In this document: positions 1 to 64,000 of the stretch, one piece after another
Position numbering within the stretch: position 1 is the stretch's first letter
How the letters are laid out: the number at the start of each line of letters is the position of its first letter
DNA from: Spirochaetia bacterium
GTDB taxonomy: Bacteria > Spirochaetota > Spirochaetia > WTKD01 > G963693115
Direction: 5' to 3'
DNA length: 64,000 nt
Assembly: GCA_965226055.1 (NCBI GenBank)
Contig: CBDDCA010000003.1
Coordinates: forward strand, 19,954 to 83,953
The notes under the pieces: generated by a model
What the model was told of the DNA's origin: nothing
The model's database searches: none
The model's input: only the letters and a program-made list of their open reading frames with translations
Position numbers and translations under genes: made by a program

Positions 1-41
1 TGTACAGTTATGTATATAATAAAAATGAGGAAGAGAAGAAT

Positions 42-2888
42 ATGGCAATGCAATTTGAAAAACAACGGTATCAAGATCAATGTGTTGATAATATTATTAC
101 AGTATTAAAAGAGTGTGATGTATATCAAAATAATTTTGACAATATGTCTAAAGCAATAGATACCCGTTTTAAAAAAAGTATGAGAAACCGTTTAGATGTA
201 TTGATGGAAACAGGTACAGGCAAGACATTTACGTACTTAAAAGCTATTTTTGAAATACATAAACATTTTAATAAAAATAAGTTTGTTATTATTGTTCCTC
301 GAAGAGCTATTAAACTTGGTGTTATTCAAAATATTGAACTTACAAAATATTATTTCTTTCAAGAATATGGAAAGTACTTATCGTACATTAACTATCCAGA
401 AGAAGGACTGGGAAAGATTGAACATGATTTTTTGAAAACGGATGATCTCACTATTTTGATTACTACTCATAGTGCCTTTAACTCTGATAAAAATAAAATT
501 AATCAAAGCACTGAAAGACTGTTTGAACATGGTTCTGTATGGCAAGGCATTAGAGAAAAACAACCGATTATCATTATTGATGAGCCACATCTTCTGAAAG
601 GGAGCAAGACACAAAAAGGCTTGGAAACATTAAACGATTCTCTGCAAATTCGTTTTGGTGCTACATTTCCTAAAGATACAAAAGATGAAGAACAACACCT
701 AAGCAATGTGGTATATGCTTTGGATAGCATATCGGCTTTTAATCAATACTTAGTAAAAAGAATTGCAGTAGATACAATTATTTCTGATAGTGAGCAAAGT
801 GAATTAAAGGTTACTGATACCAATAAAAAATCTTTTACTGTAATGTATGCTAAAAACTCAATTATATTTAAGGAAACTATTTTTATTGGGGATGATATTG
901 GAGCAAAAACAGGGATAAAAAAATATAATACTATTTCTGCTACAAAGATTAACAAAGGGAAAGTGTTTTTAAGTGATAAGTCCACTTTAGATATGAGTAC
1001 AAGCTACGATGTAACTGATATAGAAATTCGTCATATGGTGAAAAAGACTATTGAAAATCATTTTGAAAAAGAAGAGAAATTTTTTGAGAAAGGAATAAAA
1101 ACACTCTCACTCTTTTTTATTCCCAAGATTAAAGATTTTAGAGACAGTGACAATAAAAGTCCAAGAATAAAAAAGATATTTGAGCAAGAGTACAGAAAGC
1201 AGAGGGAAGTTATTTTTCGAGATACAAAAAATAAAATGTATAAACAATATCTATCGAAAGATATTTCGGAAGATGGCATGCTACAGGTACATGAGGGCTA
1301 TTTTTCGGGAGATAAAGGAAAAACGAAGGAGGACAGGGAAGCTGATGGGGTGAATATGATATTAAATGAAAAAGAAAAATTGCTTTCATTTGATACTCCA
1401 TTACGTTTTATTTTTTCCGTATGGGCTTTGCAAGAAGGGTGGGATAATCCCAATATTTTTACTATTTGTAAATTATCTTCTACCAGCAAAGATACCAGTA
1501 GGAGACAGCAAGTGGGGAGAGGCTTACGCATTGCAGTCAATCAAAAAGGGCATCGTTTTACCCATTTGTTTCTAAATGAAGACAAAGATGCATTTCATGA
1601 AATAAATACGCTGGACATAGTGGTGTCAGGAAAAGAAAAAGATTTTATAGAAGGAATTCAAAACGAGATTCAAGAAGCAAGTTTTTCTTTGGTAGGTGAT
1701 ACCATTACTTTAGAAAAATTAGAACAGTTAGGCTTTAATGATACAGAACGATGCTTTTTGTTTACAATATTGCTACAGAATGGTGTTATTGATCCTCAAA
1801 GAAAGATACGATCATCGTTATATGAGTTTTTGAAACATAACAAAGATAATCTCAAAGATAAACTTGCCGTTCTAGGTATATCTGAAACACGCTATCAAGA
1901 AATGCTAGATAAGTTTACAGAAAACACCTATCCTGTCACTGATAAAAACAAACTTCCTCAAGCAGTAAACATTAAACCAAAACAATGGGAGAGCTTCAAA
2001 GTACTATGGGAAACAATCAATAAAAAAGCAACCATCGTGTACAAAGACATTGAAGAGGAAAGCATTATAGAGCAAGTAGCAGAGTTGTTTAATAAAGAGT
2101 CTATAGAACCCGTGTCAATAAAAATACATAAAGCAATATATAACACTCAAAAAGATAAAATTGAATCTATACAAGAAGAAAGGCTTGAAGAGGTGAGTTT
2201 TTTTAAAGTACAAACGTATAGCGATTTTATCTCCTATTTTATGAAAGATGAAAAACTACCACTGCATTTTTTACTAAAGCTGTTCAATAAAATTGATATA
2301 CAGAAAATAAAGTGTGATCCTCAAAAAGCAAAAGAACATCTTTTACGTATCTTAAAAGAAACTATTCATACAAGTATTATCAATCAGGTATCGTATAATT
2401 TTAATGAAACAACTATTTATCCTAATAAATTGCAAGATAAAAAAGGAAATGCAATACAAAACATTAACTCCACACTACTTGGAAAATATCATACTTTAGA
2501 AGCAGAGCCAGAACATTTATTATATGATACTATTTGCTATGATTCAGATATAGAAAAAGAGCTTCAAAAAGAACCTTCCAACGTAAATAAACAAACAATA
2601 ACAGTTTTTGCAAAACTGCCTCGTATTTCTATTCCAACTCCGTATAAAAACTATAATCCTGATTTTGCCTATTTGATAGAAACAAAAGATTGCAAAAAAT
2701 TATTTTTGGTAGTGGAAACAAAAGGATATAAAAGAGAGGGCGATATTCCTATAGAAGAGCAGAATAAAATAGCATATGCTAAGAAATTTTTTGAGATCTT
2801 ACAGCAACAATTACCTGATATTGACATACAATACAAAACTCGTATTAGCACACAAAGTTTAAGCGATATTATAGAAAATAAACAATGA
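42..2888 (+). CDS. res: Type III restriction-modification endonuclease/helicase subunit (Res)
   Basis: 948-aa ORF. SF2 helicase motifs are METGTGKT (motif I), IIIDEPH (DEAH-like motif II), QEGWDNPN and QQVGRGLR (motif VI). A C-terminal PD-(D/E)xK-like signature is present (NPDF...VVETKGYK). A Mod-type methyltransferase lies downstream on the same strand. Confidence 0.85.
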   Translation: MAMQFEKQRYQDQCVDNIITVLKECDVYQNNFDNMSKAIDTRFKKSMRNRLDVLMETGTGKTFTYLKAIFEIHKHFNKNKFVIIVPRRAIKLGVIQNIELTKYYFFQEYGKYLSYINYPEEGLGKIEHDFLKTDDLTILITTHSAFNSDKNKINQSTERLFEHGSVWQGIREKQPIIIIDEPHLLKGSKTQKGLETLNDSLQIRFGATFPKDTKDEEQHLSNVVYALDSISAFNQYLVKRIAVDTIISDSEQSELKVTDTNKKSFTVMYAKNSIIFKETIFIGDDIGAKTGIKKYNTISATKINKGKVFLSDKSTLDMSTSYDVTDIEIRHMVKKTIENHFEKEEKFFEKGIKTLSLFFIPKIKDFRDSDNKSPRIKKIFEQEYRKQREVIFRDTKNKMYKQYLSKDISEDGMLQVHEGYFSGDKGKTKEDREADGVNMILNEKEKLLSFDTPLRFIFSVWALQEGWDNPNIFTICKLSSTSKDTSRRQQVGRGLRIAVNQKGHRFTHLFLNEDKDAFHEINTLDIVVSGKEKDFIEGIQNEIQEASFSLVGDTITLEKLEQLGFNDTERCFLFTILLQNGVIDPQRKIRSSLYEFLKHNKDNLKDKLAVLGISETRYQEMLDKFTENTYPVTDKNKLPQAVNIKPKQWESFKVLWETINKKATIVYKDIEEESIIEQVAELFNKESIEPVSIKIHKAIYNTQKDKIESIQEERLEEVSFFKVQTYSDFISYFMKDEKLPLHFLLKLFNKIDIQKIKCDPQKAKEHLLRILKETIHTSIINQVSYNFNETTIYPNKLQDKKGNAIQNINSTLLGKYHTLEAEPEHLLYDTICYDSDIEKELQKEPSNVNKQTITVFAKLPRISIPTPYKNYNPDFAYLIETKDCKKLFLVVETKGYKREGDIPIEEQNKIAYAKKFFEILQQQLPDIDIQYKTRISTQSLSDIIENKQ

Positions 2889-3958
2889 GAGAGACTATCC
2901 CTTTTACACCACAGCCTTTACCTCCTGACAATGTAGAGACTATTACAGCCCTAAAGCAAGCAACTAAGGCTCACCAAGCCTTAGCCGAGCTGAAAGGAAC
3001 TGCACATATTATTCCCAATGAAACTATTTTAATTGAAACGCTGATATTAAGAGAAGCAAAAGAGAGCAGTGCTATTGAAAATATCATTACAACACAGGAT
3101 GATCTCTACAAAGCAAAGTTATTTGATGAGTATAAAAATTTCTCTACAAAAGAAGTAGAAAACTATGTGCAAGGGATATTATTTGGATTTAATGTTGTAC
3201 GAGAAAAAGAAGTGCTTACTAATGCTACTATTATGGATATTCAAGAAATATTATTACAGAATACTGCAGGATTTAGAACGCAAGTAGGCACAACACTTAA
3301 GGACAATAATGGAAAAGTAGTATATACTCCACCACAAGACAAAGATAGTATCTTACATTTAATGAATAATTTAGCAGAATTTATCAATAACAATAATTTT
3401 TCTAATATAGACCCTTTAATAAAAATGGCAATAATACATTATCAATTTGAAAGCATACATCCTTTTTATGATGGAAATGGGAGAGTAGGAAGAATTATCA
3501 ATATTTTATATCTTGTATTGCAAAGGTTGTTAGATGTTCCTATTTTGTATTTAAGTAATTACATCATTGAGAATAAAGTGCAGTATTACACGGTGTTACA
3601 AGGCGTAAGAGAGAAAAACGATTGGGAAAGTATGATTTTATACCTACTTACAGGCATTGAAGTTACTGCTATTGAAACTATTGGAGTGATTAAAGAAATA
3701 GACAGATTAATGAAAAAATATAAGCAAGAAATACGGGAAAAATTACCTAAAATGTACTCCCAAGATATGATAAATAGCTTATTCAAGCATCCGTATACAA
3801 AAATAGATTTTTTTGCAAATGATTTGAATATTAGTTATCAGACTGCTCGTAAATACTTAAATAAAATTGATACAATAGGCTTATTGATAAAATTAAAAAT
3901 GGGAAAAAGCAATTATTATTTTAACTCAGAATTGATTGAGGTTTTGCGATGGAAATGA
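2885..3958 (+). CDS. fic: Fic family protein (class II-like, putative AMPylase) with Fic_N-type N-terminus and C-terminal wHTH-like tail
   Basis: 357-aa ORF. The canonical Fic motif HPFYDGNGRVGR (HxFx[D/E]GNGRxxR) is intact. An N-terminal inhibitory-helix motif SSAIEN ([S/T]xxxE[G/N]) is present. The start ATG overlaps the res stop codon (ATGA at 2885-2888). Confidence 0.85.
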   Translation: MRETIPFTPQPLPPDNVETITALKQATKAHQALAELKGTAHIIPNETILIETLILREAKESSAIENIITTQDDLYKAKLFDEYKNFSTKEVENYVQGILFGFNVVREKEVLTNATIMDIQEILLQNTAGFRTQVGTTLKDNNGKVVYTPPQDKDSILHLMNNLAEFINNNNFSNIDPLIKMAIIHYQFESIHPFYDGNGRVGRIINILYLVLQRLLDVPILYLSNYIIENKVQYYTVLQGVREKNDWESMILYLLTGIEVTAIETIGVIKEIDRLMKKYKQEIREKLPKMYSQDMINSLFKHPYTKIDFFANDLNISYQTARKYLNKIDTIGLLIKLKMGKSNYYFNSELIEVLRWK

Positions 3959-3964
3959 TACTAT

Positions 3965-4046
3965 ATTATACGAAAAAGGCATTTTGTATAAACGAAAGGA
4001 ATAACATTATACGAAAACGGCATTTTGTATAAACGAAAGTGATAAT
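3965..4046. repeat. 41-bp tandem repeat array, 2 units (array 1)
   Basis: Units are 3965-4005 and 4006-4046, consensus ATTATAC(A/G)AAAACGGCATTTTGTATAAACGAAAGTGATAAC. The consensus core is TATACAAAA-N6-TTTTGTATA; in both units of this array the left arm reads TATACGAAA, so the inverted repeat is imperfect here. Confidence 0.9.
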
Positions 4047-4177
4047 ATGTATGTAAATAAAAGAGAGGATAGACAAGTTATAGCGTATCCTGTGAAGAAA
4101 CTGTCTTATAGTATTGTAAAGACATTTATTAAGCGGGAGGATCATATAAACATTTTTGCTGATATTAGAAGGAAAGC

Positions 4178-4564
4178 ATGAAAGATAAGATAATAGAACC
4201 AATAGAAAATAAACCTGATGAATTTGATACATTTATAGCAAAAGCTGTAAATAAACAAGAGATACATAACCCTATAGAAAAGATTGATAAATCATTAGAA
4301 ATAATAAGTAATTCTGAAAAAGACTTTATTGTTTATGCAAGTGATGATGGAAATATAAATGTAAGGGTATTGATAGATAAAGAAAATGAGACTATATGGC
4401 TTAATCAAAAACAATTAGCGACTTTATTCGATGTTACTCCTCAAAATATTACTACTCATTTAAGAAATATTTTTGAAACTCAAGAACTAGAGGAAATTTC
4501 AACTTGTAAAGAAATTTTACAAGTTCAAATAGAGGGTAAAAGTACAATTTTCATCCTGAATTGA
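4178..4564 (+). pseudogene. Truncated RhuM-family (virulence protein RhuM-like) N-terminal fragment
   Basis: 128-aa ORF. The segment NINVRVLIDKENETIWLNQKQLATLFDVTPQNITTHLRNIFETQELEE matches my recollection of the conserved RhuM N-terminal region. Full-length members are about 300+ aa. The ORF ends where a duplicated copy of the fic 3' end (from 4558) is joined out of frame. Confidence 0.55.
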
Positions 4565-4594
4565 TTGAGATTTTGCGATGGAAATGATACTATA

Positions 4595-4758
4595 ATTATA
4601 CAAAAACAGCATTTTGTATAAATGAAAGCAATAACATTATACGAAAACGGCATTTTGTATAAACGAAAGTGATAACATTATACAAAAACGGCATTTTGTA
4701 TAAACGAAAGTGATAACATTATACAAAAACGGCATTTTGTATAAACGAAAGTGATAAT
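4595..4758. repeat. 41-bp tandem repeat array, 4 units (array 2)
   Basis: Units are 4595-4635, 4636-4676, 4677-4717 and 4718-4758, the same consensus as array 1. The array lies immediately upstream of the mod start and its AGAGAGG ribosome-binding region. Confidence 0.9.
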
Positions 4759-4787
4759 ATGTATGTAAATAAAAGAGAGGATAAGCA

Positions 4788-6670
4788 ATGATAGATAAAA
4801 CACAAGCACAGCATCATGGAATAAACACCATAGACAGCACACATACAAAAAGTACACACAAAAACGAAACAATAGAGAAGCTAAAAAAACTCATTCCAGA
4901 GATAGTAAGTTCTGATGGACAGCTAAACACAGAAGCGCTGAAAGATGTTATAGATATTTCACATACTACTGCCAACAACAAAGGCTATGAGCTTACCTTT
5001 GCGGGCAAAGGCATTGCGAAAGCAAAAGCAAGCAGTGAGACGAAGTATGAGTTACAAGTAGAACATAAGCAAAGCAAACAATTTGATACTACAGGAAACG
5101 TGGTAATACGTGGTGATAATATAGAAGTGTTGAAAATACTCAAACAAAACTACTTTGGGAAAATAAAAATGATATATATTGATCCACCATATAATACAGG
5201 GAATGATGATTTTATTTATAACAATAATTTCAAAAAAAATGAAGAGGAACTGATTGAGAATTTTGGCTTAGATGAAAATACTACCAACTTTTTACACAAT
5301 GTATATGGAACAAAAAGCCATAGTGGATGGCTTGCCTTTATGTACCCACGCTTAAAACTTGCAAGAGAATTACTTACAGAGGATGGTGTTATTGTTATAG
5401 CAATAGATCATTATGAATTAAATAATCTCACTTGTATTGCAGATGAAATTTTTGGCGAAGAAAATAGGTTGGGATTAGTTAGTGTTGTACATAAAGCAGA
5501 AGGAAGAAATCAAGCAAAATTCTTTGCACCAAGTAATGAATTTATGCTTTTTTATGCTAAAAATGAAAAAAAATGTAATTTCAATACTGTAGCCATAGAT
5601 CATAAAGTAGTTGAAACTTTTGATAAAGAAGATAAGTATGGAAAATATAGACTAAATAATTATCTAAGAACGGGAGGTGGTGATACTGATTTGCGAATAA
5701 ATAAACCAGAGTTTTTTTATCCTATTTATGTAAGTGAGAATTTACAAATTATAAGTTTGGATAAAATAGAAGGATATTATGAGGTATTACCAGTTACAAA
5801 CGGAAAGCAAGAGAGAACATGGAAAACAAAAAAGAAACTTTTTACCAAAATATGTTAGCAGGAAACATTATAGTAAAAAAAGAAAATGATAAAATTCAAA
5901 TTTATGAAAAGTACAGAGAACAACAGATATTAAAAACATATTGGCATCAGACAAAATATCATGCTATCCATCACGGAACAAATAGAATACTCAAATTATT
6001 AGGCAAAAAATGTTTTGATTTTCCAAAATCAGTGTATTTAGTTCAAGATATCTTAAAAATTGTCACCAATTTTAACGATCTCATCCTAGATTTTTTCGCA
6101 GGCTCTGGTACTACAGGCGATGCGGTAATGCAACTTAATGCTGACGATGGCGGTAATAGAAAATTTATTTTAGTACAGTGGGATGAAAAGATAGACAAAA
6201 AGAAAAATAGCGAATCCTATACATTTTGTACGGAAAATAACTTTAAGCCTGTCATCTCCAGCATTACCATAGAACGCTTACATCGTGCAGGAGAAAAAAT
6301 AAAAGCAGAGAAAAAAGCAGATGCATTGGATATAGGCTATAGAGTGTTTTCTCTTACCCCTAAACCGCAGCTTATTGAAGATGAAAATACAGTATTCCAA
6401 TTAGAACATGCCCGTACAGGCACGATACATACACTTGTAAATATGCTATGTGCTACAGGTAAGCCTCTGCACAGTACTATCGAAGAGAAAGAAAAAGACA
6501 TCCTATATAGTGTCGATGATACGATATTTGTACTAGGTAATATAAGCACTAACATAGTAGAGGATATGAAAGATAAAATGATTTATATTGATGGATATAG
6601 TGACATATCTTTAGAGTATTGGCTAAACTTAAATATATCAAATAGAGATAATATAAAGATAGTGTATTAG
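4788..6670 (+). pseudogene. mod: Type III R-M DNA methyltransferase (Mod, beta-class N6-adenine/N4-cytosine MTase) interrupted by a frameshift
   Basis: Two overlapping ORFs, 4788..5858 and 5819..6670. Motif IV IYIDPPYNTG is in the first and motif I FFAGSGTTGDAV is in the second, which is the IV-TRD-I order typical of Mod. Adding one A to the A6 tract at 5828-5833 gives one continuous 627-aa reading frame (...ERTWKTKKETFYQNML...). Confidence 0.8.
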
Positions 6671-6689
6671 AATGTAACAAGGAGTTAGC

Positions 6690-8357
6690 GTGAAAATTTA
6701 TGTTGAAACAAGCAACAGACCTTTTAGTGAAATAATAGGTAATAGTAAGCGATACATTGTGCCAAAATATCAACGTAACTACTCTTGGGATTATGAACAA
6801 TTAGAAGATTTATGGGATGATTTAGAAGCTATATATAATAATGCTAATGACAAAGAGCGTGAGGAACACTATATGGGATACTTAGTGTTAAAAGAAATTC
6901 AAAAAAATAATAAATTTGAGATTATTGATGGTCAACAGCGAATTACAACACTAACACTATTAGTACTGGCTATATTACAAATTTTAAAAAAACAAAATGA
7001 ACAAAGCCGTTTAGATAATATCCGAGAAAATTTCATCATATATAAAAGAATGGACGATCTTGTTGAAGAATATAAACTTGAACTTAATAAAAATAACGAT
7101 AAATATTATAAAGATAAATTAGTCTCATTAACCGAGAATCCAAAAAACCGAAATTTAATAGCTTCAAATAACTTATTAAGAGAAGCCAAAAAATTTTTTC
7201 AAAAAAAATTAGAAGAAAAAAATTTATCTCCACAGCAATTAGGAGAGTTTTTAAGTGTTGTATTTAATGGGTTACTATTTACCGTTATGACTATTGATGA
7301 TGATGTAAATGCATATAAGATTTTTGAAACCTTAAATGCGAGAGGGGTAGAGTTATCTATACCAGACTTATTGAAAAATTATCTTTTTTCTGTAGCTGAT
7401 GAACATTCAGAAAATTTGATTGATGATTTTGAAGATAAATGGCATGATATTATCGTATCTTTAGGAGATTCTGATTTTACTAAGTTCATAAGAGTACAAT
7501 GGAATAGTTTATATAAATTTAGTACAAAAGCAGATCTTTTTAAAACTATAAGAAATGAAATTAAAGAACCAGAAGATGCAAAAAATTATATTATAGCCAT
7601 ACATAAAGATATGGATGTGTATGTATCATTACAGAATTATAAGGATGATATGTGGAAAGAATATACTGAGGAAGTGAAGGAATGTATACATATGCTCAAG
7701 ATATTTAGTATTGTGCAGCCTCTGGGGGCTTTGCTGAGAGCCTTTAAAATATATCCTAAAAAAGATTTTGAAAAATTTTGTAAATATGTATTAGCATTTT
7801 GTATGCGATATAATGTTATTTGTAATTTACCACCCAATCAGCTAGAGCCGTTTTATAGTAAGCTATCTCACAGCATATCAAAAAAGCCATCGCTAAACGA
7901 TATTAAAATGAAATTTAAAAAATCATATGTTGATGATGAGCGATTTAAAAAAAGTTTTGCTTATAAAAGTATGGTAGAACCCAAAAAAGCCATATATATC
8001 CTTTCTTCTTTAGAAAACCATATAAATAAAAGCAATAGAATACACTCTGAAGATTATACACTAGAGCATATATTACCAAAAAAAGAACCTACAGATGATA
8101 CTTATTGGAGTGAACAGTTTAGGAATTCAAAGCAACAAGATATTGAGAAATTAGGAAATTTTACTCTCTTACGAAAGAAAGACAATGAAAAAGCAAGCAA
8201 TGGTTCTTTTGATGAAAAAAAGGAAATTTATAAAAAAAATACATTAAAAATTTTACAAAAGATTTGTGAGTATAAAGATTGGAATCATAAGAGTATTTTA
8301 GACTATCAGCATTGGCTAGCAGACATAGCGGTAGAAAAATGGAATATTCAATTTTAG
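6690..8357 (+). CDS. DUF262/DUF1524 protein (GmrSD-like, putative Type IV restriction / defence nuclease)
   Basis: 555-aa ORF with a GTG start 6 nt after AAGGAG. The N-terminal DUF262 signatures are VPKYQRNYSW and IDGQQRITTL. The C-terminal His-Me/HNH-like DUF1524 signature is LEHILPK...GNFTLLRKKDNEKASN. It starts 19 nt downstream of mod. Confidence 0.8.
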   Translation: MKIYVETSNRPFSEIIGNSKRYIVPKYQRNYSWDYEQLEDLWDDLEAIYNNANDKEREEHYMGYLVLKEIQKNNKFEIIDGQQRITTLTLLVLAILQILKKQNEQSRLDNIRENFIIYKRMDDLVEEYKLELNKNNDKYYKDKLVSLTENPKNRNLIASNNLLREAKKFFQKKLEEKNLSPQQLGEFLSVVFNGLLFTVMTIDDDVNAYKIFETLNARGVELSIPDLLKNYLFSVADEHSENLIDDFEDKWHDIIVSLGDSDFTKFIRVQWNSLYKFSTKADLFKTIRNEIKEPEDAKNYIIAIHKDMDVYVSLQNYKDDMWKEYTEEVKECIHMLKIFSIVQPLGALLRAFKIYPKKDFEKFCKYVLAFCMRYNVICNLPPNQLEPFYSKLSHSISKKPSLNDIKMKFKKSYVDDERFKKSFAYKSMVEPKKAIYILSSLENHINKSNRIHSEDYTLEHILPKKEPTDDTYWSEQFRNSKQQDIEKLGNFTLLRKKDNEKASNGSFDEKKEIYKKNTLKILQKICEYKDWNHKSILDYQHWLADIAVEKWNIQF

Positions 8358-8526
8358 TGTAATTACAATACTACCTCTCTGTATTTCTCCTTTTGTACGC
8401 CTCTACATCCATAATAGTAATTGACTATTATACGAACAAAAAAGTATATATACATATATCATCTAAAAAACCATTGCAATTTCCATCTCAAATTGATTGA
8501 AATTTTGCTATGAAAGTGATATTATT

Positions 8527-8597
8527 ACTATGTAGAAATAGCATTTTGTATAAACGAAAGCAGTAACATGATACAAAAATGGCATTTTGTATAAATG
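8527..8597. repeat. 41-bp repeat array, about 1.7 degenerate units (array 3)
   Basis: ...GTAGAAATAGCATTTTGTATAAACGAAAGCAGTAAC followed by ATGATACAAAAATGGCATTTTGTATAAATG. The array is preceded (8491-8519) by a decayed copy of the fic 3' end. Confidence 0.7.
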
Positions 8598-8619
8598 TAC
8601 AGAGGAGTTGCTAGGAATT

Positions 8620-10803
8620 ATGATTAACAAAATAACGATAAATAATATAGCAAGCTATAAAGAAGAAACTTTTTTAGAGACTAAAAAGAAAGTAAATCTT
8701 ATTTATGGACTAAATGGTACAGGCAAAACAATTTTATCCAGTTATTTACAGGATATGGAAAATGATAAATATAAAGATTGTGGGATTGAAGGATTTGATG
8801 CAAACAAGCAAAAGATATTAGTATATAACCAAAAATTTGTAGATGATAAGTTTGATGGCAATGAAACACAAAGAGGAATTTTTACCTTAGATAAAGATAA
8901 TAAGGAAGCACTATCAAATATAGACAAAGCAACACAACAAAAGAAAATTTTGGAAAGCAAGTTACAGGAGGAAGGAAATGCTTTAAGTGATCAGAAAGCA
9001 CAAATAGACGAGAATCATAGTACAGCAATAGAAAATATTTGGGAAATAAAGAAAGAATATGAACATGGTGTATTTGATTTCTGTTTAGAAGGATATAAGA
9101 GGAAAGATAAATTATTTGAATATTTGCTGAGTAGGAATCTAGAAGAATCAACTAAAAGTATTAAAAGTATAGAAGAAGAGTTGTTAGAATTAGGAGAAGG
9201 AGCGAATCCAAGAGAAGAATTAAAAGAAATTACCTATGACAGTAATATAGAAAGTAATCAGATTTTTCAAGAAGGAATTATAGGTAATGAAAATAGTGCT
9301 GTTTCTAATCTAATAAAAGAATTAAAAAATGCTGATTGGGTTAGAAAAGGTTTGGGTTATGTCAATTTAAAAGAAAGGGAGAATTGCCCTTTTTGTCAAG
9401 AGAAGACTATGACTAAAGAATTGGTAAGTGAGATTGAAAGCTATTTTGATAAGACATATGAAGAAAAGATTACTCAAATAAAAAAATTAAAAACCGAATA
9501 CCAAAATTTTAGGGATAATCTAAATTTAGATAGTTATAAAAGAAATTTTTTCAAAGACTATCAGAATTTAGAAATTGAAAAATTATTTAATAGTGTAACT
9601 AAAATTTTAGATGATAATTTGGAAAAGATTAAGAAAAAAATAAGTCAGCCAAGCCAGATAGTAGAATTAGAATCAAGTAAAGAAGCAATACAGAAGGTAA
9701 ATCAAATAATCCAAAATAAAAATAAAGAGATTGAAGCATTTAATACGAAATTAACAAATAGAGAGCAGACAATTCAAGAATTAAAAGAAGATTTTTGGAA
9801 AATTCAAAGAAAAAAATACGACAGAGATATTTCTAACTATAATAATAAGAAACGAACATTACAAAAAGAGCAAGATAATATAAACAAAGAAATTGAAGAT
9901 ATAAGCAAACAAATTAAGGAACAAAATAGAATTATTAAGGAGAATCAAAGAAAAACAACCAGTATAGAAACTGTAATTGACAAAATTAATGTTCATTTAT
10001 CAGATTTTGGAATAAAAAATTTTAAGATTGTAAAGAATGATGAAAAAACTTATAAAATTGAAAGAACAGGAGAAGATGAAATTAATAAAATTGAGAGAAC
10101 GGGAGAAGATGAAAATAAATTTAAATCACTAAGTGAAGGAGAAAAAACCGTTATCAGCTTTTTGTATTTTGTAGAGTTATGTATTGGAAAAGAAAATACA
10201 GAAGACATTAAAGAAAAAATTGTTGTAATTGATGACCCTATGTCAAGTTTATCCCATATGTATGTCTTCAATGTAGCACAGCTTATTAAAACACATTTTA
10301 CAAAAAACAGTGACAAAAAGAGCGAGGTTAAACAATGTTTTATTTTGACGCATAGTCTATATTTTTTCTATGAACTAATGGATAAAAAAAAGAAGGAGGA
10401 AGAAGAAAAACAAGGGTTATTTAGAATTACCAAATCAGATAGCAGTAAGATTGAAGAAATGAAACGTAATGAAATCCAAAATGAATATGATTCTTACTGG
10501 GATATAGTGAAAACAGCAAATGAAGCAAATAGATTTATAGTAGCTAATGCTATGAGAAATATCATAGAGCATTTTTTTTGTTTCGTTGATAAAGAAGAAA
10601 GTATAAATAATATTTTTCAGAAAGAAGAATTTAAAGGCGATGAATATCAATCTTTTAGAAGATACATAGAGAGAGAATCACACTCCGATAGAACAAATTT
10701 TAGTGACAGCAAAGAAATTAATATAGAATTTTTTAAGAAAGCATTTAGGAAGGTTTTTGAAGAGGCAGATTATAAAGAACATTATGACAAATACATTAAA
10801 TGA
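8620..10803 (+). CDS. AAA_13-type ABC/Rad50-like ATPase, RloC/PrrC-like candidate anticodon nuclease
   Basis: Walker A is GLNGTGKT. A roughly 450-aa charged coiled-coil-like insert contains CPFC (CxxC). The ABC signature is LSEGEK and Walker B is IVVIDDPMSSLS. The C-terminal MRNIIEHFF...ESHSDR gives an R-x3-E...H arrangement. The track ORF starts at TTG 8587 inside repeat array 3. ATG 8620 (MINKITINN...) with upstream GAGGAG is the more plausible start. Confidence 0.7.
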   Translation: MINKITINNIASYKEETFLETKKKVNLIYGLNGTGKTILSSYLQDMENDKYKDCGIEGFDANKQKILVYNQKFVDDKFDGNETQRGIFTLDKDNKEALSNIDKATQQKKILESKLQEEGNALSDQKAQIDENHSTAIENIWEIKKEYEHGVFDFCLEGYKRKDKLFEYLLSRNLEESTKSIKSIEEELLELGEGANPREELKEITYDSNIESNQIFQEGIIGNENSAVSNLIKELKNADWVRKGLGYVNLKERENCPFCQEKTMTKELVSEIESYFDKTYEEKITQIKKLKTEYQNFRDNLNLDSYKRNFFKDYQNLEIEKLFNSVTKILDDNLEKIKKKISQPSQIVELESSKEAIQKVNQIIQNKNKEIEAFNTKLTNREQTIQELKEDFWKIQRKKYDRDISNYNNKKRTLQKEQDNINKEIEDISKQIKEQNRIIKENQRKTTSIETVIDKINVHLSDFGIKNFKIVKNDEKTYKIERTGEDEINKIERTGEDENKFKSLSEGEKTVISFLYFVELCIGKENTEDIKEKIVVIDDPMSSLSHMYVFNVAQLIKTHFTKNSDKKSEVKQCFILTHSLYFFYELMDKKKKEEEEKQGLFRITKSDSSKIEEMKRNEIQNEYDSYWDIVKTANEANRFIVANAMRNIIEHFFCFVDKEESINNIFQKEEFKGDEYQSFRRYIERESHSDRTNFSDSKEINIEFFKKAFRKVFEEADYKEHYDKYIK

Positions 10804-10887
10804 AAAAAATATTTCAATTAGAACATCCACCTCCTCCCCCCATAACTTCAATACATGATATAATAATAGTATATATATTTATGGAGG

Positions 10888-12207
10888 ATGTGTATGATTC
10901 AATATGTAAAAAAAGCATTGCAAGTAAGTGATATAGGGCATGTTGATACAAAAGTAAAAGAAACAGTAGAGTCTATCTTACGAGACATTACTCAACGAAA
11001 AGATAATGCAGTAAGAGAGCTTTCACAGAAATTTGACAACTTTAATCCGCCTCAGTTTAGACTGAGTGAGCAGGAAATACAACACTGTCTTTCACAGGTA
11101 ACGAAAGAGGATATGGAAGATATCACCTTTGCGTACAATCAGATTAAGTACTTTGCTGAACAACAAAAGGCTATGTTTAAGGACATAGAAGTAGAGCCTT
11201 ATCCTGGAGTTATTCTTGGTCATAAAAACATTCCTGTAAATTCTGTTGGATGTTATGTGCCAGGGGGAACACATCCATTTATAGCTTCTTGTTTTATGAG
11301 CATCCTCACAGCTAAAGTTGCTGGAGTAAAACGCATAGTAGCATGTGCGCCACCGCAAAACGGAAAGCCTCATCCTCTTGTTATTGCTGCTATGCATTTA
11401 TCAGGAGCAGACGAGATATATCTTCTTGGGGGAGTGCAGGCCGTTGCAGCTATGGCAATAGGCACAGAAGAAATAGCACCTGTAGACATGATTGTAGGTC
11501 CAGGAAATGCCTTTGTAGCAGAAGCAAAACGACAGCTCTTTGGAAGAGTTGGCATAGATTTGTTAGCAGGCCCCACCGAAACCTTAGTTATTGCAGATGA
11601 CACAGTTGATGCCGAGCTATGTGCTACTGACTTATTAGGACAAGCAGAGCATGGACCTACTTCTCCTGCAATATTATTGACAAACTCAAAAAAGCTAGCA
11701 GAAGAAACATTGAAAGAAATTGATCGCTTATTGACCATACTTCCTACTGCAGATGTCGCAAAAATATCTTGGCAAGACTATGGCGAAATTATTGTATGCG
11801 ATACATACGAGGAAATGCTTGCTGAATCTGAGCGTATTGCATCAGAACATGTACAAGTGATGACCAGCCGTGATGATTGGTTTTTGGAACACATGGTAAA
11901 CTATGGAGGCCTCTTTATTGGTGAGCGTACCAATGTTGCATACGGAGATAAGGTGATAGGCACCAACCATACCTTGCCTACCCGTAAAGCAGGACGCTAT
12001 ACAGGAGGACTCTGGGTAGGAAAATTCATTAAAACGCACAGTTATCAACGAGTGACAAGTGATGAAGCCACAGTACATATTGGAGAGTACTGTTCAAGAA
12101 TCTGCCATATGGAAGGCTTTGCAGGACATGCAGAGCAAGCGAATATACGACTTCGTAGATATGGCAAAAAAGATGTTCCGTATGGTACTCCTGCCACAAA
12201 GGAATAA
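10888..12207 (+). CDS. Histidinol dehydrogenase family (HisD-like) NAD-dependent dehydrogenase
   Basis: 439-aa ORF. HisD-type motifs are [39 protein letters not shown] and [13 protein letters not shown]. No other his genes are nearby, so it may be a paralog with another substrate. The alternative start ATG 10894 lies 6 nt after GGAGG. Confidence 0.75.
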
Positions 12208-12243
12208 TGCAAAAAATAATAGTAAGGAGCTATAGCTTACACT

Positions 12244-13083
12244 ATGATAGAACAAATATTTAGCTTAAAAGGAAAAAAAGCCATTGTAACAGGAGCAACA
12301 GGGTCTATCGGATATGCCTGTGTGCAAGCACTACTATCTTTTGGAGCTTCGGTGCTTATAGTAGGAAGAAAGAAAGAAAAACTTATTGAGATAGAACAGC
12401 GTCTACAAAAAGATATGCTACAAACATCTCATCATAATGCTACTCAGCATGCTCCTAATCATCAGACTGTTCATCAGAATAAGGTACAAGCACAATCTCA
12501 TCAGCTTGATTGTAACGATATAGCTGCAATGAAAAAATTTTTTTCCAATCACAATGATACAGACATCTTTGTCAATAGTGTAGGCACTAACATACCAAAG
12601 CCTTTGCTTGAAATGAGCGAACAAGACTATGACACGCTTATGGACACAAATGTAAAAAGTGCTTTTTTTCAAACACAGTGTTTTGTAGCAGCAAAGACAG
12701 AAAAAGAAAAAAGAACTACTCAGTCATCTCCTGCATCGATTATTCACATATCTTCACAGATGGGATTTGTAGGAGGCGATGAGCGTAGCATATATTGTGC
12801 AAGTAAACATGCCATGCAAGGTATGTGTAAAGCCATAGCCTTAGAAATAGGAAAGTGGAATATGCGTATCAATACTATTTGTCCTACTTTTATTGAGACA
12901 GAGCTTACACGTTCTACGCTTGTCGATGCAGAGAAACGAAAAAAAATAACCCAATCTATTGTCTTTGAACGTTTAGGTGAACTACAGGACATATACGGAG
13001 CGGTAGTATACTTAGCCTCTGATGCCTCTCGTTTAGTAACAGGCACTGCAATAACAGTAGATGGCGGATGGACAGCACGATAG
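12244..13083 (+). CDS. Short-chain dehydrogenase/reductase (SDR) family oxidoreductase
   Basis: 279-aa ORF. It has the TGxxxGxG-type motif GATGSIGYA, the catalytic YCASKHAMQG (YxxxK) and the C-terminal VTGTAITVDGGWTA. It contains a His/Gln-rich insertion. Confidence 0.8.
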   Translation: MIEQIFSLKGKKAIVTGATGSIGYACVQALLSFGASVLIVGRKKEKLIEIEQRLQKDMLQTSHHNATQHAPNHQTVHQNKVQAQSHQLDCNDIAAMKKFFSNHNDTDIFVNSVGTNIPKPLLEMSEQDYDTLMDTNVKSAFFQTQCFVAAKTEKEKRTTQSSPASIIHISSQMGFVGGDERSIYCASKHAMQGMCKAIALEIGKWNMRINTICPTFIETELTRSTLVDAEKRKKITQSIVFERLGELQDIYGAVVYLASDASRLVTGTAITVDGGWTAR

Positions 13084-13089
13084 GGGAGC

Positions 13090-13362
13090 TTAGTTATTTT
13101 TTCTCATAGATATTTCTTTCTCTATATCTCTGTCTACAGAGTTAGTAAGACTATCAATTTCAAGCCCCATACCTTCTATTATTCTTTGATTTTCAACTTT
13201 CAAGGTTTCTAAAAATTCTGACTTATTCCACAGCCTATTTTTATTACCAAATCCATCTTCAGTAACATCCTGCAATGTACTTAAGTAAGATATGTGCATG
13301 ACAATTAATACTATCAGGCTTACCTCTCTTACCTGTTCTGTTGGGTACATGTATGGCCACAT
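13090..13362 (-). CDS. Hypothetical 90-aa ORF, possibly a gene remnant
   Basis: ORF only. Its last codons (IEKEISMRK) and the underlying 27 nt are identical to the 3' end of the SnoaL-like gene ending at 14438. Confidence 0.25.
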   Translation of the reverse strand: MWPYMYPTEQVREVSLIVLIVMHISYLSTLQDVTEDGFGNKNRLWNKSEFLETLKVENQRIIEGMGLEIDSLTNSVDRDIEKEISMRKNN

Positions 13363-13750
13363 CGCAACACATACCTTGATCAGTTAAGAGTTTGGTAAAT
13401 TGCTCTACATAAGAAAGAAAAAAATAAGTCTGATAATTCTAAACTGCGACTGAAAGTATAAGTAGCTTTTTAATAATAGATAATCTCATTCGTATAGAGA
13501 GACTGAAAATAGATACTCCTATATAATGTATTATCCGATGTTTATTCCCAATTATTTATCAATGGCTGGCTACTATGTATATAGTTCCCAAATGATAGGA
13601 GTATAATCTATAGAAAAATAAAAACTATTTACTTATCAAAATCTCAGAAACCTACCGCGTTGTAAAAACAGGAAACACTATATAATTAAATATAAGGTTA
13701 AGCCCTAAAATCCTATCGCAAAATCATAGCCCCAAGCCTGGCCTAGATGT

Positions 13751-13969
13751 TTATTGGTTTATTGCATTATAGAGTAAAGCGAATCCAGAAAGCATGATTG
13801 CAAAGTTTATTCCAAATATCCAATAAATAGTTTTTATACTATTGCTCAAACTATTTATTTTTTCATTTAAGTTTGTATTCATACTATTCATTTTTTCTAC
13901 GAGTAAATCATACTGAGTTACTGGTGTGCCTAATGAACCATCATCTGTATTTTTCTTTATATCTTTCAT
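13751..13969 (-). CDS. Small tail-anchored membrane protein (hypothetical)
   Basis: 72-aa ORF with an N-terminal polar/coiled segment and one C-terminal hydrophobic helix (IYWIFGINFAIMLSGFALLY). The architecture resembles XhlA-like small proteins, but no motif proof is available. Confidence 0.35.
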   Translation of the reverse strand: MKDIKKNTDDGSLGTPVTQYDLLVEKMNSMNTNLNEKINSLSNSIKTIYWIFGINFAIMLSGFALLYNAINQ

Positions 13970-14079
13970 AATCCTATTATCGCATATTTTTATTTTTTTA
14001 GTTTAGAGACTTGGGCTCTTGTAGCTCTGATTTTGTTGCTGCTCCTGTTCATATTCTCTTTTTAATTCTTTTATTTTCT

Positions 14080-14334
14080 CTACGATTGTTTTTTTAAGGT
14101 AGGATATGATGTTATACTTGGTTTAATTTCTTCTTCTAACATTTTATTTTCTTTATCTGTAAAATTATTCTTTTTGTAAATAGTCTTCTTTTCATCATAC
14201 AACATATTGTCACATACTTTCTGAGCTACTCTTTTAATTTCTGCCTGTCTCTCCTGCTCGATATGTTGTCTTTCAAGTTGATACTGTTTTTCTTTCTGTT
14301 CCTGCTCGATAGATAGCTGTATACTTTTATTCAC
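14080..14334 (-). CDS. Hypothetical charged (E/Q/K-rich) small protein
   Basis: 84-aa ORF only. No recognisable motif. Confidence 0.25.
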   Translation of the reverse strand: MNKSIQLSIEQEQKEKQYQLERQHIEQERQAEIKRVAQKVCDNMLYDEKKTIYKKNNFTDKENKMLEEEIKPSITSYPTLKKQS

Positions 14335-14437
14335 ATCAATACTAAGTATAGGTTCGGGTGATAGTGGGTAATATTCTTTTTCATCTTGTTTATGTGCCTT
14401 ATCTATTTGGGGTTGGGATAACTCTCGTTTTTCCTCT

Positions 14438-15481
14438 CTAATATCCTCTTTTTTTTCTCATAGATATTTCTTTCTCTATGAGAGAAAAAATATCATAGCC
14501 AAACTGTTTTAGTATATCAAGTATATCTATCATCACCCAATTTTCTACAAGACGATTTTCTTCTCGTCTCCATATATCAACAACACGTAGAGTAATCTTT
14601 GTATTGCTTGCAGTCAACCCAAGCCATCCATCACCAGTATGAGACGCATACATAGAAGGAAACCCAAAGTCGCATACATAGTTTCCCTCTGCTAGCTGTG
14701 CTGTATACGGAGTCTCTGTTTTTGAGAGTATACCTCTATCAGGAAATGCAGTGAGAAATGGAATTTGATGATACTTTTGAAACCCTTTCAATCCGCGTGT
14801 AGTACCTATCCCAGAAGGGCCGTACCACATCATGTTTTTTGTATCCCAGAAACGTTCTTGTCCCATTGAATCAAGACTGTTTCCATCATAGGAAAGCAAT
14901 CCATCAAGCATAGCATTTACCAAATTAAGAGAAGCAATACTTTCTTCTTCGCTGGTATCATAGAGGATAATACCGTCCTGTGTCATTGGTGCTGCAGTTA
15001 CAATCTCAGCTCCTCGTTGTGGTAATAGTTGTAACCCTGCTTGTCTCATGATAGCAAGAGAGTCAATAAAATACCATGCCTTTTGTATACGCCCATTTTG
15101 TAATATATAATGAGCATGAAAGCGAATCCATGTTGCTTGTTGAGTAGCAGGAACAGTAAACCAATCTCGTGCAAATGTGCCTATCATGTTTCCTGCACAA
15201 CATACACATTCCATATCTTTGTATACATCACCAAACAAAAGATACGGCTGAATTTCTAGATCAGGAAATGAATAGCTGAGAGTATGCCAAAATTGAGTCA
15301 TATGCTCTTCTATGCCTTTTTGAGGAGCATGAGAAAAAGGCTCGGTAGCATAGCTTTCACTATCATGTGCCATATATGTTTGTAATGTTTCTGCGGTATA
15401 TGTGCCATTTTCTAAGGCACGGTTTATATCTTGTATACATGAATATACAACTTGTTTGTTGTGTAATATATGTTGTTTCAT
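14438..15481 (-). CDS. Tandem SnoaL-like / NTF2-fold (ester cyclase family) protein, paralog 3
   Basis: The C-terminal half has the SnoaL-like pattern WYGPSGIGTTRG...VVDIWRREENRLVENWVMIDILDILKQFG. The first half ends with a similar pattern (...WYFIDSLAIMRQAGLQLLP). The likely start is MKQHIL at 15481, 10 nt after the upstream stop, rather than the track start 15544. Confidence 0.6.
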   Translation of the reverse strand: MKQHILHNKQVVYSCIQDINRALENGTYTAETLQTYMAHDSESYATEPFSHAPQKGIEEHMTQFWHTLSYSFPDLEIQPYLLFGDVYKDMECVCCAGNMIGTFARDWFTVPATQQATWIRFHAHYILQNGRIQKAWYFIDSLAIMRQAGLQLLPQRGAEIVTAAPMTQDGIILYDTSEEESIASLNLVNAMLDGLLSYDGNSLDSMGQERFWDTKNMMWYGPSGIGTTRGLKGFQKYHQIPFLTAFPDRGILSKTETPYTAQLAEGNYVCDFGFPSMYASHTGDGWLGLTASNTKITLRVVDIWRREENRLVENWVMIDILDILKQFGYDIFSLIEKEISMRKKRGY

Positions 15482-15491
15482 AGTATTGTCC

Positions 15492-16544
15492 TTATGTTTT
15501 ATTTCGGTATAATTGACACAATGTATCAAATGCATCGTACACAAGCCATTCTTGAGTAATGCTATTGTTTACAATTTCTATATGATGAATCCCTAAAGTA
15601 TTGGCACTCATATCTGTTGCAGTGCCAAATACCTGTGAATCATGAGCATGTACGCCTTTTAGTCGCCATCGTATTGCTATTTCAGTTTTTTCTTCATAGA
15701 AAGTAGCGGTAATTTGGTATATACTCAAGGCTTTCTCTTCAAACGGGGAGAGCAATGTACTCCATAGAAACTTTCTTTGTTCGGGAGAACGATAGGAACT
15801 ATCGCATATGCCATTGCTTACAGCAGTATCATGATAAAAAGAATCGATTGATTGGTTGTTACTAATAGCTTTGTACAAGGACATAACAAAATCAATAGCT
15901 GCTTCGTCAGTATCGTGCGGTGTGTACTGGCTGTACTGTATAGGGGTACAGCCATCGTCATATGCAAGTACATCTATGGCATTGTAGCGGGTATCCTGTA
16001 TTGCCATATGTATGGGATCAAAGCCAAGTTGTCGTATAACAAACAAGTTATCACGTACAAGCCATTCTTCATAAATAATATTATTTTTTGCAAGGCAATC
16101 TGCTATAGTACGAAAATGAATATGCTTTCCTGTTGCTGCTCCATATACAGTAGCACCAGTATTTGTAGCAGTCGAGAAAATTCTATGGGACGAAAAAAAA
16201 CGCTGCTCGTCACTACTGATGAGAGATTCTTTGCTAGCACAAGTACTATCGTGATAATGGGCCCATATAACAGCTTCTGCTCCCATTGTTCTATCAGGAA
16301 AAGAATACAGTGTTTTTAATGTTCCTTCTATTACTTGATCTAATCCGTGTATAGTTCTTGCTCCACTATGTATAGCAATATCTTTATCATAAGTATCATA
16401 TAAAAGCCAAATAGCTCTCTTTTCCCAAATCTGTTCAGTAATATCAAGTATATAATGAGGAAAACTGGTATATATATCCTTAAAGCCCGGAGGAGTACTG
16501 TAAGAGCTTAGCCGCTTTTGATGTAAATATTCTCTTATAATCAT
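15492..16544 (-). CDS. Tandem SnoaL-like / NTF2-fold protein, paralog 2
   Basis: 350-aa ORF with two halves ending EEWLVRDNLFVIRQLGFDP and QEWLVYDAFDTLCQL. This is the same two-domain layout as its neighbours. Confidence 0.55.
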   Translation of the reverse strand: MIIREYLHQKRLSSYSTPPGFKDIYTSFPHYILDITEQIWEKRAIWLLYDTYDKDIAIHSGARTIHGLDQVIEGTLKTLYSFPDRTMGAEAVIWAHYHDSTCASKESLISSDEQRFFSSHRIFSTATNTGATVYGAATGKHIHFRTIADCLAKNNIIYEEWLVRDNLFVIRQLGFDPIHMAIQDTRYNAIDVLAYDDGCTPIQYSQYTPHDTDEAAIDFVMSLYKAISNNQSIDSFYHDTAVSNGICDSSYRSPEQRKFLWSTLLSPFEEKALSIYQITATFYEEKTEIAIRWRLKGVHAHDSQVFGTATDMSANTLGIHHIEIVNNSITQEWLVYDAFDTLCQLYRNKT

Positions 16545-16551
16545 ATATATA

Positions 16552-17553
16552 TTATACTAATTCTTTACAACGAGCAAATACATCAAGACCTTGTTGTAAT
16601 AGCCAGTAAGGAATATCAATAAACACCCAGTTTTCTGCAAGTTTATCATGTTCTCTGCGGTATATGTCCACAACACGCATATCAGCAGGCTTTGAAGCAG
16701 GAAGCCCTAGAAACCCACCAGTAGGAGTATTGGTTAAGTTAGGCCAGCCGAAGAAACCTGCGTACTGTCCTTCTGCAAAACGACATATGTGACCATTAAA
16801 TGTTTTGTCTTTTAGATTTTTACGAAAAGGGTATTGATGTTGTTTTTGAAACAGAGGAATAGTATAGGTTGCTCCAATGCCTGTCGGACCGTACCATATC
16901 ATATCTTTATGCCATGTTCTCTCTAAATATTTAGGATTGCATTCATCATTTCCTGTTTTATTGAGTGTATCTAAATCATCAATCATAGTGTTAAGAAGAT
17001 TGAGTGTTTTTTCTCCTTCTTCTGGAACTTGTGTCTTGTAAAGAAGTCCATCATGGGTACGGGGACCTGGATAGAGAAATGAGGCTCCCGTTTGCATAGG
17101 AAGAGGATATATGCCTGATTGTTGCATAACATCGATCATATCACAGAAAAATGCACTTTGGGTAATACTATCGTTTTCAACACAATGAAATTCAGCATAA
17201 CGAAGAAAGGTCATTGCATTGTTGGATGGAATACCTAGCCACTCTGCTTGTCGTATTCCTAAAAAATGCCCCATACTGATAGTCCATATTTTGTTATCGT
17301 ATATATTTTTTCCTGCAATAAAAATATCTTGTCGTCTTTGTACATGAGACCAAGAAGCATAAAACGGCTTCCAGAATATTTCTATTACCTGTTGTCTATC
17401 GTTTTGCTTGTTAAATGGATGTACTCCATACCATGTATATGCTTGTGATACATATTTTTGCACTATTGATGCCACCGTATCTTGTGTAGCTGTTTCTAAT
17501 TCTGTATAGTATGAAAGTACTAATTGTTTTGCATGCTCAATACTTACAGACAT
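16552..17553 (-). CDS. Tandem SnoaL-like / NTF2-fold protein, paralog 1
   Basis: 333-aa ORF. The halves end ...FFCDMIDVMQQSGIYPLP and ...VVDIYRREHDKLAENWVFIDIPYWLLQQGLDVF, and WYGPTGIGATY is present as in paralog 3. Confidence 0.6.
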   Translation of the reverse strand: MSVSIEHAKQLVLSYYTELETATQDTVASIVQKYVSQAYTWYGVHPFNKQNDRQQVIEIFWKPFYASWSHVQRRQDIFIAGKNIYDNKIWTISMGHFLGIRQAEWLGIPSNNAMTFLRYAEFHCVENDSITQSAFFCDMIDVMQQSGIYPLPMQTGASFLYPGPRTHDGLLYKTQVPEEGEKTLNLLNTMIDDLDTLNKTGNDECNPKYLERTWHKDMIWYGPTGIGATYTIPLFQKQHQYPFRKNLKDKTFNGHICRFAEGQYAGFFGWPNLTNTPTGGFLGLPASKPADMRVVDIYRREHDKLAENWVFIDIPYWLLQQGLDVFARCKELV

Positions 17554-17556
17554 ATA

Positions 17557-18537
17557 TTATCCTTTTACTGCCCCTGCAGAGAGGCCTTTTACAAGATATT
17601 TCTGAAAGAATATAATAATGAATATAATAGGAATGGTAATAGAAATTGATGCTGCTGCTGCAATAGTACGATATGCTGCATCTTCTCCGCTTGTATATGA
17701 TGCAATGGCCACAGGAAGAGTCCAGTTTGATTGAAGAAGCAAACGACCAAGTAAAAATTCATTATAGGCTAAAAGCAAGGTAAAGAGGCTAGTGGTAATA
17801 ATACCAGGCCACGATATAGGGAGAATAACCCTCCAAAAAGCAGTAAATCTACTCGCTCCATCAATTAACGCTGCTTGTTCAATTTCCTTTGGTATTTCCA
17901 TAAAAAAGCTACGAAGCATCCAAATAGTAAAAGGCTGATTTACCGCAACAAGCACGAGTATCATCAAAAGATGAGTGTCATAAAGTCCTGTAATCTGTCC
18001 TACATAATAGAAAGGAAGCCCAAAAGCAGTACGAGGTAACGCACGAAAGCTCAAGGCTACTATGAGTATAATAGTACTCATTATTCCTTTATAGCGAGAC
18101 AATGCGTATCCTCCAAAACATCCAATAGTAATGGATATACATAAAGTAAATACCGTGATAATAATACTGTTGATAAGGTATCCATAAAATTTTGATACAG
18201 TAACAAACAGAGGAGTAATAGCAATCATGATAATAATGATACTTGTAATGATAATCCCCATAGTTGTATTTGAAAGTATCTGTTTTTTGCGGTTATATCG
18301 ATATACTACAATACATGCTATCAGTAAGATAATACTTGTTATCCCAACAGGCATAAATTCGGCTACAGGCTCTTGATATGCAGAACCACGTACAAGAAGC
18401 CAGAGTTTTGCAAAATTATATGGGGTAGGCATAAAGCCCCATATACTTGGCACTATTTTATTTGCTTCTACTGGAAATTTAATTGCAGTGAGAAGTGCCC
18501 ATAAAAAAGGAAGCAAGCACAGTATAGATACTATCAC
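17557..18537 (-). CDS. Carbohydrate-type ABC transporter permease (MalG/UgpE-like)
   Basis: 326-aa polytopic ORF with the EAA loop EIEQAALIDGASRFTAFWRVILP. It uses a GTG start. It carries an extra hydrophobic insertion after the first periplasmic loop. Confidence 0.8.
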   Translation of the reverse strand: MIVSILCLLPFLWALLTAIKFPVEANKIVPSIWGFMPTPYNFAKLWLLVRGSAYQEPVAEFMPVGITSIILLIACIVVYRYNRKKQILSNTTMGIIITSIIIIMIAITPLFVTVSKFYGYLINSIIITVFTLCISITIGCFGGYALSRYKGIMSTIILIVALSFRALPRTAFGLPFYYVGQITGLYDTHLLMILVLVAVNQPFTIWMLRSFFMEIPKEIEQAALIDGASRFTAFWRVILPISWPGIITTSLFTLLLAYNEFLLGRLLLQSNWTLPVAIASYTSGEDAAYRTIAAAASISITIPIIFIIIFFQKYLVKGLSAGAVKG

Positions 18538-18588
18538 TAATATGAGATGAATAAGAATACGAAGATATATGTTTTTTACTTTATCGAT

Positions 18589-19446
18589 TTAGCGTTCCTC
18601 CTTTTGTTGTTTATAGGTAATAATAAGAAATGGTATAAGCACTACTAAAATTCCTATGACAGTAATAATAGACACAGCATTTGCTTTTCCTAATCGTTGT
18701 ACAGCAGTAGCTATCTTAAAATTATAGTACATAATAGTATCTACCTTAAAGGCGGGGTTACTCCGTGACATAACTATAATGCTATCAAATATACGATATG
18801 CGTCCATAATAGAGACTAATGATACAAATACAATAAGAGGACTAAGGTGAGGAATAACAACATGCTGTATTTTCTTAAAAATATTTGCTCCATCTATTTT
18901 TGCTGCTTCCATTGTTTCTCGTGGAAGCGTTTGTAATCCTGCAAAAAATGTTATCATTGCAAAGGGGGTAACATACCATATGCCATGCGTAATAATAAGA
19001 AAACGTACAGTGTTAGTAGTGAGAATAAAATCATAATTGAAGAAATCTAACAGAAAATAATATAACCCCCCTCTATCAAACATGTTTCTAAACATTAAAG
19101 TACCAACAACAGGAGTTATAATAAAAGGAATAAGAATAGCTGCTACATACAATCCACGCCCTTTCTTTATCTGATCTACTAATAAGGCAAGAAAAAACCC
19201 AAGTAATAATTCAAAAGGGATAGTAATACAAATAAAAAGGAGAGTAAATCGAAAAGAACTCCAAAAGTCTGGATCTTGTATTATTTCTATGTAGTTTCTT
19301 AGTCCTATAAACTGAGGCTGATCAAGTGTAGCATAGGTAAGGTAATGAAAGCTTAGCCATATAGCAGTGAACAATGGTATTATCATCATGAGAGTCATAA
19401 CAATAAGACTTGGTGATATAAATTTTAGGAAAGTTGCTCTTTTCAC
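18589..19446 (-). CDS. Carbohydrate-type ABC transporter permease (MalF/UgpA-like)
   Basis: 285-aa polytopic ORF with the EAA loop METMEAAKIDGANIFKKIQHVVIPHL. Confidence 0.85.
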   Translation of the reverse strand: MKRATFLKFISPSLIVMTLMMIIPLFTAIWLSFHYLTYATLDQPQFIGLRNYIEIIQDPDFWSSFRFTLLFICITIPFELLLGFFLALLVDQIKKGRGLYVAAILIPFIITPVVGTLMFRNMFDRGGLYYFLLDFFNYDFILTTNTVRFLIITHGIWYVTPFAMITFFAGLQTLPRETMEAAKIDGANIFKKIQHVVIPHLSPLIVFVSLVSIMDAYRIFDSIIVMSRSNPAFKVDTIMYYNFKIATAVQRLGKANAVSIITVIGILVVLIPFLIITYKQQKEER

Positions 19447-19554
19447 AATAATAGTTTATGGTAAGATATATATGGTATCTTTCATACAGTTAGCACTAAA
19501 GATATAAGTGTACTGTCAATTATGTACGGCAATACACTTATAATACAATATGTG

Positions 19555-20859
19555 TTACAGTACCCCTTGTTGGGTAGCTTCTTTTCTATACGCATCAGCC
19601 ATCTCATTGAGTAGCCCTTGAATATCATCTCTTCTGTTAATTGCCTGTGGAAGATAATTATCTGCTATTGCTATAGCAATAGGATTACCAGGATGAGTGC
19701 TTGTCACCGCACCTCCTTCACTAATTGATTGTAACGCTGCTTTAGTATAGCGTACATCTTGTCTTGCTTCTGATACTTTATTTCTTGTCATAAGAGAATA
19801 GTCTGCTCCACGTTTTTGTGATTCAAAATCTGTGGCTTCTGCAATAACACGAAAAATATATTCTGGATCTACCGTTGTATTTATAGGAATCATATAGTAA
19901 TCAGCAGTAGCAGGAGCAGCTCTTTTTTCTGAGGGGCTTACACGTGGTGCAGGGGCAAAGCCAATTCTCCCAACAAACTGAGATTTTGTAGGATCGTCCA
20001 TATTTGCAGCACGGGAGGTCCATGTTGTTGCAGATGCAAGGCGACCAGTCTCAAGCCCAATCTCTACATCGTCAATACTCCAGGAAAGGCCTTCTTTACC
20101 CATTGTGGCATCAGCAATGTCAAGTATCATTTCTAATGCAGCAACTCCTTCTTTGCTATTAAAAAGAGGTTCTCCCTCATCACTGAGCCATTGTCCTCCA
20201 AAAGCATTGAGAAAATTGATAAATTCAATACGCCATGCCCATCCAGCATGAAGATTAATTGCAAAAGGAAGATCAATATCTGCATCTTTTAGTTTTTTTG
20301 CAGACGCAATGACATCAGCATATGTTTCTGGCACACTGATATTATATTCTTCAAAAATATCCATATTATAGAAATAATGCATAGAATTAGCAGTAAAAGG
20401 AATACCATAAATCTTTCCGTCAGGAGAAGTAAGAGTATAGAGAGTATCACTAATATCACCAAAATCATATACATCTTTATATTTTTCAATATAATCATCA
20501 AGAGCAAGAATCTGTTTATTTATTGCTAACTCCGTGAGAAACGTTGCATCTCCTTGTACGATCTCATACGGAGATTTTCCTCCGCCTGCTAATGCCAAAC
20601 GTACTTGTTCTCGCACACTTTGGGAATCTAACAGCTGAGTGCTTACCGTTAATTTATCTACAGAGTTGAACGATTCAAGCTCTTCTGCAAAAAATTCGGT
20701 AACAGGAAAGCGCCACCCAATCATATTGATTGTTGTTGCTGTTTCTGGTACTAGTACTAATGTTTCAGTACTATCTGATGTATTCTCGTTGTTGCCTCCT
20801 GCAAATAATACAGTAGATACAAGAGAGAATAACATTACATAAAAAGTAATATTTTTCAT
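19555..20859 (-). CDS. ABC transporter extracellular solute-binding protein (family 1, sugar-type)
   Basis: 434-aa ORF with an N-terminal signal peptide (MKNITFYVMLFSLVSTVLFAGG). It is the first gene of the SBP-permease-permease operon. Confidence 0.75.
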   Translation of the reverse strand: MKNITFYVMLFSLVSTVLFAGGNNENTSDSTETLVLVPETATTINMIGWRFPVTEFFAEELESFNSVDKLTVSTQLLDSQSVREQVRLALAGGGKSPYEIVQGDATFLTELAINKQILALDDYIEKYKDVYDFGDISDTLYTLTSPDGKIYGIPFTANSMHYFYNMDIFEEYNISVPETYADVIASAKKLKDADIDLPFAINLHAGWAWRIEFINFLNAFGGQWLSDEGEPLFNSKEGVAALEMILDIADATMGKEGLSWSIDDVEIGLETGRLASATTWTSRAANMDDPTKSQFVGRIGFAPAPRVSPSEKRAAPATADYYMIPINTTVDPEYIFRVIAEATDFESQKRGADYSLMTRNKVSEARQDVRYTKAALQSISEGGAVTSTHPGNPIAIAIADNYLPQAINRRDDIQGLLNEMADAYRKEATQQGVL

Positions 20860-21003
20860 AATAACCCTCTTAATGTTTTTTATATAGTATACTATAATAT
20901 TAAAAAAAAGTTTTTAGTAAATACAATAGGTAAATTAATTATATACAATACTACTGTAATTCCATATAATGATATGATTACCACATAATAAAGGAATAAT
21001 GGT

Positions 21004-21453
21004 ATGAGAAACATTTTGTTGTTATGGTGTATGTTTGCACCGTTTTTATTTAGTTGTGTGTCTCTGTCTGAATCTGATATAGCTATTGATTATGGAGAAC
21101 AAAGATTGATAACGAAAGAAGGGGTATCAGTAAATGAACTGTACATACTTACTCATGAATTTTTACTGTTTCATATAAGTGATGCCGAAGTGAGCGTAGA
21201 GTTTTTTGATAAAGAAGATGGCAAAATAATAGGCAATTTCAATGTGAAAATAGTTAATGACAGTGCCTACACAGATTCTGTAGTGTACTATAACTATACT
21301 TATAATATTGATATAAGAGATGGCCAAGTACATGCTAGCATTAAAGGGATAGCAAGGCAGGTTGATGCTACGCTCATTCAGTTTTGTACTGATTTTCTCG
21401 ATGCTTTAGAGGAGTATATTCATAGTCATTCTATTATAGATAGGTTTGTATAG
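21004..21453 (+). CDS. Putative lipoprotein (hypothetical)
   Basis: 149-aa ORF with a signal peptide and lipobox-like FLFSC. Confidence 0.5.
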   Translation: MRNILLLWCMFAPFLFSCVSLSESDIAIDYGEQRLITKEGVSVNELYILTHEFLLFHISDAEVSVEFFDKEDGKIIGNFNVKIVNDSAYTDSVVYYNYTYNIDIRDGQVHASIKGIARQVDATLIQFCTDFLDALEEYIHSHSIIDRFV

Positions 21454-21561
21454 TTTTTTCTGTAAAATGTTGCACATGCAGATTAAAGTATTGTAAAGTG
21501 CATTAGTATGCGATACAGCAAAAAAGAGCAGAAAAACAAAAAGGTGGAATTTCACTATCTC

Positions 21562-21603
21562 ATGTATACCTTTGGTAGCACTCAATTCAGATATTTTATG
21601 TAA
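21562..21603 (+). promoter_or_regulatory. Conserved 13-codon upstream ORF (MYTFGSTQFRYFM*), copy 1
   Basis: ATG...TAA frame conserved in three copies of the family's 5' leader module. Confidence 0.3.
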
Positions 21604-21661
21604 TTAGTACTTAAAATTGAGGATAGCAGGCTATTTTTTAAAAAAAATAGGTGTTCTGCTA

Positions 21662-21690
21662 TTGCGGTTTTTTTTTTTTTATTGTATAAT
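21662..21690 (+). promoter_or_regulatory. Putative sigma70-type promoter TTGCGG-N17-TATAAT with T13 homopolymer spacer
   Basis: -35-like hexamer at 21662-21667, T13 at 21668-21680, -10 TATAAT at 21685-21690. It lies 53 nt upstream of the SD+ATG at 21743. Confidence 0.45.
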
Positions 21691-21742
21691 ATAGCTATAT
21701 TTATAAAAAATTCAAGTATTAAATTTGAAAAAGGAGCAAAAT

Positions 21743-21915
21743 ATGAAAAAAAATCGTATATGGTTTGTTATTTTATGTTTTCAGCGATGTTTTTTAATGC
21801 TACCGCTTTTAAGCAAGATTTAGAAGCATGGGGGAAACACATAGGCAAAAAAAGAGTATTTAAGGCAAATATGTTTTATGGGAGTGGAGTAAAAACACCA
21901 CCAACATGGCATTAA
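21743..21915 (+). pseudogene. Deletion remnant of a DUF285 (BspA-like) lipoprotein gene
   Basis: SD+ATG and the signal-peptide-like start MKKNRIWFVILCF match [11 protein letters not shown] of the 29379 gene. The 3' part, in another frame, encodes ...FFNATAFKQDLEAWGKHIG...GSGVKTPPTWH, matching the C-terminus of the 29379 gene. An A8 tract sits at 21746-21753. Confidence 0.6.
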
Positions 21916-21983
21916 AATATAGAGGTAGGGATGGTAGAACTTTCTTACACTTTGAAAAAGAATAATTTTAATAGGAGGCAAAA

Positions 21984-24900
21984 ATGAAATTATTGAATAT
22001 ATCATATATATTTTTTATCGTTTTTGTGTTTTCACTTTTCACTTGTGAAAATGACAATGTAGGAAGCGGAGGAAGTAACAACGCTATTGATTTAAGTAGT
22101 GTGGCATCTCCCCCGCTAGATGTAACGAATATTACTAACAGTATTGTGAATGGTAATATTGTGTTAAAGTGGCAAGTTCCAGCCCTTACTACTAATCTTA
22201 AAAGGAAAGATGGCAAAACACTCACAAAGGCAGATATATCTTACAAAGTGTATCGAGTAGTAAAGGGAGCAAAGAGCCGAACAATAGCCCAGATTAAAAC
22301 AGTGGATAAAAAACCGATAACAGTAGCAAAGGGAACAACAAGTACAACTATAAGTAATCTTACTGGAAATACAACATACGAGATAGTAGTGCAGGCAGTA
22401 AATTCTACAGATACCACAAAAGTCTCTACAGGAGTGAGAGCAGAAGTTACTACTTTATCCTCTGCAACTGCTCCCGCAGAAGTAAGCACTATTACTGCAG
22501 GCAGTACAACGGCTAGCAGTACAGTTATATCATGGACAGCCCCAACGCTTGATACTAGCCACAAGAAAGCAGACGGCACAGCACTGACAAAGGCAGATGT
22601 GTCTTACAAAGTGTATCGAGTAGCAAAGGGAAGCGATGAGCGAACAGTAGCACAAATAAAATCAGCAGACACAAGCCCGCTAGCAGTAGCAAAGGGAACA
22701 ACAAGTACAACTATAAGTAACCTTACAGGCAGTACAACATACGAGATAGTAGTGCAGGCAGTCAATTCTACTGATGCCACAAAAGCCTCTATAGGCAAGA
22801 GAATAGAAGTTACTACTACTGTTATAATAAATCAAGCCACCGCACCCGCAGAGGCAAGCACTATTACTGCAGGCAGTACAACAGCTAGCAGTACAGTTAT
22901 ATCATGGACAGCTCCAACGCTTGATACTAGCCACAAGAAAGCAGACGGCACAGCACTGATAAAGGCAGATGTATCTTACAAAGTGTATCGAGTAGCAAAA
23001 GGAAGCGATGAGCGAACAGTGGCACAGATTAAGACAGCAGATACAAGCCCGCTAGCAGTAGCAAAGGGAACAACAAGTACAACTATAAGTAACCTTACAG
23101 GGAATACAACATACGAGATAGTAGTGCAGGCAGTAAATTCTACTGATACCACAAAAGCCTCTATAGGCAAGAGAATAGAAGTTACTACCACGAACCCTGC
23201 AACTGCCCCCGCAGAAGTAAGTGCTATTACTGCAGGCAGTACAACGGCTAGCAGTACAACGCTATCATGGACAGCCCCCACGCTTGATACTAGTCACAAG
23301 AAGGCAGACGGCACAGCACTGACAAAGGCAGATGTGTCTTACAAAGTGTATCGAGTAGCAAAAGGAAGCGATGAGCGAACAGTAGCACAGATTAAGACAG
23401 CAGACACAAGCCCGCTAGCAGTAACAAAGGGAACTATAAGCAAAACTATAAATAACCTTACAGGCAGTACAACATACGAGATAGTAGTGCAGGCAGTCAA
23501 TTCTACCGATATCACAAAAGCCTCTACAGGCAAGAGAATAGAAGTTACTACTCTAAACCCCGCAAATGCCCCAACAGAAGTAAGCACTATTACTGCAAGC
23601 AGTACAACAGCTAGCAGTACAGTTATATCATGGACAGCTCCAACGCTTACTACTAGCCATAAGAAAGCGGACGGGGGAAGGCTTACAACGGCAGATGTAT
23701 CTTACAAAATATATCGAGTAGCAAAGGGAAGCAAAGCCCGAACAGTAGCAGAGATTAAGAGAGTAGACCCGACTCCACTAAAAGTAACAAAGGGAACAAC
23801 CCGTATAACTATAACAAACCTTAATTATAATACCGCCTATGAAATAGTAGTACAAGCAGTCAATTCTACTGATACTACAAAAGTCTCTACAGGAATACGA
23901 AAAGAAGTTACTACTAATCGTATACCTAATATAGCCACCGCCCCAACAGAAGTAACCAATATCACCGCAGGCAGTACAACGGCTAGCAGTACAGTTATAT
24001 CATGGACAGCCCCCACCCTAACAAACAGTCACAAGAAAGCAAACGGACAAAATCTTACAACGGCAGATGTATCTTACAAAATATATCGGGTAGCGAAGGG
24101 AAGCGATGAGCGAACAGTAGCCCAGATTAAAACAGCAGACACGACTCCGATCGCAGTAGCAAAGGGAACAACAAGAACAACTATAAGTAACCTTACAGGA
24201 AGTACAATATACGAGATAGTAGTGCAGGCAGTCAATTCTACCGATACCACAAAAGTCTCTACAGGAGTGAGAGCAGAAGTTACTACTCTAAACCCCGCAA
24301 ATGCTCCCGCAGAAGTAAGCAATGTTACTGCTGGAAGTACTACCGATAAAAGAATAGAAGTAACATGGCAAGCACCAACGCTTACTAATGATCACAAGAA
24401 GGCAAACGGAGAAACACTAACAACGGCAGATGTATTTTATAAAGTGTATCGAGTAGCAAAAGGAAGCGATGAGCGAACAGTAGCAGAGATTAAAACAGCA
24501 GACACAAGCCCGTTAGAAGTAGCACGGGGAATAACTACTGTATTTATACCCAACCTTACAGGCAGTACAACATACGAGATAGTAGTGCAGGCAGTCAATT
24601 CTACCGATACCACAAAAGCCTCTACAGGAGTGAGAGCAGAAGTTACTACTACTAACCCTGCAAATGCTCCCGCTGAAGTAAGCAATATTACTGTAGGCAG
24701 TACAACGGCTAGCAGTACAACGCTTTCATGGACAGCCCCCACGCTTGATAATAGCCACAAAAAAGCAAACGGAGAAACACTTACAACGGCAGATGTGTCT
24801 TATAAAGTGTATCGTGTTGCAAAAGGAAAGAATGCCCGAGATGTAGCAGAGATTAAGACAGCGGATAAAAGCCCGTTAGCAGTAGCAAAGGGAACTATAA

Positions 24901-27900
24901 GCAAAACTATAAATAACCTTGCAGGCAGTACAACTTATGAGATAGTAGTACAAGCAGTCAATTCTACTGATACCACAAAAGCCTCTACAGGAGTGAGAGC
25001 AGAAGTTACTACTTTATCCTCTGCAACAGCCCCCGCAGAAGTAAGCAATGTTAGTGCAGGAAGCACAACTGCTAGCAGTACAGTTATATCATGGACAGCC
25101 CCCACGCTTGATAATAGCCATAAAAAAGCAGACGGTACAGCACTGACAAAGGCAGATGTGTCTTACAAAGTGTATCGAGTAGCAAAGGGAAGCGATGAGC
25201 GAACAGTAGCAGAGATTAAGACAGCGGATAAAAGCCCGCTAGCAGTAACAAAAGGAACTATAAGCAAAACTATAAATAACCTTACAGGCAGTACAACATA
25301 CGAGATAGTAGTGCAGGCAGTCAATTCTACCGATACCACAAAAGTCTCTACAGGCAAGAGAATAGAAGTAACAACCTCAAACCCCGCAAATGCCCCCGCA
25401 GAAGTAAGCAATGTTAGTGCAGGAAGCACAACTGCTAGCAGTACAGTTATATCATGGACAGCCCCAACGCTTGATACTAGCCACAAGAAAGCAGATGGCA
25501 CAGCACTGACAAAGGCAGATGTGTCTTACAAAGTGTATCGAGTAGCAAAGGGAAGCGATGAGCGAACAGTAGCAGAGATTAAGACAGCGGATAAAAGCCC
25601 GCTAGCAGTAACAAAAGGAACTATAAGCAAAACTATAAGTAACCTTACAGGCAGTACAACATACGAGATAGTAGTGCAGGCAGTCAATTCCACCGATACC
25701 ACAAAAGTCTCTACAGGAGTGAGAGCAGAAGTTACTACTTTATCCTCTGCAACTGCTCCCGCAGAAGTAAGCAATGTTAGTGCAGGAAGCACAACTGCTA
25801 GCAGTACAGTTATATCATGGACAGCACCAACGCTTGATACTAGCCATAAGAAAGCAGACGGCACAGCACTAACAAAGGCAGATGTGTCTTACAAAGTGTA
25901 TCGAGTAGCAAAAGGAAAGAATGCCCGAGATGTAGCAGAAATTAAGACAGCGGATAAAAGCCCGTTAGCAGTAACAAAGGGAACTATAAGCAAAACTATA
26001 AGTAACCTTACAGGCAGTACAACATACGAGATAGTAGTGCAGGCAGTCAATTCTACCGATACCACAAAAGCCTCTACAGGCAAGAGAATAGAAGTTACTA
26101 CTCTAAACCCCGCAAATGCCCCCGCAGAAGTAAGCAATGTTAGTGCAGGAAGCACAACTGCTAGCAGTACAGTTATATCATGGACAGCCCCCACGCTTGA
26201 TAATAGCCATAAAAAAGCAGACGGTACAGCACTGACAAAGGCAGATGTGTCTTACAAAGTGTATCGAGTAGCAAAGGGAAGCGATGAGCGAACAGTAGCA
26301 GAGATTAAGACAGCGGATAAAAGCCCGCTAGCAGTAACAAAAGGAACTATAAGCAAAACTATAAATAACCTTACAGGCAGTACAACATACGAGATAGTAG
26401 TACAAGCAGTAAATTCTACTGATACCACAAAAGTCTCTACAGGAGTGAGAGCAGAAGTTACTACTTTATCCTCTGCAACTGCTCCCGCAGAAGTAAGCAA
26501 TGTTAGTGCAGGAAGCACAACTGCTAGCAGTACAACAATATCATGGACAGCCCCAACGCTTGATAATAGCCACAAGAAAGCAGACGGCACAGCACTAACA
26601 AAGGCAGATGTGTCTTACAAAGTGTATCGAGTAGCAAAAGGAAAGAATGCCCGAGATGTAGCAGAGATTAAGACAGCAGATAAAAGCCCGTTAGCAGTAA
26701 CAAAAGGAACTATAAGCAAAACTATAAGTAACCTTACAGGCAGTACAACATACGAGATAGTAGTACAGGCAGTCAATTCTACCGATACCACAAAAGCCTC
26801 TACAGGCAAGAGAATAGAAGTTACTACTACCAACCCCGCAAATGCTCCCGCAGAAGTAAGCAATATTACTGCAGGCAATCTTATTGCAGGCACTCCCTAC
26901 AGCACTGGTATTACTATATCATGGACAGCCCCAACGCTTGATAATAGCCACAAGAAAGCAGATGGCACAGCACTGACAACGGCAGATGTATCTTACAAAG
27001 TGTATCGAGTGGCAGAAAGATGGAATAACCCCCGAACAGTAGCACAGATTAAAACAGCAGACACAAGCCCGCTAGAAGTAACACAGAATACAACAAGTAT
27101 AAATATAACTAATCTTGTTTTGTACGAAACATACGAGATAGTAGTGCAGGCAGTCAATTCTACCGATACCACAAAAATCTCTACAGGAATAAAGAAAAAC
27201 ATTACTCTCAATAGTAACGCCACTGATCCCGCAGAAGTAAACAATGTTACAGGAACTCCCGCTGATAAATCTGCAAGAATATCGTGGGAAGCTCCAACAC
27301 TCAAAAGCAGTCACAAAAAATCAGACGGAACACAACTAACAACGGCAGAGGTATCGTATAAGGTATATGCAGCGAGAAGGAAAAGAGATGAGTACGGAGT
27401 TTATTACAAAGAACGCACAGTAGCACAAATTATAGCAGGTGGTCACCCAATTAGTTTACCCGCAGGAACTACAAGTACGAATATTAATACTATTGCAAAA
27501 GATATAGTTTTTATACCTAAAAATAAATACGAGATAGTAGTGCAAGCAGTAAATGTCACCGATACGTCAAAAGTCTCTACAGGAGTAAGAATAGAAATAA
27601 CTACCATTTCTACTAATCACGCCACCGCCCCGCCAGACCCCCGCAGTGTTTTAAGCTATGCAGCAAAGCCATCTAATAGAGCAGTAACAATATCATGGAT
27701 AACTTCAACGCTTACTAATAATCATAAGAAACCAGACGGCACGAAATTAGCGAAAACAGATATAGATTACTATGTATATCATTTAGAAAAGGCCAGCATT
27801 TCTAAAACAGTAGAACAAATTAAAAACAGAAAGCCAATCCCTATACTAGTACTCAATGGAGCTACAAATGTAGTTATTTCTAATCTTAAGCCCAATACTA

Positions 27901-28295
27901 CCTATGAGGTAGTAGTGCAGGCAGTCAACTCTATTGATACAAGAAAAAAATCTACAGGCATACGAATAGAAGTTACTACTTTAGTAACGCTTAATGAATT
28001 AGTATTTAAGGTAAAGGGAAATAAAGTTACTTATGAATGGGTACATTACCCTGAAACTGCAAATATTGAAATAGAACAAACGCCATACGCAACAGGTAAA
28101 TATTCAATAAGTCCCAACCTCACAGCAGACACTGGACTGTCCTTTGATACAAAAACAGGCAGGATATACGGACAACCCACGAAATCGCTTAAAACCTTCA
28201 ATGCTCGTAAATACTACACAGTAAAATTTACTGCAAACGATGGACGAATAGCACGGGGTACAATTCTCTTAAAAGTAACAAGAAATAACTACTAA
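21984..28295 (+). CDS. Giant surface lipoprotein with 16 tandem FN3-like domains and a C-terminal Ig-like (He_PIG-type) domain
   Basis: 2103-aa ORF. AGGAGG SD, signal peptide and lipobox (FSLFTC). The roughly 121-aa units have an FN3-like pattern (...SWTAP...Y.VYRV...L...[11 protein letters not shown]...). The C-terminal SPNLTADTGLSFDTKTGRIYGQP pattern is typical of putative Ig domains. Confidence 0.8.
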   Translation: MKLLNISYIFFIVFVFSLFTCENDNVGSGGSNNAIDLSSVASPPLDVTNITNSIVNGNIVLKWQVPALTTNLKRKDGKTLTKADISYKVYRVVKGAKSRTIAQIKTVDKKPITVAKGTTSTTISNLTGNTTYEIVVQAVNSTDTTKVSTGVRAEVTTLSSATAPAEVSTITAGSTTASSTVISWTAPTLDTSHKKADGTALTKADVSYKVYRVAKGSDERTVAQIKSADTSPLAVAKGTTSTTISNLTGSTTYEIVVQAVNSTDATKASIGKRIEVTTTVIINQATAPAEASTITAGSTTASSTVISWTAPTLDTSHKKADGTALIKADVSYKVYRVAKGSDERTVAQIKTADTSPLAVAKGTTSTTISNLTGNTTYEIVVQAVNSTDTTKASIGKRIEVTTTNPATAPAEVSAITAGSTTASSTTLSWTAPTLDTSHKKADGTALTKADVSYKVYRVAKGSDERTVAQIKTADTSPLAVTKGTISKTINNLTGSTTYEIVVQAVNSTDITKASTGKRIEVTTLNPANAPTEVSTITASSTTASSTVISWTAPTLTTSHKKADGGRLTTADVSYKIYRVAKGSKARTVAEIKRVDPTPLKVTKGTTRITITNLNYNTAYEIVVQAVNSTDTTKVSTGIRKEVTTNRIPNIATAPTEVTNITAGSTTASSTVISWTAPTLTNSHKKANGQNLTTADVSYKIYRVAKGSDERTVAQIKTADTTPIAVAKGTTRTTISNLTGSTIYEIVVQAVNSTDTTKVSTGVRAEVTTLNPANAPAEVSNVTAGSTTDKRIEVTWQAPTLTNDHKKANGETLTTADVFYKVYRVAKGSDERTVAEIKTADTSPLEVARGITTVFIPNLTGSTTYEIVVQAVNSTDTTKASTGVRAEVTTTNPANAPAEVSNITVGSTTASSTTLSWTAPTLDNSHKKANGETLTTADVSYKVYRVAKGKNARDVAEIKTADKSPLAVAKGTISKTINNLAGSTTYEIVVQAVNSTDTTKASTGVRAEVTTLSSATAPAEVSNVSAGSTTASSTVISWTAPTLDNSHKKADGTALTKADVSYKVYRVAKGSDERTVAEIKTADKSPLAVTKGTISKTINNLTGSTTYEIVVQAVNSTDTTKVSTGKRIEVTTSNPANAPAEVSNVSAGSTTASSTVISWTAPTLDTSHKKADGTALTKADVSYKVYRVAKGSDERTVAEIKTADKSPLAVTKGTISKTISNLTGSTTYEIVVQAVNSTDTTKVSTGVRAEVTTLSSATAPAEVSNVSAGSTTASSTVISWTAPTLDTSHKKADGTALTKADVSYKVYRVAKGKNARDVAEIKTADKSPLAVTKGTISKTISNLTGSTTYEIVVQAVNSTDTTKASTGKRIEVTTLNPANAPAEVSNVSAGSTTASSTVISWTAPTLDNSHKKADGTALTKADVSYKVYRVAKGSDERTVAEIKTADKSPLAVTKGTISKTINNLTGSTTYEIVVQAVNSTDTTKVSTGVRAEVTTLSSATAPAEVSNVSAGSTTASSTTISWTAPTLDNSHKKADGTALTKADVSYKVYRVAKGKNARDVAEIKTADKSPLAVTKGTISKTISNLTGSTTYEIVVQAVNSTDTTKASTGKRIEVTTTNPANAPAEVSNITAGNLIAGTPYSTGITISWTAPTLDNSHKKADGTALTTADVSYKVYRVAERWNNPRTVAQIKTADTSPLEVTQNTTSINITNLVLYETYEIVVQAVNSTDTTKISTGIKKNITLNSNATDPAEVNNVTGTPADKSARISWEAPTLKSSHKKSDGTQLTTAEVSYKVYAARRKRDEYGVYYKERTVAQIIAGGHPISLPAGTTSTNINTIAKDIVFIPKNKYEIVVQAVNVTDTSKVSTGVRIEITTISTNHATAPPDPRSVLSYAAKPSNRAVTISWITSTLTNNHKKPDGTKLAKTDIDYYVYHLEKASISKTVEQIKNRKPIPILVLNGATNVVISNLKPNTTYEVVVQAVNSIDTRKKSTGIRIEVTTLVTLNELVFKVKGNKVTYEWVHYPETANIEIEQTPYATGKYSISPNLTADTGLSFDTKTGRIYGQPTKSLKTFNARKYYTVKFTANDGRIARGTILLKVTRNNY
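22095..27985 (+). repeat. Tandem 363-bp coding repeats (16 units)
   Basis: The period is visible in both protein and DNA. The central units (about 24960-26830) share stretches of more than 200 nt of perfect identity, for example 25098-25315 versus 26187-26404. Confidence 0.9.
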
Positions 28296-28451
28296 TACAT
28301 ATATATTGTATATAATTAAGTAGTGTAATGATGGTAGAATTTGTATATTTTTCTCCTAATAAATGCAGATATTAGAGTATAATTTTTTCTATCATCTTTA
28401 CACTTTGAAAAAGAATAATTTTTGAATAGGAGGCTGCAATGAAATTATTGA

Positions 28452-29018
28452 ATGGTATCATATTATATTTTTATCGTTCTTGTGTTTTTACTGTTTACTT
28501 GCGAAGGCAACAAGGTAGGTAGCACTAAAGGTAACCCTGCCACCGCACCGCCAGAGGCAAGCAGTGTTACAGGAAGTCCCACCGATAACAGTGTAAGGGT
28601 ATCATGGACAGCTCCAACGCTTGATAATAATCATAAGACAGCAGACACAAGCCCGCTAGCAGTAGCAAAGGGAACAACAAGTATAAATATAACTAATCTT
28701 ACAACTACTACCACCTATGAAGTAGTAGTACAGGCAGTCAATGCAACAGATACCACAAAAGTCTCTACAGGAATAAAAACAGAAGTAACTACTCTTAGTT
28801 CTCTTAATTTAGTTTTGAAGAAAGGCAGTACTATAGAAACAGAAGTAAACATAAGGATAAATTCTGTTGGTGTTAATGTTCGTTCAATAGTAACACCGAA
28901 TGTAAGTGGTACATTTTTTATTTCTCCTAATTTAACGAAAAATACTGGAATTTTATTTAATACTAATACTGGCATACTATCGGGGTTAGTACATTTAAGT
29001 AGTATTTTACTATATTGA
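28452..29018 (+). pseudogene. Degraded mini-paralog of the FN3 lipoprotein family
   Basis: The 188-aa ORF retains a lipobox (LLFTC), one internally deleted FN3 unit and a truncated Ig-like tail. The SD-proximal ATG (28439) is out of frame because of a 1-nt indel relative to the 21984 gene. Confidence 0.55.
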
Positions 29019-29050
29019 TATGATTAAATATATGGTACTTTAGTATTACC

Positions 29051-29089
29051 TTTAGTAGACACAGCATTATTTATGCTGTGTCTACTAAA
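29051..29089 (+). terminator. 16-bp perfect stem hairpin downstream of an FN3-family gene (putative terminator)
   Basis: TTTAGTAGACACAGCA-TTATTTA-TGCTGTGTCTACTAAA. There is no clear U-tract. An identical copy is at 38195-38233. Confidence 0.45.
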
Positions 29090-29197
29090 TTACCGAAAGC
29101 AAAAGAGCTAATTTTTATAAAATCGGTAAGTATTTATTGCAGGTACATATAAAATAACTTCTACTAAGCATATTTGAGAAAGGAGTTTTGTTATCTC

Positions 29198-29239
29198 ATG
29201 TATACCTTTGGTAGCACTCAATTCAGATATTTTATGTAA
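29198..29239 (+). promoter_or_regulatory. Conserved 13-codon upstream ORF (MYTFGSTQFRYFM*), copy 2
   Basis: AAAGGAG lies 12 nt upstream of the ATG. Same frame and stop as copies 1 and 3. Confidence 0.3.
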
Positions 29240-29296
29240 TTAGTACTTAAAATTGAGAATAGAAGGCCATCTCTTTAAAAAAACAGGTGTTTTGGT

Positions 29297-29325
29297 ATTG
29301 CGTTTTTTTGTATTTCTTTGTATAT
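29297..29325 (+). promoter_or_regulatory. Putative promoter TTGCGT-N17-TATATT with interrupted T-tract (T7)
   Basis: Homologous position to the T13 and T15 promoters. Here the spacer reads TTTTTTGTATTTCTTTG. Confidence 0.4.
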
Positions 29326-29378
29326 TATATCTATCTTTATTCAAAATTCAAGCGTTAAGTTTGAAAAAGGAGAAAAAT

Positions 29379-31190
29379 ATGAAAACAAATCATATATATT
29401 TTATTATTTTTAGTGTTTTTATTATTTTGATAAGTGCTTGTGAAGCTGAGATTCCGACTATTGATAACAGTAGGAATGATGCTTCCTCTGCGACTGCACC
29501 AGCAGAGGCAAGCAATGTTACAGGAAGCCCAACCAATACAAGTGCAAGTATATCCTGGCAAGCCCCAACGCTTACAAGCAGTCATAAGAAAGCAGACGGA
29601 ACACAGCTGACAAAGGCAGATGTATCTTACAAAGTATACCGAGTAGCAAAAGGAGCAAAGAGCCGAACAATAGCACAGATTAAAGAAGCGGACACGAAAC
29701 CGATTGAAGTAGCAAAGGGAACAACAAGCACAAGTATAACTAATCTTACTAGAAGTACGACCTATGAAATAGTAGTACAAGCAGTCAATGCCACCGACCC
29801 CACAAAAGTCTCTACAGGTATACGAATAGAAGTAACTACACTTGCCACAAATCAAGCAACAGCACCAGCAGACGTCCGTGTTGTTACAGGAAGCCGCTCT
29901 ACTGATACCAGTACATTGATAAGATGGCTACCCCCAACGCTTGATACTAGCCACAAGAAAGCAGACGGCACAGCACTGACAAAGGCAGATGTATCTTACA
30001 AAGTGTATCGAGTAGCAAAGGGAAGTGATGAGCGAACAGTAGCAGAGATTAAGACAGCAGACACAAGCCCGTTAGCAGTAACAAAGGGAACAACAAGTAC
30101 AACTATAAGTAACCTTACAGGAAATACAACATACGAGATAGTAGTACAAGCAGTCAATTCCACTGCCCCCACAAAAGTCTCTACAGGCATACGAATAGAA
30201 ATAACTACCCTTGCCTCTATTAGCATGAGAGCAAAGCAACAAGGAAGCAGCAGTACATTTACTACTTTGTCAGCAACAGCACAAGGAAAAGACGGAACAA
30301 CAGAAATTACTCCTATTGTAATGGAAGTAACGCCCAGTAGTGTAGTAAGCAGTGGTACATTTTCAATCAGCCCCAGCCTAACAGAAAATACAGGCATTTC
30401 TTTCAATACCAGCAACGGCACAATATCAGGGGTAGCGAAATATATACAGAGTGAAACTACTTATACAATAACCTTTACAGCGACAGACCGCAGAACAGCA
30501 CAGACCACTATTGATATTACTGTAGTGGGAAAATATAGCCCGAAAAGTAGAGCCGATTTAATTACACTAATACAGGATATAATGGACACCGATGACAACG
30601 GGAAAATAGATGATATTGACCCCGACTTAAACATTATTGATACAAGTAATATTACAGATATGACCAAATTATTTAGCACGAGAACAAAATTACATGTATT
30701 TAATGGGGATATATCAAAATGGGATGTAAGTAATGTAACTACTATGTTTACCATGTTTGCCAGTAATAAGGTATTTAATGGGGATATATCAAACTGGAAT
30801 GTAAGTAAAGTAACCGATATGGACGGGATGTTTAATAATGCTATAAAGTTTAATGGGGATATATCAAACTGGAAAGTAGGGAAAGTAACGAATATGGACA
30901 GGATGTTTTTTAATGCAACAGCATTTAATGGTGACATATCAAAATGGGATGTAAGCAAAGTAACGGATATGAGCCTTATGTTTCATCAAGCCTCTGCATT
31001 TAATAAGGATATATCAGACTGGAATGTAGAGAGTGTAACCAATATGTTTGGAATGTTTAATCTAGCGACTTCATTTACTAAAGATTTAGAAGCATGGGGG
31101 GAACATATAGGGGATAGTGTAGATATGTCCTTAATGTTTGATGGCAGTGGAGTAAAGACAACGCCTTCATGGTATAAAAGTGGAAATTAA
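29379..31190 (+). CDS. Surface lipoprotein: 2 FN3-like units + Ig-like domain + C-terminal DUF285 (BspA-like) repeats
   Basis: AAGGAG SD plus ATG at 29379 ([21 protein letters not shown] lipobox); the track ORF start 29253 reads through the leader. Five to six repeats of about 25 aa, FNGDISxW(D/N)VSxVTxMxxMF, are typical of DUF285. Confidence 0.8.
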
Positions 31191-31368
31191 AGTATAGTAA
31201 ACTTGTGTAGGGATGAGAAATATAAAATCTTTATTATATTACTAATGCAGATGTTTGTTATTCTTATCTTTTCAATCATCCCTACACTTTAGTAAGTTTA
31301 TATAAGATGAGAAAACTGTTATTACTATTACAAATTGAGCATATTTGAGAAAGGAGTTTTGCTATCTC

Positions 31369-31410
31369 GTGTATACCTTTGGTAAAACTCCATTCAGATA
31401 TTTTATGTAA
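31369..31410 (+). promoter_or_regulatory. Conserved 13-codon upstream ORF (GTG start, (M)YTFGKTPFRYFM*), copy 3
   Basis: Same length, frame and stop as the other copies. Two codons differ, both nonsynonymous. Confidence 0.3.
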
Positions 31411-31467
31411 ATAGCACTTAAAATTGAGAATAAAAGGCTATTTTTTAAGAAAATAGGTGTTTTGCTA

Positions 31468-31498
31468 TTGCGGTTTTTTTTTTTTTTTGTTGTATAAT
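31468..31498 (+). promoter_or_regulatory. Putative promoter TTGCGG-N19-TATAAT with T15 homopolymer spacer
   Basis: -35-like hexamer at 31468-31473, T15 at 31474-31488, -10 TATAAT at 31493-31498. It lies upstream of the SD+ATG at 31550. Confidence 0.45.
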
Positions 31499-31549
31499 AA
31501 TATATCTGCATCTAAAATGCAAGTATTAAGTTTGAAAAAGGAGTAAAAT

Positions 31550-34500
31550 ATGAAAATAAACCATATATATTTTATTGTTTTTAGTGTTTTTATTATTTTG
31601 ATAAGTGCTTGTGAAGCTGATATCTCGACTAGCTCTAGTAGTGGGGGGAGTACACTATCTTCTGCAACTGCACCATTAGAGGTAAGCAATGTTACAGGAA
31701 ATCCTACCGACAGAAGTATTATATTGAAGTGGCAAGCCCCAACGCTTACAAGCAGTCATAAGAAAGCAGACGGAACACAGCTAACAAAGGCAGATGTATC
31801 GCATAAGGTTTTTATAGTAGAAAAAGGATCACAGAGCCGAACAGTAGAGAATATTATAGCTTTAGATAAATCGCCTATTGAGGTAAAAAAAGGAATAGTA
31901 ACAGTAAATATAAATGATCGAAAGCCCAATACCACCTATGAAATAGTAGTACAAGCGGTCAATTCTACCGATACCACAAAAGTCTCTAAAGGAATGAGAG
32001 TAGAAGTGACTACCCTTACCACTGATCACGCAACAGCACCTCCAGAAGCAAGCGATGTTACAGGAAGTCCTATCGATACAAGTGCAAGAATAACATGGCA
32101 AGCCCCAAATCTTACCGATAGCCATAAGAAAGCAGATGGCACAGCACTCACAACGGCAGATGTATCGTACAAAGTGTATCGGGTAGCAAAGGGAAGCGAT
32201 GAGCGAACAGTAGCAGAGATTAAGACAGCAGATAAGACTCCGCTTGAAGTAGCAAAAGGAACGACAAGTATAAATATAACTAACCTTAATAAAAATACTG
32301 CTTATGAAGTAGTAGTACAATCAGTCAATTCCACCGATACCACAAAAGTCTCTACAGGAGTAAGAATAGAAGTAACTACCCTTGCACAGAATCATGCAAC
32401 CGCACCAGCAGATGCAAGCAGTGTTGCAGGAAGCCCAGACAATGACAGTGTAGCGGTATCATGGCAAGCCCCAAATCTTACCGATAGCCATAAGAAAGCA
32501 GACGGCACACAACTCACAACGGCAGATGTATCTTACAAAGTATACCGAGTAGCAAAGGGAAGCGATGAGCGAACAGTAGCAGAGATTAAAACAGCAGACA
32601 CGACACCGATTGAAGTAGCAAAAGGAACAACAAGCACAACTATAAATAATCTTATTGGAAGTACTACCTATGAAATAGTAGTACAAGCAGTCAATTCCAC
32701 CGACTCTACAAAAGCCTCTACAGGCATACGAATAGAAGTAGCTACCACGAACCCCGCCACTGCACCAGCAGACGCCCGCAGTGTTGCAGGAAGCCCAGCC
32801 GATACCAGCGCAAGAATAACATGGCAAGCGCCAGCGCTTACAGGCAGTCATAAAAAAGCAAACGGACAAAGACTCACAGAGGCAGATGTATCTTACAAAG
32901 TATACCGAGTAGTAAAGGGAAACGGTGTCCGAACAGTAGCAGCGATTAAAACAGCAGATAATAACCCGCTAGCAGTAGCAAAGGGAACAACAAGTACAAA
33001 TATAACCAGTCTTACCCCTGCTACCACCTATGAAATAGTGGTACAAGCAGTCAATTCCACCGATACCACAAAAGTCTCTACAGGCAAACGAATAGAAGTA
33101 ACTACCCTTGCAAATAATCACGCAACAGCACCAGCAGACGCAAGCAGTGTTGTAGGAAGCCCAGCCGATGACAGTGTAGGGGTATCATGGCAAGCCCCAG
33201 CCTTTACAAGTAGTCATAAGAAAGCAGACGGAACACAACTCACAAAGGCAGATGTATATTACAAAGTATACCGAGTAGTAAAGGGAGCAAAGAGCAGAAC
33301 AATAGCAGAGATTAAAGAAGCAGACAAGACCCCGATGGAAGTAGCAAAGGGAACAACAAGCACAACTATAACTAATCTTACAGGAAGTACCACCTATGAA
33401 ATAGTAGTACAAGCAGTCAATTCCACCGACTCTACAAAAGCCTCTACAGGCATACGAATAGAAGTAGCTACCACGAACCCCGCCACTGCACCAGCAGACG
33501 CCCGCAGTGTTACCGCAGGAAGCACGACAGCCTCAAGTACAACTTTATCGTGGACAGATCCAACGCTTACTACTAGCCACAAGAAAGCAAATGGACAAAG
33601 ACTCACAACGGCAGATGTATCGTACAAAGTATATCGTGTAGCAAAAGGAAGGAATGCTCGAACAATAGCAGAGATTAAAACAGCAGATGGGACACCGCTA
33701 GCAGTAGCAAAGGGAACAAAAAGCACAACTATAACTAATCTTACAGGAAGTACTACCTATGAAATAGTAGTACAAGCAATCAACTCCACCGATACTACAA
33801 AAGTCTCTACAGGAGTGAGAATAGAAGTGACTACCACGAACCCTGCCACCGCGCCAGCAGATGCAAGCAGTGTTGCAGGAAATCCAACTGATGACAGTGT
33901 AGCGGTATCATGGACAGCCCCAGCTCTTACAAGCAGTCACAAGAAAGCAGATGGAACGAAACTCACAAAGGCAGATGTATCTTACAAAGTATATCGAGTA
34001 GCAAAGAATGGAGCAAACACTCGATCAATAGCACAGATTATAACAGCAGACAAGACCCCGCTTGAAGTAGTAAAAGGAACAACAAGTGCAACTATAACTA
34101 ATCTTACCCCTAGTACCACCTATGAAATAGTAGTACAAGCGATCAATTCTACCGATACCACAAAAACCTCTACAGGAGTAAGAATAGAAGTAACTACCGA
34201 TAACCTTGCCACCGCACCAGCAGAGGCAAGTAGTGTTACAGGAAGCCCAACCGATACTAGTGCAAGAATAACATGGCAAGCTCCAACGCTTACTACTAGC
34301 CATAAGAAAGCAGACGGACAAAGACTCACAACGGCAGATGTATCTTACAAAGTGTATCGAGTAGCAAAAGGAAGCGATGCCCGAACAATAGCAGAGATTA
34401 AAACAGCAGATAAGAACCCGCTAGCAGTAGCAAGGGGAACAACAAGCACAACTATAACCAGTCTTACCCCTAATACCACCTATGAAATAGTAGTACAAGC

Positions 34501-37500
34501 AGTCAATTTTACCGATACTACAAAAGTCTCTACAGGCAAACGAATAGAAGTAACTACCGTTGCACAGAATCATGCAACAGCACCAGCAGACGCAAGCAAT
34601 GTGAGAGGAATCCCAGACGATGACAGTATAGCGGTATCATGGCAAGCCCCAACGCTTACCGATAGCCACAAGAAACCAGACGGAACACAACTAACACAGG
34701 CAGATGTATACTACAAAGTATATCGTGCAGTAAAAGGAGCAAAGAGCCGAACAATAGCAGAGATTAAAACAGCAGATAAGACTCCGATAGCAGTAGCAAA
34801 AGGAATAACAAGTACAACTATAACTAATCTTACAGGAAGTACTACCTATGAAGTAGTGGTACAAGCAGTCAATTTCATCGATACTACAAAAGCCTCTACA
34901 GGCATACGAATAGAAGTAGTCACCACTAACCCCGCCACTGCACCAGCGGACGCAAGCAATGTGAGAGGAAGCTCTACCGATACAAGTGCAAGAATAACAT
35001 GGCAAGCCCCAGCACTTGATACTAGCCACAAAAAAGCAAACGGACAAAGCCTCACCACAGCAGATGTATCGTACAAAGTGTATCGGGTAGCAAAAGGAAA
35101 GAATGCTCGAACTATAGCAGCGATTAAAACAGCAGATAAGAACCCGATAGCAGTAGCAAAAGGAAAAACAAACACAAGTATAACTAATCTTACCCCTATT
35201 ACCACCTATGAAATAGTAGTGCAGGCAGTTAATACAACAGATATAACAAAAGCCTCTACAGGAGTGAGAATAGAAGTGACTACCAAGAACTCAGCAACCG
35301 CACCGTCAGAGGCAAGCAGTATTACAGGAAGCCTAAACGATGATGGGAGTGTAACGGTATCATGGACAGCCCCCACGCTTACAAGCAGTCACAAGAAAGC
35401 AAACGGACAAGCACTCACAAAAGCAGATGTATCGTACAAAGTGTATCGTGTAGAAAGGGGGGGGCGATTCAGAACAGTAGCAGCGATTAAAGCAGCAGAT
35501 CCGAACCCGCTAGCAGTAGGAAAAGGAACAACAAGTATAAATATAACTAATCTTAAGTCTAATGCTACCTATGAAGTAGTAGTGCAAGCAATCAATTCCA
35601 CCGATACCACAAAAGTCTCTACAGGAGTCAAAGAATTTGTATTTGTCACTAATCGTGCCACCGCACCGCCAGACATATCTAGTGTGGTGACAGGTAAAAC
35701 TGATAACAGCATAACACTAAACTGGTCAATTTTGCCTAGAGATAGTCATCAAAAGAGAAACGGACAAAGACTCACAGCGTCAGATATATCTTATAAAGTA
35801 TATCGTGTAGTAAAGGGAGCAAAGAGCCGAACAATAGCAGCGATTAAAGCAGCAGATAGGACCCCGCTAGCAGTAGCAAAGGGAACAACAAGTATAAATA
35901 TAACTAATCTTAATGAAAATACCACCTATGAAATAGTAGTACAAGCAGTCAATTCCACTGATACCACAAAAGTCTCTACAGGAGAAAAAGTAGAACTAAC
36001 TACCACTAATAATGCCACTGCACCGCCAGATGCTCGTAGTGTTACAGGAAGCCCAATCGATGACAGTATAACGGTATCATGGACAGCTCCAGATCTTACA
36101 AGCAGTCACAAAAAAACAGACGGACAAGCACTCACAGCGGCAGATGTATTGTATAAAGTATATCATATAGCAAAAGGAAAGGATGCCCGAACAATAGCAG
36201 AGATTAAAGCAGCAGATAAGAACCCGCTAGCAGTAGCAAAAGGAACAACAAGCACAACTATAACTAATCTTACTGGAAGTACTACCTATGAAATAGTAGT
36301 ACAAGCAGTCAATTCCACCGCTATTGCAAAAGTCTCTACAGGAGTAAGAATAGAAGTAACTACCACTAACTTAGCAACCGCACCAGCAGACGTCCGCGAT
36401 GTTACCGCAGAAAGTCTTATTGATACCAGTGCAACTATATCATGGAAAGATCCTGTTCTTACTAATAGTCACAAGAAATCAGACGGACAAACACTCACAA
36501 CGGCAGATGTATCGTATAAAGTGTATCGTGTGGTAAAGGGAGGCAGTGCCCGAACAATAGCAGCGATTAAAGCAGCAGATAATAACCCGCTAGCAGTAGC
36601 AAAGGGAATAACAAATACAAATATAACTAATCTTACCCATAATACTACCTATGAAGTAGTAGTACAAGCAGTCAATTCCACCGCTATTGCAAAAGTCTCT
36701 ACAGGAGTAAGAGTAGAAGTAACTACCACTAATAATGCCACCGCACCGCCAGATGCTCGCAGTGTTACAGTAGTAAGATCAACTGATGACAGTGTAGAGA
36801 TATCATGGCAAGCCCCAAATCTTACTGCTAGTCACAAGAAAACAAACGGGCAAAGGCTTACAGAGGCAGATGTATCGTACAAAGTATATCGTGTAACAAA
36901 GGGAAAGAATGCCCGATCAATAGCAGCGATTAAAACAGCAGATAATAACCCGATAGCAGTAGCAAAGGGAACAACAAGTACAACTATAACTAATCTTACA
37001 TTTAGTACCACCTATGAAATAGTAGTACAGGCAGTCAATGCAACATATACCACAAAAGTCTCTACAGGAATAAAAACAGAAGTAACTACTGTGTCCTATG
37101 CAACCGAACCAGCAGATGCCCGCAATGTTACCGCAGCAAGTATTACCAATAAAGCTGTAAAGGTATCATGGCAAGTCCCAGATATTACCGATAGTCACAA
37201 GAAACCAGACGGAACACAACTAACACAGGCAGATGTATCGTATAAGGTATATCATGTAGCAAAAAAGGGAACAAAGAAACGAACAGTAGCAGAGATTATA
37301 GCAGCAGATACTAGCCCGATAGAAGAAGCAGCAGTAGCAAAAGGAACGACAAGCACAAATGTAGATATAACTAATCTTACATTTAATACCACCTATGAAA
37401 TAGTAGTACAAGCAATCAATACAACAGATACTACAAAAGTTTCTACAGGGGTAAGAGTAGAAGTAATTGCTAACCCAGCAACAGCTCCCCCAGAGGTAAA

Positions 37501-38146
37501 TAATATTGTAAAAGACCCTACAGATATCAATATAGAACTAGAGTGGACAGCTCCCACGCTTACAAGCAGTCACAAAAAAACAGACGGACAAGCATTAACA
37601 AAGGCAGATCTATCCTACAAAATTTACGCTTTAGAAAAAGGAGCAAGAAGCCGATCAATAGCAGCAATTAAAGCAACAGGTTTTATTCACGAATTACTAA
37701 AAGGATTAACAGTTGCAAATATATCTTTACTTCTTAGTGCTGATAAAGACGTACCCTTGAAGCCTAACACTACCTATGAAATAGTAATACAGGCAGTCAA
37801 TTCCACCGATCCCACAAAAGTCTCTACAGGCAAACGAATAGAAGTAACTACTCTTAGTTCTCTTAATTTAGTTATGAAGAGAGGCAATACTATAGTAACA
37901 AACTTACACATAAAGGTAGATTCTGTTGGTGTTAATATTCGTTCAGTAGTAACACCGAGTGTAAGTGGTATATTTTTTATTACTCCTGATTTAACGCAAA
38001 ATACTGGAATTTTATTTAATACTAATACTGGCGTACTATCGGGGAAAGCAAAAAAACTTGCATCAAAGAAAACATATACAATAGTCTTTACTGCATCAGA
38101 TGGACGATTAGCACGTACTTCTTTTAGTGTTAGTACATTTAGGTAG
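31550..38146 (+). CDS. Giant surface lipoprotein with 17 tandem FN3-like domains and a C-terminal Ig-like (He_PIG-type) domain
   Basis: 2198-aa ORF with signal peptide and lipobox (ILISAC). Seventeen units of about 121 aa, more diverged from one another than in the 21984 gene. The C-terminal motif is TPDLTQNTGILFNTNTGVLSG. Confidence 0.8.
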   Translation: MKINHIYFIVFSVFIILISACEADISTSSSSGGSTLSSATAPLEVSNVTGNPTDRSIILKWQAPTLTSSHKKADGTQLTKADVSHKVFIVEKGSQSRTVENIIALDKSPIEVKKGIVTVNINDRKPNTTYEIVVQAVNSTDTTKVSKGMRVEVTTLTTDHATAPPEASDVTGSPIDTSARITWQAPNLTDSHKKADGTALTTADVSYKVYRVAKGSDERTVAEIKTADKTPLEVAKGTTSINITNLNKNTAYEVVVQSVNSTDTTKVSTGVRIEVTTLAQNHATAPADASSVAGSPDNDSVAVSWQAPNLTDSHKKADGTQLTTADVSYKVYRVAKGSDERTVAEIKTADTTPIEVAKGTTSTTINNLIGSTTYEIVVQAVNSTDSTKASTGIRIEVATTNPATAPADARSVAGSPADTSARITWQAPALTGSHKKANGQRLTEADVSYKVYRVVKGNGVRTVAAIKTADNNPLAVAKGTTSTNITSLTPATTYEIVVQAVNSTDTTKVSTGKRIEVTTLANNHATAPADASSVVGSPADDSVGVSWQAPAFTSSHKKADGTQLTKADVYYKVYRVVKGAKSRTIAEIKEADKTPMEVAKGTTSTTITNLTGSTTYEIVVQAVNSTDSTKASTGIRIEVATTNPATAPADARSVTAGSTTASSTTLSWTDPTLTTSHKKANGQRLTTADVSYKVYRVAKGRNARTIAEIKTADGTPLAVAKGTKSTTITNLTGSTTYEIVVQAINSTDTTKVSTGVRIEVTTTNPATAPADASSVAGNPTDDSVAVSWTAPALTSSHKKADGTKLTKADVSYKVYRVAKNGANTRSIAQIITADKTPLEVVKGTTSATITNLTPSTTYEIVVQAINSTDTTKTSTGVRIEVTTDNLATAPAEASSVTGSPTDTSARITWQAPTLTTSHKKADGQRLTTADVSYKVYRVAKGSDARTIAEIKTADKNPLAVARGTTSTTITSLTPNTTYEIVVQAVNFTDTTKVSTGKRIEVTTVAQNHATAPADASNVRGIPDDDSIAVSWQAPTLTDSHKKPDGTQLTQADVYYKVYRAVKGAKSRTIAEIKTADKTPIAVAKGITSTTITNLTGSTTYEVVVQAVNFIDTTKASTGIRIEVVTTNPATAPADASNVRGSSTDTSARITWQAPALDTSHKKANGQSLTTADVSYKVYRVAKGKNARTIAAIKTADKNPIAVAKGKTNTSITNLTPITTYEIVVQAVNTTDITKASTGVRIEVTTKNSATAPSEASSITGSLNDDGSVTVSWTAPTLTSSHKKANGQALTKADVSYKVYRVERGGRFRTVAAIKAADPNPLAVGKGTTSINITNLKSNATYEVVVQAINSTDTTKVSTGVKEFVFVTNRATAPPDISSVVTGKTDNSITLNWSILPRDSHQKRNGQRLTASDISYKVYRVVKGAKSRTIAAIKAADRTPLAVAKGTTSINITNLNENTTYEIVVQAVNSTDTTKVSTGEKVELTTTNNATAPPDARSVTGSPIDDSITVSWTAPDLTSSHKKTDGQALTAADVLYKVYHIAKGKDARTIAEIKAADKNPLAVAKGTTSTTITNLTGSTTYEIVVQAVNSTAIAKVSTGVRIEVTTTNLATAPADVRDVTAESLIDTSATISWKDPVLTNSHKKSDGQTLTTADVSYKVYRVVKGGSARTIAAIKAADNNPLAVAKGITNTNITNLTHNTTYEVVVQAVNSTAIAKVSTGVRVEVTTTNNATAPPDARSVTVVRSTDDSVEISWQAPNLTASHKKTNGQRLTEADVSYKVYRVTKGKNARSIAAIKTADNNPIAVAKGTTSTTITNLTFSTTYEIVVQAVNATYTTKVSTGIKTEVTTVSYATEPADARNVTAASITNKAVKVSWQVPDITDSHKKPDGTQLTQADVSYKVYHVAKKGTKKRTVAEIIAADTSPIEEAAVAKGTTSTNVDITNLTFNTTYEIVVQAINTTDTTKVSTGVRVEVIANPATAPPEVNNIVKDPTDINIELEWTAPTLTSSHKKTDGQALTKADLSYKIYALEKGARSRSIAAIKATGFIHELLKGLTVANISLLLSADKDVPLKPNTTYEIVIQAVNSTDPTKVSTGKRIEVTTLSSLNLVMKRGNTIVTNLHIKVDSVGVNIRSVVTPSVSGIFFITPDLTQNTGILFNTNTGVLSGKAKKLASKKTYTIVFTASDGRLARTSFSVSTFR
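31658..37855 (+). repeat. Tandem ~363-bp coding repeats (17 units)
   Basis: The recurring ATAP(A/P)(D/E)...SW(Q/T)AP...YKVYRV...[14 protein letters not shown]...EVTT pattern has a period of about 121 aa. Confidence 0.85.
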
Positions 38147-38194
38147 TATTTTACTATATTGATATGATTACATATATGGTACTTTAGTATTACC

Positions 38195-38233
38195 TTTAGT
38201 AGACACAGCATTATTTATGCTGTGTCTACTAAA
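38195..38233 (+). terminator. 16-bp perfect stem hairpin (second copy), putative terminator
   Basis: Identical sequence to 29051-29089. It is followed by the same 3' module, which breaks off near 38355. Confidence 0.45.
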
Positions 38234-38451
38234 TTACCGAAAGCAAAAGAGCTAACTTTTACAAAATCGGTAAGTATTTATTGTAGGTACATATAAAATA
38301 ACTCCTACTAAGCATATTTGAGAAAGGAGTTTTGCTATCTCGTGTATACCTTTGTTAAAAGTACAAAAATAAAAAGGAGAGTTATATATTGTGTAAGTCT
38401 ATGATATACTATGTATAGTATTATTGAAAAAATAAGGAGTGAGAAACAGGT

Positions 38452-39180
38452 ATGTCAGGACATAGTAAATGGTCAACTATTAAAAGAAAAAAAGGTGCAA
38501 ATGATGCTGCAAGAGGAAAAGTATTTAGTAAGATTTCTAAAGAAATTATGGTAGCAGTAAGAGAAGCAGGAGCAGATCCCAATACTAATCATCGTCTTCG
38601 TTCGGCAATTATAAAAGCAAGATCAGAAAATATGCCTAACGATAATGTTGAGCGAGCAATAAAAAAAGGGAGTGGAGGGCAAGATGGCACTCATTTTGAA
38701 GAAGTACAATATGAAGGGTATGGACCTGGCGGAGTTGCCATGCTTGTGTCTTGCTTGACAGATAATAAAAATAGAACTGGTTCTGAAGTACGTTCTACTT
38801 TTACAAAATCGGGAGGTAATCTTGGAGAAGCAGGCTCTGTTTCTTATTTATTTTCTCGTAAAGGTATTATCATAGTTGATGCAAATATAGTTGATGAAGA
38901 TACAATATTTTCTTTAGCACTGGAACACGGTGCTGAAGATGTATTTAATAACAATACAGAAATAGAAATTCTTACTCCACCAGAAAATTTTAATGCAGTA
39001 GTAGAGGCTTTGCGTACTATAGATATAGCACCTATGAATGCTGAAATTACACTGTTGCCATCAAATTATATTTCTCAATCAAATGAGATTCAAGAGAAAG
39101 CATTAAAACTTGTTGGTATATTAGAAGATTTAGACGATGTTCAAATGGTATCGCATAATTTAGAGATACAAGATAGTTAA
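38452..39180 (+). CDS. yebC: YebC/PmpR family DNA-binding transcriptional regulator
   Basis: 242 aa. The N-terminus MSGHSKWSTIKRKKG...RGKVFSK is characteristic of the family. It lies upstream of ruvC, a common arrangement. Confidence 0.9.
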   Translation: MSGHSKWSTIKRKKGANDAARGKVFSKISKEIMVAVREAGADPNTNHRLRSAIIKARSENMPNDNVERAIKKGSGGQDGTHFEEVQYEGYGPGGVAMLVSCLTDNKNRTGSEVRSTFTKSGGNLGEAGSVSYLFSRKGIIIVDANIVDEDTIFSLALEHGAEDVFNNNTEIEILTPPENFNAVVEALRTIDIAPMNAEITLLPSNYISQSNEIQEKALKLVGILEDLDDVQMVSHNLEIQDS

Positions 39181-39203
39181 TCAATGCTTGTAAGTAGGTT
39201 TTT

Positions 39204-39734
39204 TTGAAAACAGTTATCGGTATAGATCCAGGATTAGCATCATTAGGATGGGGAATTATACAATATAGCGATGTTTCGCATGCTTCTTCGTTTGAATATA
39301 TTGCACATGGGGTTATAGAAACTTCTTCTGATAGAGAGCTTCATCATAGGCTATATACATTGGATGTTGAGTTTGATAGAGTGATGAGACGCTATCAAGT
39401 GCAGGAGCTTGCATATGAGTATCAATTTTTTGTAAAAAATGTTACCAGTGCATTACCAGTTGCCCATGCACTTGGCATCATTTTATTATATGGAGCAAAG
39501 CATAATATATCAGTAACTCATTATACTCCAAAAGATGTAAAAAAGCAAATTACAGGAAATGCGAATGCTTCTAAAGATACCGTAAACACTTATGTACGAT
39601 TACCGTTGCGAGTACATAACATTACTCCTCATCATGCTGCTGATGCTCTTGCGGTGGCATTAACCCATATCTTTCGAACGCACAGTAATAATACGCTTAA
39701 AAAGGTAGTTCCTGCCTCTCATACAGGCAAATAG
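39204..39734 (+). CDS. ruvC: Crossover junction endodeoxyribonuclease RuvC
   Basis: 176 aa with a TTG start. VIGIDPGLASLGWGII and the C-terminal HHAADALAVALTH are present. It sits next to ruvA and ruvB. Confidence 0.85.
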   Translation: MKTVIGIDPGLASLGWGIIQYSDVSHASSFEYIAHGVIETSSDRELHHRLYTLDVEFDRVMRRYQVQELAYEYQFFVKNVTSALPVAHALGIILLYGAKHNISVTHYTPKDVKKQITGNANASKDTVNTYVRLPLRVHNITPHHAADALAVALTHIFRTHSNNTLKKVVPASHTGK

Positions 39735-39783
39735 AGAAGAAAGCAAAAAAGAATAGATATATAGTATACAATAAAATAGAGAT

Positions 39784-40413
39784 ATGATACATAGTATTAG
39801 GGGAATTATACAATCAGTGACTCAATCGTATGTTATTATAGATATGCATGGTCTTTCTTGGTTGATATACGCAACAACAACAACCTTAGAGTTACTAGCT
39901 CAAAAGGAATCAGAGGAAGCAAGTGTCTATACATGGCTACAAGTAACTGATAGTGCTATGATTCTGTATGGTTTTGCAGATATACGAGAGCGTGATGTAT
40001 TTCTTGCCTTAATTAGTGTAAATGGTATAGGAGCAAAAGGAGCAATAAAAATTCTATCAAATGGTCATTTTAGTAGTATTATTACTCACATTAAAGAGAA
40101 AGATATACCAATGCTCATGAAAACAGCAAAGGTAAGCCAAAAAAAAGCCCAAAGCATTCTTCTAAAGCTGGAAGGGATAAGCATTGCGTCTTATAGAGAC
40201 AGTGAAACCTCTACAGGTAGTGGGGATACAACGCATCAATTACGCGAGCAAGTCATTGAAGGGCTTATGGAAATGGGGTATACTAGAAAGCAGATTGAAG
40301 ATGCTTTAAGAAATACTATTGATACGCAAAAAATAGATTTACATTCCGAAAATCTTTCGGGTATCTTAAAAGCACTTATTGTCTATTTACAAAAAGGAGT
40401 GTTTACTCTTTAG
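39784..40413 (+). CDS. ruvA: Holliday junction DNA helicase subunit RuvA
   Basis: 209 aa. MIHSIRGII..., the HhH region LISVNGIGAKGAIKILS and the position before ruvB support the call. Confidence 0.85.
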   Translation: MIHSIRGIIQSVTQSYVIIDMHGLSWLIYATTTTLELLAQKESEEASVYTWLQVTDSAMILYGFADIRERDVFLALISVNGIGAKGAIKILSNGHFSSIITHIKEKDIPMLMKTAKVSQKKAQSILLKLEGISIASYRDSETSTGSGDTTHQLREQVIEGLMEMGYTRKQIEDALRNTIDTQKIDLHSENLSGILKALIVYLQKGVFTL

Positions 40414-40417
40414 TTTT

Positions 40418-41440
40418 ATGCACAACAGTTTTTGGAACACAGAAGAAAAAAAAATACAGGATACTCTTGATACAGAGCTACGACCACTCAATTTTGATGG
40501 CTTTGTAGGGCAAACACAGGTAAAGAAAAATCTTGCTCTATATATAAAAGCAGTAAAAGAGCGTAATGAAGTACTTGATCATGTGTTTCTCAGTGGGCCT
40601 CCTGGATTAGGAAAAACTACTATTGCAAATATACTTTCAAGCGAATTACAAGTGCCTTTATTTGTTACAAATGCTCCTGCCATTGAAAAACCAAAGGATC
40701 TTATTGGTATTTTATCGACTTTATCAGAAGGTTCAGTACTGTTTATTGATGAAATACATCGTCTAAAATCTAATATTGAAGAAGTGTTATATGTTGCTAT
40801 GGAAGAGTTTAAGGTAGATTGGATTATTGGTTCTGGGGTTGATGCACGTTCAGTTCGTATTCCCTTAAATAAATTTACCTTAGTGGGAGCTACAACACAG
40901 CCAGGAAAAGTAGCGTTGCCTTTACATAGTCGTTTTGGTATTTCTGAGCGTTTACAGTATTATTCTCCTTTAGATCTTTCAGAAATCATTTCTCGTTCTT
41001 CTCGTATTTTAAATATGCCTATTGAAAAAGAAGCTGCTGATTATTTAGGTAGAATAGGGCGTGGGACTCCCCGTTGGGCAAATAAACTGTTAAGGAGAAT
41101 GAGGGATTTTGCACAAGTAAAAGGAAATGGCGTAATAGATACAACAGTAGTAGAAACGGGGTGTCAGGAGCTAGGTATTGATGAATTTGGACTAGAAGAG
41201 ATTGATAGAAAAATTATTAAGGTATTGGTACAAGAATATGCAGGAAAGCCTGTGGGATTAAAAACACTTGCGTTATCAGTAAACGAAACTCCAGAAAGTC
41301 TGGAAGATTACTGGGAACAATACTTAGTGATACAGGGCTATGTTAAACGTACCGCACAAGGAAGACAAGCAACGCAAAAAGCAATAGATTTTTTACAAAA
41401 AATAGATACATCTCTCAATACAACACAGTTTCTATTGTAA
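40418..41440 (+). CDS. ruvB: Holliday junction DNA helicase RuvB
   Basis: Walker A is GPPGLGKTT and Walker B is LFIDEIHRL; GRGTPRWANKLLRR is present. ATG 40418 lies just after the ruvA stop and is preferred over the track start 40379. Confidence 0.9.
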   Translation: MHNSFWNTEEKKIQDTLDTELRPLNFDGFVGQTQVKKNLALYIKAVKERNEVLDHVFLSGPPGLGKTTIANILSSELQVPLFVTNAPAIEKPKDLIGILSTLSEGSVLFIDEIHRLKSNIEEVLYVAMEEFKVDWIIGSGVDARSVRIPLNKFTLVGATTQPGKVALPLHSRFGISERLQYYSPLDLSEIISRSSRILNMPIEKEAADYLGRIGRGTPRWANKLLRRMRDFAQVKGNGVIDTTVVETGCQELGIDEFGLEEIDRKIIKVLVQEYAGKPVGLKTLALSVNETPESLEDYWEQYLVIQGYVKRTAQGRQATQKAIDFLQKIDTSLNTTQFLL

Positions 41441-41490
41441 TATCCCTGTGTCTTCATACCAGTATATAGTACCATCTACAATATTGTCTA

Positions 41491-42129
41491 TTAGTATGTA
41501 GATTCATCCATTGCTTCAAATTCTGCGATAGCATTTTCTGCTTTTTGTAGTTCACGTTGTATAATGGCATGATAATCTAAAGTATTTAATTTTATTCTAA
41601 TATACTCATCTTCCCAGTACTGAATGGCTTCTAAGCTAAGAAATAACTCGTTCATATTATCAATTTGTTCTACATACTGTAAAGATTCTTGCCAATATAC
41701 ATTTGCATATTCAAATAAAGCTATGGCTTTTTTTAAGCTAGCTATATTTTCTTCTTTCCATGGAGCATTATAAAAATATACTTTTTCTCTTCCATATTTT
41801 TTGCCCCAGCTTAAATATAACTTGGTAAGCAACAGGTTTACATGTAAATTAAAGTGGTTTCGATACCATTCCCATTCTTTTTTTGTGTTTATTCTTGCGA
41901 GAGCATTGAGTGGGTTTGCAAAATCAGAACGTAATACTTGTTCTAGCCAATGGATATTTTCTGCGAATTGTTCAGGATACATAGTAAGATGTCTGTGATA
42001 GAGCTCATATAACTGTTCTTTATATCGTAATCGATATCCAGGCCAACTAAAGACAGTATAGGTAGCAGAGAACAGCAAAATGCACATAAATACTGGATAC
42101 AAGAAATATTTTTTCATACTATAATACAT
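41491..42129 (-). CDS. Hypothetical secreted/membrane-anchored protein
   Basis: 212-aa ORF with an N-terminal hydrophobic segment. No motif recognised. Confidence 0.5.
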   Translation of the reverse strand: MYYSMKKYFLYPVFMCILLFSATYTVFSWPGYRLRYKEQLYELYHRHLTMYPEQFAENIHWLEQVLRSDFANPLNALARINTKKEWEWYRNHFNLHVNLLLTKLYLSWGKKYGREKVYFYNAPWKEENIASLKKAIALFEYANVYWQESLQYVEQIDNMNELFLSLEAIQYWEDEYIRIKLNTLDYHAIIQRELQKAENAIAEFEAMDESTY

Positions 42130-42280
42130 GAGTATGGCATCTTTACAATAAAAAGATACTATTATTATAAGTTCGGATACTCATACATAGAATAAAGCAA
42201 AAAAAGAGGTATTGCTCTATACCTAATTCCCAGAATCTAACTCACAGAAGGAGAAAGTGCAGTAAAAAGGTCGTCTCCCT

Positions 42281-42940
42281 CTATATTCCTAAATGTTTCT
42301 CTAAATAATTCATACACTGTTCAGTGAGTTCTTTAATTGGTTTATTTGCATCTAAATTACAGTGTTGTACATTACTCTGCTGTAATAATTGGTGTATAAC
42401 GGTATGATATCGCTGATGCACTTTTTGTAAGGTAGTGATATTTTCAACAGTAGTATGTATTTCTTGTTGTGTGCTATGTTTTCTGTGTTCTAAACGTTTC
42501 ATTGATTCTTCTGGAGTAATATCAAGAAAGAATAGTATAGATGGTAAGGGAAAATCTTGGTTTAATTGCTCAACAAGTTTTTGTGTTTCTTCAGATACTC
42601 CCTGATATACATACGATGAAAACAAATATCTATCACACAATACTATACTATTATTGTCTAGATGGGTATAAATACCATTCTCTCCATACAAATGTTCATG
42701 TCTATCAGCTGCAAATAGGTAAGTATAAGAGTTGCTGTGGATAGGACGATTGCTATCATTTTTAGATAGCATATCATGGATAAACATGCCTATGGGCCCC
42801 GCACTTGGTTCATGAGTCTTAAATGCTGTATGATCTTTATTACTTAAAGACTGATGCACAGAATGAATCAAAGAGCTTTTTCCTGCTCCATCAATTCCTT
42901 CAAAAACAATGAATTTTTTTTCTATTTTTCCGTTAAACAT
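42281..42940 (-). CDS. tmk: Thymidylate kinase
   Basis: 219 aa. The P-loop FIVFEGIDGAGKSS and the DRY-type segment CDRYLFSSYVYQG are present. Confidence 0.85.
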   Translation of the reverse strand: MFNGKIEKKFIVFEGIDGAGKSSLIHSVHQSLSNKDHTAFKTHEPSAGPIGMFIHDMLSKNDSNRPIHSNSYTYLFAADRHEHLYGENGIYTHLDNNSIVLCDRYLFSSYVYQGVSEETQKLVEQLNQDFPLPSILFFLDITPEESMKRLEHRKHSTQQEIHTTVENITTLQKVHQRYHTVIHQLLQQSNVQHCNLDANKPIKELTEQCMNYLEKHLGI

Positions 42941-43053
42941 ATAAGTAGCTGTTATATAATGTATTATTTCTTATAATAATTATACTTCATTTTATATTAT
43001 TTATCGTCATATAATGTATAATATAGAGTATAATAGGTTACTTATAGAAAATT

Positions 43054-46000
43054 ATGAGATTATTTCATCCACATTATCACACACTAGGCAAGACTCACAA
43101 TAAAATTATCCCTCTTTTTATGTCACTTATTATATTAGTAGGCCTTGTATTGTGTTTGATTGTATTTAATATTACTTTGTTTTTTGTTAAAAATACAGTA
43201 AAAAATATTGAAAATACATTTGATATTACATTACAGTGGGATAAAATACTGTTTACTCCCGATGCATCGGTACATATATACGATCTTAGTGTTATTACAG
43301 AAAATTATGGATCAGAGCCTTTTTCTGCAGAACATATACAAATTCAGCTTAATGTAGCAACAATCATGAAAGTGATATTTAGTGCCTTTGATGATATTCC
43401 TATGCATCAGAGGCTAGATGTAGATAATAAATCGTTAGATTTTATTCTTATAAAATCAATACAACATATACAAGTTGATGATACAAAAGTAAACATAGCA
43501 ATTCAGGAAGATATTACTACTATCAATAACATTATAGACAGTATGTTTAGTGGGCGCTTTTATCCAAAAAATGCTTCCTTATATATAAATAATTCATCGC
43601 TTCTTTATAAGTTCAATAATGGAAAAACAGAATTAGCTTCAGATCAAATACATGTAAGATTGAATGAAGATACAGGAATAACAGTAGATAATTATCTTAT
43701 AAGAGCTCAATTACACTTTCTTGCAAATCAATATAAAACAATTATAAGTGGAAACTCTTATATGTATGATGTAGAGAAAGTGTTATTCAAGCACACATTT
43801 CAAACCTCTGATATTCAGCTTAATCGTTATCTTACACTTATGCCTTTAGGTATTGTTGTTGATACTTTTTCTCAAGGAATCTCTGTGGGAGTGCATCAAA
43901 AAGATACGCTTCTTTTTAATGTAAGCAGTTCTATTGAAAATACGCTCATGCAAATATCTTCCTCTATATCCTCAGTATCACTAAAGGATATCGTTCGTTT
44001 TCGTGTGCCTTCTCAATTTGATACTTTACTAAACACTACATTAAATGGATATTTTAGCGGTAATTTTGATACAAAAGCAAATAAGGCTGACTATGTGTTT
44101 ATATTAGAAAGTGAGCAAAATAAAAGTGATATGCATGTTAATATTAACCTTGAAGGCAATGAGCAAATATTAGATATAAACAGCTTTTTATTAACATATC
44201 GTCAGCAAATTATTGATTGGGATGGATACTTGAATGTACAAACTATGGTGCCTTATGGAACAATAAAGAGTTACATTGACTCTCCTTTTGTAAGTATACC
44301 TCTCCATATGTCTATTGATTTCTCTTTTGAAACTGTATCAAATACTTCTAAAGCATATATTCATGACTTTAAGTTACATAGTATTCCTCAATCAAACTTC
44401 ACTATAGCATTTAATTATACTACTGATGTTTTACAGGTGTACGAAGAAGGGAAAACAGCTCCTGTTATTCAGAGTAGGGTATATACTACACCAAGACAGC
44501 TTGTATCATCAATACGTGATGATTCTTATGTGCTACCGACAGAAAGAAATATATATTTAGAGATACATACATTAAACTTAAAAGTTATAGATGGATGGTT
44601 ATTTAATAATGATACTGTTCAGATATTTTCGAATGTTACCATTAATGGAAATGTCAACATTACTACACTGCACAGTAAATTACAAAAAATTGATTATACC
44701 ATAGATGTATACCATGAAACAAAAGATGACATCTCTTTTAAGAGTGAAGGAACATACACACTTAATGAAGGATTTCAAGCCAAAGGAGAGCTAGTACTCA
44801 ATACTTCTCTCAATGTACAGTTTGAAACTACTGATGATGAAAAAAGAGTATTTTCTAACAACAATTTTCATATTCTCACCCAAGTTCAATACACTCTTCC
44901 AGCATTTAATGATACAGTAGATATACGTGCTATCACAAACGAGAATGAAGTTAATCAGCTTGAAACAGAGAGTAATAAAAATATAGCGTTTACCACATTT
45001 CAAGATACTTTTGTACTGCATGGTACTGTTGCAAAAGAATCAATATCAGTATACCTTGATAATGTTTTTTCTACAGTCATTAATTTTGATACAACTGATA
45101 TTAGCAACATATTTATTAGTTTTGATAAATTTACTCTGTCAGGGTTTAAGAATACATTGGATGGAGATATGAGTATTGTATTTCATCAAAATACTGTTTC
45201 TTATATTGAATCACAAATAACAGTATCAAATGATAACTTTATTGTGTTCCAGACAGATGTGTTATATGAAAATCATACTGGCACAATACAAAATTTAATT
45301 CTTGCTTCCGAAGATGATATATTTCGGGGTACAGGAATATTTATTCATGATGATAATGGCAAAGGATTTAGCTTTGAGGTAACCGAAGCTAATCATAATG
45401 CCGCTCGTATAAATGATGATCTAAGAAAAGTATACGGCTCATTTAACTCATTGAGTAATACTGTACGTATTCATATACATAATCTCACTACCTCTCTTTT
45501 TACTAAAAGAGTAGATGGAGTAATCAATGCTACCTTAGACATTAATCTTGATCTATCGTATATATTTCTCAGTATTGAAAACATTGATGTAACGATGGTA
45601 GCTTCAAATGATAGGTATATAGTAAATGGTAAAGCAAGTATGAATAATAATGAGCTTCAATTACAACATATGCAAATTCAGAGGAATGATGTATTATACA
45701 AATTACACAGTGCATTATTTTCAAAGAAAACAGCCGAAATAGAGGCACTTATTTCATCTGTACAAGAATCTTCGAATATACCTACAGTACATACACGTAT
45801 TTCACTTTCAACACAAAATTCACTCATGGATCTACGATCGTTATTACAGAAAACCACGAGCTTACCAATAGCAGAAGGAAAAATCACTATAACTCCTTTT
45901 TTTGAGACAGAGAGAAAATTTTCTCAAGATTTTACGCATACACTATTCTTTAAATCAAGTAGATATGTATCTACTTTTACAGAACAACAAAACAAATTGT

Positions 46001-47574
46001 ATCTTACAAGAACTGTTGATGGAGCTATCAATGGAAAGATTGGAAATCGTACTCTAGCATGGAATATGCTTGTGTCAGGCTCACTATTTGAAGATGATGT
46101 AAGAATGCGTTTTGATATCACTGATATTGATCTTGCGAGGTTGGTATCTGAAGCATCAATACAAGAAATGTTACCTTTAACCGTATCTCAAGGGAAACTA
46201 CAAGGAACATTTTTTATGAGAGGTACATTGAATGTACCACAATTCTATGCCTCAGTAGAAGGGGCTGCTATTGAGTTATATTATCCACAATCAGAAGATA
46301 CATATTCTATTGATACCTTCCCTATTAATATTAACAATAATCATATAAGCATTTCAAATGCTCTATTGACTACTACTGATGCAGCGGTACTTATCAGTGG
46401 AACTGGGTATCTTAATAATTATTCTTTTGGAAATCTGACACTTAATTTTTTCAGTCTTAAAAATTATCTCAGAATCTCTGAATTACCTCTTGCAAATGTA
46501 ATGCTTACGGGGTTTGCAAAAGGTTCAGCTTCGTTGCATTTAGAACCACAAACGATAAAAATAACAGGAGACATTTATCTTAAAAATACTTCTTTTTATA
46601 TTATTGATGAAAGAGAAGAAGTAGCAGAGAGCAATATCACACATACAGATATAGATATTAATGTTCATTCTGAAAACAATGTTGTCTATTACTGGCCGAG
46701 CCCTACATTTCCTTTACTTAAAAGTAGTTTAGAAAAAGATCAAACATTGAACATTCTGTATAATAGCTCGTTAGAGCTTATTGATCTACAAGGTACTATA
46801 ACCTTACAAAGTGGGTTGATATATTATTTTAACAAAGGGTTTAAGATTGTAAAAGGAAAGGTAGTGTTTAATAAAAAAATACAGGCTGTCCCTATTATTG
46901 AAGATTTTGAAGCAACATATCAAACAAGATTGAATAATCAAAGTTATGTTATACAATTAAGCACACAAAGAAGTGCCTTTGATGACCTTGATTTTACTAT
47001 AACAAGTACTCCATTACTATCTAATTTTGACCTCAATATTGTGCTAGGAACTTCTAATTTTGAAGATAATAATAGTGTAAATCAATCTTTTGATGATCCT
47101 TTTGATAATGTAAATAAAACCTTAGCTAGTTTTGGAGATCAATTAAGTAATATAGGTATATCTCAATTTGAACAAACACTTACAACAGCATTGGATATTG
47201 ATTATCTTTCGTTTAAGACGAAAATTTTTAAGAATTTAGTAGAGTACTCAAGTACTTCTGATATACAAAATAATAGTACCTTGTTAGCAAATACTACATT
47301 GGCATCTTTAGTAGATGGATCATCTATTGAAATTGGAAAATACATAGATTTAGCGTATGTGAGTTTTATTCTTGAAATAAAAGAACGACAAGCGTTGTCT
47401 TTATCCGATCCTCTGTATGGTAGTTTTGCTTTTTCCCCTCAATTCAATGTTGAAATTCCTACTCCTATTGTCAATGTCGGTTGGTCATTCAATTTTGCTT
47501 CTTTTATCAACAATAATACTGTAACTCAATATCCTCTCAATACCATTACATTATCCTGGCAAAAAAGGTACTGA
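43054..47574 (+). CDS. tamB: TamB-like translocation and assembly module protein
   Basis: 1506-aa ORF with an N-terminal membrane anchor and a beta-rich, N/S/T-rich sequence. It lies directly upstream of bamA-skp. The assignment rests mainly on size and synteny. Confidence 0.6.
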   Translation: MRLFHPHYHTLGKTHNKIIPLFMSLIILVGLVLCLIVFNITLFFVKNTVKNIENTFDITLQWDKILFTPDASVHIYDLSVITENYGSEPFSAEHIQIQLNVATIMKVIFSAFDDIPMHQRLDVDNKSLDFILIKSIQHIQVDDTKVNIAIQEDITTINNIIDSMFSGRFYPKNASLYINNSSLLYKFNNGKTELASDQIHVRLNEDTGITVDNYLIRAQLHFLANQYKTIISGNSYMYDVEKVLFKHTFQTSDIQLNRYLTLMPLGIVVDTFSQGISVGVHQKDTLLFNVSSSIENTLMQISSSISSVSLKDIVRFRVPSQFDTLLNTTLNGYFSGNFDTKANKADYVFILESEQNKSDMHVNINLEGNEQILDINSFLLTYRQQIIDWDGYLNVQTMVPYGTIKSYIDSPFVSIPLHMSIDFSFETVSNTSKAYIHDFKLHSIPQSNFTIAFNYTTDVLQVYEEGKTAPVIQSRVYTTPRQLVSSIRDDSYVLPTERNIYLEIHTLNLKVIDGWLFNNDTVQIFSNVTINGNVNITTLHSKLQKIDYTIDVYHETKDDISFKSEGTYTLNEGFQAKGELVLNTSLNVQFETTDDEKRVFSNNNFHILTQVQYTLPAFNDTVDIRAITNENEVNQLETESNKNIAFTTFQDTFVLHGTVAKESISVYLDNVFSTVINFDTTDISNIFISFDKFTLSGFKNTLDGDMSIVFHQNTVSYIESQITVSNDNFIVFQTDVLYENHTGTIQNLILASEDDIFRGTGIFIHDDNGKGFSFEVTEANHNAARINDDLRKVYGSFNSLSNTVRIHIHNLTTSLFTKRVDGVINATLDINLDLSYIFLSIENIDVTMVASNDRYIVNGKASMNNNELQLQHMQIQRNDVLYKLHSALFSKKTAEIEALISSVQESSNIPTVHTRISLSTQNSLMDLRSLLQKTTSLPIAEGKITITPFFETERKFSQDFTHTLFFKSSRYVSTFTEQQNKLYLTRTVDGAINGKIGNRTLAWNMLVSGSLFEDDVRMRFDITDIDLARLVSEASIQEMLPLTVSQGKLQGTFFMRGTLNVPQFYASVEGAAIELYYPQSEDTYSIDTFPININNNHISISNALLTTTDAAVLISGTGYLNNYSFGNLTLNFFSLKNYLRISELPLANVMLTGFAKGSASLHLEPQTIKITGDIYLKNTSFYIIDEREEVAESNITHTDIDINVHSENNVVYYWPSPTFPLLKSSLEKDQTLNILYNSSLELIDLQGTITLQSGLIYYFNKGFKIVKGKVVFNKKIQAVPIIEDFEATYQTRLNNQSYVIQLSTQRSAFDDLDFTITSTPLLSNFDLNIVLGTSNFEDNNSVNQSFDDPFDNVNKTLASFGDQLSNIGISQFEQTLTTALDIDYLSFKTKIFKNLVEYSSTSDIQNNSTLLANTTLASLVDGSSIEIGKYIDLAYVSFILEIKERQALSLSDPLYGSFAFSPQFNVEIPTPIVNVGWSFNFASFINNNTVTQYPLNTITLSWQKRY

Positions 47575-47646
47575 CATTAAATTATTTGTTTGATATAGTT
47601 AGAATAAGGTAGTAAATCTTTATAAAAGTACAAGGAAGGAGTTAGT

Positions 47647-50313
47647 TTGATTCTTAAAAAAAATGCTATAATAACCTCAATATCTATTGGTATATTTTTA
47701 TTATACATACTAAATAATGCATATGCTCAGGACACTGGTACTACAAACTCAGAAGATCCTAATTGGTTTTTGGATAAAAAAATTAGCTCATTTCAATATC
47801 AAGGGCTAAAAATAATTAGTCGTTCGGCAATGAACAATGTTTTGTCTGATTATATAGGAAAGAAATTTACATATGAAATATTACAGGAAATTCAAGGTAT
47901 TTTATATGAACTTGATTTATTTCAGGAATTAACCCCTGAAGCAAGAAGAGGACCTAATGATGAGCTGGTGTTGTTTTTTTCTTTTGTTGAATATCCGAGT
48001 GTTTCCAGAATTAAATTTGTTGGCAATAAAAAAATAGGAGTAAGCTCGTTATTAGGAACTATTAGATTACGAAGAAATGAAATAGCCAATGAAAGAAAAA
48101 TCAAAGAAGATGTTGAAGCTTTGAAGAAGTACTATTACGGACAAGGCTATCCTAAAACAGAAGTTGAGTATGAGCTTACCCCAGATATAACAGTTCCTGA
48201 TCAAGTTGTTGTCACTTTTTATATAGCAGAAAATGAAAGAATATCTATTACATCAATAAAATTTATTGGAAATAAACTATTTTCTCAACAGAAACTTGAA
48301 GGTATTATTAGCTCAAAAAAGAAATCTATTTTTTCTAGAGGCACATACTCAGAAAGGCAAACAACAAATGATAGACGACTTATAGAAGAAGAATATGGAA
48401 AAAATGGATTTATTGATGCAAAGGTACTTGAGGTATTGATAGAGGAATATCCTGATCCAAAAGCCTCTGAAAACACGAGTGTAGAACTTCAATTTATCAT
48501 TCAAGAAGGGAAACGGTTTATGTTAGGCTCTATTGATTTTTCTGGCAATACAATCTATACTTCTGATGAATTACGCAAGCTATTTTCTGTGAAAGAAGGG
48601 GATGTTCTTGATACATCAAAAATACAAAGAGGCTATGACAGAGTACGATTGAAGTATTCTGATGAAGGATTTATGTTCAATCAGTACAGTATTCAAGAAA
48701 ATAGAGATGATGTAGAAAGTAAAATGAACTATGTATTGCAAATTTTCGAGGCAGGACAAAGCCACGTAGAAAATATTATTATTCGAGGCAACATTGATAC
48801 AAAAGATTTTGTTATTGAACGTGAACTAGGGTTTGAAGAAGGCGATCTTTTTACTGCACGTTTTGTCAATAATGCTCGTAATAATTTATTTAATACTCGT
48901 TATTTTCGTACTATTATTCCTGAAACAAAACCTGGTTCGGCTCCTGGCCTTATAGACTTAATTCTCAATTTAGAAGAAGATCGTACGCGTGATATCCGTC
49001 TCGGTATGACTTTTGGGGGAGCTTCTCAGTTTCCTATCAGTCTTTACTTTAGCTGGAATCAGAATAACCTGTTCGGAAGAGGGCTTATTTGGAATAACAG
49101 TATAACAGCCTCTTTTTACGAGCAATCTATTAGAAGCTCTTTTATTGAACCACGTTTTCTTAATACAAATTTTTTATTAAGTGCATCGTTGAGTTTTAGC
49201 CATGAGCTTGTTGATAAAGTACCGCAGGATATTCTTTCTCCGTACCTCAATGCAAGTGCAAGCACTGTTAATTACGATCCTTATACTGGAAAATATGTAT
49301 TTCCTGTTGATAAAACATACAAAGGAACGCAATACAAAGCAGGTGATCCTTTTAAGGGTACTCCTACTGATGATGAAGTAGAAGAATTAGGATTAATCAC
49401 TGATAGAAAGTATTTTTCTTCTTTTCTTAATTCAGTCAATAATAATTCTTTTATGAATTATGATATTTACCAAATTGGGGCTAGTGTTGGGTCAGGGTAT
49501 ACCTATAATACTCCTATTGGGGATGTAGGAGCAAGAGTAAGTGCAGGTCCTACTTTTTCGTATGTATATTATGATAAGTTTGCGTATAGAGCAGCAAATG
49601 TTCAAACAAGAAAGAATTTAGAAACATGGAAAGTATATAATAGCATAGGTATCAGCTTGTTCTTTGATAATCGAGATATATTTTTTATGCCAAGTAACGG
49701 ATTTAGAGTGCAGCAGGATGTTATCTTTGTAGGAGGTCTTCTGTTTGGAGATTCACATTACATAAAAACAAGTACTTCAGCAGAAGCTCATTTCACACTA
49801 TTTGATTGGCAAGTAGCAGAAAATTGGTCATGGAAGATGGTATTTGCTACTCAAACTACTTTTTCTACTATTTTGCCTCAATGGTATTATCCTCCAGGAA
49901 CCTCATACGAAACAGATGGGCCTACTTTCAATCAAAAACTAAGGCTTAATGGAATATCAAATGCAAGAGGATGGTATAGAATATATAATGGTGAAGCATT
50001 ATGGAATACTTGGTTTGAGCTTCGTATGCCACTCTATGAGACAGTTATTTGGTGGGACCAAATATTTGAAGTTGCATCATTATGGACAAAATTGAATGAC
50101 ATTTATAATCAGGAAGATACTAATTATTACTTTACTCTTGGTTCAGGGTTTCGGTTTGTGTTGCGCCAATTTCCTTTAAGGATATATATTGCAAAACGTT
50201 TTTTAATTCAAAATAATGAATTAAAATGGCAAAGAGGAAATCTTTCCTCTTCAAATAGTTCCTCTGATACAGGAGGATTAGATCTTATTTTTGCTATATC
50301 AATTTTTGATTAA
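47647..50313 (+). CDS. bamA: Outer membrane protein assembly factor BamA
   Basis: 888 aa with a TTG start and a signal peptide. Repeated POTRA-like segments are present (IKFVGNKKI, IKFIGNKLFS, IDFSGNTIYTSDEL, IIIRGNIDTKD), followed by a C-terminal beta-barrel region. Confidence 0.8.
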   Translation: MILKKNAIITSISIGIFLLYILNNAYAQDTGTTNSEDPNWFLDKKISSFQYQGLKIISRSAMNNVLSDYIGKKFTYEILQEIQGILYELDLFQELTPEARRGPNDELVLFFSFVEYPSVSRIKFVGNKKIGVSSLLGTIRLRRNEIANERKIKEDVEALKKYYYGQGYPKTEVEYELTPDITVPDQVVVTFYIAENERISITSIKFIGNKLFSQQKLEGIISSKKKSIFSRGTYSERQTTNDRRLIEEEYGKNGFIDAKVLEVLIEEYPDPKASENTSVELQFIIQEGKRFMLGSIDFSGNTIYTSDELRKLFSVKEGDVLDTSKIQRGYDRVRLKYSDEGFMFNQYSIQENRDDVESKMNYVLQIFEAGQSHVENIIIRGNIDTKDFVIERELGFEEGDLFTARFVNNARNNLFNTRYFRTIIPETKPGSAPGLIDLILNLEEDRTRDIRLGMTFGGASQFPISLYFSWNQNNLFGRGLIWNNSITASFYEQSIRSSFIEPRFLNTNFLLSASLSFSHELVDKVPQDILSPYLNASASTVNYDPYTGKYVFPVDKTYKGTQYKAGDPFKGTPTDDEVEELGLITDRKYFSSFLNSVNNNSFMNYDIYQIGASVGSGYTYNTPIGDVGARVSAGPTFSYVYYDKFAYRAANVQTRKNLETWKVYNSIGISLFFDNRDIFFMPSNGFRVQQDVIFVGGLLFGDSHYIKTSTSAEAHFTLFDWQVAENWSWKMVFATQTTFSTILPQWYYPPGTSYETDGPTFNQKLRLNGISNARGWYRIYNGEALWNTWFELRMPLYETVIWWDQIFEVASLWTKLNDIYNQEDTNYYFTLGSGFRFVLRQFPLRIYIAKRFLIQNNELKWQRGNLSSSNSSSDTGGLDLIFAISIFD

Positions 50314-50354
50314 ATTGATTGTAAATAGATAATAAATTACAGTATAATCTAACC

Positions 50355-50894
50355 ATGATGAAATATAATATATTATTTGGCATTCTTTTTTGTCTTATAT
50401 CTGTGTACTCACTCTCATCTCAAGAGCAAACAAATAATACTTCAATATCCATTACAACGGTAGCTGTTATTGATATAAAAGTAATCTATGCTGCGTTTCC
50501 TAGTGAAGCCAGAGGATATAATAGCCTTATTGTCTTAAAAGAACAATATCAACAGGAGATTGACGATCAAATCGAAAGATTAAATATCATTAAACAAAGA
50601 AGAAAAAATGCTTTAGAGAATGGACTGTATGATGAAGCAGCAGACTATGAAACTCAAATTACTAATCTGAGTAATTATATAAATGTACTCAGTGATAGAA
50701 GACAAGATGAGCTTATTAGATTAAGTAAATTACCTATATCTAAAAATTTTCTGGACAGATTACAGAAAGCTATTGAGTTTGTTGCACAAGAAAATGGTTT
50801 TACTGTTGTCTTAAATACTGGAACAGAAGGGCTTCAATGGTGGGCTCCTGTTGTAGATATATCAGAAAAAGTGATAGAAAAACTAAAATCATAA
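50355..50894 (+). CDS. skp: OmpH/Skp family periplasmic chaperone
   Basis: 179 aa with a signal peptide and a charged coiled-coil core. It lies immediately after bamA. Confidence 0.7.
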   Translation: MMKYNILFGILFCLISVYSLSSQEQTNNTSISITTVAVIDIKVIYAAFPSEARGYNSLIVLKEQYQQEIDDQIERLNIIKQRRKNALENGLYDEAADYETQITNLSNYINVLSDRRQDELIRLSKLPISKNFLDRLQKAIEFVAQENGFTVVLNTGTEGLQWWAPVVDISEKVIEKLKS

Positions 50895-50934
50895 GAAACT
50901 ATGTATTTGTGCAATAGAAAGGATAATTATAATA

Positions 50935-53592
50935 ATGTCTGTAAATTATAATCCAATGCATTCAAGCGATAAAAAATCTCATAAAAAATTGACTCCTATG
51001 TTACAGCAATATCATAAAGAAAAAATTCGATATAAAGATCATCTTTTATTTTTTCGAGTAGGAGATTTTTTTGAATTATTTTTTGATGATGCAATTAGAG
51101 GATCAAAATTACTTGATATTACCCTTACTAAAAGAAATAATGTAGTTATGTGTGGGGTTCCTGCACATGCTATTGATGCATACGTAAAACGCTTACTCAA
51201 ACAAGGAGAAAAGGTAGCACTATGTGATCAAACAAGTCCTGCTCAAAAAGGAAATCTTGTCAAAAGAGAAGTAGTAGAAAAAATTACTCCAGGGACCATC
51301 AGTAATAGTGAATATTTAGAAAAAGCAGAGCATAATTATCTTTTAGCTATATATCTTGTATCAAACACATATCTTTGTGCTTGGATTGATGTATCTACTG
51401 GAGATTTTACTGTAAAGCATATGAGCCAAAGTTATGAGCAACTGTACTCTTTAGTAGTACAAATTCAACCAAAAGAAATACTTGTTGCTGAATCTCAATT
51501 ACAGGATAAAAGTATACTACGATTACAACAGGAACAAAACTCATTGTGCATTACTTCTGTACAAGATTGGTTTTTTTCTGAAGATGAAGGAGAACGCTAT
51601 CTACGTGATGCATTAAAACTAGCAACACTGAAATCATTATCTTTTGAAGGAGAAAATAAGAAGCTATTATTAGTAATTTCTGCTATTATGCAGTATATCC
51701 ATGTAAACAACAGCTATGTTATGAAAAGAATTCATAGTATCATTATCCATAATGATCAAGAATATATGCAACTGGATTCTGATGCTATCTATAACCTTGA
51801 ACTCTTTTATTCAATGAGAGAACGAAAAACAGAGCATTCCCTCTTACATATTTTAGATTCTACTATCACTAAAATAGGGCATCGTTGTTTAGTGCAATGG
51901 CTTGCTCATCCATTACTTGATGAAACATATATCAATCATCGTCATAACACTATTGCTTTTTTTCTTGAACACTCATCATTGCTTGCACAAATACAACAGA
52001 AATTATCCCAAATACATGATATCCCTCGCTTACTTACCCGTATAGCTACTTACAAAGCACATGCAAGAAATGTAGCTTCATTATTACACAGTACTAAACA
52101 TGCTTTAGAAATAGTACAATTATTAAAAGAATATGATTATAAATGGATTATTGAACATGATATACATAAGGCCATTGATGAGGAAAAAATAGCACAGTTT
52201 ATATCATATGTGGATAATTTTCTCAGTGATGATCCTCCGGTACATTTTGGTACAGAATATATTATTCGTAAAGGTATTGATGCTACTTTAGATGATTTAC
52301 GTCATACCTATGAAAACGCAACAGATATCTTGAATGAATATGTTATGAGAGAAAACAGAACTACCTTACAGAATTTACGTTTGAAATTTAATAAGGTAGT
52401 AGGGTACTTTTTTGAAATTTCACCGAGCTTAAGAGGAAAGCTCCCAGATTATTTCATACTTCGGCAAACACTTACAAATGCAGATAGATATAAAACTATT
52501 GAATTATCAGAGCTTGAATCAAGGATATTACAGGCAGAACAGCAGCGACTTGAGAGAGAACAACTACTCTTTCGAAAAATGCTTGATGCTATTACGAGAA
52601 TCATTCCTGATATTCAAAAGCTAGTTGCATATATTGCTGAAATTGATGTGTTATGTAATTTTGCATCTAATGCTCGTAATTATCATTATACACGCCCAAA
52701 AATGTGTAAAGACAATACATTATACATTAAGCAAGGAAGACATCCTGTTATTGAGTATTATGCACATACTACTCAGTTTATCCCTAATAATCTTAAATTA
52801 GATGAGCAAGCACATACATTTGCTATATTGACTGCCCCTAATATGGCAGGAAAATCTACTTTTTTACGACAAAATGCACTTATTGTTCTTATGGCACAGA
52901 TAGGATCATATGTTCCTGCAGAATATGCTGAAATTGGTATCAGAGATAAAATCTTTTGTAGGGTAGGAGCGTCAGATAATCTTATTAAAGGAGATTCAAC
53001 ATTTTTATTAGAAATGAGTGAGACAGCCTATATCATTAAAAATGCTACATCAAAAAGCTTAGTGATAATGGATGAAATAGGCAGAGGGACAAGCATCAAT
53101 GATGGAAAAGCACTTGCACAAGCAATAGCTGAATATTTTATCGATAAAAAAATTTTTACCATATTTGCTACACATTATCACTCTTTAACACAATTAAAGC
53201 ATACTAACATACAATATCTCACATTGAGCATTAGTATTCATAGTGAACAAATAATCTTTACAAGGAAACTGAAAGAAGGTATAGCAAAAAGCTCCTATGG
53301 GATAGAAGTTGCTCAGCTTGCTGGAGTTGATACAAATATTATACAAAGAGCAAAAAAGTTGCTTATGAACAAACAGGATACAAATGAAAATAATACTCAA
53401 AGAGAAACAGTACAAGAATCGCAATTATTTCAAACATCTCAACAAAATAATCAAATGGAATCGTATCTGAAACAGCTGGATGCATTAAAAGAGATAAACT
53501 TGCATGATATCACTCCCTTAGAAGCTATGACTCATTTACAAACTGTTCTTTCGGTGCTAAACAATACTTCTGAACATACTGTGCAAAATTAA
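50935..53592 (+). CDS. mutS: DNA mismatch repair protein MutS
   Basis: 885 aa. TPMLQQYHKEK...FFRVGDFFELFFDDA, Walker A TAPNMAGKSTFLRQ and MDEIGRGTS are present. Confidence 0.92.
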   Translation: MSVNYNPMHSSDKKSHKKLTPMLQQYHKEKIRYKDHLLFFRVGDFFELFFDDAIRGSKLLDITLTKRNNVVMCGVPAHAIDAYVKRLLKQGEKVALCDQTSPAQKGNLVKREVVEKITPGTISNSEYLEKAEHNYLLAIYLVSNTYLCAWIDVSTGDFTVKHMSQSYEQLYSLVVQIQPKEILVAESQLQDKSILRLQQEQNSLCITSVQDWFFSEDEGERYLRDALKLATLKSLSFEGENKKLLLVISAIMQYIHVNNSYVMKRIHSIIIHNDQEYMQLDSDAIYNLELFYSMRERKTEHSLLHILDSTITKIGHRCLVQWLAHPLLDETYINHRHNTIAFFLEHSSLLAQIQQKLSQIHDIPRLLTRIATYKAHARNVASLLHSTKHALEIVQLLKEYDYKWIIEHDIHKAIDEEKIAQFISYVDNFLSDDPPVHFGTEYIIRKGIDATLDDLRHTYENATDILNEYVMRENRTTLQNLRLKFNKVVGYFFEISPSLRGKLPDYFILRQTLTNADRYKTIELSELESRILQAEQQRLEREQLLFRKMLDAITRIIPDIQKLVAYIAEIDVLCNFASNARNYHYTRPKMCKDNTLYIKQGRHPVIEYYAHTTQFIPNNLKLDEQAHTFAILTAPNMAGKSTFLRQNALIVLMAQIGSYVPAEYAEIGIRDKIFCRVGASDNLIKGDSTFLLEMSETAYIIKNATSKSLVIMDEIGRGTSINDGKALAQAIAEYFIDKKIFTIFATHYHSLTQLKHTNIQYLTLSISIHSEQIIFTRKLKEGIAKSSYGIEVAQLAGVDTNIIQRAKKLLMNKQDTNENNTQRETVQESQLFQTSQQNNQMESYLKQLDALKEINLHDITPLEAMTHLQTVLSVLNNTSEHTVQN

Positions 53593-54698
53593 AATAATTG
53601 ATATGATAGTTGAGATAAATAGCGATCTATATCAAACTTATCAAAGAAAGGAGAAAAGCTTTTCCCTTCGTGCAATCTCATAACAATTTGAGCAGACATT
53701 CTTTGTGAAGGTACCACTTTAATAAAAGGGTACTCCTTTTCAAGATTAGCTCGTGGAATAGTATCAAGCGTTACTATGTCTTCAAATAAACCTTCTTCAT
53801 ATAATGTTTGAAATCTTTCTAATGCAGGATGTGAAAACACTGGATGTATTACCGCAACATGCACTGATTTTACTTTCTTTTTTGCAAGTGATCGTAAAAT
53901 TGCCTCAACAGATCCTCCTGTATCTATCATGTCATCGACTATCCATATTTCTTTTTCACCAAGATCAGTAGAACTTAAAATATTGACTGATTCAATAGTA
54001 TTTACACGCGTATAATCTCTTTGTTTGTAGCTATTTATAAAATCGGTATGAAACGCAAGAGCAAAATCACGTGCCATAGATTCTCCACTTGAATCTACTG
54101 AACAAAAAAGCCAGTTATTCTTTACTTCTTCGTCTAACTTTTGTTTTGTTTTTACATAATTGCTTGCTATAAACTCCATAAGTTGTAATGTGGCAGGTAT
54201 ATCCTCTATTGAGCAAGTAGTAGGATCTACAATCGATTTACTTTTATTTGAATGTAATTGATACGTGAGAATATAGTTTACTCCTAAATTGGCAAGAATC
54301 TTAAAATGAACCCATAAAGCAACACTGCTTCTTCCCATAGCTCTATCAGAGCGTGCAGGGGAACAATACGGCTCAAACAAAATAACACGCCCAGGATCAC
54401 ATCTACGAATAGCATCTACTGTATTGTAGAGTTGAATTTTAGCTTTTGCTGGATCATGATCAATCATGCTCCTCCCAGAATTGGCAAATAAGAATATATC
54501 TTTTCCTCGAATAGTTAAGTCAAGGACAGCCTCTATTTCTCCGTCAGCAAATGTTGTAATGCCAACACTATGCGGTTTATGATTAGAATATCCTCTTGCA
54601 TAAAACTCTGGAAAAAGACATAATTCTTCAAATACTGCATTAGCGTAGTTTTCCATAGATTTTGTAGATAAAATTTGAAGTGAATTCATGCTAAACAT
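53589..54698 (-). CDS. prs: Ribose-phosphate pyrophosphokinase (PRPP synthetase) family
   Basis: The PRPP-binding loop IWIVDDMIDTGGS and FADGEIEAVLDLTIRGKDIF are present. The start was trimmed to MFSMNS/MNSLQ (54698 or 54689) so that it does not overlap divergent recA. Confidence 0.75.
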   Translation of the reverse strand: MFSMNSLQILSTKSMENYANAVFEELCLFPEFYARGYSNHKPHSVGITTFADGEIEAVLDLTIRGKDIFLFANSGRSMIDHDPAKAKIQLYNTVDAIRRCDPGRVILFEPYCSPARSDRAMGRSSVALWVHFKILANLGVNYILTYQLHSNKSKSIVDPTTCSIEDIPATLQLMEFIASNYVKTKQKLDEEVKNNWLFCSVDSSGESMARDFALAFHTDFINSYKQRDYTRVNTIESVNILSSTDLGEKEIWIVDDMIDTGGSVEAILRSLAKKKVKSVHVAVIHPVFSHPALERFQTLYEEGLFEDIVTLDTIPRANLEKEYPFIKVVPSQRMSAQIVMRLHEGKSFSPFFDKFDIDRYLSQLSYQLF

Positions 54699-54744
54699 AG
54701 TATAATATGTATAAGAAAAAAAATAAATAACTAAGGAAGGGTTT

Positions 54745-56070
54745 ATGGACAAAAAATTGAAATTGAATGCAAATACGAAAATAGAGGATAGCAATGAACG
54801 CAAAAAAGCGTTTGAGGCAGCTCGTCAGATGATAGAAAAGCAATTTGGGAAAGGAGCTATTATTCAACTTGGTGATTCTAGTGTTTCTCAAGATATTCAA
54901 TGTATTCCTTCGGGTTCACTTATCCTCGATAGAGTGTTAGGGGTAGGGGGATACCCTCGAGGCAGAATTATTGAGATATACGGACCTGAATCGTCAGGAA
55001 AGACTACATTAGCTTTGCATGCTATTGCAGAAGCACAAAAAGGAGGGGGAACTGCAGCATTTATTGATGCAGAGCATGCGTTAGATCCAAATTATGCAAA
55101 AAATCTCGGTGTTGATATTGATTCACTATGGGTGTCTCAGCCCGATAATGGAGAACAAGCCTTAGAGATAGCCGAACAACTGGTACGTTCTGGTGCTACT
55201 GATATCATTGTTATTGATTCTGTTGCTGCACTTACGCCAAAGGCAGAAATAGCAGGACTTATGGGAGATTCCATAGTAGGCGCACAAGCACGCCTTATGA
55301 GTCAGGCTTTACGAAAACTTACTGGTATTATAAACAAAAGCTCTTGTTGTTTAATTTTTATCAATCAAATACGTATGAAAATTGGGGTTATGTTTGGAAG
55401 TCCTGAAACTACAAGCGGAGGAAATGCTCTTAAGTTTTATGCCTCTATGCGTCTTGACATACGTAGAATTGATAAAATATCCGAAGGAGCAGAAAATTAT
55501 ATAGGAAACAAAGTAAAAGTAAAGGTAGCGAAAAATAAAGTGGCTCCTCCTTTTAAGGTAGCTACCTTTGCCATTTATTATGGAAAAGGCATGTCTCGTG
55601 AAGAAAATATATTAGAGCTTGCCATTGAAATGGACTTTGCTAAAAAAACAGGAAGCTGGTACTCTTTAGGAGAGGAAAAGATGGGGCAAGGAAAAGAAAA
55701 CGCTATTCAGTACTTAAAAGATCATGAAGATATTGCACAAAATTTAGAAAATAAAATAAAAGAACAATTATTTCCTGCAAAAACAAAAGATACCAGCAGT
55801 GCTGATACAGCAGCCAACGAAGATACCAGTAAAGATGAGCAAGAACAAACACCTACAAAAGCAAAAGATGCCAACAATGTTGATACAGCAGACAATGAGG
55901 ATACCCAAAAAGATACCAGTAAAGATGAGCAAGAACAAACACCTACAAAAGCAACGGATGTCAGTAATGTTGATACAGCAGACAATGAGGATGCCAAAAA
56001 AGATATCAGTAAAGATGCACAAGAACAAACAAACGAAGTAACTGTTGATAATACAGCTGAATCGCAGTAA
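54745..56070 (+). CDS. recA: Recombinase RecA with repeat-extended acidic C-terminal tail
   Basis: 441 aa. Walker A is GPESSGKTT and Walker B is [10 protein letters not shown]; [30 protein letters not shown] is present. The tail has about 2.7 copies of a 30-aa unit. Confidence 0.92.
55798..56040 (+). repeat. 90-bp tandem coding repeat (~2.7 units) in the recA 3' region
   Basis: Units start at 55822, 55912 and 56002 (GATACCAGTAAAGATGAGCAAGAACAAACACCTACAAAAGCAA...). Confidence 0.85.
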
Positions 56071-56109
56071 GATACTGAAATGACATCATAGGAAGAAATA
56101 ATAAGTAAT

Positions 56110-56901
56110 ATGGAACATACACATTTAGAACATACAGATGATCAGAAACATATTTCTGATAAAGAGCGTTCGGTACAGAGCCATATACATGTCTCTGTAG
56201 AACATTTTGACGGACCTTTAGATATATTGCTTTTATTAGTACAAAAAAATAAAATTGATATTTATGATATTCCTATAGCTGAAATAACAGAGCAGTATCT
56301 TGTTTTTTTACGTGAGTTAGTAGAAAAGGATCTTGAAAATCTCACTGAATTTTATAAAATGGCAACATTGTTGTTATACATAAAATCTCGTATGTTACTT
56401 CCTCTTCAACACGTTGATGATTTAGAAGAAATGGAAGATCCACGCACAGAACTTGTAGATAAACTCATAGAATATCAAAAATTTAAGAAACTCTCAGGCT
56501 TATTACAAAAACAATTATATGAATCTCCACCATTGCTTTTACGAAAAGAACCTGATACACTGCCACTTACTGCTCCAACTGAGTTAGAGTGGAAAGAGAT
56601 GACTCCATTAAGTCTGCTCCAATCTTTCTTAAAGATAGTTGATTCTAATAAGGAAGTAGAAAGAATAATAGACTTACATGAAGAAGTAACAATAAAACAA
56701 AAAATTACTGTTATATATGAACTTATGGAAAAGCACAAACAATTTACTTTTAGTGATATCGTTGGTACAAAAAGTATACTCTCATTAGTATGTAGCTTGC
56801 TTGCTGTATTAGAACTGTTAAAACAACAAGTTATACGTGCAATACAAAAACAATCGTATGGTATTATATACTTACAAAAGAAAGAAACAGTACTACCATA
56901 A
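56110..56901 (+). CDS. scpA: Segregation and condensation protein A
   Basis: 263 aa. FDGPLDILLLLVQKNKIDIYDIPIAEITEQYL is characteristic of the family. scpB is downstream. Confidence 0.85.
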   Translation: MEHTHLEHTDDQKHISDKERSVQSHIHVSVEHFDGPLDILLLLVQKNKIDIYDIPIAEITEQYLVFLRELVEKDLENLTEFYKMATLLLYIKSRMLLPLQHVDDLEEMEDPRTELVDKLIEYQKFKKLSGLLQKQLYESPPLLLRKEPDTLPLTAPTELEWKEMTPLSLLQSFLKIVDSNKEVERIIDLHEEVTIKQKITVIYELMEKHKQFTFSDIVGTKSILSLVCSLLAVLELLKQQVIRAIQKQSYGIIYLQKKETVLP

Positions 56902-56927
56902 AAAAACAGAGAAAAAGAGAAAAGAAC

Positions 56928-57524
56928 ATGAATCCTCAAGAACAAAAGAAGAAAAAAGAAAGAACAACTAAGAAAGGTACTACGGTACTCATAAAAAAGC
57001 TGGAAGCTATTTTATTTTTAGAAGGCAAATACAGTCATAAAAAAGAGCTTGCAGAAAAACTTTCTTGCAGTATAGAAGAGCTTGATCACGCAGTATTGGT
57101 ACTTACTGATATATACAAAAAAAATGGGCATGCATTTTGTATAGAACAGAATAAAAATAGTTTGATGCTCATGATCAATCGTAATGGCATTGAAGATGTT
57201 ATAGCTCCCTATGAAGGAATAAAAAAAGAAGGGTTGTCGCGTACAGTATTAGAAACATTGGCAATTATCGCCTACTCTCAGCCTATTACAAAATCGGAAA
57301 TAAATTCAATTCGCGGAGTAAACTCTAGTAATGCCATATCATATTTATTAGAGAAAAATATCATTGTCGTAGCAGGAAAACGTGCTATTCCAGGACAACC
57401 GAACGAGTATATTACTACTCCTGAATTTCTTACTATTTTTAAGCTCAGCAGTATTACCGAATTGCCTGCGTTAGAAGAAAAAGACAGAGCGTTGTTTGTG
57501 AAAACACATACAGAAGGAGAATAA
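56928..57524 (+). CDS. scpB: Segregation and condensation protein B
   Basis: 198 aa. LEAILFLEGK, YSQPITKSEINSIRGV and GQPNEYITTPEFL are present. Confidence 0.85.
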   Translation: MNPQEQKKKKERTTKKGTTVLIKKLEAILFLEGKYSHKKELAEKLSCSIEELDHAVLVLTDIYKKNGHAFCIEQNKNSLMLMINRNGIEDVIAPYEGIKKEGLSRTVLETLAIIAYSQPITKSEINSIRGVNSSNAISYLLEKNIIVVAGKRAIPGQPNEYITTPEFLTIFKLSSITELPALEEKDRALFVKTHTEGE

Positions 57525-57536
57525 TGTATATCCTAT

Positions 57537-58289
57537 ATGCATACAAATGAAGCAGAAACTACATCTACATATTCTCTGCGTTTAGATAGTTTTCTCTCTA
57601 AAGCAGGGCTTTGTTCACGAAGAAAAGCCAAGATATATATTGAACAAGGCAGTATTACGGTAAACAATACTGTTTGCAACGATGCATCGTATAGGGTATT
57701 TCCTCAGAGAGATCGTGTATTGCATAATAAACAAGTATATACGCTTGCAGAAAAAAAAGTATACTTTGTTTTTCATAAGCCACTAAAAGTAGAATCTACA
57801 AATCAAGTCCAGCGAGAACATTCACAGAGAAAGACAAGCCGTTCTTTTTTGCAGCATATATGCAATGGGCATCTTTTTTCAATAGGAAGGCTTGATTATC
57901 TTAGTACAGGATTACTTTTGTTTACCAATGATGGGGAGTTATGCTATAAGCTCACACATCCTAAATTTCAGGTAAAAAAAATATATCTTGTAAAAACAGC
58001 TACTCCTGTTTCAAAGTCTATTCTTGATACATGGAAACGAGGAATACGTATCAACAACATACTCTATACACTGCATTCGTATCATGAGCATCACAATAAT
58101 ACAGTCAAACTTACGTTATGTGAAGGGAAAAAAAGAGAAATACGTCAAGTGTTAGAGTATTTCTCATTAAAGGTACTGATGTTACATAGAACACAGTTTG
58201 CTAATATTACGTTGAATAATCTCGCTGTTGGTGATTATAGAGCCTTGACTTCTAAAGAACTACATATGCTAAAAAAAATGGTATCATAG
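57537..58289 (+). CDS. RsuA/RluB-family pseudouridine synthase
   Basis: 250 aa with an S4-like N-terminus (RLDSFLSKAGLCSRRKAK) and the catalytic GRLDYLSTGLLLFTNDG. Confidence 0.8.
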   Translation: MHTNEAETTSTYSLRLDSFLSKAGLCSRRKAKIYIEQGSITVNNTVCNDASYRVFPQRDRVLHNKQVYTLAEKKVYFVFHKPLKVESTNQVQREHSQRKTSRSFLQHICNGHLFSIGRLDYLSTGLLLFTNDGELCYKLTHPKFQVKKIYLVKTATPVSKSILDTWKRGIRINNILYTLHSYHEHHNNTVKLTLCEGKKREIRQVLEYFSLKVLMLHRTQFANITLNNLAVGDYRALTSKELHMLKKMVS

Positions 58290-58367
58290 CTTTTTTACAC
58301 TATACAACATATATCATATCTTGCTATACTGTATGTATAAAATGGATATACAAAATAGGTATACAAA

Positions 58368-60824
58368 ATGGTGAACGATATAGTCATAACTATTGATGGT
58401 CCAGCAGGGTCAGGAAAAAGTAGTATTGCTCGGTTATTTGAAGAGCGTCTTTCATTTAACAGCATTAATTCTGGTGCTTTTTATCGTTGCACTGCGTTCT
58501 TATTTTGTCATTTTGTGTCTGATACGGATCTTGATATACTATCTCAAACAAAAGATATACAAGTACATCTTTCTCATCTTCATACAATTATCAATATGTA
58601 TGTTCCCGCTATGCAATGGAAAAATCATACGATGCAATTTTTACATCCAATACAAATAAAAGAAAAAACATACACATCGGTATCTCATGATGAGCTTTTT
58701 TCTCAAAAGATAGATACATACGCATCGTTGCTCTCAACATACACAGCACTAAGACAAGCAATCAATACTCACATTCGTTATTATCTCAAAGCTGGAAAAT
58801 GGATTATTGAAGGACGTGATGCAGGCACACATATTTTTCCTGACACTAAATGGAAATTTTATCTTGATGCAGATATCAATACACGTATTCAAAGAAGGGT
58901 ACATCAATATTCTGGTGCAACAAAAACACAAAATAATGACACTGTTGCTCAAGCATTAGTAAAAAGAGATGCTTTAGATAAAAATAAGGGAGAATATAGC
59001 CTAAAAAGTAATAATAGTGAACTTTTTTATATAGATTCAACTGACAAAACACTTGAACAAATTTATGAAATAATGTATACTAACATAGTATTAAGTATGA
59101 GTGAACAAAAAATAAATAATACTACTAACCCTGTCGAAGTTGATGTCCCTGCCAACTTTGATCAAATGATTGATAATAGCTTTCAACGATTGCATGATGT
59201 ACAAAATATTCATCATGGAGATATAGTGAATGGTGAAATAATTAAGGTCACAGATAGTGATGTATTTCTTGATCTTGGCTTAAAAACCGAAGGAAGAATT
59301 TCAATTACTGAGTTTGAAAATGCTCATGTTGTCCCTACAGTAGGGGATAGCATTCAAGTATTTGTAATGAAGAATAACACTGATAATTTAAATGTTTCTT
59401 TTGCAAAGGCACAGGAATTACAGTCCATCAATGAATTACGCGAATCGTATCAGAATAACAAAATGGTGAAAGCTACAGTGAAGAGTGTTCATGCGCATGG
59501 CTTTATTGCTCAGATAGCAAGTTCAGTACAGGCATTTGTTCCAATTTCACAGATGGATACATTTCATATTTCTGAACAGCATGCACATAAATATGTTAAT
59601 AATGAATATGAATTTCTTATTCTTGAACTGTATAGAAATAAAAAATTGCAGCCTATTCTTTCCCGTAAAAAATTGCTTGTAGAAAGATATGAAAATGCAA
59701 AGAATGAGTTTATTTCACAGCATAAGGAAGGAGATGTAGTAAAAGGCACTGTAAAAACATTTACCTCTTTTGGCGTTTTTATAGACCTAGGAGGGTTTGA
59801 TGCTTTATTACATATATCTGACATTAGTTGGAAACATAGCGTACGTCCCACTGAAGCACTTAAAAAGAATGAGGAACATGAGTTTAAGCTGATTTCTATC
59901 AATGCTGAAACTAAAAAAATAGGCTTATCATTGAAGGCGTTACAGCCTGATCCTTGGGATAGTATTCAAACAAACTATCCTGTTGGGACCATAGTTCCAG
60001 GAAAAGTTATGAAAGTACTCAGTTATGGAGCTTTTATCTCAATAGATCAAGAAATTGAAGGCTTTATTCATATATCCGAAATGTCATGGTTAAAGCACAT
60101 AAAACATCCTAGCGAATTGTTAAAGCAAGGAAGTATTGTAAAATGTAAAGTTCTTCATATAGATAATGAAAAGAAACGTATCTCTTTAGGTCTTAAGCAG
60201 GCAGAGCGTAATCCATGGGAAACAGTTGATTCTTTGTATCCTGTAGGGTACAAATTACAGTTGCCTATTAAACGAGTAACGCCACAGGGAATTGTAGTGG
60301 AATTTGAAGAAGGGTATAGAGGTGTTATTGACAGTGAAAATATATCATGGAGTAAGCAACGACATAATTATAAACAAGGACAAAAAGTTGAATGTATAGT
60401 GCTTTCTCATGATAAAGAAAATTGTCATATCAATCTTGGCATTAAGCAACTAAGTGAAAATCCTTGGGAAAGCGACTTTTTAGGAGTAGGGAGATCTGTA
60501 GAAGGAGTTATTTCTTCTGTTACTGATTTTGGGGTATTTGTGCGGTTTCCTAATGGGGTAGAAGGGCTTATTCCAAAAAATAAAACTTTTGATACGAAGG
60601 AGCATAGTTCTTATGAGGATGTAAGGCCAAAGTTTAAGGTAGGAAAGCCAATTCAAGCAGTGATTGTATCTATTCAAAAAAATGAACAAAGATTATTACT
60701 GTCTGTACAAGCATTAAAAGAAATGATAGATCAACAAGAGTTAGAAAAGCATATGGTAAATGATGTAGAATCAGAACGTGCAATGAGTCTTGGTGATATA
60801 ATTGTAAGTGATAAAAATAGCTAG
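58368..60824 (+). CDS. Bifunctional cytidylate kinase / 30S ribosomal protein S1 fusion
   Basis: 818 aa. The N-terminal Cmk part has ITIDGPAGSGKSS and EGRDAGTHIFPD. Multiple S1 domains follow (G.VVKGTVKTFTSFGVFIDLGG.DALLHISD and similar). Confidence 0.85.
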   Translation: MVNDIVITIDGPAGSGKSSIARLFEERLSFNSINSGAFYRCTAFLFCHFVSDTDLDILSQTKDIQVHLSHLHTIINMYVPAMQWKNHTMQFLHPIQIKEKTYTSVSHDELFSQKIDTYASLLSTYTALRQAINTHIRYYLKAGKWIIEGRDAGTHIFPDTKWKFYLDADINTRIQRRVHQYSGATKTQNNDTVAQALVKRDALDKNKGEYSLKSNNSELFYIDSTDKTLEQIYEIMYTNIVLSMSEQKINNTTNPVEVDVPANFDQMIDNSFQRLHDVQNIHHGDIVNGEIIKVTDSDVFLDLGLKTEGRISITEFENAHVVPTVGDSIQVFVMKNNTDNLNVSFAKAQELQSINELRESYQNNKMVKATVKSVHAHGFIAQIASSVQAFVPISQMDTFHISEQHAHKYVNNEYEFLILELYRNKKLQPILSRKKLLVERYENAKNEFISQHKEGDVVKGTVKTFTSFGVFIDLGGFDALLHISDISWKHSVRPTEALKKNEEHEFKLISINAETKKIGLSLKALQPDPWDSIQTNYPVGTIVPGKVMKVLSYGAFISIDQEIEGFIHISEMSWLKHIKHPSELLKQGSIVKCKVLHIDNEKKRISLGLKQAERNPWETVDSLYPVGYKLQLPIKRVTPQGIVVEFEEGYRGVIDSENISWSKQRHNYKQGQKVECIVLSHDKENCHINLGIKQLSENPWESDFLGVGRSVEGVISSVTDFGVFVRFPNGVEGLIPKNKTFDTKEHSSYEDVRPKFKVGKPIQAVIVSIQKNEQRLLLSVQALKEMIDQQELEKHMVNDVESERAMSLGDIIVSDKNS

Positions 60825-60838
60825 TTTTTTTTTGTAAT

Positions 60839-62389
60839 ATGAGTAAATTCCAAAATTTAAATCTTGATAGATTACATCAGCTTATCAATGTAAATCTTAC
60901 CGTTACTGAAAATTACGATAATTTTGAAGTTGTCCTTCAACGGTTACTTCATGCCATTGAGATGATTACAAATTGTGAAGTAACATCTTTTTTATTGTAT
61001 GATAATGAAACAAAAAATCTTACCTTTAGATTAGCGAGTGGTAAAAATACTCATGAGCTTCTTGGACTTGTTGTTCCTAATGGAAGAGGAATAGCTCATA
61101 CTGCTATTCGTGATAAAAAAGGGATGATAATCAATGATATGGATGAGGTAAAGGATAAGCATTATACAGAGATAGATAAAATATTAAATTTTAAGACAAT
61201 AAATCTTATGGCTTTTCCTATGTTAGATCATAATGGGGAAGTAATAGGGGTAGTAGAAGCATGTAATAAGAAAAATAATGAAAATTTTACTAATGAGGAT
61301 TATCAAATTTTACTCATTTTTTGTCAAACAGCTGAACGGGCGCTGAGGCATACTATTAAAATAGCAAATCTTAGAAAAAAATTAGATTTTGCTAATAGAA
61401 AATTGACTGATTTATCGCATCCTTCGTTTGTGTATGGAAGCAAAGAGTCAGAAACAAAGTTGACTTTTGCAAAGAAGATTGCAGACTCACAGTCTCGAGT
61501 ACTCATCTATGGTGAAAGAGGTACAGGGAAAACAAACTTAGCAACACAGATTCATCGATTTAGTAACAGAAATGATAAGCCTATTGAGTATATTAACTGT
61601 GTAGATCTATCGTTATTAAAAAATGAACAAGAACAGTACATACATATTTTTGGTGCAAAGAAAAATACTAAACTAGGAATACGAAATGATATACAAGGGA
61701 TTTTTGAATTAGCTACAGGAGGCACTGTAATATTGCAAGAGATTGGCTATCTTCCATTGTTTATTCAAGAAAAAGTTATGCTCCTTATAAAATTTGGTCA
61801 TATAACTCCCTATGGATCAGATAGCAATAAGTCAGTCAATGTTCGAGTTCTTGTTACTACTTCTCAAAAACTTGAAGAGCTTGTTGAATTGCATAAATTT
61901 CAAGAAGATTTATTTTATTTACTGAACTCTGTTAATATTTCAATTTCACCATTAAGTGCTCGAAGAGAAGACATAGTACCAATAACAGAGTATTTTTTTA
62001 AGAAATGTGTGAGTGAAAGTAGAAAGGTTATTACCAGTATTGAACCAAAAGTATTGTATATTCTAAAAAGTTATTCATGGCCTAATAATGTAGCTGAATT
62101 GTATAATGTTATACAAAGAGCTGTGTGGAATTGTGATGAAACTACTTTACGGATTCATCATATTGCTCTCCATAATTTTGGTTCTAATGATGCTGATGGA
62201 ATAAAAAAGAAAGAGCCTTTTGTTACCTTACAAGACGGAATAAATGAATTTAAGAAGAGGTATATTTATCAAGTATTACTCCATAATGGTTGGAGTTATA
62301 CAAAATCAGCGAAAGTTCTTAAGATTCAACGTTCATATCTTTCTAAGTTAGTGAAAATGTATAACTTAAAATCAGGGGATGAAAAATAG
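60839..62389 (+). CDS. GAF-domain, bEBP-like (NtrC-family AAA+) transcriptional regulator with degenerate sigma54-contact and Walker B motifs
   Basis: 516 aa. Walker A is GERGTGKT. FQEDLFYLLN, PLSARREDI and a C-terminal Fis-type HTH (SYTKSAKVLKIQRSYLSKLV) are present. The GAFTGA position reads NTKLGI, and Walker B reads VILQEIG. Confidence 0.7.
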   Translation: MSKFQNLNLDRLHQLINVNLTVTENYDNFEVVLQRLLHAIEMITNCEVTSFLLYDNETKNLTFRLASGKNTHELLGLVVPNGRGIAHTAIRDKKGMIINDMDEVKDKHYTEIDKILNFKTINLMAFPMLDHNGEVIGVVEACNKKNNENFTNEDYQILLIFCQTAERALRHTIKIANLRKKLDFANRKLTDLSHPSFVYGSKESETKLTFAKKIADSQSRVLIYGERGTGKTNLATQIHRFSNRNDKPIEYINCVDLSLLKNEQEQYIHIFGAKKNTKLGIRNDIQGIFELATGGTVILQEIGYLPLFIQEKVMLLIKFGHITPYGSDSNKSVNVRVLVTTSQKLEELVELHKFQEDLFYLLNSVNISISPLSARREDIVPITEYFFKKCVSESRKVITSIEPKVLYILKSYSWPNNVAELYNVIQRAVWNCDETTLRIHHIALHNFGSNDADGIKKKEPFVTLQDGINEFKKRYIYQVLLHNGWSYTKSAKVLKIQRSYLSKLVKMYNLKSGDEK

Positions 62390-62467
62390 TATAGCAACGG
62401 ACGAAGAATGATGGCAATAGTATATGACATATAATTAAATTTTTGAAGGAATGGAGAAACACAAAGC

Positions 62468-63274
62468 ATGGCAATGAATTACGAATCGCATAATACACTT
62501 GAATTTTTTATCTCAAAGTATAAGTGGGTGTTTATTATTGCGTTTATAGTGCTTATTATTATAGGAATAAGCGTGCTATTTATTACACAACAAAGCAATA
62601 CAAAGAGTATAGAGGCTACTATAGCATTTGAAGCTCTTGAGGAAGATTACGAAAATTTTACTCAAGATTATAGTTTGTATGAAGATCACAGTGATACTAT
62701 TGATACGGAAAAAATGGATACATTGATACAAAGCTATAAAGAGATAACGCAAAAATATCCTAGGGAAACTGTGGCGCAAAAATCATTTCTTAATATAGGT
62801 ACTATCTATGCTATAGATAAGAAAAATGAGGAAGCGCTTCAATATTTTTCTCTTGCGGTACAAAATGGGTCTATTGCGTATCGTACCTATCTGACTCCTC
62901 GTGCTTTGTTTAATGTTGCTGCTATGCAGGAAAATGCAGATGCCCCTATGGAAGCGATTGCTACATATCAACGTATTATCAATGAATATCCAACTGATTT
63001 GATTGCTCCTCATGCTATGTTTAATATAGCAAGAATAAATGAACAAATAAATGAGACTTCAATAGAAGCTATTGGCTATTACCAACTAATAATAGAGAAC
63101 GAAGATTGGAAAGATTCGGAATGGGTAAGCATTGCTAAAAGTCGCTTAGCTCTTTTACAAAAACTTGTAGATGAAGATACAGATGAAACTATAGACGATG
63201 CAAAGAATGAAGAAAGCACAGACGAAGCCACTGATGAAACTATGGATGAAGACAGCACAAACGAAAATCAATAA
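62468..63274 (+). CDS. Membrane-anchored TPR-like protein with acidic C-terminal tail
   Basis: 268 aa with an N-terminal TM helix (WVFIIAFIVLIIIGISVLFI), TPR-like helical repeats (AQKSFLNIGTIY...ALQYF) and a D/E/T-rich tail. Confidence 0.55.
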   Translation: MAMNYESHNTLEFFISKYKWVFIIAFIVLIIIGISVLFITQQSNTKSIEATIAFEALEEDYENFTQDYSLYEDHSDTIDTEKMDTLIQSYKEITQKYPRETVAQKSFLNIGTIYAIDKKNEEALQYFSLAVQNGSIAYRTYLTPRALFNVAAMQENADAPMEAIATYQRIINEYPTDLIAPHAMFNIARINEQINETSIEAIGYYQLIIENEDWKDSEWVSIAKSRLALLQKLVDEDTDETIDDAKNEESTDEATDETMDEDSTNENQ

Positions 63275-63293
63275 ATATGGTAATATAATAGAG

Positions 63294-64000
63294 ATGAAAA
63301 GAAAGTATTCTTTGTTTCCTTTTAGAGCTCAAAATATACCGTTACTGTTAGTACTCTTTTTTCTGATTATTTCTTCTTGCGGTGTTCCTACCATTATCTT
63401 ATTTAATGCTGCAGAAGTTATAACAGACGCAGGGGCTAAAACGATAACTATTGTTCATAATAGCAGTAATGATGCATTACCATCTGTAAAATTTATAGGA
63501 TATGAAGTATACTATAAAATATATAAATCTAGTGATATTGACAAGAGAGCAGAGGATAAAAATTATATTACAGATACTTCTGCGAGAGTCCCTTCCACTT
63601 CTGTCTTAACTTCAAAAAATTTTCTTAAACTGAAAGTCGTAAACTTTAGTGCAGATGAAAATAAGTTTAATGATACTACTGATACCCCTAATGTTGCTAT
63701 AAACAGCTCTAATCAACGAGTAATCTTAGATTTTGGTGTATCTAATCCAAGTGAGTATTCATACACTGCTGGAACAACAGGGGAATTTTATGGCTATCAG
63801 GCCCTCCTTATTAACCAAAACAACAGCACAGAAGTATTACATAGAAACCTCAATACTACCACTAAACCATTTTTTGATACACAGACTAACACATCTTTCA
63901 GTAGTTCCGATTACGATGTAAGAAAGATGATATCTTCTTTTAATAACGATACATTAGAACTTGTTATTGCAGTTATTCCTTATGGCATAAACCTTGCTAA
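63294..64000 (+). CDS. Putative lipoprotein (partial, runs off window end)
   Basis: I read an open frame from ATG 63294 to the end of the window (not in the ORF track because it has no stop). The N-terminus MKRKYSLFPFRAQNIPLLLVLFFLIISSC has a lipobox. Confidence 0.55.
   Translation, partial: MKRKYSLFPFRAQNIPLLLVLFFLIISSCGVPTIILFNAAEVITDAGAKTITIVHNSSNDALPSVKFIGYEVYYKIYKSSDIDKRAEDKNYITDTSARVPSTSVLTSKNFLKLKVVNFSADENKFNDTTDTPNVAINSSNQRVILDFGVSNPSEYSYTAGTTGEFYGYQALLINQNNSTEVLHRNLNTTTKPFFDTQTNTSFSSSDYDVRKMISSFNNDTLELVIAVIPYGINLA

Follow-up and report, generated by a model that had tools for sequence, protein, structure and literature searches.

A res-first Type III restriction-modification island with nested defense genes and fic-linked palindromic repeat arrays in a Spirochaetia bacterium

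The stretch of Spirochaetia DNA analyzed here (64,000 nucleotides, referred to as the window) carries a horizontally acquired chromosomal anti-phage island, located between map and hisD, whose scaffold is a Type III restriction-modification (R-M) system in the order res to mod. The island mainly extends a known principle, the nesting of defense genes inside other defense systems, to Type III R-M, and arrangements of this kind are known; we regard the island and embedding part of the reading as very probable. The junctions inside the island also carry tandem arrays of 41-bp palindromes that are linked to fic and that were previously unreported. Taken as a whole, the reading of the locus as a Type III embedding island with operator arrays for Fic has, in our judgment, a slightly better than even chance of being correct.

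Gene content and genomic setting

ORF calls bore out the original prediction of six defense genes on the same strand, which lie head to tail on the + strand between positions 42 and 10803:

42-2888, + strand: res, Type III restriction subunit, 948 aa, apparently intact
2885-3958, + strand: fic, class II SoFic-type AMP-transferase with a C-terminal wHTH, 357 aa
4178-4564, + strand: rhuM', the first 124 codons of a RhuM/PDC-S05 gene, truncated at 4548
4788-6670, + strand: mod, Type III methyltransferase with a -1 frameshift in the A6 tract at 5828-5833 (ORFs 4788-5858 and 5819-6670)
6690-8357, + strand: gmrSD-like gene, Type IV nuclease of the HEC-06 type, 555 aa
8620-10803, + strand: AAA_13 / PDC-S06 ABC ATPase of putative RloC/PrrC-like architecture, 727 aa (ORF 8587/8620-10803)

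The family assignments of all six products hold in profile searches with Pfam and PADLOC, which had been proposed as a check, and with NCBIfam, with RhuM represented by an N-terminal fragment from which the Pfam RhuM domain is absent. The GC content is 0.25-0.32 in the island compared to 0.36-0.42 in the flank. The island adjoins hisD, and the flank in the window consists of hisD, an SDR gene and transport genes. No tRNA genes were found in the 64-kb window, and the island is therefore without a tRNA-linked integration site; no recombinase or integrase was found in the island or adjoining it within the window, which disfavors an integron-like or shufflon mechanism. In Flavobacteria, tyrosine integrases adjoin related fic genes.

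The Type III genes

Type III R-M systems are distinguished by ATP-dependent cleavage at inversely oriented unmethylated sites and by Mod hemimethylation, and a beta-class N6_N4 Mod with a TRD is required both for methylation and for targeting Res. The island Res combines an SF2 helicase (ResIII) with a C-terminal endonuclease domain, as expected for Type III; it has Pfam matches to ResIII, DEAD and a C-terminal RE_endonuc, matches PADLOC REase_III over its full length (1e-121) and contains the Walker A motif GTGKT. Alignment with NCBIfam PRK15483 was end to end at 468 bits, which is below the equivalog cut-off of 564. The stop codon of res overlaps the start codon of fic in an ATGA, through which fic is predicted to be translationally coupled to res.

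The mod gene had been predicted to carry a frameshift, and this was confirmed and mapped to the A6 tract at 5828-5833, with the frame junction between 5834 and 5846. The two ORFs cover positions 11-296 and 322-581 of the PADLOC MTase_III profile, one part per ORF, with the DPPY motif in the N-terminal ORF and the FAGSG motif in the C-terminal ORF. The frame is broken within the TRD (approximately 5465-6074), so that the window lacks an intact Mod even though all domains are present. In a computed repair, one added A (A6 to A7) restored an uninterrupted Mod of 627 aa.

Like the canonical Type III systems EcoP1I and EcoP15I, the island encodes a Res with an SF2 helicase and a C-terminal PD-(D/E)xK-type endonuclease domain, and a beta-class N6-adenine methyltransferase Mod with a central TRD. 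Unlike these systems, in which mod is followed by res, the window has res ahead of mod, the two separated by 1.9 kb of passengers, and mod is frameshifted in the window strain. The gap between res and mod, predicted to be about 1.9 kb of accessory genes, measured 1,899 nt.

The accessory genes

Fic shows the features of a SoFic-type protein, i.e., a Fic_N domain with (S/T)xxxE(G/N), the core HxFx(D/E)GNGRxxR and a C-terminal wHTH. Its own motifs are HPFYDGNGRVGR (core) and SSAIEN (inhibitory). Matches were found to Pfam Fic_N, Fic and SoFic-like_C and to PADLOC SoFic (1e-111, 372 bits), and homology to the SoFic structures 3EQX/9TCH in the PDB is full-length (1e-68); the NCBIfam score, 335 bits, falls short of the equivalog cut-off (550). 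When viral contigs were scanned for Fic, a single-protein scan returned nothing and an alignment-based scan worked.

The SoFic-like, wHTH-containing Fic protein CccR binds palindromic DNA as a dimer with its DNA-binding helices 70 A apart and represses transcription (PMC9755527), SoFic dimers show specific DNA binding (10.64898/2026.07.09.737422), and the activity of CbFic2 is switched by DNA binding (PMC10628234). The island Fic shares with these proteins the class II Fic AMP-transferase architecture, and theirs are dimers that bind DNA via the wHTH. There is precedent for both EF-Tu AMPylation, by SoFic, and sequence-specific DNA binding by the dimer, and for the island Fic both are predictions (10.64898/2026.07.09.737422, PMC9755527, PMC10628234).

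The rhuM' ORF matches PADLOC PDC-S05 on aa 41-124 only, and no match to Pfam Virulence_RhuM (PF13310) was found in it. It is 95-97% identical at the nucleotide level to the first third of an intact rhuM (385 aa) at locus L001 of a related genome, the product of which has the Virulence_RhuM domain at 1.5e-100. The gmrSD-like gene starts 19 nt past mod, and its product has Pfam GmrSD_N and GmrSD_C, matches PADLOC HEC-06 (8e-167) and shows the GmrSD-like motifs DGQQR (residue 80) and EHILP (residue 459); motifs of these types have been shown to be essential in HEC-06. For the AAA_13 gene, the most likely start codon is the ATG at 8620, as opposed to the TTG at 8587. Its product matches Pfam AAA_13 at 1e-114, and PDC-S06 is its best PADLOC family (1e-226); the match to PADLOC PrrC is limited to the P-loop (29.5 bits), and no sequence relatives were found in the PDB. 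RloC and PrrC are recognized by an ABC ATPase head, a coiled-coil insert with a CxxC hook (in RloC) and a C-terminal HEPN-type Rx4-6H. The AAA_13 protein carries GLNGTGKT, CPFC at 256, IVVIDD and RNIIEH.

Decay and mosaicism relative to a close relative

Exact-sequence searches with the Res, Fic and HisD of the window returned no entries. A related Spirochaetia genome, in which hisD is 95% identical, holds the same island between map and hisD (L001; the site is the same in L001 and L043). The whole gene set is conserved in L001, where both rhuM and mod (609 aa) are intact. A second Mod paralogue in this relative's genome is an orphan and not a second island.

The window copy of the island is partly dead, with rhuM reduced to a stump and mod frameshifted, which leaves Res without its targeting partner; no such damage is apparent in Fic, GmrSD or AAA_13. 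Neither this partial decay nor the repeat arrays at the junctions featured in the original prediction. An alternative is that the mod frameshift represents a sequencing error in a homopolymer, in which case the R-M system would not be decayed, or a reversible A6/A7 phase switch; either way, the Type III system would be working or could be switched on. The lesion alters the length of a poly-A tract by one base, a seventh A restores the full Mod, and mod is a classic phase-variable gene in Type III systems; in addition, the TRD is unlike that of the relative, as seen in phasevarion allele families. A phasevarion mod is expected to carry a long simple-sequence tract of a length that differs between or within strains, however, and A6/A7, the one candidate tract here, is short for a contingency tract. 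No same-TRD sequences with another tract length were found for comparison, the nearest sequences to the repaired Mod being 63-68% identical, and the rhuM truncation, a second and unambiguous lesion, argues for ongoing decay. Overall, we consider a functional or switchable mod somewhat unlikely.

Comparison of the window with L001 showed identities of 95% for hisD, 94% for res/fic (92% for the Res amino acid sequence), 91% for the mod flanks, 82% for gmrSD and 86% for AAA_13; the TRD is unrelated to the L001 allele and unalignable, and identity drops across the arrays. The right half of the island is mosaic. The rhuM gene is truncated exactly at a duplicated module formed by the fic 3' end and an array, an IS has inserted into the half unit of array 3 in L001, separating gmrSD from AAA_13, and the arrays consist of 2, 4 and 1.5 units in the window and of 5, 0.5 and 1 units in L001. 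The mosaic identity, the site of the rhuM truncation, the IS and the strain-variable repeat counts all fit the suggestion that the locus is a hotspot where defense cassettes are exchanged.

Nesting of defense genes in Type III loci

The res-first order, which had been described as unusual, is real, as map and htrA-like genes and no mod were found upstream of res in L001; the order itself is common among relatives (L006, L007, L008, L029 and L125). Nested genes are likewise common among relatives and lie between the Type III genes in L004, L007, L008, L009, L029, L032 and L048. The proposed neighborhood comparison found that Fic recurs in this position, in at least five loci, including L029 (res..res'-fic-mod), L032 (mod-ATPase-fic-res) and L048 (mod-fic-res, in a different Type III clade), and RhuM is found between res and mod in one (L008). 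In L033, fic adjoins mod-res, and the nested genes in L004, L007 and L009 are other than Fic or RhuM. The only passengers found to recur inside Type III loci are Fic (several loci) and RhuM (one locus), with SoFic-type fic recurring in unrelated lineages and in both gene orders.

In the window, the genes enclosed by res and mod, all on the + strand, are fic and rhuM'; gmrSD and AAA_13, placed downstream of mod, are consequently adjacent rather than embedded. Embedded defense genes have been reported for Type I R-M, BREX, DISARM and Hma (Payne, Hughes, Fineran and Jackson 2024, 10.1101/2024.01.29.577857), and embedding in other defense systems is already published for PDC-S04, PDC-S05, PDC-S06 and HEC-06; the hosts covered by that survey did not include Type III (10.1101/2024.01.29.577857). 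The PADLOC PDC-S and HEC models were built from embedded defense genes. As in the cases of Payne et al., of PrrC in the EcoprrI Type Ic hsd locus and of BrxU in BREX, accessory genes in the same orientation are nested in a host system, and a modification-dependent nuclease is found alongside a modification-blocked system. The island shares Fic (PDC-S04/SoFic), RhuM (PDC-S05), AAA_13 (PDC-S06) and the GmrSD-like protein (HEC-06) with the set of Payne et al. It differs from all of these cases in that only fic and rhuM are truly nested, with gmrSD and AAA_13 placed after mod, and in that a repeat module is shared between the junctions.

The original prediction also raised an undescribed multi-layer system, in which the six proteins would be one obligate, co-transcribed and interdependent unit. 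The shared orientation and tight spacing (the res/fic overlap and the 19 nt between mod and gmrSD) as well as the conservation of the complete set in L001 are consistent with such a unit, and no strong + strand terminators were found between the genes. However, the cargo varies by locus: the full set was seen in two close relatives only, and in more distant loci res and mod are retained, but the passengers differ, are fewer or are missing. HEC-06 and SoFic-type proteins act as single-gene defenses, the window strain lost rhuM and probably mod and yet keeps the other genes, and gmrSD and AAA_13 are separated by an IS in L001. One obligate system is thus most improbable. Rather, each gene is very probably an independent defense module that rides with the R-M system and is not a subunit of one machine, with a GmrSD-type Type IV nuclease coupled directly behind mod and the putatively RloC-like AAA_13 protein closing the island.

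Palindromic arrays at the island junctions

Three tandem palindrome arrays were found in the window, upstream of rhuM', mod and AAA_13. Each transcription unit after fic opens with the same module, which consists of a fic 3' end and 1.5 to 4 tandem 41-bp units:

3911-3965, + strand: module copy 1, fic 3' end with promoter-like TTGAGG-17-TACTAT; direct-repeat family D3
3965-4046, + strand: array 1, two palindromic units of 41 nt, TTATACGAAA-n6-TTTTGTATAA, with a vestigial mod-type leader behind them (4047-4077)
4549-4594, + strand: module copy 2, second fic 3' end (encoding YNFHPELIEILRWK*) fused to the truncated rhuM, with promoter-like TTGAGA-17-TGaTACTAT at 4565-4593
4595-4757, + strand: array 2, four 41-nt palindromic units (period 41, 4.0 copies, 95% matches by TRF), followed by the mod leader and RBS
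8472-8526, + strand: module copy 3, degenerate and fic-3'-end-like, a D3 copy at 67% identity, with promoter-like TTGAAA-17-TGaTATTAT at 8497-8525
8527-8595, + strand: array 3, a half unit and one full unit (GATACAAAAATGGCATTTTGTATA)

Within the 64-kb window the arrays are confined to the island, and the palindrome pattern has 7 matches in the window compared to 0 expected by chance. Promoter-like matches are no commoner in the region than in shuffled sequence, and inspection of the units by eye found no consistent match to a Bacteroidetes-type promoter (TTTG / TAnnTTTG). A coding function of the arrays is ruled out by the 40- and 41-nt periods, which break the frame. A metagenome scan with the exact window palindrome, a pattern too strict for diverged arrays, gave 19 single contig matches, which represent chance matches with no related flanks or island proteins.

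Comparable arrays accompany fic in other bacteria. Tandem palindromic units with a period of 40-42 bp begin 0-15 nt past the fic stop codon, co-oriented with fic, in all nine independent loci (9/9) in which Fic is at least 57% identical, and arrays also follow fic in L044, L045 and L048 (Fic 50-55% identical) and in the L093 group (32%). Overall, the Fic homologues that arrays follow range from 32% to 94% in identity and belong to several phyla; by comparison, none of 300 random 450-nt windows reached the array score at period 40-42. Ten different arm sequences were found at a constant period, and the arms track differences in the wHTH recognition helix, a covariation that is confounded by phylogeny.

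Possible roles of the arrays

The likeliest of the readings is that the arrays are operator arrays for Fic; its own chance of being correct is about even, and binding, regulatory effect and promoter activity are all predicted. A single Fic dimer would occupy each palindromic unit as its operator, with its two wHTH recognition helices contacting the lineage-specific outer arms, whose centers are about 20-23 bp apart, and with the inner A-tract, GC core and T-tract as the spacer. The 40-42-bp period, corresponding to four helical turns, would set successive dimers on one face of the DNA. Bound Fic could control read-through or initiation into rhuM, mod-gmrSD and AAA_13, and Fic itself may be held on the DNA by the array. 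In three loci, TATAC and TGCAA palindromes are mixed in one array with a single fic gene, which is awkward for one sequence-specific reader.

The known sites of CccR and SoFic are single operators upstream of their own fic, whereas 2-12 tandem units are found here downstream of fic, preceding other genes, and binding by the island Fic is a prediction. In addition, the CccR operator has the form 10 bp, N26, 10 bp, and its 26-bp spacer differs from the geometry proposed for the island units. The cellular DNA sites and the regulatory role of SoFic-like wHTH domains are still poorly defined, and the array represents a concrete candidate DNA target for them that is conserved across phyla. If the arrays are operators, this would explain a possible co-regulation of the cassettes, and the same modules would also promote cassette exchange.

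The arrays could instead act as RNA, forming both the 3' UTR of fic and the 5' leader of the next gene, with hairpins that stabilize or process the polycistronic mRNA or serve as a repeat-RNA antidote to Fic, as in Type III toxin-antitoxin systems. Their position immediately past the fic stop codon and constant co-orientation with fic would fit such a role, as would compensatory substitutions in the arms, which occur even inside one array, and an excess of G:T over A:C mismatches in the units on the + strand (21 vs 4). Single units fold as hairpins, with z down to -3.5. Furthermore, the toxicity of E. coli Sofic is neutralized by a downstream element, the 47-aa product of which could not be purified (PMC12249575). 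On the other hand, the hairpins are weak and AU-rich (mostly -4.5 to -9 kcal/mol), the stability of a whole array is not significantly greater than that of shuffled sequence (z = -1.7), and no Rfam family was found at a permissive threshold in positions 1-11000. The period of 40-42 nt is also fixed despite varying stems and loops, which, together with the A-tract and T-tract, is the prediction of a constraint by DNA face. Taken together, an RNA role appears decidedly unlikely.

Toxin genes are tightly linked to tandem repeats of about 36-45 nt in the Type III toxin-antitoxin systems ToxIN and CptIN as well. Those repeats lie upstream of the toxin gene and are pseudoknot RNAs processed by the endoRNase toxin; here, the arrays are downstream of fic, and Fic is an AMP-transferase and not an RNase. 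ToxIN and CptIN repeats are also not palindromes with A/T tracts, whereas the island units form simple AU-rich hairpins. The downstream position, the absence of an endoRNase and the lack of an Rfam match thus place the island outside the Type III toxin-antitoxin systems.

It could also be argued that the arrays have no function of their own and represent a minisatellite, or a scar left by recombination, that is carried along with fic and matters only as patches of homology driving gain, loss or duplication of cassettes. The unit counts that differ between close strains, the rhuM cut at the duplicated module, the IS inside an L001 array and the fall in identity across the arrays would all be expected in this case. 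A neutral satellite, however, would not keep dyad symmetry, the 40-42-bp period, the layout of A-tract, GC and T-tract and the position past the stop codon, all of which are maintained across the Fic lineages despite complete sequence turnover. We therefore regard functionless arrays as very improbable.

A broader form of the operator reading, which is rather unlikely at present, is that a SoFic-type fic and a cis array of 40-42-bp wHTH operators form a two-part module that silences Fic and gates the downstream genes. By binding the AMP-transferase, the array would hold it on the chromosome in a silent state and thus serve as a DNA "antidote" or sensor, and Fic could be released when phage attack degrades or remodels the host DNA; Fic would thereby be the controller of Type III R-M subunits and embedded cassettes. 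Such a module, if real, would represent a new regulatory logic for defense islands and would provide a physiological role for the Fic wHTH.

The closest regulatory parallels to operator arrays for Fic are the RptR repressor of a Type I R-M / DarTG2 island (PMC12255303) and the C-proteins of Type II systems, in which an island-encoded DNA-binding protein acts on repeated palindromes to control island genes. RptR (PMC12255303) and the C-proteins are small dedicated HTH proteins that act at the operon promoter; by comparison, the candidate regulator here is a toxin/effector, and its putative sites are arrays at internal junctions.

Gene content of the island

The island at window positions 42-10803 has a Type III system as host, with other defence genes embedded in it or adjacent to it. 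The embedding of defence genes in other systems has already been published by Payne et al. (10.1101/2024.01.29.577857), who derived the PDC-S and HEC models and validated HEC-06. Their host systems did not include Type III R-M, whereas the island described here is hosted by such a system, and a literature search of a limited library returned no publication about embedding in Type III systems. ORF calling showed a head-to-tail series on the plus strand, and profile searches (Pfam, PADLOC, NCBIfam) backed each of the six family calls of the original prediction, whose observation of six same-strand defence genes was correct.

42-2888, plus strand, Res: ResIII helicase and RE_endonuc (REase_III, 1e-121)
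2885-3958, plus strand, Fic: Fic_N, Fic and SoFic-like_C (PADLOC SoFic, 1e-111)
4178-4564, plus strand, RhuM-like stump (rhuM'): N-terminal part of PDC-S05 models only, with no RhuM domain in the Pfam search
4788-5858 and 5819-6670, plus strand, Type III Mod, split (profile searches)
6690-8357, plus strand, GmrSD-like protein (HEC-06, 8e-167)
8620-10803, plus strand, AAA_13 ATPase (PDC-S06, 1e-226)

The Fic protein shows homology to SoFic crystal structures over its full length (1e-68). A motif scan found its catalytic motif HPFYDGNGRVGR and its inhibitory motif SSAIEN; it also found DPPY and FAGSG in Mod, the catalytic motifs DGQQR and EHILP in GmrSD, and Walker A, Walker B, CPFC and RNIIEH in AAA_13. 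The res stop overlaps the fic start (ATGA), and mod and gmrSD are spaced by 19 nt. GC content is 0.25-0.32 in the island vs 0.36-0.42 outside; the right flank carries hisD, an SDR gene, SnoaL-like genes and an ABC transporter, and a tRNA search of the 64-kb window found none. The AAA_13 gene contains an in-frame 33-nt tandem duplication (10052-10118; copies 91% identical), which doubles an 11-aa segment (KIERTGEDE...).

The same island in a close relative

A scan of contigs with Res, using one genome per species, identified L001, a Spirochaetia MAG (chromosome of 2.36 Mb) whose Res is 92% identical to that of the window. Here, htrA-like and map genes on the minus strand are followed by res, fic, rhuM, mod, gmrSD, an IS transposase gene, AAA_13 and then hisD, with rhuM and mod (609 aa) both intact. 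L001 has no mod upstream of res; the res-first order is therefore real and does not result from where the window is cut. Nucleotide identity between the window and L001 is 95.3% in hisD, 93.8% in res, 94.5% in fic, 97% in the 5' part of rhuM and about 91% in the mod flanks, 82% in gmrSD and 86% in AAA_13, and the mod TRD is not alignable. These identities show that the island is ancestral at this site; its right half either was exchanged or diverged at a much higher rate than the core genome. Of the two readings originally offered, an exchange hotspot is upheld and a single undescribed multi-layer system is not.

The IS element (L001:19217-20430), absent from the window, encodes a 373-aa HTH and rve transposase between terminal inverted repeats GTAGTTTTACCGTTTCGTGTGA / TCACACGAAACGGTAAAACTAC. 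The L001 genome also carries, on contig L124 (10001-11827), a Type III-like Mod that shares 75% identity with its island Mod and is an orphan, with no res nearby. A giant fn3/DUF285 gene near this orphan mod resembles one at window 21984-31190, where an fn3-repeat protein of 2,103 aa is followed by a DUF285/fn3 protein.

Decay of mod and rhuM

The island is partly decayed in the window strain. Homologous Mods align to the window mod in frame 1 until 5834, their alignment resumes at 5846 in frame 3, and the A6 tract at 5828-5833 is the sole candidate lesion between these frames; one additional A would restore an uninterrupted Mod of 627 aa. Because the break parts motif IV from the AdoMet motif, mod as sequenced should be inactive. 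A Type III Res without Mod has no targeting partner. The RhuM ORF shows 95-97% DNA identity to the first third of the relative's intact 385-aa rhuM and the rhuM sequence ends at 4548, where the second repeat module takes over and encodes YNFHPELIEILRWK*, so that the rhuM stump ends in a fic C-terminus. Recombination involving this module therefore truncated rhuM. The mod leader and RBS, TGATAATATGTATGTAAATAAAAGAGAGGATA (4758-4787), also precede rhuM' (4047-4077), with the ATG replaced (GGATAGACAAGTT), a pattern suggesting that the ancestral junction was fic-array-mod and that the insertion of rhuM into it duplicated the leader.

Recurrence of the architecture

The res-first order and the genes between res and mod, both originally considered unusual, recur among loci of Res and Fic homologues. 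Where Res is more distant (43-61% identity), the order is mod-res in L002, L003 and L005 and res-mod in L006 and in L125, where two tandem Mods lie behind res (res-mod-mod-DUF4917). Intervening genes are found in mod-X-res loci (a Schlafen/AlbA_2 + HATPase_c_4 gene in L004, three small ORFs in L009) and in res-X-mod loci (a 190-aa unknown in L007, RhuM in L008). The neighbourhoods of the closest Fic homologues, with the units of the arrays described below, are as follows.

L029: res ... res'-fic-mod; 3+1 units
L030: fic beside Type I/IIG genes; 6 units
L032: mod, AAA_21 ATPase, fic, res; 2+2 units
L033: mod-res-fic, on a Pontibacter plasmid; 3 units
L037: 12 units
Flavobacteria: fic directly behind a tyrosine integrase; about 8 units, irregular, in L038 and 2 in L040-42
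L048: mod-fic-res; its Mod and Res share only about 33% identity with the window's

L029, L032 and L048 show that Fic nesting within Type III systems is recurrent, with either gene order and across different Type III clades. L029 is a nested insertion in a nested island: a duplicated res 3' end abuts fic (3088-3356 and 7709-7977, 94% identical), and between it and the intact res lie a 420-aa gene and a Type II R-M cassette of two N6_N4 methyltransferases and an NgoFVII/PLD nuclease. In the Flavobacterium-type contigs (L038:5678-8650, L040-L042), a Fic of the same clade and its array directly follow the tyrosine integrase and precede an HTH_17 (excisionase-like) gene, a position that looks like an integrative-element edge; mobile elements thus also carry the fic-array module as cargo.

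Arrays linked to fic

The unexpected element of the island is an operator-like array linked to fic, which is widely recurrent; no description of it was found in the literature, although the library was limited and this is not proof of novelty. In the window, it forms part of a composite module present in three copies, each of which opens with a stretch of about 55 nt similar to the 3' end of fic.

3911-3965, plus strand, copy 1: the true fic 3' end, followed by 2 units before rhuM'
4540-4594, plus strand, copy 2: 85% identical to the fic 3' end, followed by 4 units before mod
8472-8526, plus strand, copy 3: 67% identical to the fic 3' end, followed by 1.5 units before AAA_13

The opening part holds a promoter-like TTGAGA/TTGAAA-17-TGnTAyTAT (a consensus match only) and is followed by tandem 41-nt units with the dyad TTATACAAAA-n6-TTTTGTATAA. 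This palindrome has 7 matches in the island and 0 in the rest of the 64 kb (expectation 0). The same junctions in L001 carry 5, 0.5 and 1 units, and the IS element lies inside the half unit of its third array.

All inspected Fic homologues of at least 57% identity have a tandem dyad array with a period of 40-42 nt, starting 0-15 nt past the fic stop. Among 80 Fic-encoding contigs from a viral collection, arrays also occur behind Fic at 50-55% identity (L044, L045, L048) and, at an identity of just 32%, behind the group of L093 and relatives. No array follows six further homologues of 50-53% identity (L034-36, L046, L047, L050). When one rule was used for all scoring, none of the 300 random windows reached the array score at period 40-42. 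The outer arms vary by lineage (TTATAC, TTTGC, TTTAC, TTTATAAG, AACGG, TGTACC, TATGCACAAG, TGTACAT, TGTACCCG, AACTC), and the inner layout is constant (A-tract, GC-rich core of 4-7 nt, T-tract). This design, conserved across phyla despite sequence turnover, is hard to reconcile with a purely neutral satellite. The putative wHTH recognition helix covaries with the arms, in a correlation that ignores phylogeny: (S/V/A)YxTAR(K/R)YL with TTTA/TTTG arms, (E/Q)R(K/R)xAx(K/R)YL with GTAC arms and SRRTALNYL with AACGG arms. L030 also carries, at 9651-9876 and 12767-13153, two kinds of element unrelated to the fic arrays: a separate tandem repeat of 42 nt, which has a GC-rich hairpin (GGGCGGGTTAAAACCCGCCC) and lies within a called ORF of 203 aa, and REP-like palindromes (GTAGGGACAAGTCGCGACTTGTCCCTAC) on both sides of a Y1-transposase-like gene.

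Possible role of the arrays

SoFic-like Fic proteins have been shown to be dimers that bind DNA through a wHTH (PMC9755527, 10.64898/2026.07.09.737422). CccR footprints a palindrome and represses transcription, with DNA-binding helices 70 A apart (PMC9755527); SoFic dimers bind specific DNA, and SoFic AMPylates EF-Tu (10.64898/2026.07.09.737422). The activity of CbFic2 is switched by DNA binding (PMC10628234), and the toxicity of E. coli Sofic is countered by an element directly behind it (PMC12249575). In the arrays, the centres of the lineage-specific outer arms are separated by 20-23 bp (about 68-78 A, two helical turns), and units recur every four helical turns. Together, these precedents, the arm spacing and the four-turn period suggest that Fic may act as a gatekeeper, parked on candidate operator arrays. 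In the simplest reading, each unit would hold one Fic dimer, with dimers stacked along one DNA face; Fic would gate rhuM, mod-gmrSD and AAA_13 from arrays that lie ahead of these cassettes, just downstream of the promoter-like element.

Known Fic sites lie upstream, whereas the arrays are downstream of fic, and some arrays mix two arm types beside a single fic gene; both count against Fic operators. So does the excess of G:T over A:C mismatches on the plus strand (21 to 4), which an RNA hairpin would permit. The idea that the arrays act as RNA hairpins is weakened, however, by the weakness of the hairpins, by whole-array folds not significantly better than those of shuffled sequence and by the lack of an Rfam match. 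On the minus strand (3965-4745 and 8568-8595), each palindromic unit is also a promoter-like match (TTTATA-16-TATAAT, 10/12); antisense transcription entering fic or rhuM' could start from these matches, or they may be a mere consequence of the AT-rich dyad.

Follow-up and report, generated by a model that had tools for sequence, protein, structure and literature searches.

Fic/Doc proteins are classical toxins. Among them are the SoFic proteins (SoFic/MloA of Shewanella oneidensis and EcSofic of E. coli; 'SoFic' in PADLOC and DefenseFinder), which consist of a Fic_N inhibitory helix, a Fic core and a wHTH domain and belong to the commonest of the 'single-gene' defences. The anti-phage activity of SoFic as a single gene has been validated, and the protein works alone in E. 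coli, with no restriction-modification (R-M) partner required (bioRxiv 10.1101/2022.05.11.491447; PMC12249575). EcSofic is toxic and protects against T5, and its toxicity is neutralised by AS1, a small gene downstream (PMC12249575). According to a preprint, SoFic AMPylates EF-Tu and blocks translation, and its binding to DNA, which lies upstream of the SoFic gene itself, depends on the dimer (bioRxiv 10.64898/2026.07.09.737422). Phage protection, EF-Tu AMPylation and dimer-dependent activity have been reported for the E. coli and Shewanella proteins only (PMC12249575; bioRxiv 10.64898/2026.07.09.737422). Two other Fic proteins connect AMPylation or toxicity with DNA. CccR of Yersinia pseudotuberculosis combines a Fic domain with a C-terminal HTH domain; its dimer, whose recognition helices are separated by about 70 A, acts through inverted repeats to repress transcription from its own promoter, and toxic and regulatory activities reside in a single protein (PMC9755527). 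In Coxiella CbFic2, DNA binding gates AMPylation (PMC10628234).

The embedding of defence genes in R-M operons has also been described. In 'guilt by embedding', a toxin-type gene lies nested in the same orientation between subunit genes of R-M, BREX, DISARM or Hma operons; of the R-M systems the survey took in Type I and not Type III, alongside Hma, BREX and DISARM (bioRxiv 10.1101/2024.01.29.577857). PMC9881135 lists genes for Fic and for RhuM that lie between the core genes of Type I systems, and our search of the literature for Fic in combination with Type III restriction turned up no paper on the arrangement. The locus presented here has a SoFic gene hard-wired into, and co-inherited with, R-M genes of Type III, which lie outside the published embedding survey.

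The window, meaning the whole stretch of DNA analysed, is 64,000 nucleotides long and comes from a Spirochaetia bacterium; the window genes and fic motifs given below with coordinates lie on its forward strand. Its fic gene (2885..3958, 357 aa) encodes a class II Fic AMPylase that, as judged from sequence, is intact and belongs to the known SoFic anti-phage family. Pfam divides the product into Fic_N (23-102), Fic (111-210) and SoFic-like_C (PF21248), the wHTH DNA-binding domain, at aa 275-350 (3707..3934; E 6.6e-21, whole model covered). Like the described SoFic proteins, it matches the PADLOC SoFic model PDLC03963 over its full length (E 1.1e-111; residues 6-354 of 357, model 8-358 of 361), and it aligns end to end with the solved EcSofic and Shewanella SoFic structures (PDB 9VJC and the SoFic entries; E 1e-79 to 1e-67). 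Its score against the NCBIfam SoFic equivalog NF046030, however, is 334.8 bits, under the curated cut-off of 550 bits, so it belongs to the family but does not qualify as a strict equivalog of its Shewanella counterpart. A preliminary description made from the sequence had held both functional motifs to be intact and the gene to encode a regulated enzyme rather than a relic, and the homologues bear this out. The inhibitory motif SSAIEN (aa 61-66; 3065..3082), inside the Fic_N match, fits the published consensus (S/T)xxxE(G/N), and the catalytic motif HPFYDGNGRVGR (aa 192-203; 3458..3493) fits HxFx(D/E)GNGRxxR. Across 20 homologues S61, S62, I64, E65 and N66 are unchanged, with A or E at position 63, as are H192, F194, D196, G197-R200, G202 and R203; together with a dN/dS of 0.17 against the 94%-identical relative L001, this conservation rules out a relic. 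When metagenomes were scanned for nearer relatives of the SSAIEN subclade, none exceeded 59% identity, and the loci obtained served solely as extra SoFic contexts.

Immediately upstream lies res (42..2888), encoding an intact Type III restriction subunit of 948 aa (PADLOC REase_III, E 1e-121) with the SF2 helicase and C-terminal nuclease expected of a Type III Res: a ResIII/DEAD domain at 7-214 and a PD-(D/E)xK nuclease, RE_endonuc, at 825-935 (Pfam). The DEPH and PD...ExK motifs can be read in the translation, and dN/dS against L001 is 0.23; the score against NCBIfam PRK15483 is 468 bits, under the 564-bit cut-off. The methyltransferase gene mod (4788..6670) is in a different state. A -1 frameshift in an A6 run (5828-5833) splits it into two ORFs, 4788-5858 and 5819-6670, both matched by PADLOC MTase_III, the first carrying DPPY and the second FxGxG, so the R-M locus lacks an intact Mod, an N6_N4 methyltransferase with both motifs on one protein. 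Inserting one A restores a Mod of 627 aa, whose alignment with the Mods of the related loci L001 (intact, 609 aa), L004 and L085 runs end to end, over residues 1-627. The frameshift may be a homopolymer assembly error or phase variation, and because of it the R-M half of the locus may be off.

Between fic and mod stands a truncated rhuM (4178..4564; PADLOC candidate PDC-S05), of which the N-terminal 128 aa remain; in L001 the gene is intact, with 385 aa, and in the window its breakpoint at 4548 joins it to a second copy of the fic tail and repeat array. The resulting order, res-fic-rhuM-mod, departs from the canonical mod-res operon order. Placing fic inside a Type III R-M operon, as had been done at the outset, thus holds in that fic lies between res and mod, but mod is 830 nt downstream of fic and frameshifted, and the truncated rhuM and repeat arrays intervene. 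The preliminary description was silent on the mod frameshift, the res-first order, and the fic wHTH domain with the matching palindromic arrays before the neighbours. The res-fic-(rhuM)-mod genes head a defence island that continues with a GmrSD-type Type IV restriction enzyme (6690..8357; PADLOC HEC-06) and an AAA_13 ATPase (8587..10803; PADLOC candidate PDC-S06), the final island gene before hisD. RhuM, GmrSD and AAA_13 all appear in the embedding catalogue (bioRxiv 10.1101/2024.01.29.577857). The island occupies a common chromosomal site, between a peptidase gene and hisD, in two lineages, and no mobility genes were found in the window. Recombination scars are visible within it.

The 4-nt overlap of the fic ATG (2885-2887) with the res TGA (2886-2888), noted previously, was read directly as ATGA at 2885..2888 and is also kept in L001; ATGA is the most frequent overlap type in bacterial operons. 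A Shine-Dalgarno sequence precedes res (GAGGAAG, before the ATG at 42), rhuM (GAAGGAAAG) and mod (AGAGAGGA) and is absent before fic, which adds weight to the suggested coupling of fic to res. No terminator between the two genes was found in a promoter/terminator scan. Described SoFic genes stand alone with their own promoters, whereas the window gene has neither its own promoter nor its own ribosome-binding site. It would be transcribed together with res and, because it lacks a ribosome-binding site, probably translated by reinitiation at the ATGA. Stoichiometric expression with Res and AMPylation of Res or Mod, both proposed earlier, gain no support from this analysis. The 3' end of fic holds a promoter-like element (TTGAGG, 17 nt, TGn-TACTAT; 3936..3964), read directly and found by consensus scan to be copied at 4565-4593 and 8497-8525; because promoter-like hits in that scan are overall no commoner than in shuffled sequence, the element is a putative promoter.

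A survey of res-fic adjacency, the check proposed in the preliminary description, found the neighbourhood conserved in related genomes, so the loss of adjacency that would have told against that description was not seen. Two relatives repeat the order res-fic-(rhuM)-mod: L001 has res-fic with the ATGA overlap followed by rhuM-mod, and L085 has a res C-terminal fragment, fic and mod, with res-fic-mod at the core and the res-fic junction kept despite insertion of a Type II cassette. A third, L004, reads mod-AAA-fic-res, and this mod-first order is kept in L131 (mod-fic-res, with a 4-nt overlap). L002 retains fic with a Mod remnant, and L086, a close relative, has no R-M neighbour. Across the four closest loci the identities of Res, Mod and Fic run parallel (60/49/68% for the window against L004, 71/56/76% for L004 against L085). 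In a set of 158 SoFic loci, Type I/IIG systems are the R-M neighbours at 29 and Type III systems at 4-5, and about 80% of SoFic loci have no R-M neighbour. The neighbour families are otherwise very diverse, with 347 clusters for 400 neighbouring proteins. Since Type I/IIG neighbours far outnumber Type III ones, the window locus is best seen as one instance of a general embedding of SoFic in R-M loci. The idea that fic represents a novel kind of R-M partner was not upheld: the gene is an ordinary SoFic, of a family that works alone in E. coli and whose usual R-M neighbour is Type I/IIG.

The intergenic DNA around fic carries tandem palindromes. Two 26-nt palindromes of the form TTATACGAAAA-N-TTTTGTATAA, 41 nt apart, begin 8 nt after the fic stop and lie upstream of rhuM (3966..4032); directly upstream of mod (4540..4788) the 3' tail of fic occurs a second time, at 85% identity, and behind it stand four palindromes at the same 41-nt spacing; and a third, degenerate copy of tail and palindromes precedes the AAA_13 gene (8465..8595). 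The window holds seven matches to the 26-nt palindrome where none would be expected. The same palindrome follows fic in L001, L085, L004 and L002, and in 5/5 R-M-bearing clade members the array separates fic from the R-M gene that comes next, whether mod (window, L001, L085), res (L004) or the Mod remnant (L002). Such arrays are associated with SoFic across the family. TRF detected 33 arrays in the flanks of 31/162 loci, 30 with a period of 40-42 nt, at a density of 0.225 per kb compared with 0.0065 per kb elsewhere, and arrays of 40-42-nt period occupy 25/159 fic-flanking intergenic gaps vs 3/647 other gaps (odds ratio 40, p 9e-16). They also occur next to SoFic genes without R-M neighbours, and in most array-bearing loci they lie downstream of fic, not in its promoter. 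In the 300-bp Shewanella fragment that is the sole DNA shown to bind SoFic, GTATAGA palindromes recur at a distance of 40 nt and ATGTCGA motifs at 39-40 nt; the tandem sites adjoining the window fic resemble it in their spacing of about 40 nt and differ in standing downstream of the gene, ahead of other defence genes, whereas published SoFic binding concerns only DNA upstream of its gene. Among the papers searched, tandem palindromic sites next to SoFic genes are apparently an undescribed cis-element, one that probably lets SoFic control neighbouring genes. CccR, a T6SS effector targeting FtsZ and in this unlike the window protein, has its operator within its own promoter, a single pair of 10-bp repeats at a distance of 26 bp (PMC9755527), whereas the window has a multi-copy array of 41-nt period before neighbouring genes; the outer half-sites of the window palindromes are 20 bp, or about 68 A, apart.

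The arrays may instead be bound by another protein, or may form hairpins acting at the RNA level. The mod-proximal array folds weakly better than shuffles (z -2.7) with no defined centroid, and the only Rfam match for 2800-8700 at E<=1 was a chance snoRNA. G.U-compatible palindrome mismatches number 25 on the sense strand vs 7 on the antisense, with 15/25 coming from one clade that inherited the same base: within the window clade 15/15 are on the sense strand, and outside it the 10 vs 7 are not significant. In ToxIN-like Type III toxin-antitoxin systems, tandem repeats of ~36 nt precede the toxin and are transcribed, and the toxin is the endoribonuclease by which they are processed. A relation to these was rejected, as the Fic protein is an AMPylase and not an RNase, the arrays stand upstream or downstream of fic, and Rfam gave no match.

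It is fairly probable that the window encodes a SoFic AMPylase that, within its Type III locus, serves jointly as an abortive second line of defence and as a putative array-binding regulator. By analogy with characterised SoFic proteins, it is most likely a second line behind restriction: infection would lead to AMPylation of EF-Tu in switch I, translation would stop and the infection would abort. The dimer would most likely bind the 26-nt palindromes, after the fic stop and before rhuM, mod and AAA_13, through its wHTH domains and would thereby control transcription of these three genes. Against the role given here to the Type III setting, SoFic protects alone in E. coli, and embedding may amount to mere co-transfer and co-expression. 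A broader version, which we regard as speculative and rather unlikely, holds that SoFic proteins are bifunctional controller-toxins that read arrays of ~26-nt palindromes at 40-42-nt spacing (four helical turns) and tie Type III restriction, RhuM, AAA_13 and an EF-Tu-directed abortive response into one circuit. The window clade would have placed and copied the array ahead of further genes of the island, that of the second R-M subunit included, and palindrome occupancy might gate AMPylation, as DNA binding does in Coxiella CbFic2 (PMC10628234). The arrays offer a concrete handle on SoFic control and on the co-regulation of layered island defences; if they are not SoFic sites, the finding shrinks to an ordinary case of another defence gene nested in an R-M operon.

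The abortive or toxin arm proposed in the preliminary description agrees with the known role of the family, and its release when restriction is subverted corresponds to a different explanation, in which SoFic would be held inactive on the Res/Mod complex and set free when a phage anti-restriction protein disables the enzyme. PrrC in Type I loci is the classical precedent (mentioned in bioRxiv 10.1101/2024.01.29.577857), fic has kept its place between R-M subunit genes in several independent lineages while diverging in step with them, and co-translational assembly would be helped by the overlap of the fic start with the res stop. We nevertheless consider such a guard improbable: PrrC is physically coupled to its R-M system, Type Ic EcoprrI, while for SoFic genetic embedding alone is seen; SoFic is toxic and protective as a single gene without R-M (bioRxiv 10.1101/2022.05.11.491447; PMC12249575); most SoFic loci, L086 included, lack an R-M neighbour, and L002 has a Mod remnant only; and fic is under purifying selection in the window even though mod is frameshifted. 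A slightly smaller probability attaches to SoFic of this clade being mainly a transcription factor that times or balances the second R-M subunit, with AMPylation secondary. Controller (C) proteins of Type II R-M are small dimeric HTH regulators that act on palindromic boxes to set R against M expression, as proposed here for SoFic; they differ in having an Xre-type HTH, no enzymatic domains and C-boxes upstream of the C/R genes, and we know of nothing comparable established for Type III systems. The array position in every R-M-bearing clade member fits such control, but no clade member departs from the catalytic or the inhibitory motif, a conservation that a pure regulator would not need, and arrays also stand beside SoFic genes with no R-M neighbour.

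No greater chance is given to the converse, that SoFic cassettes land in any defence locus and that the Type III context means nothing beyond shared transcription. The rarity of Type III among R-M neighbours and the diversity of neighbour families would suit it; the parallel divergence of Res, Mod and Fic down to 60% Res identity, the survival of the L085 res-fic junction, and the copies of fic tail and array that now head mod and AAA_13 would not. Least probable in our estimate is an addiction module, a self-inhibited toxin that stabilises the defence island or a mobile carrier and has no part in phage defence. Its appeal lies in the standing of Fic/Doc proteins as classical toxins, the neutralisation of toxic EcSofic by AS1 (PMC12249575) and the recombination scars, and it is opposed by the shared chromosomal site of the island in two lineages, the lack of mobility genes in the window and the lack of an evident antitoxin resembling AS1. 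A single small sense ORF follows fic (4047-4181, 44 aa); it was rejected as an AS1 counterpart, having lost its start codon in L001, and its copy before mod is truncated to 10 aa. It is not a conserved gene and more probably represents a leader sequence.

The gene at window positions 2885–3958 (forward strand) encodes a 357-aa protein that belongs to the SoFic family. It carries Fic_N (residues 23–102), Fic (111–210), and SoFic-like_C wHTH (275–350) domains in Pfam. The PADLOC SoFic model covers residues 6–354 (E 1.1e-111), and alignments with the solved SoFic structures from E. coli (9VJC) and Shewanella run from end to end (E 1e-79 to 1e-67); more than 8000 database proteins match it at E ≤ 1e-20. 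It misses the strict NCBI equivalog cut-off (335 bits vs 550). Translation places the inhibitory motif SSAIEN at aa 61–66 (nt 3065–3082, forward strand) and the catalytic motif HPFYDGNGRVGR at aa 192–203 (nt 3458–3493, forward strand), and the catalytic and inhibitory residues are unchanged across 20 homologues. Published work describes SoFic as a Fic protein that functions as a stand-alone defence and has a wide genomic distribution (bioRxiv 10.1101/2022.05.11.491447). The E. coli member, EcSofic, is toxic and depends on dimerisation; AS1, encoded by a small gene downstream, counteracts it, and the system gives protection from phage T5 (PMC12249575).

The upstream ORF (42–2888, forward strand, 948 aa) encodes a Type III Res with ResIII/DEAD helicase and RE_endonuc domains, DEPH and PD...ExK motifs, and a PADLOC REase_III match (E 1e-121). 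A Shine-Dalgarno sequence, GAGGAAG, lies ahead of the res ATG. The two ORFs share the ATGA at 2885–2888, so that the ORFs, domains, and motif positions together bear out the preliminary description of a fic gene that overlaps the res stop codon with both Fic motifs intact. Such ATGA overlaps are common in operons. Because fic lacks a Shine-Dalgarno sequence, unlike res, rhuM, and mod, reinitiation after res termination is the most plausible route by which Fic would be made. In comparison with the closest relative, L001, fic has a dN/dS of 0.17 and res one of 0.23; selection is therefore maintaining both genes.

Linkage of res and fic extends beyond the window. Six loci of the SSAIEN subclade (66–94% identity) were compared. 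The order res-fic-rhuM-mod is found in the window and L001; the L004 locus runs mod, AAA_21 gene, fic, res. In L085, a 110-aa Res C-terminal fragment is followed by fic and mod, with a complete res farther upstream; in L002/L003, fic is retained ahead of a Mod remnant of 203 aa, and L086 is the only one of the six loci without a nearby R-M gene. The L085 arrangement (2501–11089) involves a Type II cassette (methylase, NgoFVII-like nuclease, methylase, and a 420-aa ORF) inserted near the res 3' end, between the full res and the C-terminal fragment; the final 110 res codons are duplicated (89% identical), so the res-fic junction is preserved. Identities of the three proteins run in parallel: Res, Mod, and Fic are 92%, 66%, and 94% identical between the window and L001, 60%, 49%, and 68% between the window and L004, 62%, 50%, and 69% between the window and L085, and 71%, 56%, and 76% between L004 and L085. 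The three genes have thus moved together, by inheritance or transfer. Unrelated Type III systems also hold SoFic genes, about 55% identical, in the orders mod-fic-res (L131, with a 4-nt overlap) and fic-res (L154). The adjacency on which the preliminary description turned is therefore conserved in relatives, since it recurs both in the SSAIEN subclade and in these two loci.

R-M loci in general often host SoFic, and Type III hosts are the minority case. This was seen in a survey of 79 SoFic loci (one genome per species) and 79 metagenome loci, in which Type I/IIG genes lay within two genes of fic in 17/79 and 12/79, respectively, and Type III genes in 2/79 and 2/79 (3 if the whole locus is counted). 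When 90 immediate same-strand neighbours were scanned against Pfam, the leading families were N6_Mtase (12), HsdM_N (9), ResIII (8), HSDR_N (5), and Methylase_S (4); in other respects the neighbours of SoFic genes are extremely diverse. [quoted passage not shown] A literature search for Fic within Type III systems found no paper. The proposal of an uncharacterised Type III plus Fic module thus holds as far as the adjacency, which is real and conserved, but the gene is an ordinary SoFic and its nesting in R-M loci is an established theme. Because both the defence family and the nesting are known, the arrangement is better regarded as a variant than as a new kind of system. The more interesting result is a repeat element of 40–42-nt period that travels with SoFic genes and that, in the clade of the window, has been copied ahead of neighbouring defence genes.

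In the window, two palindromes of the form TTATACGAAAA-N-TTTTGTATAA, 41 nt apart, occupy 3966–4032, starting 8 nt past the fic stop. Four further copies lie ahead of mod (4596–4744) and a degenerate set ahead of AAA_13 (about 8528–8594); the palindrome has 7 matches in the window vs 0 expected. A duplicate of the fic 3' tail accompanies both the set before mod and the set before AAA_13, the third and degenerate module copy spanning 8465–8595. This tail holds a promoter-like element (TTGAGR, 17 nt, TGnTACTAT), and a putative promoter-operator module therefore seems to have spread by copying within the island. The same palindrome follows fic at 41-nt spacing in L001, L085, L004, and L002, each time ahead of whichever R-M gene or gene remnant comes next.

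Downstream of fic, a RhuM N-terminal fragment of 128 aa (4178–4564; PADLOC candidate PDC-S05) is followed by a Type III Mod split into 4788–5858 and 5819–6670 (Pfam/PADLOC), a GmrSD enzyme (6690–8357; HEC-06), an AAA_13 ATPase (8587–10803; PDC-S06), and hisD, assigned through synteny with L001. In L001, annotated as a Spirochaetia MAG chromosome (OZ244590.1), res-fic with the ATGA overlap likewise heads the island, and is followed by intact rhuM (385 aa), intact mod (609 aa), GmrSD, an HTH/transposase-like gene, AAA_13, and hisD. The window rhuM breaks off at 4548; from there the sequence continues as another copy of the final 55 nt of fic and of the repeats after it, the truncation having arisen by recombination between two copies of a module made up of the fic 3' tail and the palindromes. 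In mod, the split is due to one -1 frameshift within an A6 run (5828–5833); adding one A (A7) restores a 627-aa Mod that aligns at full length with three homologous Mods. The frameshift may be a homopolymer error from long-read assembly, or it may reflect phase variation or a dead mod; in the last case the R-M system would be inactive and res-fic an orphan. The centre of mod (5466–6073, the target-recognition region) shows no similarity to L001 at the DNA level, against 85–89% identity on either side, which suggests specificity-domain exchange between close strains. A mini-ORF beginning MYVNKRED occurs ahead of rhuM (44 aa, 4047–4181) and of mod (10 aa, 4759–4791), each copy ending in an ATGA overlap with the next start codon. 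Its start codon is absent in L001, which argues against a gene or an AS1-like antitoxin; it is therefore probably a leader sequence.

Across the family, TRF found 33 tandem arrays in the flanks of 31/162 SoFic loci, with a period of 40–42 nt in 30/33; 21 begin at the SoFic stop codon and 12 end at the start codon. Array density was 0.225 per kb in SoFic flanks vs 0.0065 per kb in the remainder of these loci. Considering intergenic gaps only, 25/159 fic-flanking gaps held an array vs 3/647 others (odds ratio 40, p 9e-16). The unit is a palindrome of about 26 nt with a layout common to all: 5–6 specific bases, an A-run, 4–6 bases, a T-run, and the reverse complement; the specific bases vary by lineage. 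Upstream of EcSofic are about nine 70-nt repeats with ATGTCGA motifs. At this locus (L167, 5372–6000), the repeats, which also carry CATCGACAC/GTGTCGATG palindromes, fill the 630 nt that separate EcSofic from a small HTH_3 gene. The AS1 antitoxin described in the literature is encoded on the opposite side of EcSofic. A literature search found no description of arrays of 40–42-nt period beside SoFic genes.

A 300-bp Shewanella fragment is reported to be bound by SoFic (bioRxiv 10.64898/2026.07.09.737422, Table S2). It contains two GTATAGA...TCTATAC palindromes 40 nt apart and three ATGTCGA motifs 39–40 nt apart, two of them inside the best-binding fragment F1; palindromes and inverted repeats are not mentioned in the main text of that preprint. 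CccR, a related Fic-wHTH protein, acts through inverted repeats to repress the promoter of its own gene, its recognition helices being about 70 Å apart (PMC9755527), and the outer half-sites of the window palindromes are 20 bp (about 68 Å) apart. From the family-wide association, the spacing in the bound Shewanella DNA, and the CccR geometry, we infer that the arrays are putative operators for the SoFic wHTH. The arrays may have a role at the RNA level; an Rfam scan of window 2800–8700 gave no match for them. In a count of palindrome mismatches by strand, 25 were G.U-compatible on the sense and 7 on the antisense strand, but 15 of the 25 belong to a single clade, and the others divide 10 vs 7.

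We favour, with confidence somewhat better than even, a proposal in which fic would be co-transcribed and translationally coupled with res, and SoFic would serve as an abortive-infection or translation-arrest module that backs up Type III restriction; through its DNA-binding domain and the arrays it would probably set expression of rhuM, mod, and AAA_13 as well. Four other explanations were weighed and each is improbable. The one given most credence, though still unlikely, is a PrrC-like guard that would be freed by anti-restriction proteins. Slightly more doubtful, and equally so, are a SoFic that mainly controls R-M gene expression and a neighbour without any functional link to the R-M genes, while an addiction module is considered the least probable of all.

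Elsewhere in the window, two giant ORFs of 2103 and 2198 aa (21984–28295 and 31550–38146) have a G+C content of 40–45% vs about 31% and a strong A-over-T skew (0.3–0.4); they probably encode repetitive surface proteins.

Follow-up and report, generated by a model that had tools for sequence, protein, structure and literature searches.

The 64-kb stretch of DNA analysed here (the window) carries a 17-kb island, from 21.5 to 38.4 kb, of five paralogous genes: two giants, one FN3+DUF285 gene and two decayed remnants. All five lie on the + strand, and their coordinates bear out the arrangement described in the initial annotation, as do its unit counts for the giants. The counts are exact: giant A has 16 FN3 units, giant B 17, the FN3+DUF285 gene two and remnant A one. 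Two types of 5′ end (A and B) and two types of 3′ hairpin occur across the island. The proteins share a plan in which an N-terminal signal of type A or B is followed by a stalk of 1–17 FN3 units and an Ig-like (He_PIG) domain; in some family members DUF285/PARCEL repeats form the distal end.

Giant A (21984–28295, + strand) encodes 2103 residues with a type-A signal peptide (lipobox-like LFTC), and giant B (31550–38146, + strand) encodes 2198 residues with a type-B lipoprotein signal; each stalk ends in a C-terminal He_PIG-like Ig domain, and DUF285/PARCEL is missing from both. Pfam fn3 (PF00041; cutoff 25 bits) matches giant A in 14 stretches (E 6e-69, 229 bits) and giant B in 16 (E 3e-91, 300 bits). 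The tandem-repeat period found by TRF is 363 nt, and one FN3 unit spans 121 residues. At the DNA level, units 2–4 and 9–13 of giant A are 91–98% identical, reaching 98% over 300 nt, while the units of giant B share 62–89%. The FN3 fold for which a structural check had been proposed was confirmed in an AF2 model of the unit (pLDDT 97.5), whose top 50 PDB matches were all FN3 domains with target-normalised TM-scores of up to 0.81; the model has an added helix (residues 64–70) and a long B–C insertion. A G8 tract lies within the coding sequence of giant B (35457–35464), where a slip of ±1 would truncate the protein at about residue 1310. Read from the sequence, the type-B lipobox ISAC fits [LVI][ASTVI][GAS]C, and the type-A signal ends in ...VFSLFTC, in which T at −1 is non-canonical and acceptable only by looser spirochete rules. 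We infer that the family proteins are lipoproteins and that they most likely sit on the cell surface; in spirochetes, many lipoproteins stay in the periplasm.

The FN3+DUF285 gene (29379–31190, + strand; 603 residues) combines a type-B signal (ISAC), two FN3 domains, an Ig-like (He_PIG) domain, a helix and DUF285/PARCEL repeats, and matches PF03382 (E 8e-60) and TIGR02167 (E 7e-26, five stretches). It is a mosaic, its first FN3 unit being giant-B-like and its second giant-A-like. Remnant 1 (21743–21915, + strand) retains a type-B start codon (ATGA8TC) and ~35 nt from the 5′ end, after which the final DUF285 repeat, the only one it keeps, follows out of frame. It derives by deletion from the ortholog of the first gene (657 residues) in the corresponding island of OZ244590.1, a genome of the same lineage. 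Remnant A shares the interval 28398–29018 (+ strand) with the second type-A 5′ module. Its MKLLN start lies at 28439 (remnant 28439/28452–29018), it is frameshifted, and its lone FN3 unit carries a 36-residue internal deletion ahead of a truncated giant-B-like C-terminus, making it another mosaic, of a type-A head and a giant-B-like tail. Both remnants arose by deletion, as had been suggested, and are decayed pseudogenes, not ordered silent cassettes.

The type-B unit runs in a set order of mini-IS relic, small palindrome, sigma-70-like promoter, SD, gene and stable 3′ hairpin. Its 5′ module, comprising promoter and 5′UTR, occurs in three full copies in the window, all on the + strand and 84–87% identical to one another. 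Copy 1 (21586–21742) has a palindrome at 21631–21650, the elements TTGCGG-T13ATTG-TATAAT at 21662–21690 with a 17-nt spacer, and an SD. Copy 2 (29222–29378) has an interrupted T tract and reads TTGCGT-N17-TATATT at 29298–29326; copy 3 (31393–31549) has a palindrome at 31438–31456 and TTGCGG-T15GTTG-TATAAT at 31468–31498, with a spacer of 19 nt. The type-A 5′ module is present in two copies that are 89% identical; the first (21945–21983, + strand; CACTTTGAAAAAGAATAATTTT-AATAGGAGG) follows an IR element, mostly deleted, at ~21924–21947. No promoter belonging to the type-A genes themselves could be recognised. In each genome both types of 5′ end head giants as well as FN3+DUF285 bodies, in keeping with their proposed interchangeability.

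In the predicted type-B promoters, the T tract fills most of the spacer between the −35 and −10 hexamers. The only homopolymers of at least 10 bases in the 64 kb are the T13 (21668–21680) and T15 (31474–31488) of these promoters, which with the G8 inside giant B substantiate the homopolymer tracts noted earlier. Spacers were counted over 12 type-B module copies from the two genomes, 11 of which keep both hexamers and one of which is without the −35 region. Where the tract is interrupted the spacer is exactly 17 nt (4 of 4 copies); where it is an uninterrupted T13–15 (n = 7) the spacer is 17 nt in four copies, 18 in two and 19 in one. The 17-nt spacer thus occurs in 8 of the 11 copies with both hexamers, a spacing that they share by descent and for which they are not independent evidence. 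The tract is not in the same state in positional orthologs (T13 versus T15, interrupted versus T14, T15 versus interrupted), with lengths taken from long-read MAG assemblies (OZ244590.1 at 14×) in which homopolymer calls may err by at least one base. The −35 hexamers are weak (TTGCGG, TTGCAT, TTGATT). The tract is not the tail of a terminator, since the sequence preceding it folds no better than shuffles (z −0.19). Given its position, slippage in the tract would alter promoter spacing. Elsewhere in the lineage, the 5′ coding region of FN3/DUF285 lipoprotein genes contains G18 and G14 tracts; in the assembly the gene with G18 is out of frame, and a tract of G16 or G19 would give it back its signal peptide. 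The lineage therefore uses homopolymer contingency tracts.

Downstream of the genes, the single shared 3′ hairpin module of the initial annotation resolves into two different elements, both of which recur. The IR hairpin element (31205–31287, + strand; 83 nt) is imperfect, with 12-bp perfect outer stems (GTGTAGGGATGA/TCATCCCTACAC) and a folding energy of −25.7 kcal/mol (z −5.1). A type-A variant stands 3′ of giant A (28320–28403, + strand; RNA fold −25.1 kcal/mol, z −5.6), and a deleted form is found at ~21924. In all sampled DNA the element was seen only after stop codons of family genes. The other element, here called the 3′ module, occupies 28985–29166 and 38129–38310 (both + strand), with perfect 17-bp-stem hairpins at 29051–29089 and 38195–38233; for the copy at 38185–38245 the hairpin fold was measured at −26 kcal/mol (z −8.3). 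The interval 28985–29213, in which the module runs on into the next one, is 96% identical to 38129–38357. The block of DUF285 gene, IR element and type-A gene, described as occurring twice, does not do so: the gene after the IR element at 31.3 kb is of type B.

Four mini-IS copies, all on the + strand, punctuate the array. Copy w1 (21545–21585) consists of a relic left terminal inverted repeat (TIR) and a degenerate right tip, w2 lies at 29181–29221, w3 (31352–31392) has the full 27-nt left TIR and a 12-nt right tip, and w4 (38325–38365) forms the right boundary of the array, ending in the IS right tip ...AAAAGTACA. This last copy is a complete 41-bp mini-IS, where a 5′ module cut off at about 38355 had been reported. 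An intact IS with matching ends is seen in OZ244590.1, where it lies within one module (L063, 8687–9902) and has TIRs of ~27 bp and a 15-bp TSD (AAAAATAGGTATTTT); its TIR pattern has four matches in the window against zero expected. The best NCBIfam match of its transposase is transpos_IS481 (E 7e-31, positions 2–281 of 284), which scores 108 bits where the cutoff is 224; of the Pfam profiles, HTH_23 and HTH_28 pass their cutoffs and rve does not. The segment first described as a uORF is not conserved as an ORF, the sister genome having ATA for the start codon in one copy and a frameshift in another; the segment derives from the terminal inverted repeat of an IS481-like element, of which it is a relic. 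A 13-bp direct repeat, a putative target-site duplication, flanks the whole array at 21532–21544 (AAAAACAAAAAGG) and 38365–38377 (AAAAATAAAAAGG), both on the + strand. Each copy adjoins the outer tip of a terminal mini-IS, and a search of both strands of the 64-kb window with up to one mismatch found the 13-mer only at 21532 and 38365.

Comparison with OZ244590.1 revealed an island that is hypervariable between the two genomes. The flanks are 94–96% identical, and the flanking genes show dN of 0.00–0.02, dS of 0.11–0.22 and dN/dS of 0.00–0.16. Within the island, the sister genome has other gene content, protein identity of ~70%, and other repeat numbers and T-tract states. Giant B and its positional homolog differ by dN 0.218 and dS 0.375 (dN/dS 0.58, below 1 over the whole gene); the raised dS between positional homologs speaks for exchange among paralogs no less than for selection. 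Giant B has 17 units against 15 in this homolog, and P0002 and P0004 have 17 and 15 motif matches, strict orthology being uncertain in both comparisons. The homolog pairs compared are only 69–79% identical, and a second likely ortholog pair, matched by the same C-terminal type, reaches just 79%. Invariance of the locus, named at the outset as one of the findings that would speak against a variable repertoire, is not what the two genomes show. The paralogs are mosaics, and concerted evolution is seen.

Our preferred reading, which we hold to be probable though well short of certain, is that of an accessory island of modular giant surface stalk lipoproteins that may vary in expression phase and in size, as the Vlp and Vmc families of Mycoplasma do. 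Slippage in the uninterrupted T13–T15 tracts would shift the spacer off its optimal 17 nt, so that each paralog could be turned down or off on its own and phase variation would be combinatorial. In the assembled sequence, giant B with its 19-nt spacer would be weak or off, and the promoter of type-B copy 1, at 17 nt, probably reads into giant A because of the deletion. Stalk length would be altered by recombination between 363-nt units of up to 98% identity. Recombination among the shared 5′ and 3′ modules and the mini-IS copies would duplicate, delete and reassort heads, stalks and tails, and could have produced the remnants and the differences between genomes. The proteins would switch within a population and may serve in adhesion or shielding. 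Of the recombining, switchable surface repertoire put forward in the initial annotation, the paralogous lipoprotein family, the mosaics and the hypervariable locus stand; a vls/tprK/pilE-type or invertase reading of it does not.

It is rather doubtful, though it deserves weight, that the island holds nothing out of the ordinary: a fast-evolving family of lipoproteins, adhesin-like or periplasmic, without programmed switching. The T tract would then be an AT-rich spacer or UP-like element, tract differences would reflect slow drift or assembly error, and variation would have come by duplication, deletion and paralog exchange over evolutionary time. The 17-nt spacer common to most copies agrees with this account, as do the uncertain MAG homopolymer lengths and a generic promoter scan in which the type-B promoter sites were not called, and the differences between genomes require only evolutionary turnover. 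There is also a precedent in M. agalactiae, where the T tract beside the −10 of the vpma promoter plays no part in switching (PMC2268961). The account sits poorly, however, with the sole long homopolymers in 64 kb being T13–15 tracts kept at one promoter position in many paralogs, with spacer deviations confined to uninterrupted tracts, and with the sister-family G14–G18 5′ tracts, one of them out of frame, which are hard to explain without slippage switching. A mobile origin, in which the array is cargo in an IS481-like transposon frame and its plasticity and spread are driven mainly by IS ends acting via transposase in trans or as portable homology, not as an expression switch, is a possibility of some substance that we would not yet call probable. 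Mini-IS copies stand before every type-B promoter and close arrays in three loci, an intact IS with matching TIRs and a TSD lies within a sister module, and the window-unique direct repeat falls exactly at the outer TIR tips. Family genes also occupy at least four dispersed loci in the sister genome, and no such island was found upstream of yebC in relatives with 86% and 72% YebC identity. Yet the inner mini-IS copies all share one orientation and have truncated right tips, no transposase gene was found in the 64-kb window, and visual inspection of the other loci examined brought out no repeat flanking them. In the sister genome the right terminal mini-IS copy has been deleted, so the island is now fixed there. 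Such an origin would explain how the island arose and was reshuffled, and is compatible with phase variation and the preferred reading.

Classical recombinational antigenic variation, whether by gene conversion from silent copies (vlsE, tprK, pilE) or by an invertase-moved promoter (Vsp, Vpma, Vsa), is very improbable here. Partial copies do adjoin full genes, units of the FN3+DUF285 gene and remnant A are mosaic, and dS between positional homologs is raised. The intact genes nevertheless have their own promoter (not recognisable for type A), SD, start codon and signal peptide, and there are just two remnants, both with frameshifts and deletions and both with their 5′ ends kept. A single expression site of the vls/tprK/pilE type was rejected: type-B promoters, together with SD, ATG and signal peptide, occur three times at the locus. 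No inverted repeat pairs of at least 40 nt were found at the locus. An invertase switch is unlikely, as all genes lie on one strand and neither the locus nor its immediate neighbourhood contains a recombinase gene.

The closest parallels to the preferred reading are the Vlp system of M. hyorhinis, Vmm/Vmc of the M. mycoides cluster and maa2 of M. arthritidis. Like the island, these have clustered paralogous lipoprotein genes in which a highly conserved 5′ block of promoter and signal peptide precedes divergent tandem-repeat bodies. Size variation by repeat number and per-gene control that allows combinatorial expression would likewise be common to both. They also share a homopolymer or short repeat in the −35/−10 spacer whose slippage changes spacing; in mycoplasmas, transcription of vlp, maa2 and vmm is switched when the spacer changes in length (PMC2268961), a precedent for the switch proposed here. 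The mycoplasma systems belong to mollicutes, whereas the island's host is a diderm spirochete; Vlp-type proteins have short low-complexity repeats, whereas the island proteins are 600–2200 residues long with folded 121-residue FN3 domains, and the island's tract is poly-T with units bounded by IS481-like TIR relics. Mollicutes PARCEL/DUF285 surface lipoproteins (TIGR02167, NF045896) have in common with the 603-residue protein and several paralogs their DUF285/PARCEL repeats and lipoprotein nature, and some carry 5′ homopolymer contingency tracts (Roske et al. 2010, PMC2996958). In the island family, PARCEL instead sits at the tip of an FN3 stalk with an Ig-like domain, and the two giants are without it. 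In periscope proteins and fibrillar adhesins, high-identity DNA repeats give rise to stalks of variable length (Whelan et al. 2021, PMC8201768). The parallels with the island are the long tandem arrays of folded domains from such repeats, as in giant A, a non-repeat domain at the stalk end away from the anchor and, as far as the compared genes are orthologous, a repeat number that differs between genomes. The island anchor is an N-terminal lipid, not LPXTG or a type 1 secretion signal, the less similar repeats of giant B set it apart, and the length difference here is known between two genomes.

Among spirochetes, SSR repertoires have been mentioned for T. pallidum (PMC11868660). The Borrelia vls and T. 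pallidum tprK loci resemble the island as fast-evolving surface-protein loci with partial copies beside a full gene, but they have one expression site with ordered promoterless silent cassettes, whereas the island has intact genes as complete expression units and decayed partial copies. Leptospira LigA and LigB are adhesins, spirochete lipoproteins with an N-terminal lipobox and a long tandem Ig-like array, LigB having a distinct C-terminal domain. Their domains are Big_2, not FN3, they are not known to form a multigene cluster with homopolymer promoters, and they have no sequence relationship to the island family. In the T. pallidum tpr family, promoter-near poly-G tracts modulate the transcription of paralogous surface-protein candidates. 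This is a spirochete precedent, but the poly-G lies upstream of the transcription start where the island has poly-T in the spacer, and Tpr are beta-barrel/MOSP proteins as opposed to FN3 lipoproteins.

The only habitat hint is a sea star, for a distant relative, and variation directed against adaptive immunity is therefore conjectural. A bolder proposal, which we consider speculative and on balance unlikely, takes the unit of mini-IS, poly-T promoter, gene and 3′ hairpin as a cassette whose mini-IS ends would be portable recombination or transposition sites. Through these ends whole cassettes could multiply, move from one dispersed locus to another and enter the genome as arrays, as suggested by the 13-bp target duplication around the 16.8-kb array. 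Phase switches, poly-T in the promoters and poly-G at the coding starts of the sister families, would be layered on this shuffling of IS481-TIR-bounded cassettes. The outcome would be two tiers of surface variation in host-associated spirochetes with reduced genomes, a lineage that is unlikely ever to encounter adaptive immunity.

Five genes or gene relics, all on the forward strand, fill the island between a gene for a 149-aa DUF4468 lipoprotein on one side and yebC-ruvCAB on the other: the relic remnant 1 (21743–21915), giant A (21984–28295; 2103 aa, 16 FN3 units), remnant A (28439/28452–29018; a relic with one internally deleted FN3 unit), an FN3+DUF285 gene (29379–31190; 603 aa, two FN3 units), and giant B (31550–38146; 2198 aa, 17 FN3 units). 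These unit numbers are exact by motif counting, and repeat analysis revealed a 363-nt period throughout both giants. The G+C content of the window is ~34%, with 32–37% outside the FN3 arrays, and genes for BamA, TamB, and Skp are found downstream. Three tandem paralogous SnoaL-like genes (14438–17553; 368, 350, and 333 aa) lie upstream of the island and adjoin an ABC sugar-type transporter; this cluster is kept in the sister genome OZ244590.1. Positions 42–10803 form a defence island consisting of a Type III restriction res gene (42–2888), a Fic/DOC gene (2885–3958), a Type III-like N6/N4 methylase in two ORFs that overlap near an A6 run (4788–5858 and 5819–6670), GmrSD (6690–8357), and an AAA_13 ATPase (8587–10803). 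The split mod gene may be either a pseudogene created by a frameshift or a methylase subject to phase variation.

The repeat units score far over the threshold of the Pfam fn3 profile, and an AlphaFold model of a single unit (pLDDT 97.5) gave FN3 domains as top PDB matches, with an additional helix and a long B-C insertion bearing a conserved SHKKADG motif. Both giants end in a He_PIG-like Ig domain. The model of the 603-aa protein (pLDDT 86) comprises two FN3 domains, an Ig-like sandwich, a helix, and a DUF285/PARCEL repeat domain; a whole-protein fold search with this model did not identify the DUF285 fold, as FN3 arrays dominated the matches. The family genes have two kinds of 5′ end. The type-B N-terminus (MK.NHIYF...ILISAC) carries a predicted canonical lipobox, and the type-A N-terminus (MKLLN...SLFTC) matches a looser lipobox pattern only. 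Throughout 21984–38146 the FN3 units are very Thr/Ser-rich and contain several conserved N-x-S/T motifs (NLT, NST, NIT), and glycosylation of the stalk is conceivable.

The nearest public genome is OZ244590.1 (“MAG: Spirochaetia bacterium”, a circular chromosome of 2.36 Mb), in which the syntenic locus is complete (stretch L061); the comparison rests on what is probably one independent sister genome. The flanks are 94–96% identical at the DNA level, with dS of 0.11–0.22 and dN/dS of 0.00–0.16, and giant B shares 69% protein identity with its positional homolog (dN 0.218, dS 0.375, dN/dS 0.58). Between the same two anchor genes, OZ244590.1 carries 657-aa and 412-aa FN3 + Ig + DUF285 genes together with two type-B giants (1951 and 1955 aa, each with 15 units) and no type-A gene. 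Family genes are present at four or more loci in that genome, where type-A heads are found on an FN3x2 + DUF285 body, which argues that heads, stalks, and tails are reassorted. Two further family proteins, P0002 and P0004, are 79% identical with a C-terminal type in common and are probably orthologs at another locus, P0002 apparently belonging to the window's own genome. Searches for identical copies of the window's own YebC, P0002, and P0057 returned no recorded protein.

The shared modules described in the initial annotation could be confirmed. The type-B 5′ module occurs at 21546–21774, 29167–29410, and 31338–31581 (84–87% identical), the type-A 5′ module at 21945–22013 and 28398–28470 (89%), and a 3′ block at 28985–29213 and again at 38129–38357 (96%), all on the forward strand. 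What had been taken for one shared 3′ hairpin proved to be two different hairpins, both with stabilities far above those of shuffles (z −5 to −8), and the GTAGGGATGA...TCATCCCTAC element was found only downstream of family-gene stop codons in ~180 kb of sampled DNA. Nor does a block of DUF285 gene, 3′ hairpin (IR) element, and type-A gene occur twice, as had been proposed: at 31.3 kb, a type-B unit follows the IR element. A search within the IR variant for a type-A promoter gave no convincing −35/−10 pair, and co-transcription of type-A genes with the upstream gene therefore stays a guess. No known RNA element was detected in the modules by Rfam beyond sub-threshold chance matches.

Remnant 1 is a type-B start joined out of frame to the final DUF285 repeat and is the deleted counterpart of the intact 657-aa gene that OZ244590.1 has at this position. 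In remnant A, the type-A head is frameshifted, the single FN3 unit lacks 36 aa, one stretch matches unit 15 of giant B at 92% identity, and the tail, of the giant-B type, is truncated. In general the FN3 units group by gene, the 603-aa gene having one B-like and one A-like unit. Units 2–4 and 9–13 of giant A are 91–98% identical across 300 nt, making them good substrates for unequal recombination; identity among giant B units reaches 89% at most. Variation along the FN3 unit gave no clear signal of loop-confined selection (entropy of 0.96 bits in loops vs. 1.02 in strands).

The least expected element of the island is its architecture of cassettes framed by IS ends. A segment of the type-B module had initially been annotated as a uORF. 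Alignment of seven full module copies from the two genomes showed no conserved peptide, as one copy has ATA for a start codon and another a frameshift and stop. Control by a uORF or leader peptide was ruled out: two of these seven copies have lost the ORF, and the segment shares homology with the terminal inverted repeat (TIR) of an intact 1.2-kb IS in OZ244590.1 (L063 8687–9902). The transposase of this IS (359 aa, HTH + rve) fits the IS481 family model best, at a score under that model's cutoff, and the element has ~27-bp TIRs and a 15-bp target-site duplication, AAAAATAGGTATTTT. It sits within the P0004 gene's type-B promoter module, just upstream of the −35 hexamer in the conserved palindrome region. 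Four matches to the TIR pattern occur in the window (21546, 29182, 31353, and 38326), against none expected by chance, each being a 41-bp mini-element composed of the full left TIR, TTTG, and a 12-nt right tip. The fourth accounts for what had been read as a cut-off last 5′ module at ~38355. A mini-element likewise closes two other family loci in OZ244590.1, and the right-hand one is deleted from its syntenic island. The 13-mer AAAAACAAAAAGG occurs exactly twice in the 64-kb window (≤1 mismatch, both strands), at 21532–21544, abutting the left side of the first mini-element, and at 38365–38377, abutting the right side of the last, both on the forward strand. This direct repeat looks like a target-site duplication enclosing the whole 16.8-kb array. 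Elsewhere in OZ244590.1 (L060 9672–9780 and 15230–16762), the single-gene family locus of P0003 directly adjoins a gene that resembles a tRNA gene by eye, with a fragment of the IS481-like element and an IS1595-family transposase gene after the locus.

In every type-B module a conserved TTGNNN and a conserved TATAAT-like hexamer flank a T tract, ~50–60 nt 5′ of the start codon. Both hexamers are present in 11 of the 12 copies examined, the other being without the −35 region; L062, from a low-coverage sample (2.15x), was left out of tract and frame arguments. All four copies with interrupted tracts have a 17-nt spacer, and the seven with uninterrupted T13–15 tracts, with lengths as read in MAG assemblies, have spacers of 17 nt (four copies), 18 nt (two), and 19 nt (one, the giant B promoter of the window). 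Tract state differs among positional orthologs (T13 vs. T15, interrupted vs. T14, and T15 vs. interrupted), and the two type-B T tracts are the window's only homopolymers of at least 10 bases. An intrinsic terminator with the poly-T for its tail was ruled out because shuffled versions of the upstream sequence fold as well as the sequence itself (z −0.19). A generic promoter/terminator scan returned no more matches than in shuffles and did not call the proposed promoters, as their weak −35 hexamers fit just three to four of six positions. Promoter 1 has a 17-nt spacer and probably now drives giant A, since most of the IR hairpin was lost in the same deletion that produced remnant 1. A palindrome, CTATTTT-N5/6-AAAATAG, is conserved ~10 nt 5′ of the −35 hexamer in almost every type-B module from the two genomes (window 21631–21650 and 31438–31456, with a degenerate copy at 29267–29286) and could be an operator for a shared regulator.

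Giant B contains a G8 tract (35457–35464) within its unit 11, against a genomic G+C content of ~34%; a slip of ±1 here would lead to a stop at about residue 1310, leaving a 10-unit stalk that lacks the C-terminal Ig-like head. Further giant lipoprotein genes of the lineage, of the FN3/DUF285 or FN3/LRR/Kelch kind, carry G18 or G14 tracts a few codons past the start. The G18 copy (L063 23897–24060, OZ244590.1) is out of frame as assembled, and a tract length of G16 or G19 would bring back the signal peptide and the LVGC lipobox; the G14 copy lies in the 5′ coding region of a gene from a related species (L065 12045–12160; ERZ25073789). These look like classical frameshift-type contingency genes, indicating that the lineage uses homopolymer contingency tracts, and ~1500-aa FN3+DUF285 paralogs number dozens per genome. 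The G14 gene (L065 12045–20732) encodes more than 4219 aa with FN3, LRR_5, and a Kelch beta-propeller and splits ruvC from the remainder of the ruv operon, pointing to a yebC-ruv neighbourhood that attracts genes for giant predicted surface proteins repeatedly. An island of this kind is absent upstream of yebC in the relatives whose YebC is 86% (L065) and 72% identical.

The best-supported model for the island is a modular, stalk-like family of predicted lipoproteins that is slippage-tuned and recombining within an IS481-like frame. Slippage in the promoter-spacer T tract would tune or switch individual genes, recombination among repeats and shared modules would alter stalk length and domain composition, and the whole island sits between the IS-derived ends. 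The initial annotation was largely right in what it observed and right in spirit in proposing a recombining, switchable surface-protein repertoire, but it over-reached in interpretation. To our knowledge, the spirochete precedents vls, vmp, tprK, and tpr all work differently from this design. A vls/tprK-type cassette system and an invertase system were ruled out because the defining features of both were tested and the island lacks them. The nearest known systems are Vlp, Vmc, and Vmm of Mycoplasma, with which the island shares a conserved promoter/signal block with a slippage tract and a size-variable repeat body; unlike the mycoplasma lipoproteins, the island proteins are much larger and made of folded domains. 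Spacer-length changes switch transcription of the mycoplasma genes, although a comparable T tract of M. agalactiae has proved not to act as a switch (PMC2268961). PARCEL lipoproteins resemble the family in their 5′ homopolymer tracts (PMC2996958), and Periscope proteins share the logic of a variable-length stalk (PMC8201768).

The 121-aa unit is uncommon: among 1.84 billion representative proteins, its profile found 366 matches at E ≤ 0.001 and 23 at E ≤ 1e-30. JGI metagenomes yielded no match in an exact module-pattern scan and no relatives in an FN3 unit profile scan, which marks the lineage as rare. This FN3 variant, very rare in public data and predicted with high fold confidence, may interest protein engineers. 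The only hint of habitat comes from the relative with 72% YebC identity, which was found in a sea-star sequencing run (PMC7699681).

If true, the model would extend the mycoplasma-style variable-lipoprotein design to an uncultured spirochete lineage, with a gene-by-gene prediction that 17-nt spacers are on and 18–19-nt spacers weak or off, and the island would be a clear case of predicted surface-protein cassettes framed by IS ends. Should the lineage be an invertebrate symbiont, the question becomes what selects such variation without antibodies, with phage, innate recognition by the host, and control over adhesion distance as candidates.

Follow-up and report, generated by a model that had tools for sequence, protein, structure and literature searches.

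Slippage that changes the length of the promoter spacer sets promoter strength at Bordetella fim and Haemophilus hif, and in the promoter of H. pylori sabA a poly-T tract lies upstream of the -35 box. The sabA tract comprises 13 to 19 T (PMC2715451). For N. meningitidis porA, PMC7864442 describes a poly-G tract in the spacer, in which slippage sets promoter strength and 17 nt is optimal, and the same source presents a spirochetal case, Treponema pallidum tp0126 (an OmpW homolog), where poly-G lies between the -35 and -10 boxes, the optimum is again 17 nt, and isolates are internally heterogeneous in the length of the tract (PMC7864442, citing Giacani et al.). Finally, the promoter of each vlp lipoprotein gene of M. 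hyorhinis is described as harboring a poly-A tract (Citti and Wise 1995, as cited in PMC10502178).

The locus studied here lies at 21662-21690 of the window, i.e., the whole 64-kb stretch of DNA that was analyzed, and consists of a -35-like hexamer, TTGCGG (21662-21667), an uninterrupted run of thirteen T (T13; 21668-21680), the bases ATTG (21681-21684, read from the sequence), and a -10 hexamer, TATAAT (21685-21690). These elements, the further module copies of the window and the genes behind them are all on the + strand. T13 and ATTG together separate the two boxes by 17 nt, and the homopolymer, our proposed slippage-prone element, fills 13 of the 17 spacer bases; the TTGCGG-N17-TATAAT element and the tract coordinates given in the original prediction thus agree with the sequence. 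The -10 hexamer matches the consensus at six of six positions, and the -35 hexamer matches TTGACA at three of six, TTG being the conserved part. Because only this TTG is shared, a generic promoter consensus scan returned no site at 21662, and because a G sits at -13, TATAAT is not preceded by a canonical extended -10 (TGn). Between the end of TATAAT and an ATG at 21743 lie 52 nt, including the Shine-Dalgarno sequence (SD) AAAGGAG (21730-21736) that serves this ATG, and transcription would be predicted to start near 21697. By themselves, the hexamers prove nothing, since TTG-N20-TATAAT is no rarer than expected by chance (4 occurrences in the 64-kb window versus 2.9 ± 1.6 in shuffles), and it is the tract and its context that carry the case. 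Homopolymers of at least 11 nt occur only twice in the window, as T13 at 21668 and as T15 at 31474-31488, and the two hold equivalent places in paralogous elements.

Our reading, to which we assign a probability of roughly 0.6, is that T13 is the slippage-prone spacer switch of a sigma-70-type promoter, embedded in a copied lipoprotein 5' module. According to this proposal, the promoter would have the form TTG-N3-N17-TATAAT with the T13 run as spacer, and the genus would have copied the 5' module in front of FN3/DUF285 surface lipoprotein genes. [quoted passage not shown] Since slippage in the spacer would set the state of each module, we propose that every gene behind such a module is switched or dimmed independently and heritably.

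This arrangement resembles tp0126 in that both hosts are spirochetes and in that a homopolymer occupies the spacer before a gene for an envelope protein; 17 nt gives the best expression of tp0126 and is the optimum predicted here. It differs in the tract itself (poly-T of 13 to 16 nt here versus poly-G of about 8 to 12 in tp0126), in the fact that the tract is part of a repeated 5' module for a whole lipoprotein family, and in the host, a distant uncultured lineage whose MutS is less than 40% identical to that of any named relative, the nearest named ones being Spirochaetales metagenome-assembled genomes (MAGs). The loci porA, fim, and hif are single loci with G/C or TA repeats, in contrast to the copied poly-T module found here. 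A sabA-type placement was rejected for T13, whose tract is between the boxes; the position of the sabA tract instead resembles that seen in another poly-T family of this genome, with about 22 members. In its family organization, the module is closest to M. hyorhinis vlp, since both are surface lipoprotein multigene families in which each member has a conserved promoter-leader-signal peptide 5' region and an A/T homopolymer in the promoter. Independent switching of members and variation in the repeat number of the proteins, as described for vlp, would be further shared features. Unlike vlp, the family belongs to a diderm spirochete rather than a mollicute, its proteins are giant FN3/DUF285 lipoproteins, and some of its copies are locked by tract interruptions.

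Two points had escaped the original prediction: the promoter forms part of a repeated 5' module, whose DUF285 gene has been deleted at this locus, and the genome contains about 60 long tracts, T13 among them. The roughly 200 bp around T13 recur at 29196-29396 and 31367-31567 with 86 to 88% identity, giving three module copies in the window and about 17 across the two genomes of the genus; the conserved upstream part (21545-21661) shares 82 to 88% identity with those at 29196 and 31367 as well as with some 14 others in the genus. Full copies share the same order, namely, an upstream block with a palindrome, TATTGC(G/A), the T tract, (A/C)ATTG-TATAAT, a leader of about 45 nt, AAAAAGGAG, the ATG, and a lipoprotein signal peptide, and the module is always found 50 to 60 nt upstream of the SD, ATG, and signal peptide. 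TTG is retained at the -35 position in 13 of the 17 copies, nearly all have a -10-like hexamer, and the promoter arrangement as a whole is conserved in about 13. Downstream, the genes encode lipoprotein signal peptides followed by FN3/DUF285 repeats, the kind of surface cargo typical of contingency loci. Sister promoter 2 (29298-29326) consists of TTGCGT, an interrupted T tract, TTTTTTGTATTTCTTTG (17 nt), and TATATT, and represents a locked version; it precedes a gene for a 603-aa DUF285 and FN3 lipoprotein (ATG at 29379). Sister promoter 3 (31468-31498) reads TTGCGG, T15 (31474-31488), GTTG, and TATAAT, with a 19-nt spacer, and precedes a gene for a 2198-aa FN3 lipoprotein (ATG at 31550).

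The palindrome of the upstream block is A/T rich, has the general form CTATTTTTT-N2-3-AAAATAG, and is found as CTATTTTTT-AA-AAAAAATAG at 21631-21650 and in the sister copies at 31438-31456 and, degenerate, at 29267-29286. It is centered at about -57 relative to the predicted start, some 21 nt ahead of the -35 box. It is retained in 12 of 12 aligned copies, with no covariation and a consensus fold of only -2.5 kcal/mol, and could serve as an UP element or as the site of a dimeric regulator. No known structured RNA was found at 21000-22200 (no Rfam match at E values of up to 1). As the module copies are related by duplication, their conservation is no proof of function. A pattern scan of public metagenome contigs retrieved no further copies; among public genome contigs, a first pattern gave no matches and another matched only the sister MAG OZ244590.1 ("Spirochaetia bacterium"). 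Likewise, no independent assemblies are on record through the neighboring 149-aa protein.

Twelve public runs, none of them an RNA run, contain the stretch, all as Logan contigs, and bear on the slippage that had been predicted for the tract. T13 at 21668 was unchanged in the contigs of runs X1 to X4, which represent four runs from three samples of one study (consensus contigs at a depth of 3 to 6x), so that its variation has to be inferred from its relatives. Sister tract 31474, by comparison, was T13 in X1, T14 in X3 (from the same sample as X1), and T15 in X2; its flanks matched at 100% in these contigs, which showed no further indel and zero other differences over 219 to 321 nt. This directly suggests slippage for the sister promoter, although low-depth homopolymer or assembly error could be behind some of these T13/T14/T15 differences. 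Tracts of paralogous and orthologous modules range from T13 to T16, and the spacers of these relatives fit slippage. A T19 tract of the spacer type elsewhere in the genome (C5:621165) was constant in three runs. In runs X5 to X8, which come from other studies (15 to 60x), contigs end at both tracts of the window, which fits tract heterogeneity but equally fits paralog branching. At the repeated poly-A loci (L044), too, the contigs stop where the tracts begin and are uninformative.

Behind the T13 promoter, the original prediction placed a remnant ORF and, 69 nt further on, the giant gene. A remnant is indeed present, but the 77-aa ORF at 21682-21915 starts inside the -10 box, and the ORF served by the SD is that of 21743-21823, which encodes 26 aa (MKKNRIWFVILCFQRCFLMLPLLSKI*) and which, compared with intact copies, is the decayed start of the lipoprotein signal peptide of the module. 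An A8 run (21746-21753) directly follows its ATG. In a different frame, 21775-21915 preserves the 3' end (46 codons) of a DUF285 (PARCEL-type) lipoprotein gene; what it encodes is 59% identical (E value of 5e-14) to residues 556-599 of the 603-aa protein encoded at 29379-31190. With a 26-aa stub and a 46-codon tail left over, we conclude that the module's own gene lost about 1.6 kb by internal deletion. From the stop of the remnant to the next ATG, at 21984, the distance is 68 nt rather than 69. This ATG opens the gene for a 2103-aa FN3-repeat lipoprotein (21984-28295) with 14 fn3 stretches, a lipobox, ...LFTC, and an SD of its own, AGGAGG (21973-78). Contigs of X5 and X6, from two other studies, join 21845 to 21973 and skip 127 nt at a depth of 107 to 139, which implies abundant paralogs or strains with another junction between the DUF285 tail and the 5' module of the giant gene, here called type A.

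As the DUF285 gene of the module is deleted to remnants, the promoter at 21662 probably reads into the 2103-aa gene. Such read-through is the simplest reading, and the transcript would most likely continue to 21984, since a terminator scan and inspection of the sequence revealed nothing like a terminator on the + strand from 21690 to 21984. Yet a module whose own gene is dead could also have a promoter that is an orphaned relic, i.e., promoter and tract left behind by the deleted gene, which may still fire but would have no selected role, while the giant gene would use its own type-A signals. The reduction of the coding part to stub and tail speaks for this scenario, as do the invariance of T13 in four runs and the fact that the giant gene has, besides its own SD, a separate conserved 5' module, which has only two occurrences in the genome and is shared with the remnant at 28398-28445. 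We nevertheless regard it as unlikely: the coding part just downstream has decayed, while the promoter, the tract, and the leader have stayed intact, with the spacer at the optimal 17 nt, the 68-nt gap before the giant gene (21916-21983) contains no credible -35/-10 pair and thus no convincing promoter of that gene's own, and nothing resembling a terminator separates the promoter from 21984. At 28398-29018, a second type-A 5' module, 87 to 90% identical to 21945-22050, precedes a 188-aa FN3 remnant; the signal peptide is read from 28452, in a frame other than that of the ATG.

A spacer switch further requires that spacer length matter. Among 12 copies, the uninterrupted tracts are T13, T15, T14, T14, T16, T15, T13, and T13, with spacers of 17, 19, 18, 17, 20, 18, 17, and 17 nt, respectively, while the four tracts interrupted by C, G, or A, which cannot slip easily, all have spacers of 17 nt. 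Off-optimum spacers are thus found in 0 of 4 interrupted versus 4 of 8 uninterrupted tracts, a difference that is not significant alone with 12 copies related by duplication. The pattern is suggestive, being the one expected if 17 nt were selected and uninterrupted tracts wandered around it. We also determined the promoter geometry of the genome from 764 upstream regions without long tract or module copy, by scoring TTG before TAnnnT. Spacers of 17 nt (172 versus a background of about 100) and 18 nt (131) were enriched, whereas those of 19 to 20 nt were not. With this peak at 17 nt, the T13 promoter is at the native optimum and copy 3 (T15) is outside it, in line with the prediction that the spacing at 21662 is optimal and the geometry likely that of the ON state.

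One could still imagine a T-rich spacer that is insensitive to length, or a phasing element to the palindrome at about -57, so that tract length would tune expression weakly, as a rheostat, or not at all. The weak -35 (three of six), the invariant palindrome 21 nt upstream of it, and the existence of the second family of about 22 poly-T tracts upstream of the -35, like that of H. pylori sabA (PMC2715451), would all be compatible with this idea. However, the interrupted, locked copies are all at exactly 17 nt and the promoters of the genome sharply prefer the same length, which together argue that spacing matters, and we consider length insensitivity quite improbable.

Finally, an intrinsic terminator or insulator, in which a hairpin at 21622-21662 and the T run would halt transcription from the upstream gene (21004-21453), is very improbable and was rejected as a Rho-independent terminator at 21622-21680, for although the T13 copy can form an RNA hairpin of -17.6 kcal/mol, with U13 beginning 5 nt behind it, this fold is no better than that of shuffles (z = -0.97), the stem is A/U rich and apart from the U run, the site is missing from the list of the terminator scan, the structure is not conserved, with only the 7-bp A/U palindrome shared by the 12 copies (-2.5 kcal/mol, 0 compensatory pairs) and the outer stem broken in sister copies, and copies 2 and 3 carry strong hairpins of their own at a greater distance upstream, immediately behind the preceding genes.

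The slippage-prone spacer switch, which we favor, sits in a genome with an unusual homopolymer landscape. The assembly measures 2.25 Mb with 35% G+C and encodes a Cmk-S1 fusion and BamA, in keeping with a spirochete, and its only congener in the searched collection is the MAG OZ244590.1. The numbers of A/T runs fall steeply up to 10 nt (4 cases), none are found at 11 to 12 nt, and 35 runs of 13 to 30 nt follow; G/C runs stop at 9 nt and resume at 11 to 20 nt. The homopolymer spectrum is therefore bimodal, with about 60 long tracts, and this is a trait of the genus: counted as overlapping matches, T/A runs of at least 13 nt number 164 and 105 in its two genomes and 26 in one family member, as against 0 to 10 in each of 23 other relatives searched. 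By a crude gene call, 45 of 61 long tracts are intergenic, mostly 40 to 106 nt upstream of a start codon. Among the matches listed for OZ244590.1, poly-T runs of at least 13 nt change strand along the chromosome, from + at positions up to about 1.12 Mb to - beyond about 1.22 Mb, which suggests that the tract-bearing genes are co-oriented with replication. The longest tract of the genome under study, T30 at C6:742767-742796, follows ...TATATATATTGTA and adjoins no obvious lipoprotein gene start, the nearest start being 60 nt off on the other strand.

Read in sense orientation, poly-T tracts of the spacer type also occur outside the module. At C5:621165, TTGC-T19-GG-TATAAT precedes a DUF285 lipoprotein gene, and at C4:167442-167457, TTGA-T16-ATTT-TAAAAT precedes a gene for a 565-aa dynamin-like GTPase (GQFSSGKST motif), the only non-lipoprotein gene among the downstream genes translated. 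In the second poly-T family, with its roughly 22 members, the common pattern is ...CCAGTGTA-T(14-27)-AATTTTCAGATATAACAC...GCTATAAT. Here the tract precedes the -35 and lies some 100 nt ahead of the ATG of FN3 and DUF285 lipoproteins of about 1600 aa; the members include C5:246055, 251044, 320404, 503687, and 660788, C6:242801, 527110, and 818031, and others. Three loci carry two tracts each (C4:62832/62955, C5:123067/123187, and C5:450702/450825), a poly-T of 14 to 20 nt located 10 nt upstream of a perfect TTGACA-N17-TAAAAT and, about 100 nt downstream of it, a poly-G of 13 to 15 nt in the first codons, suggesting that a transcriptional and a translational switch act in series.

These observations lead us to a wider and more tentative reading, whose chances we put slightly below even, namely, that the T13 tract is one node of a large, multilayered contingency system, in which about 60 homopolymers in 2.25 Mb, falling into at least three mechanistic classes, would switch dozens of giant FN3/DUF285 lipoproteins independently and in combination and hold neighboring giant genes in opposite states (17 nt, ON; 19 nt, OFF). 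The classes may be poly-T in the spacer (the module, C5:621165, and C4:167442), poly-T upstream of the -35 (about 22 genes), and poly-G in the region coding for the signal peptide (about 30 genes, some with a promoter poly-T in addition).

The homopolymer-in-spacer switch itself is textbook knowledge, and the value of the finding therefore lies in its scale and phylogenetic reach; what stands out here is the great number of lipoprotein genes that repeats would control in an uncultured spirochete. If our reading is true, transcriptional phase variation by spacer slippage would operate not only in Treponema pallidum but also in a deep uncultured lineage of spirochetes, where the mechanism would be used as a copied module for a giant surface lipoprotein family, in a small genome with two further kinds of repeat-based switch. 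For the annotation of MAGs, it would follow that the tract lengths of an assembly are to be taken as snapshots of a population and not as fixed states. For the organism, such a system would point to strong and fluctuating selection on the cell surface, most likely exerted by a host immune system or by phages.
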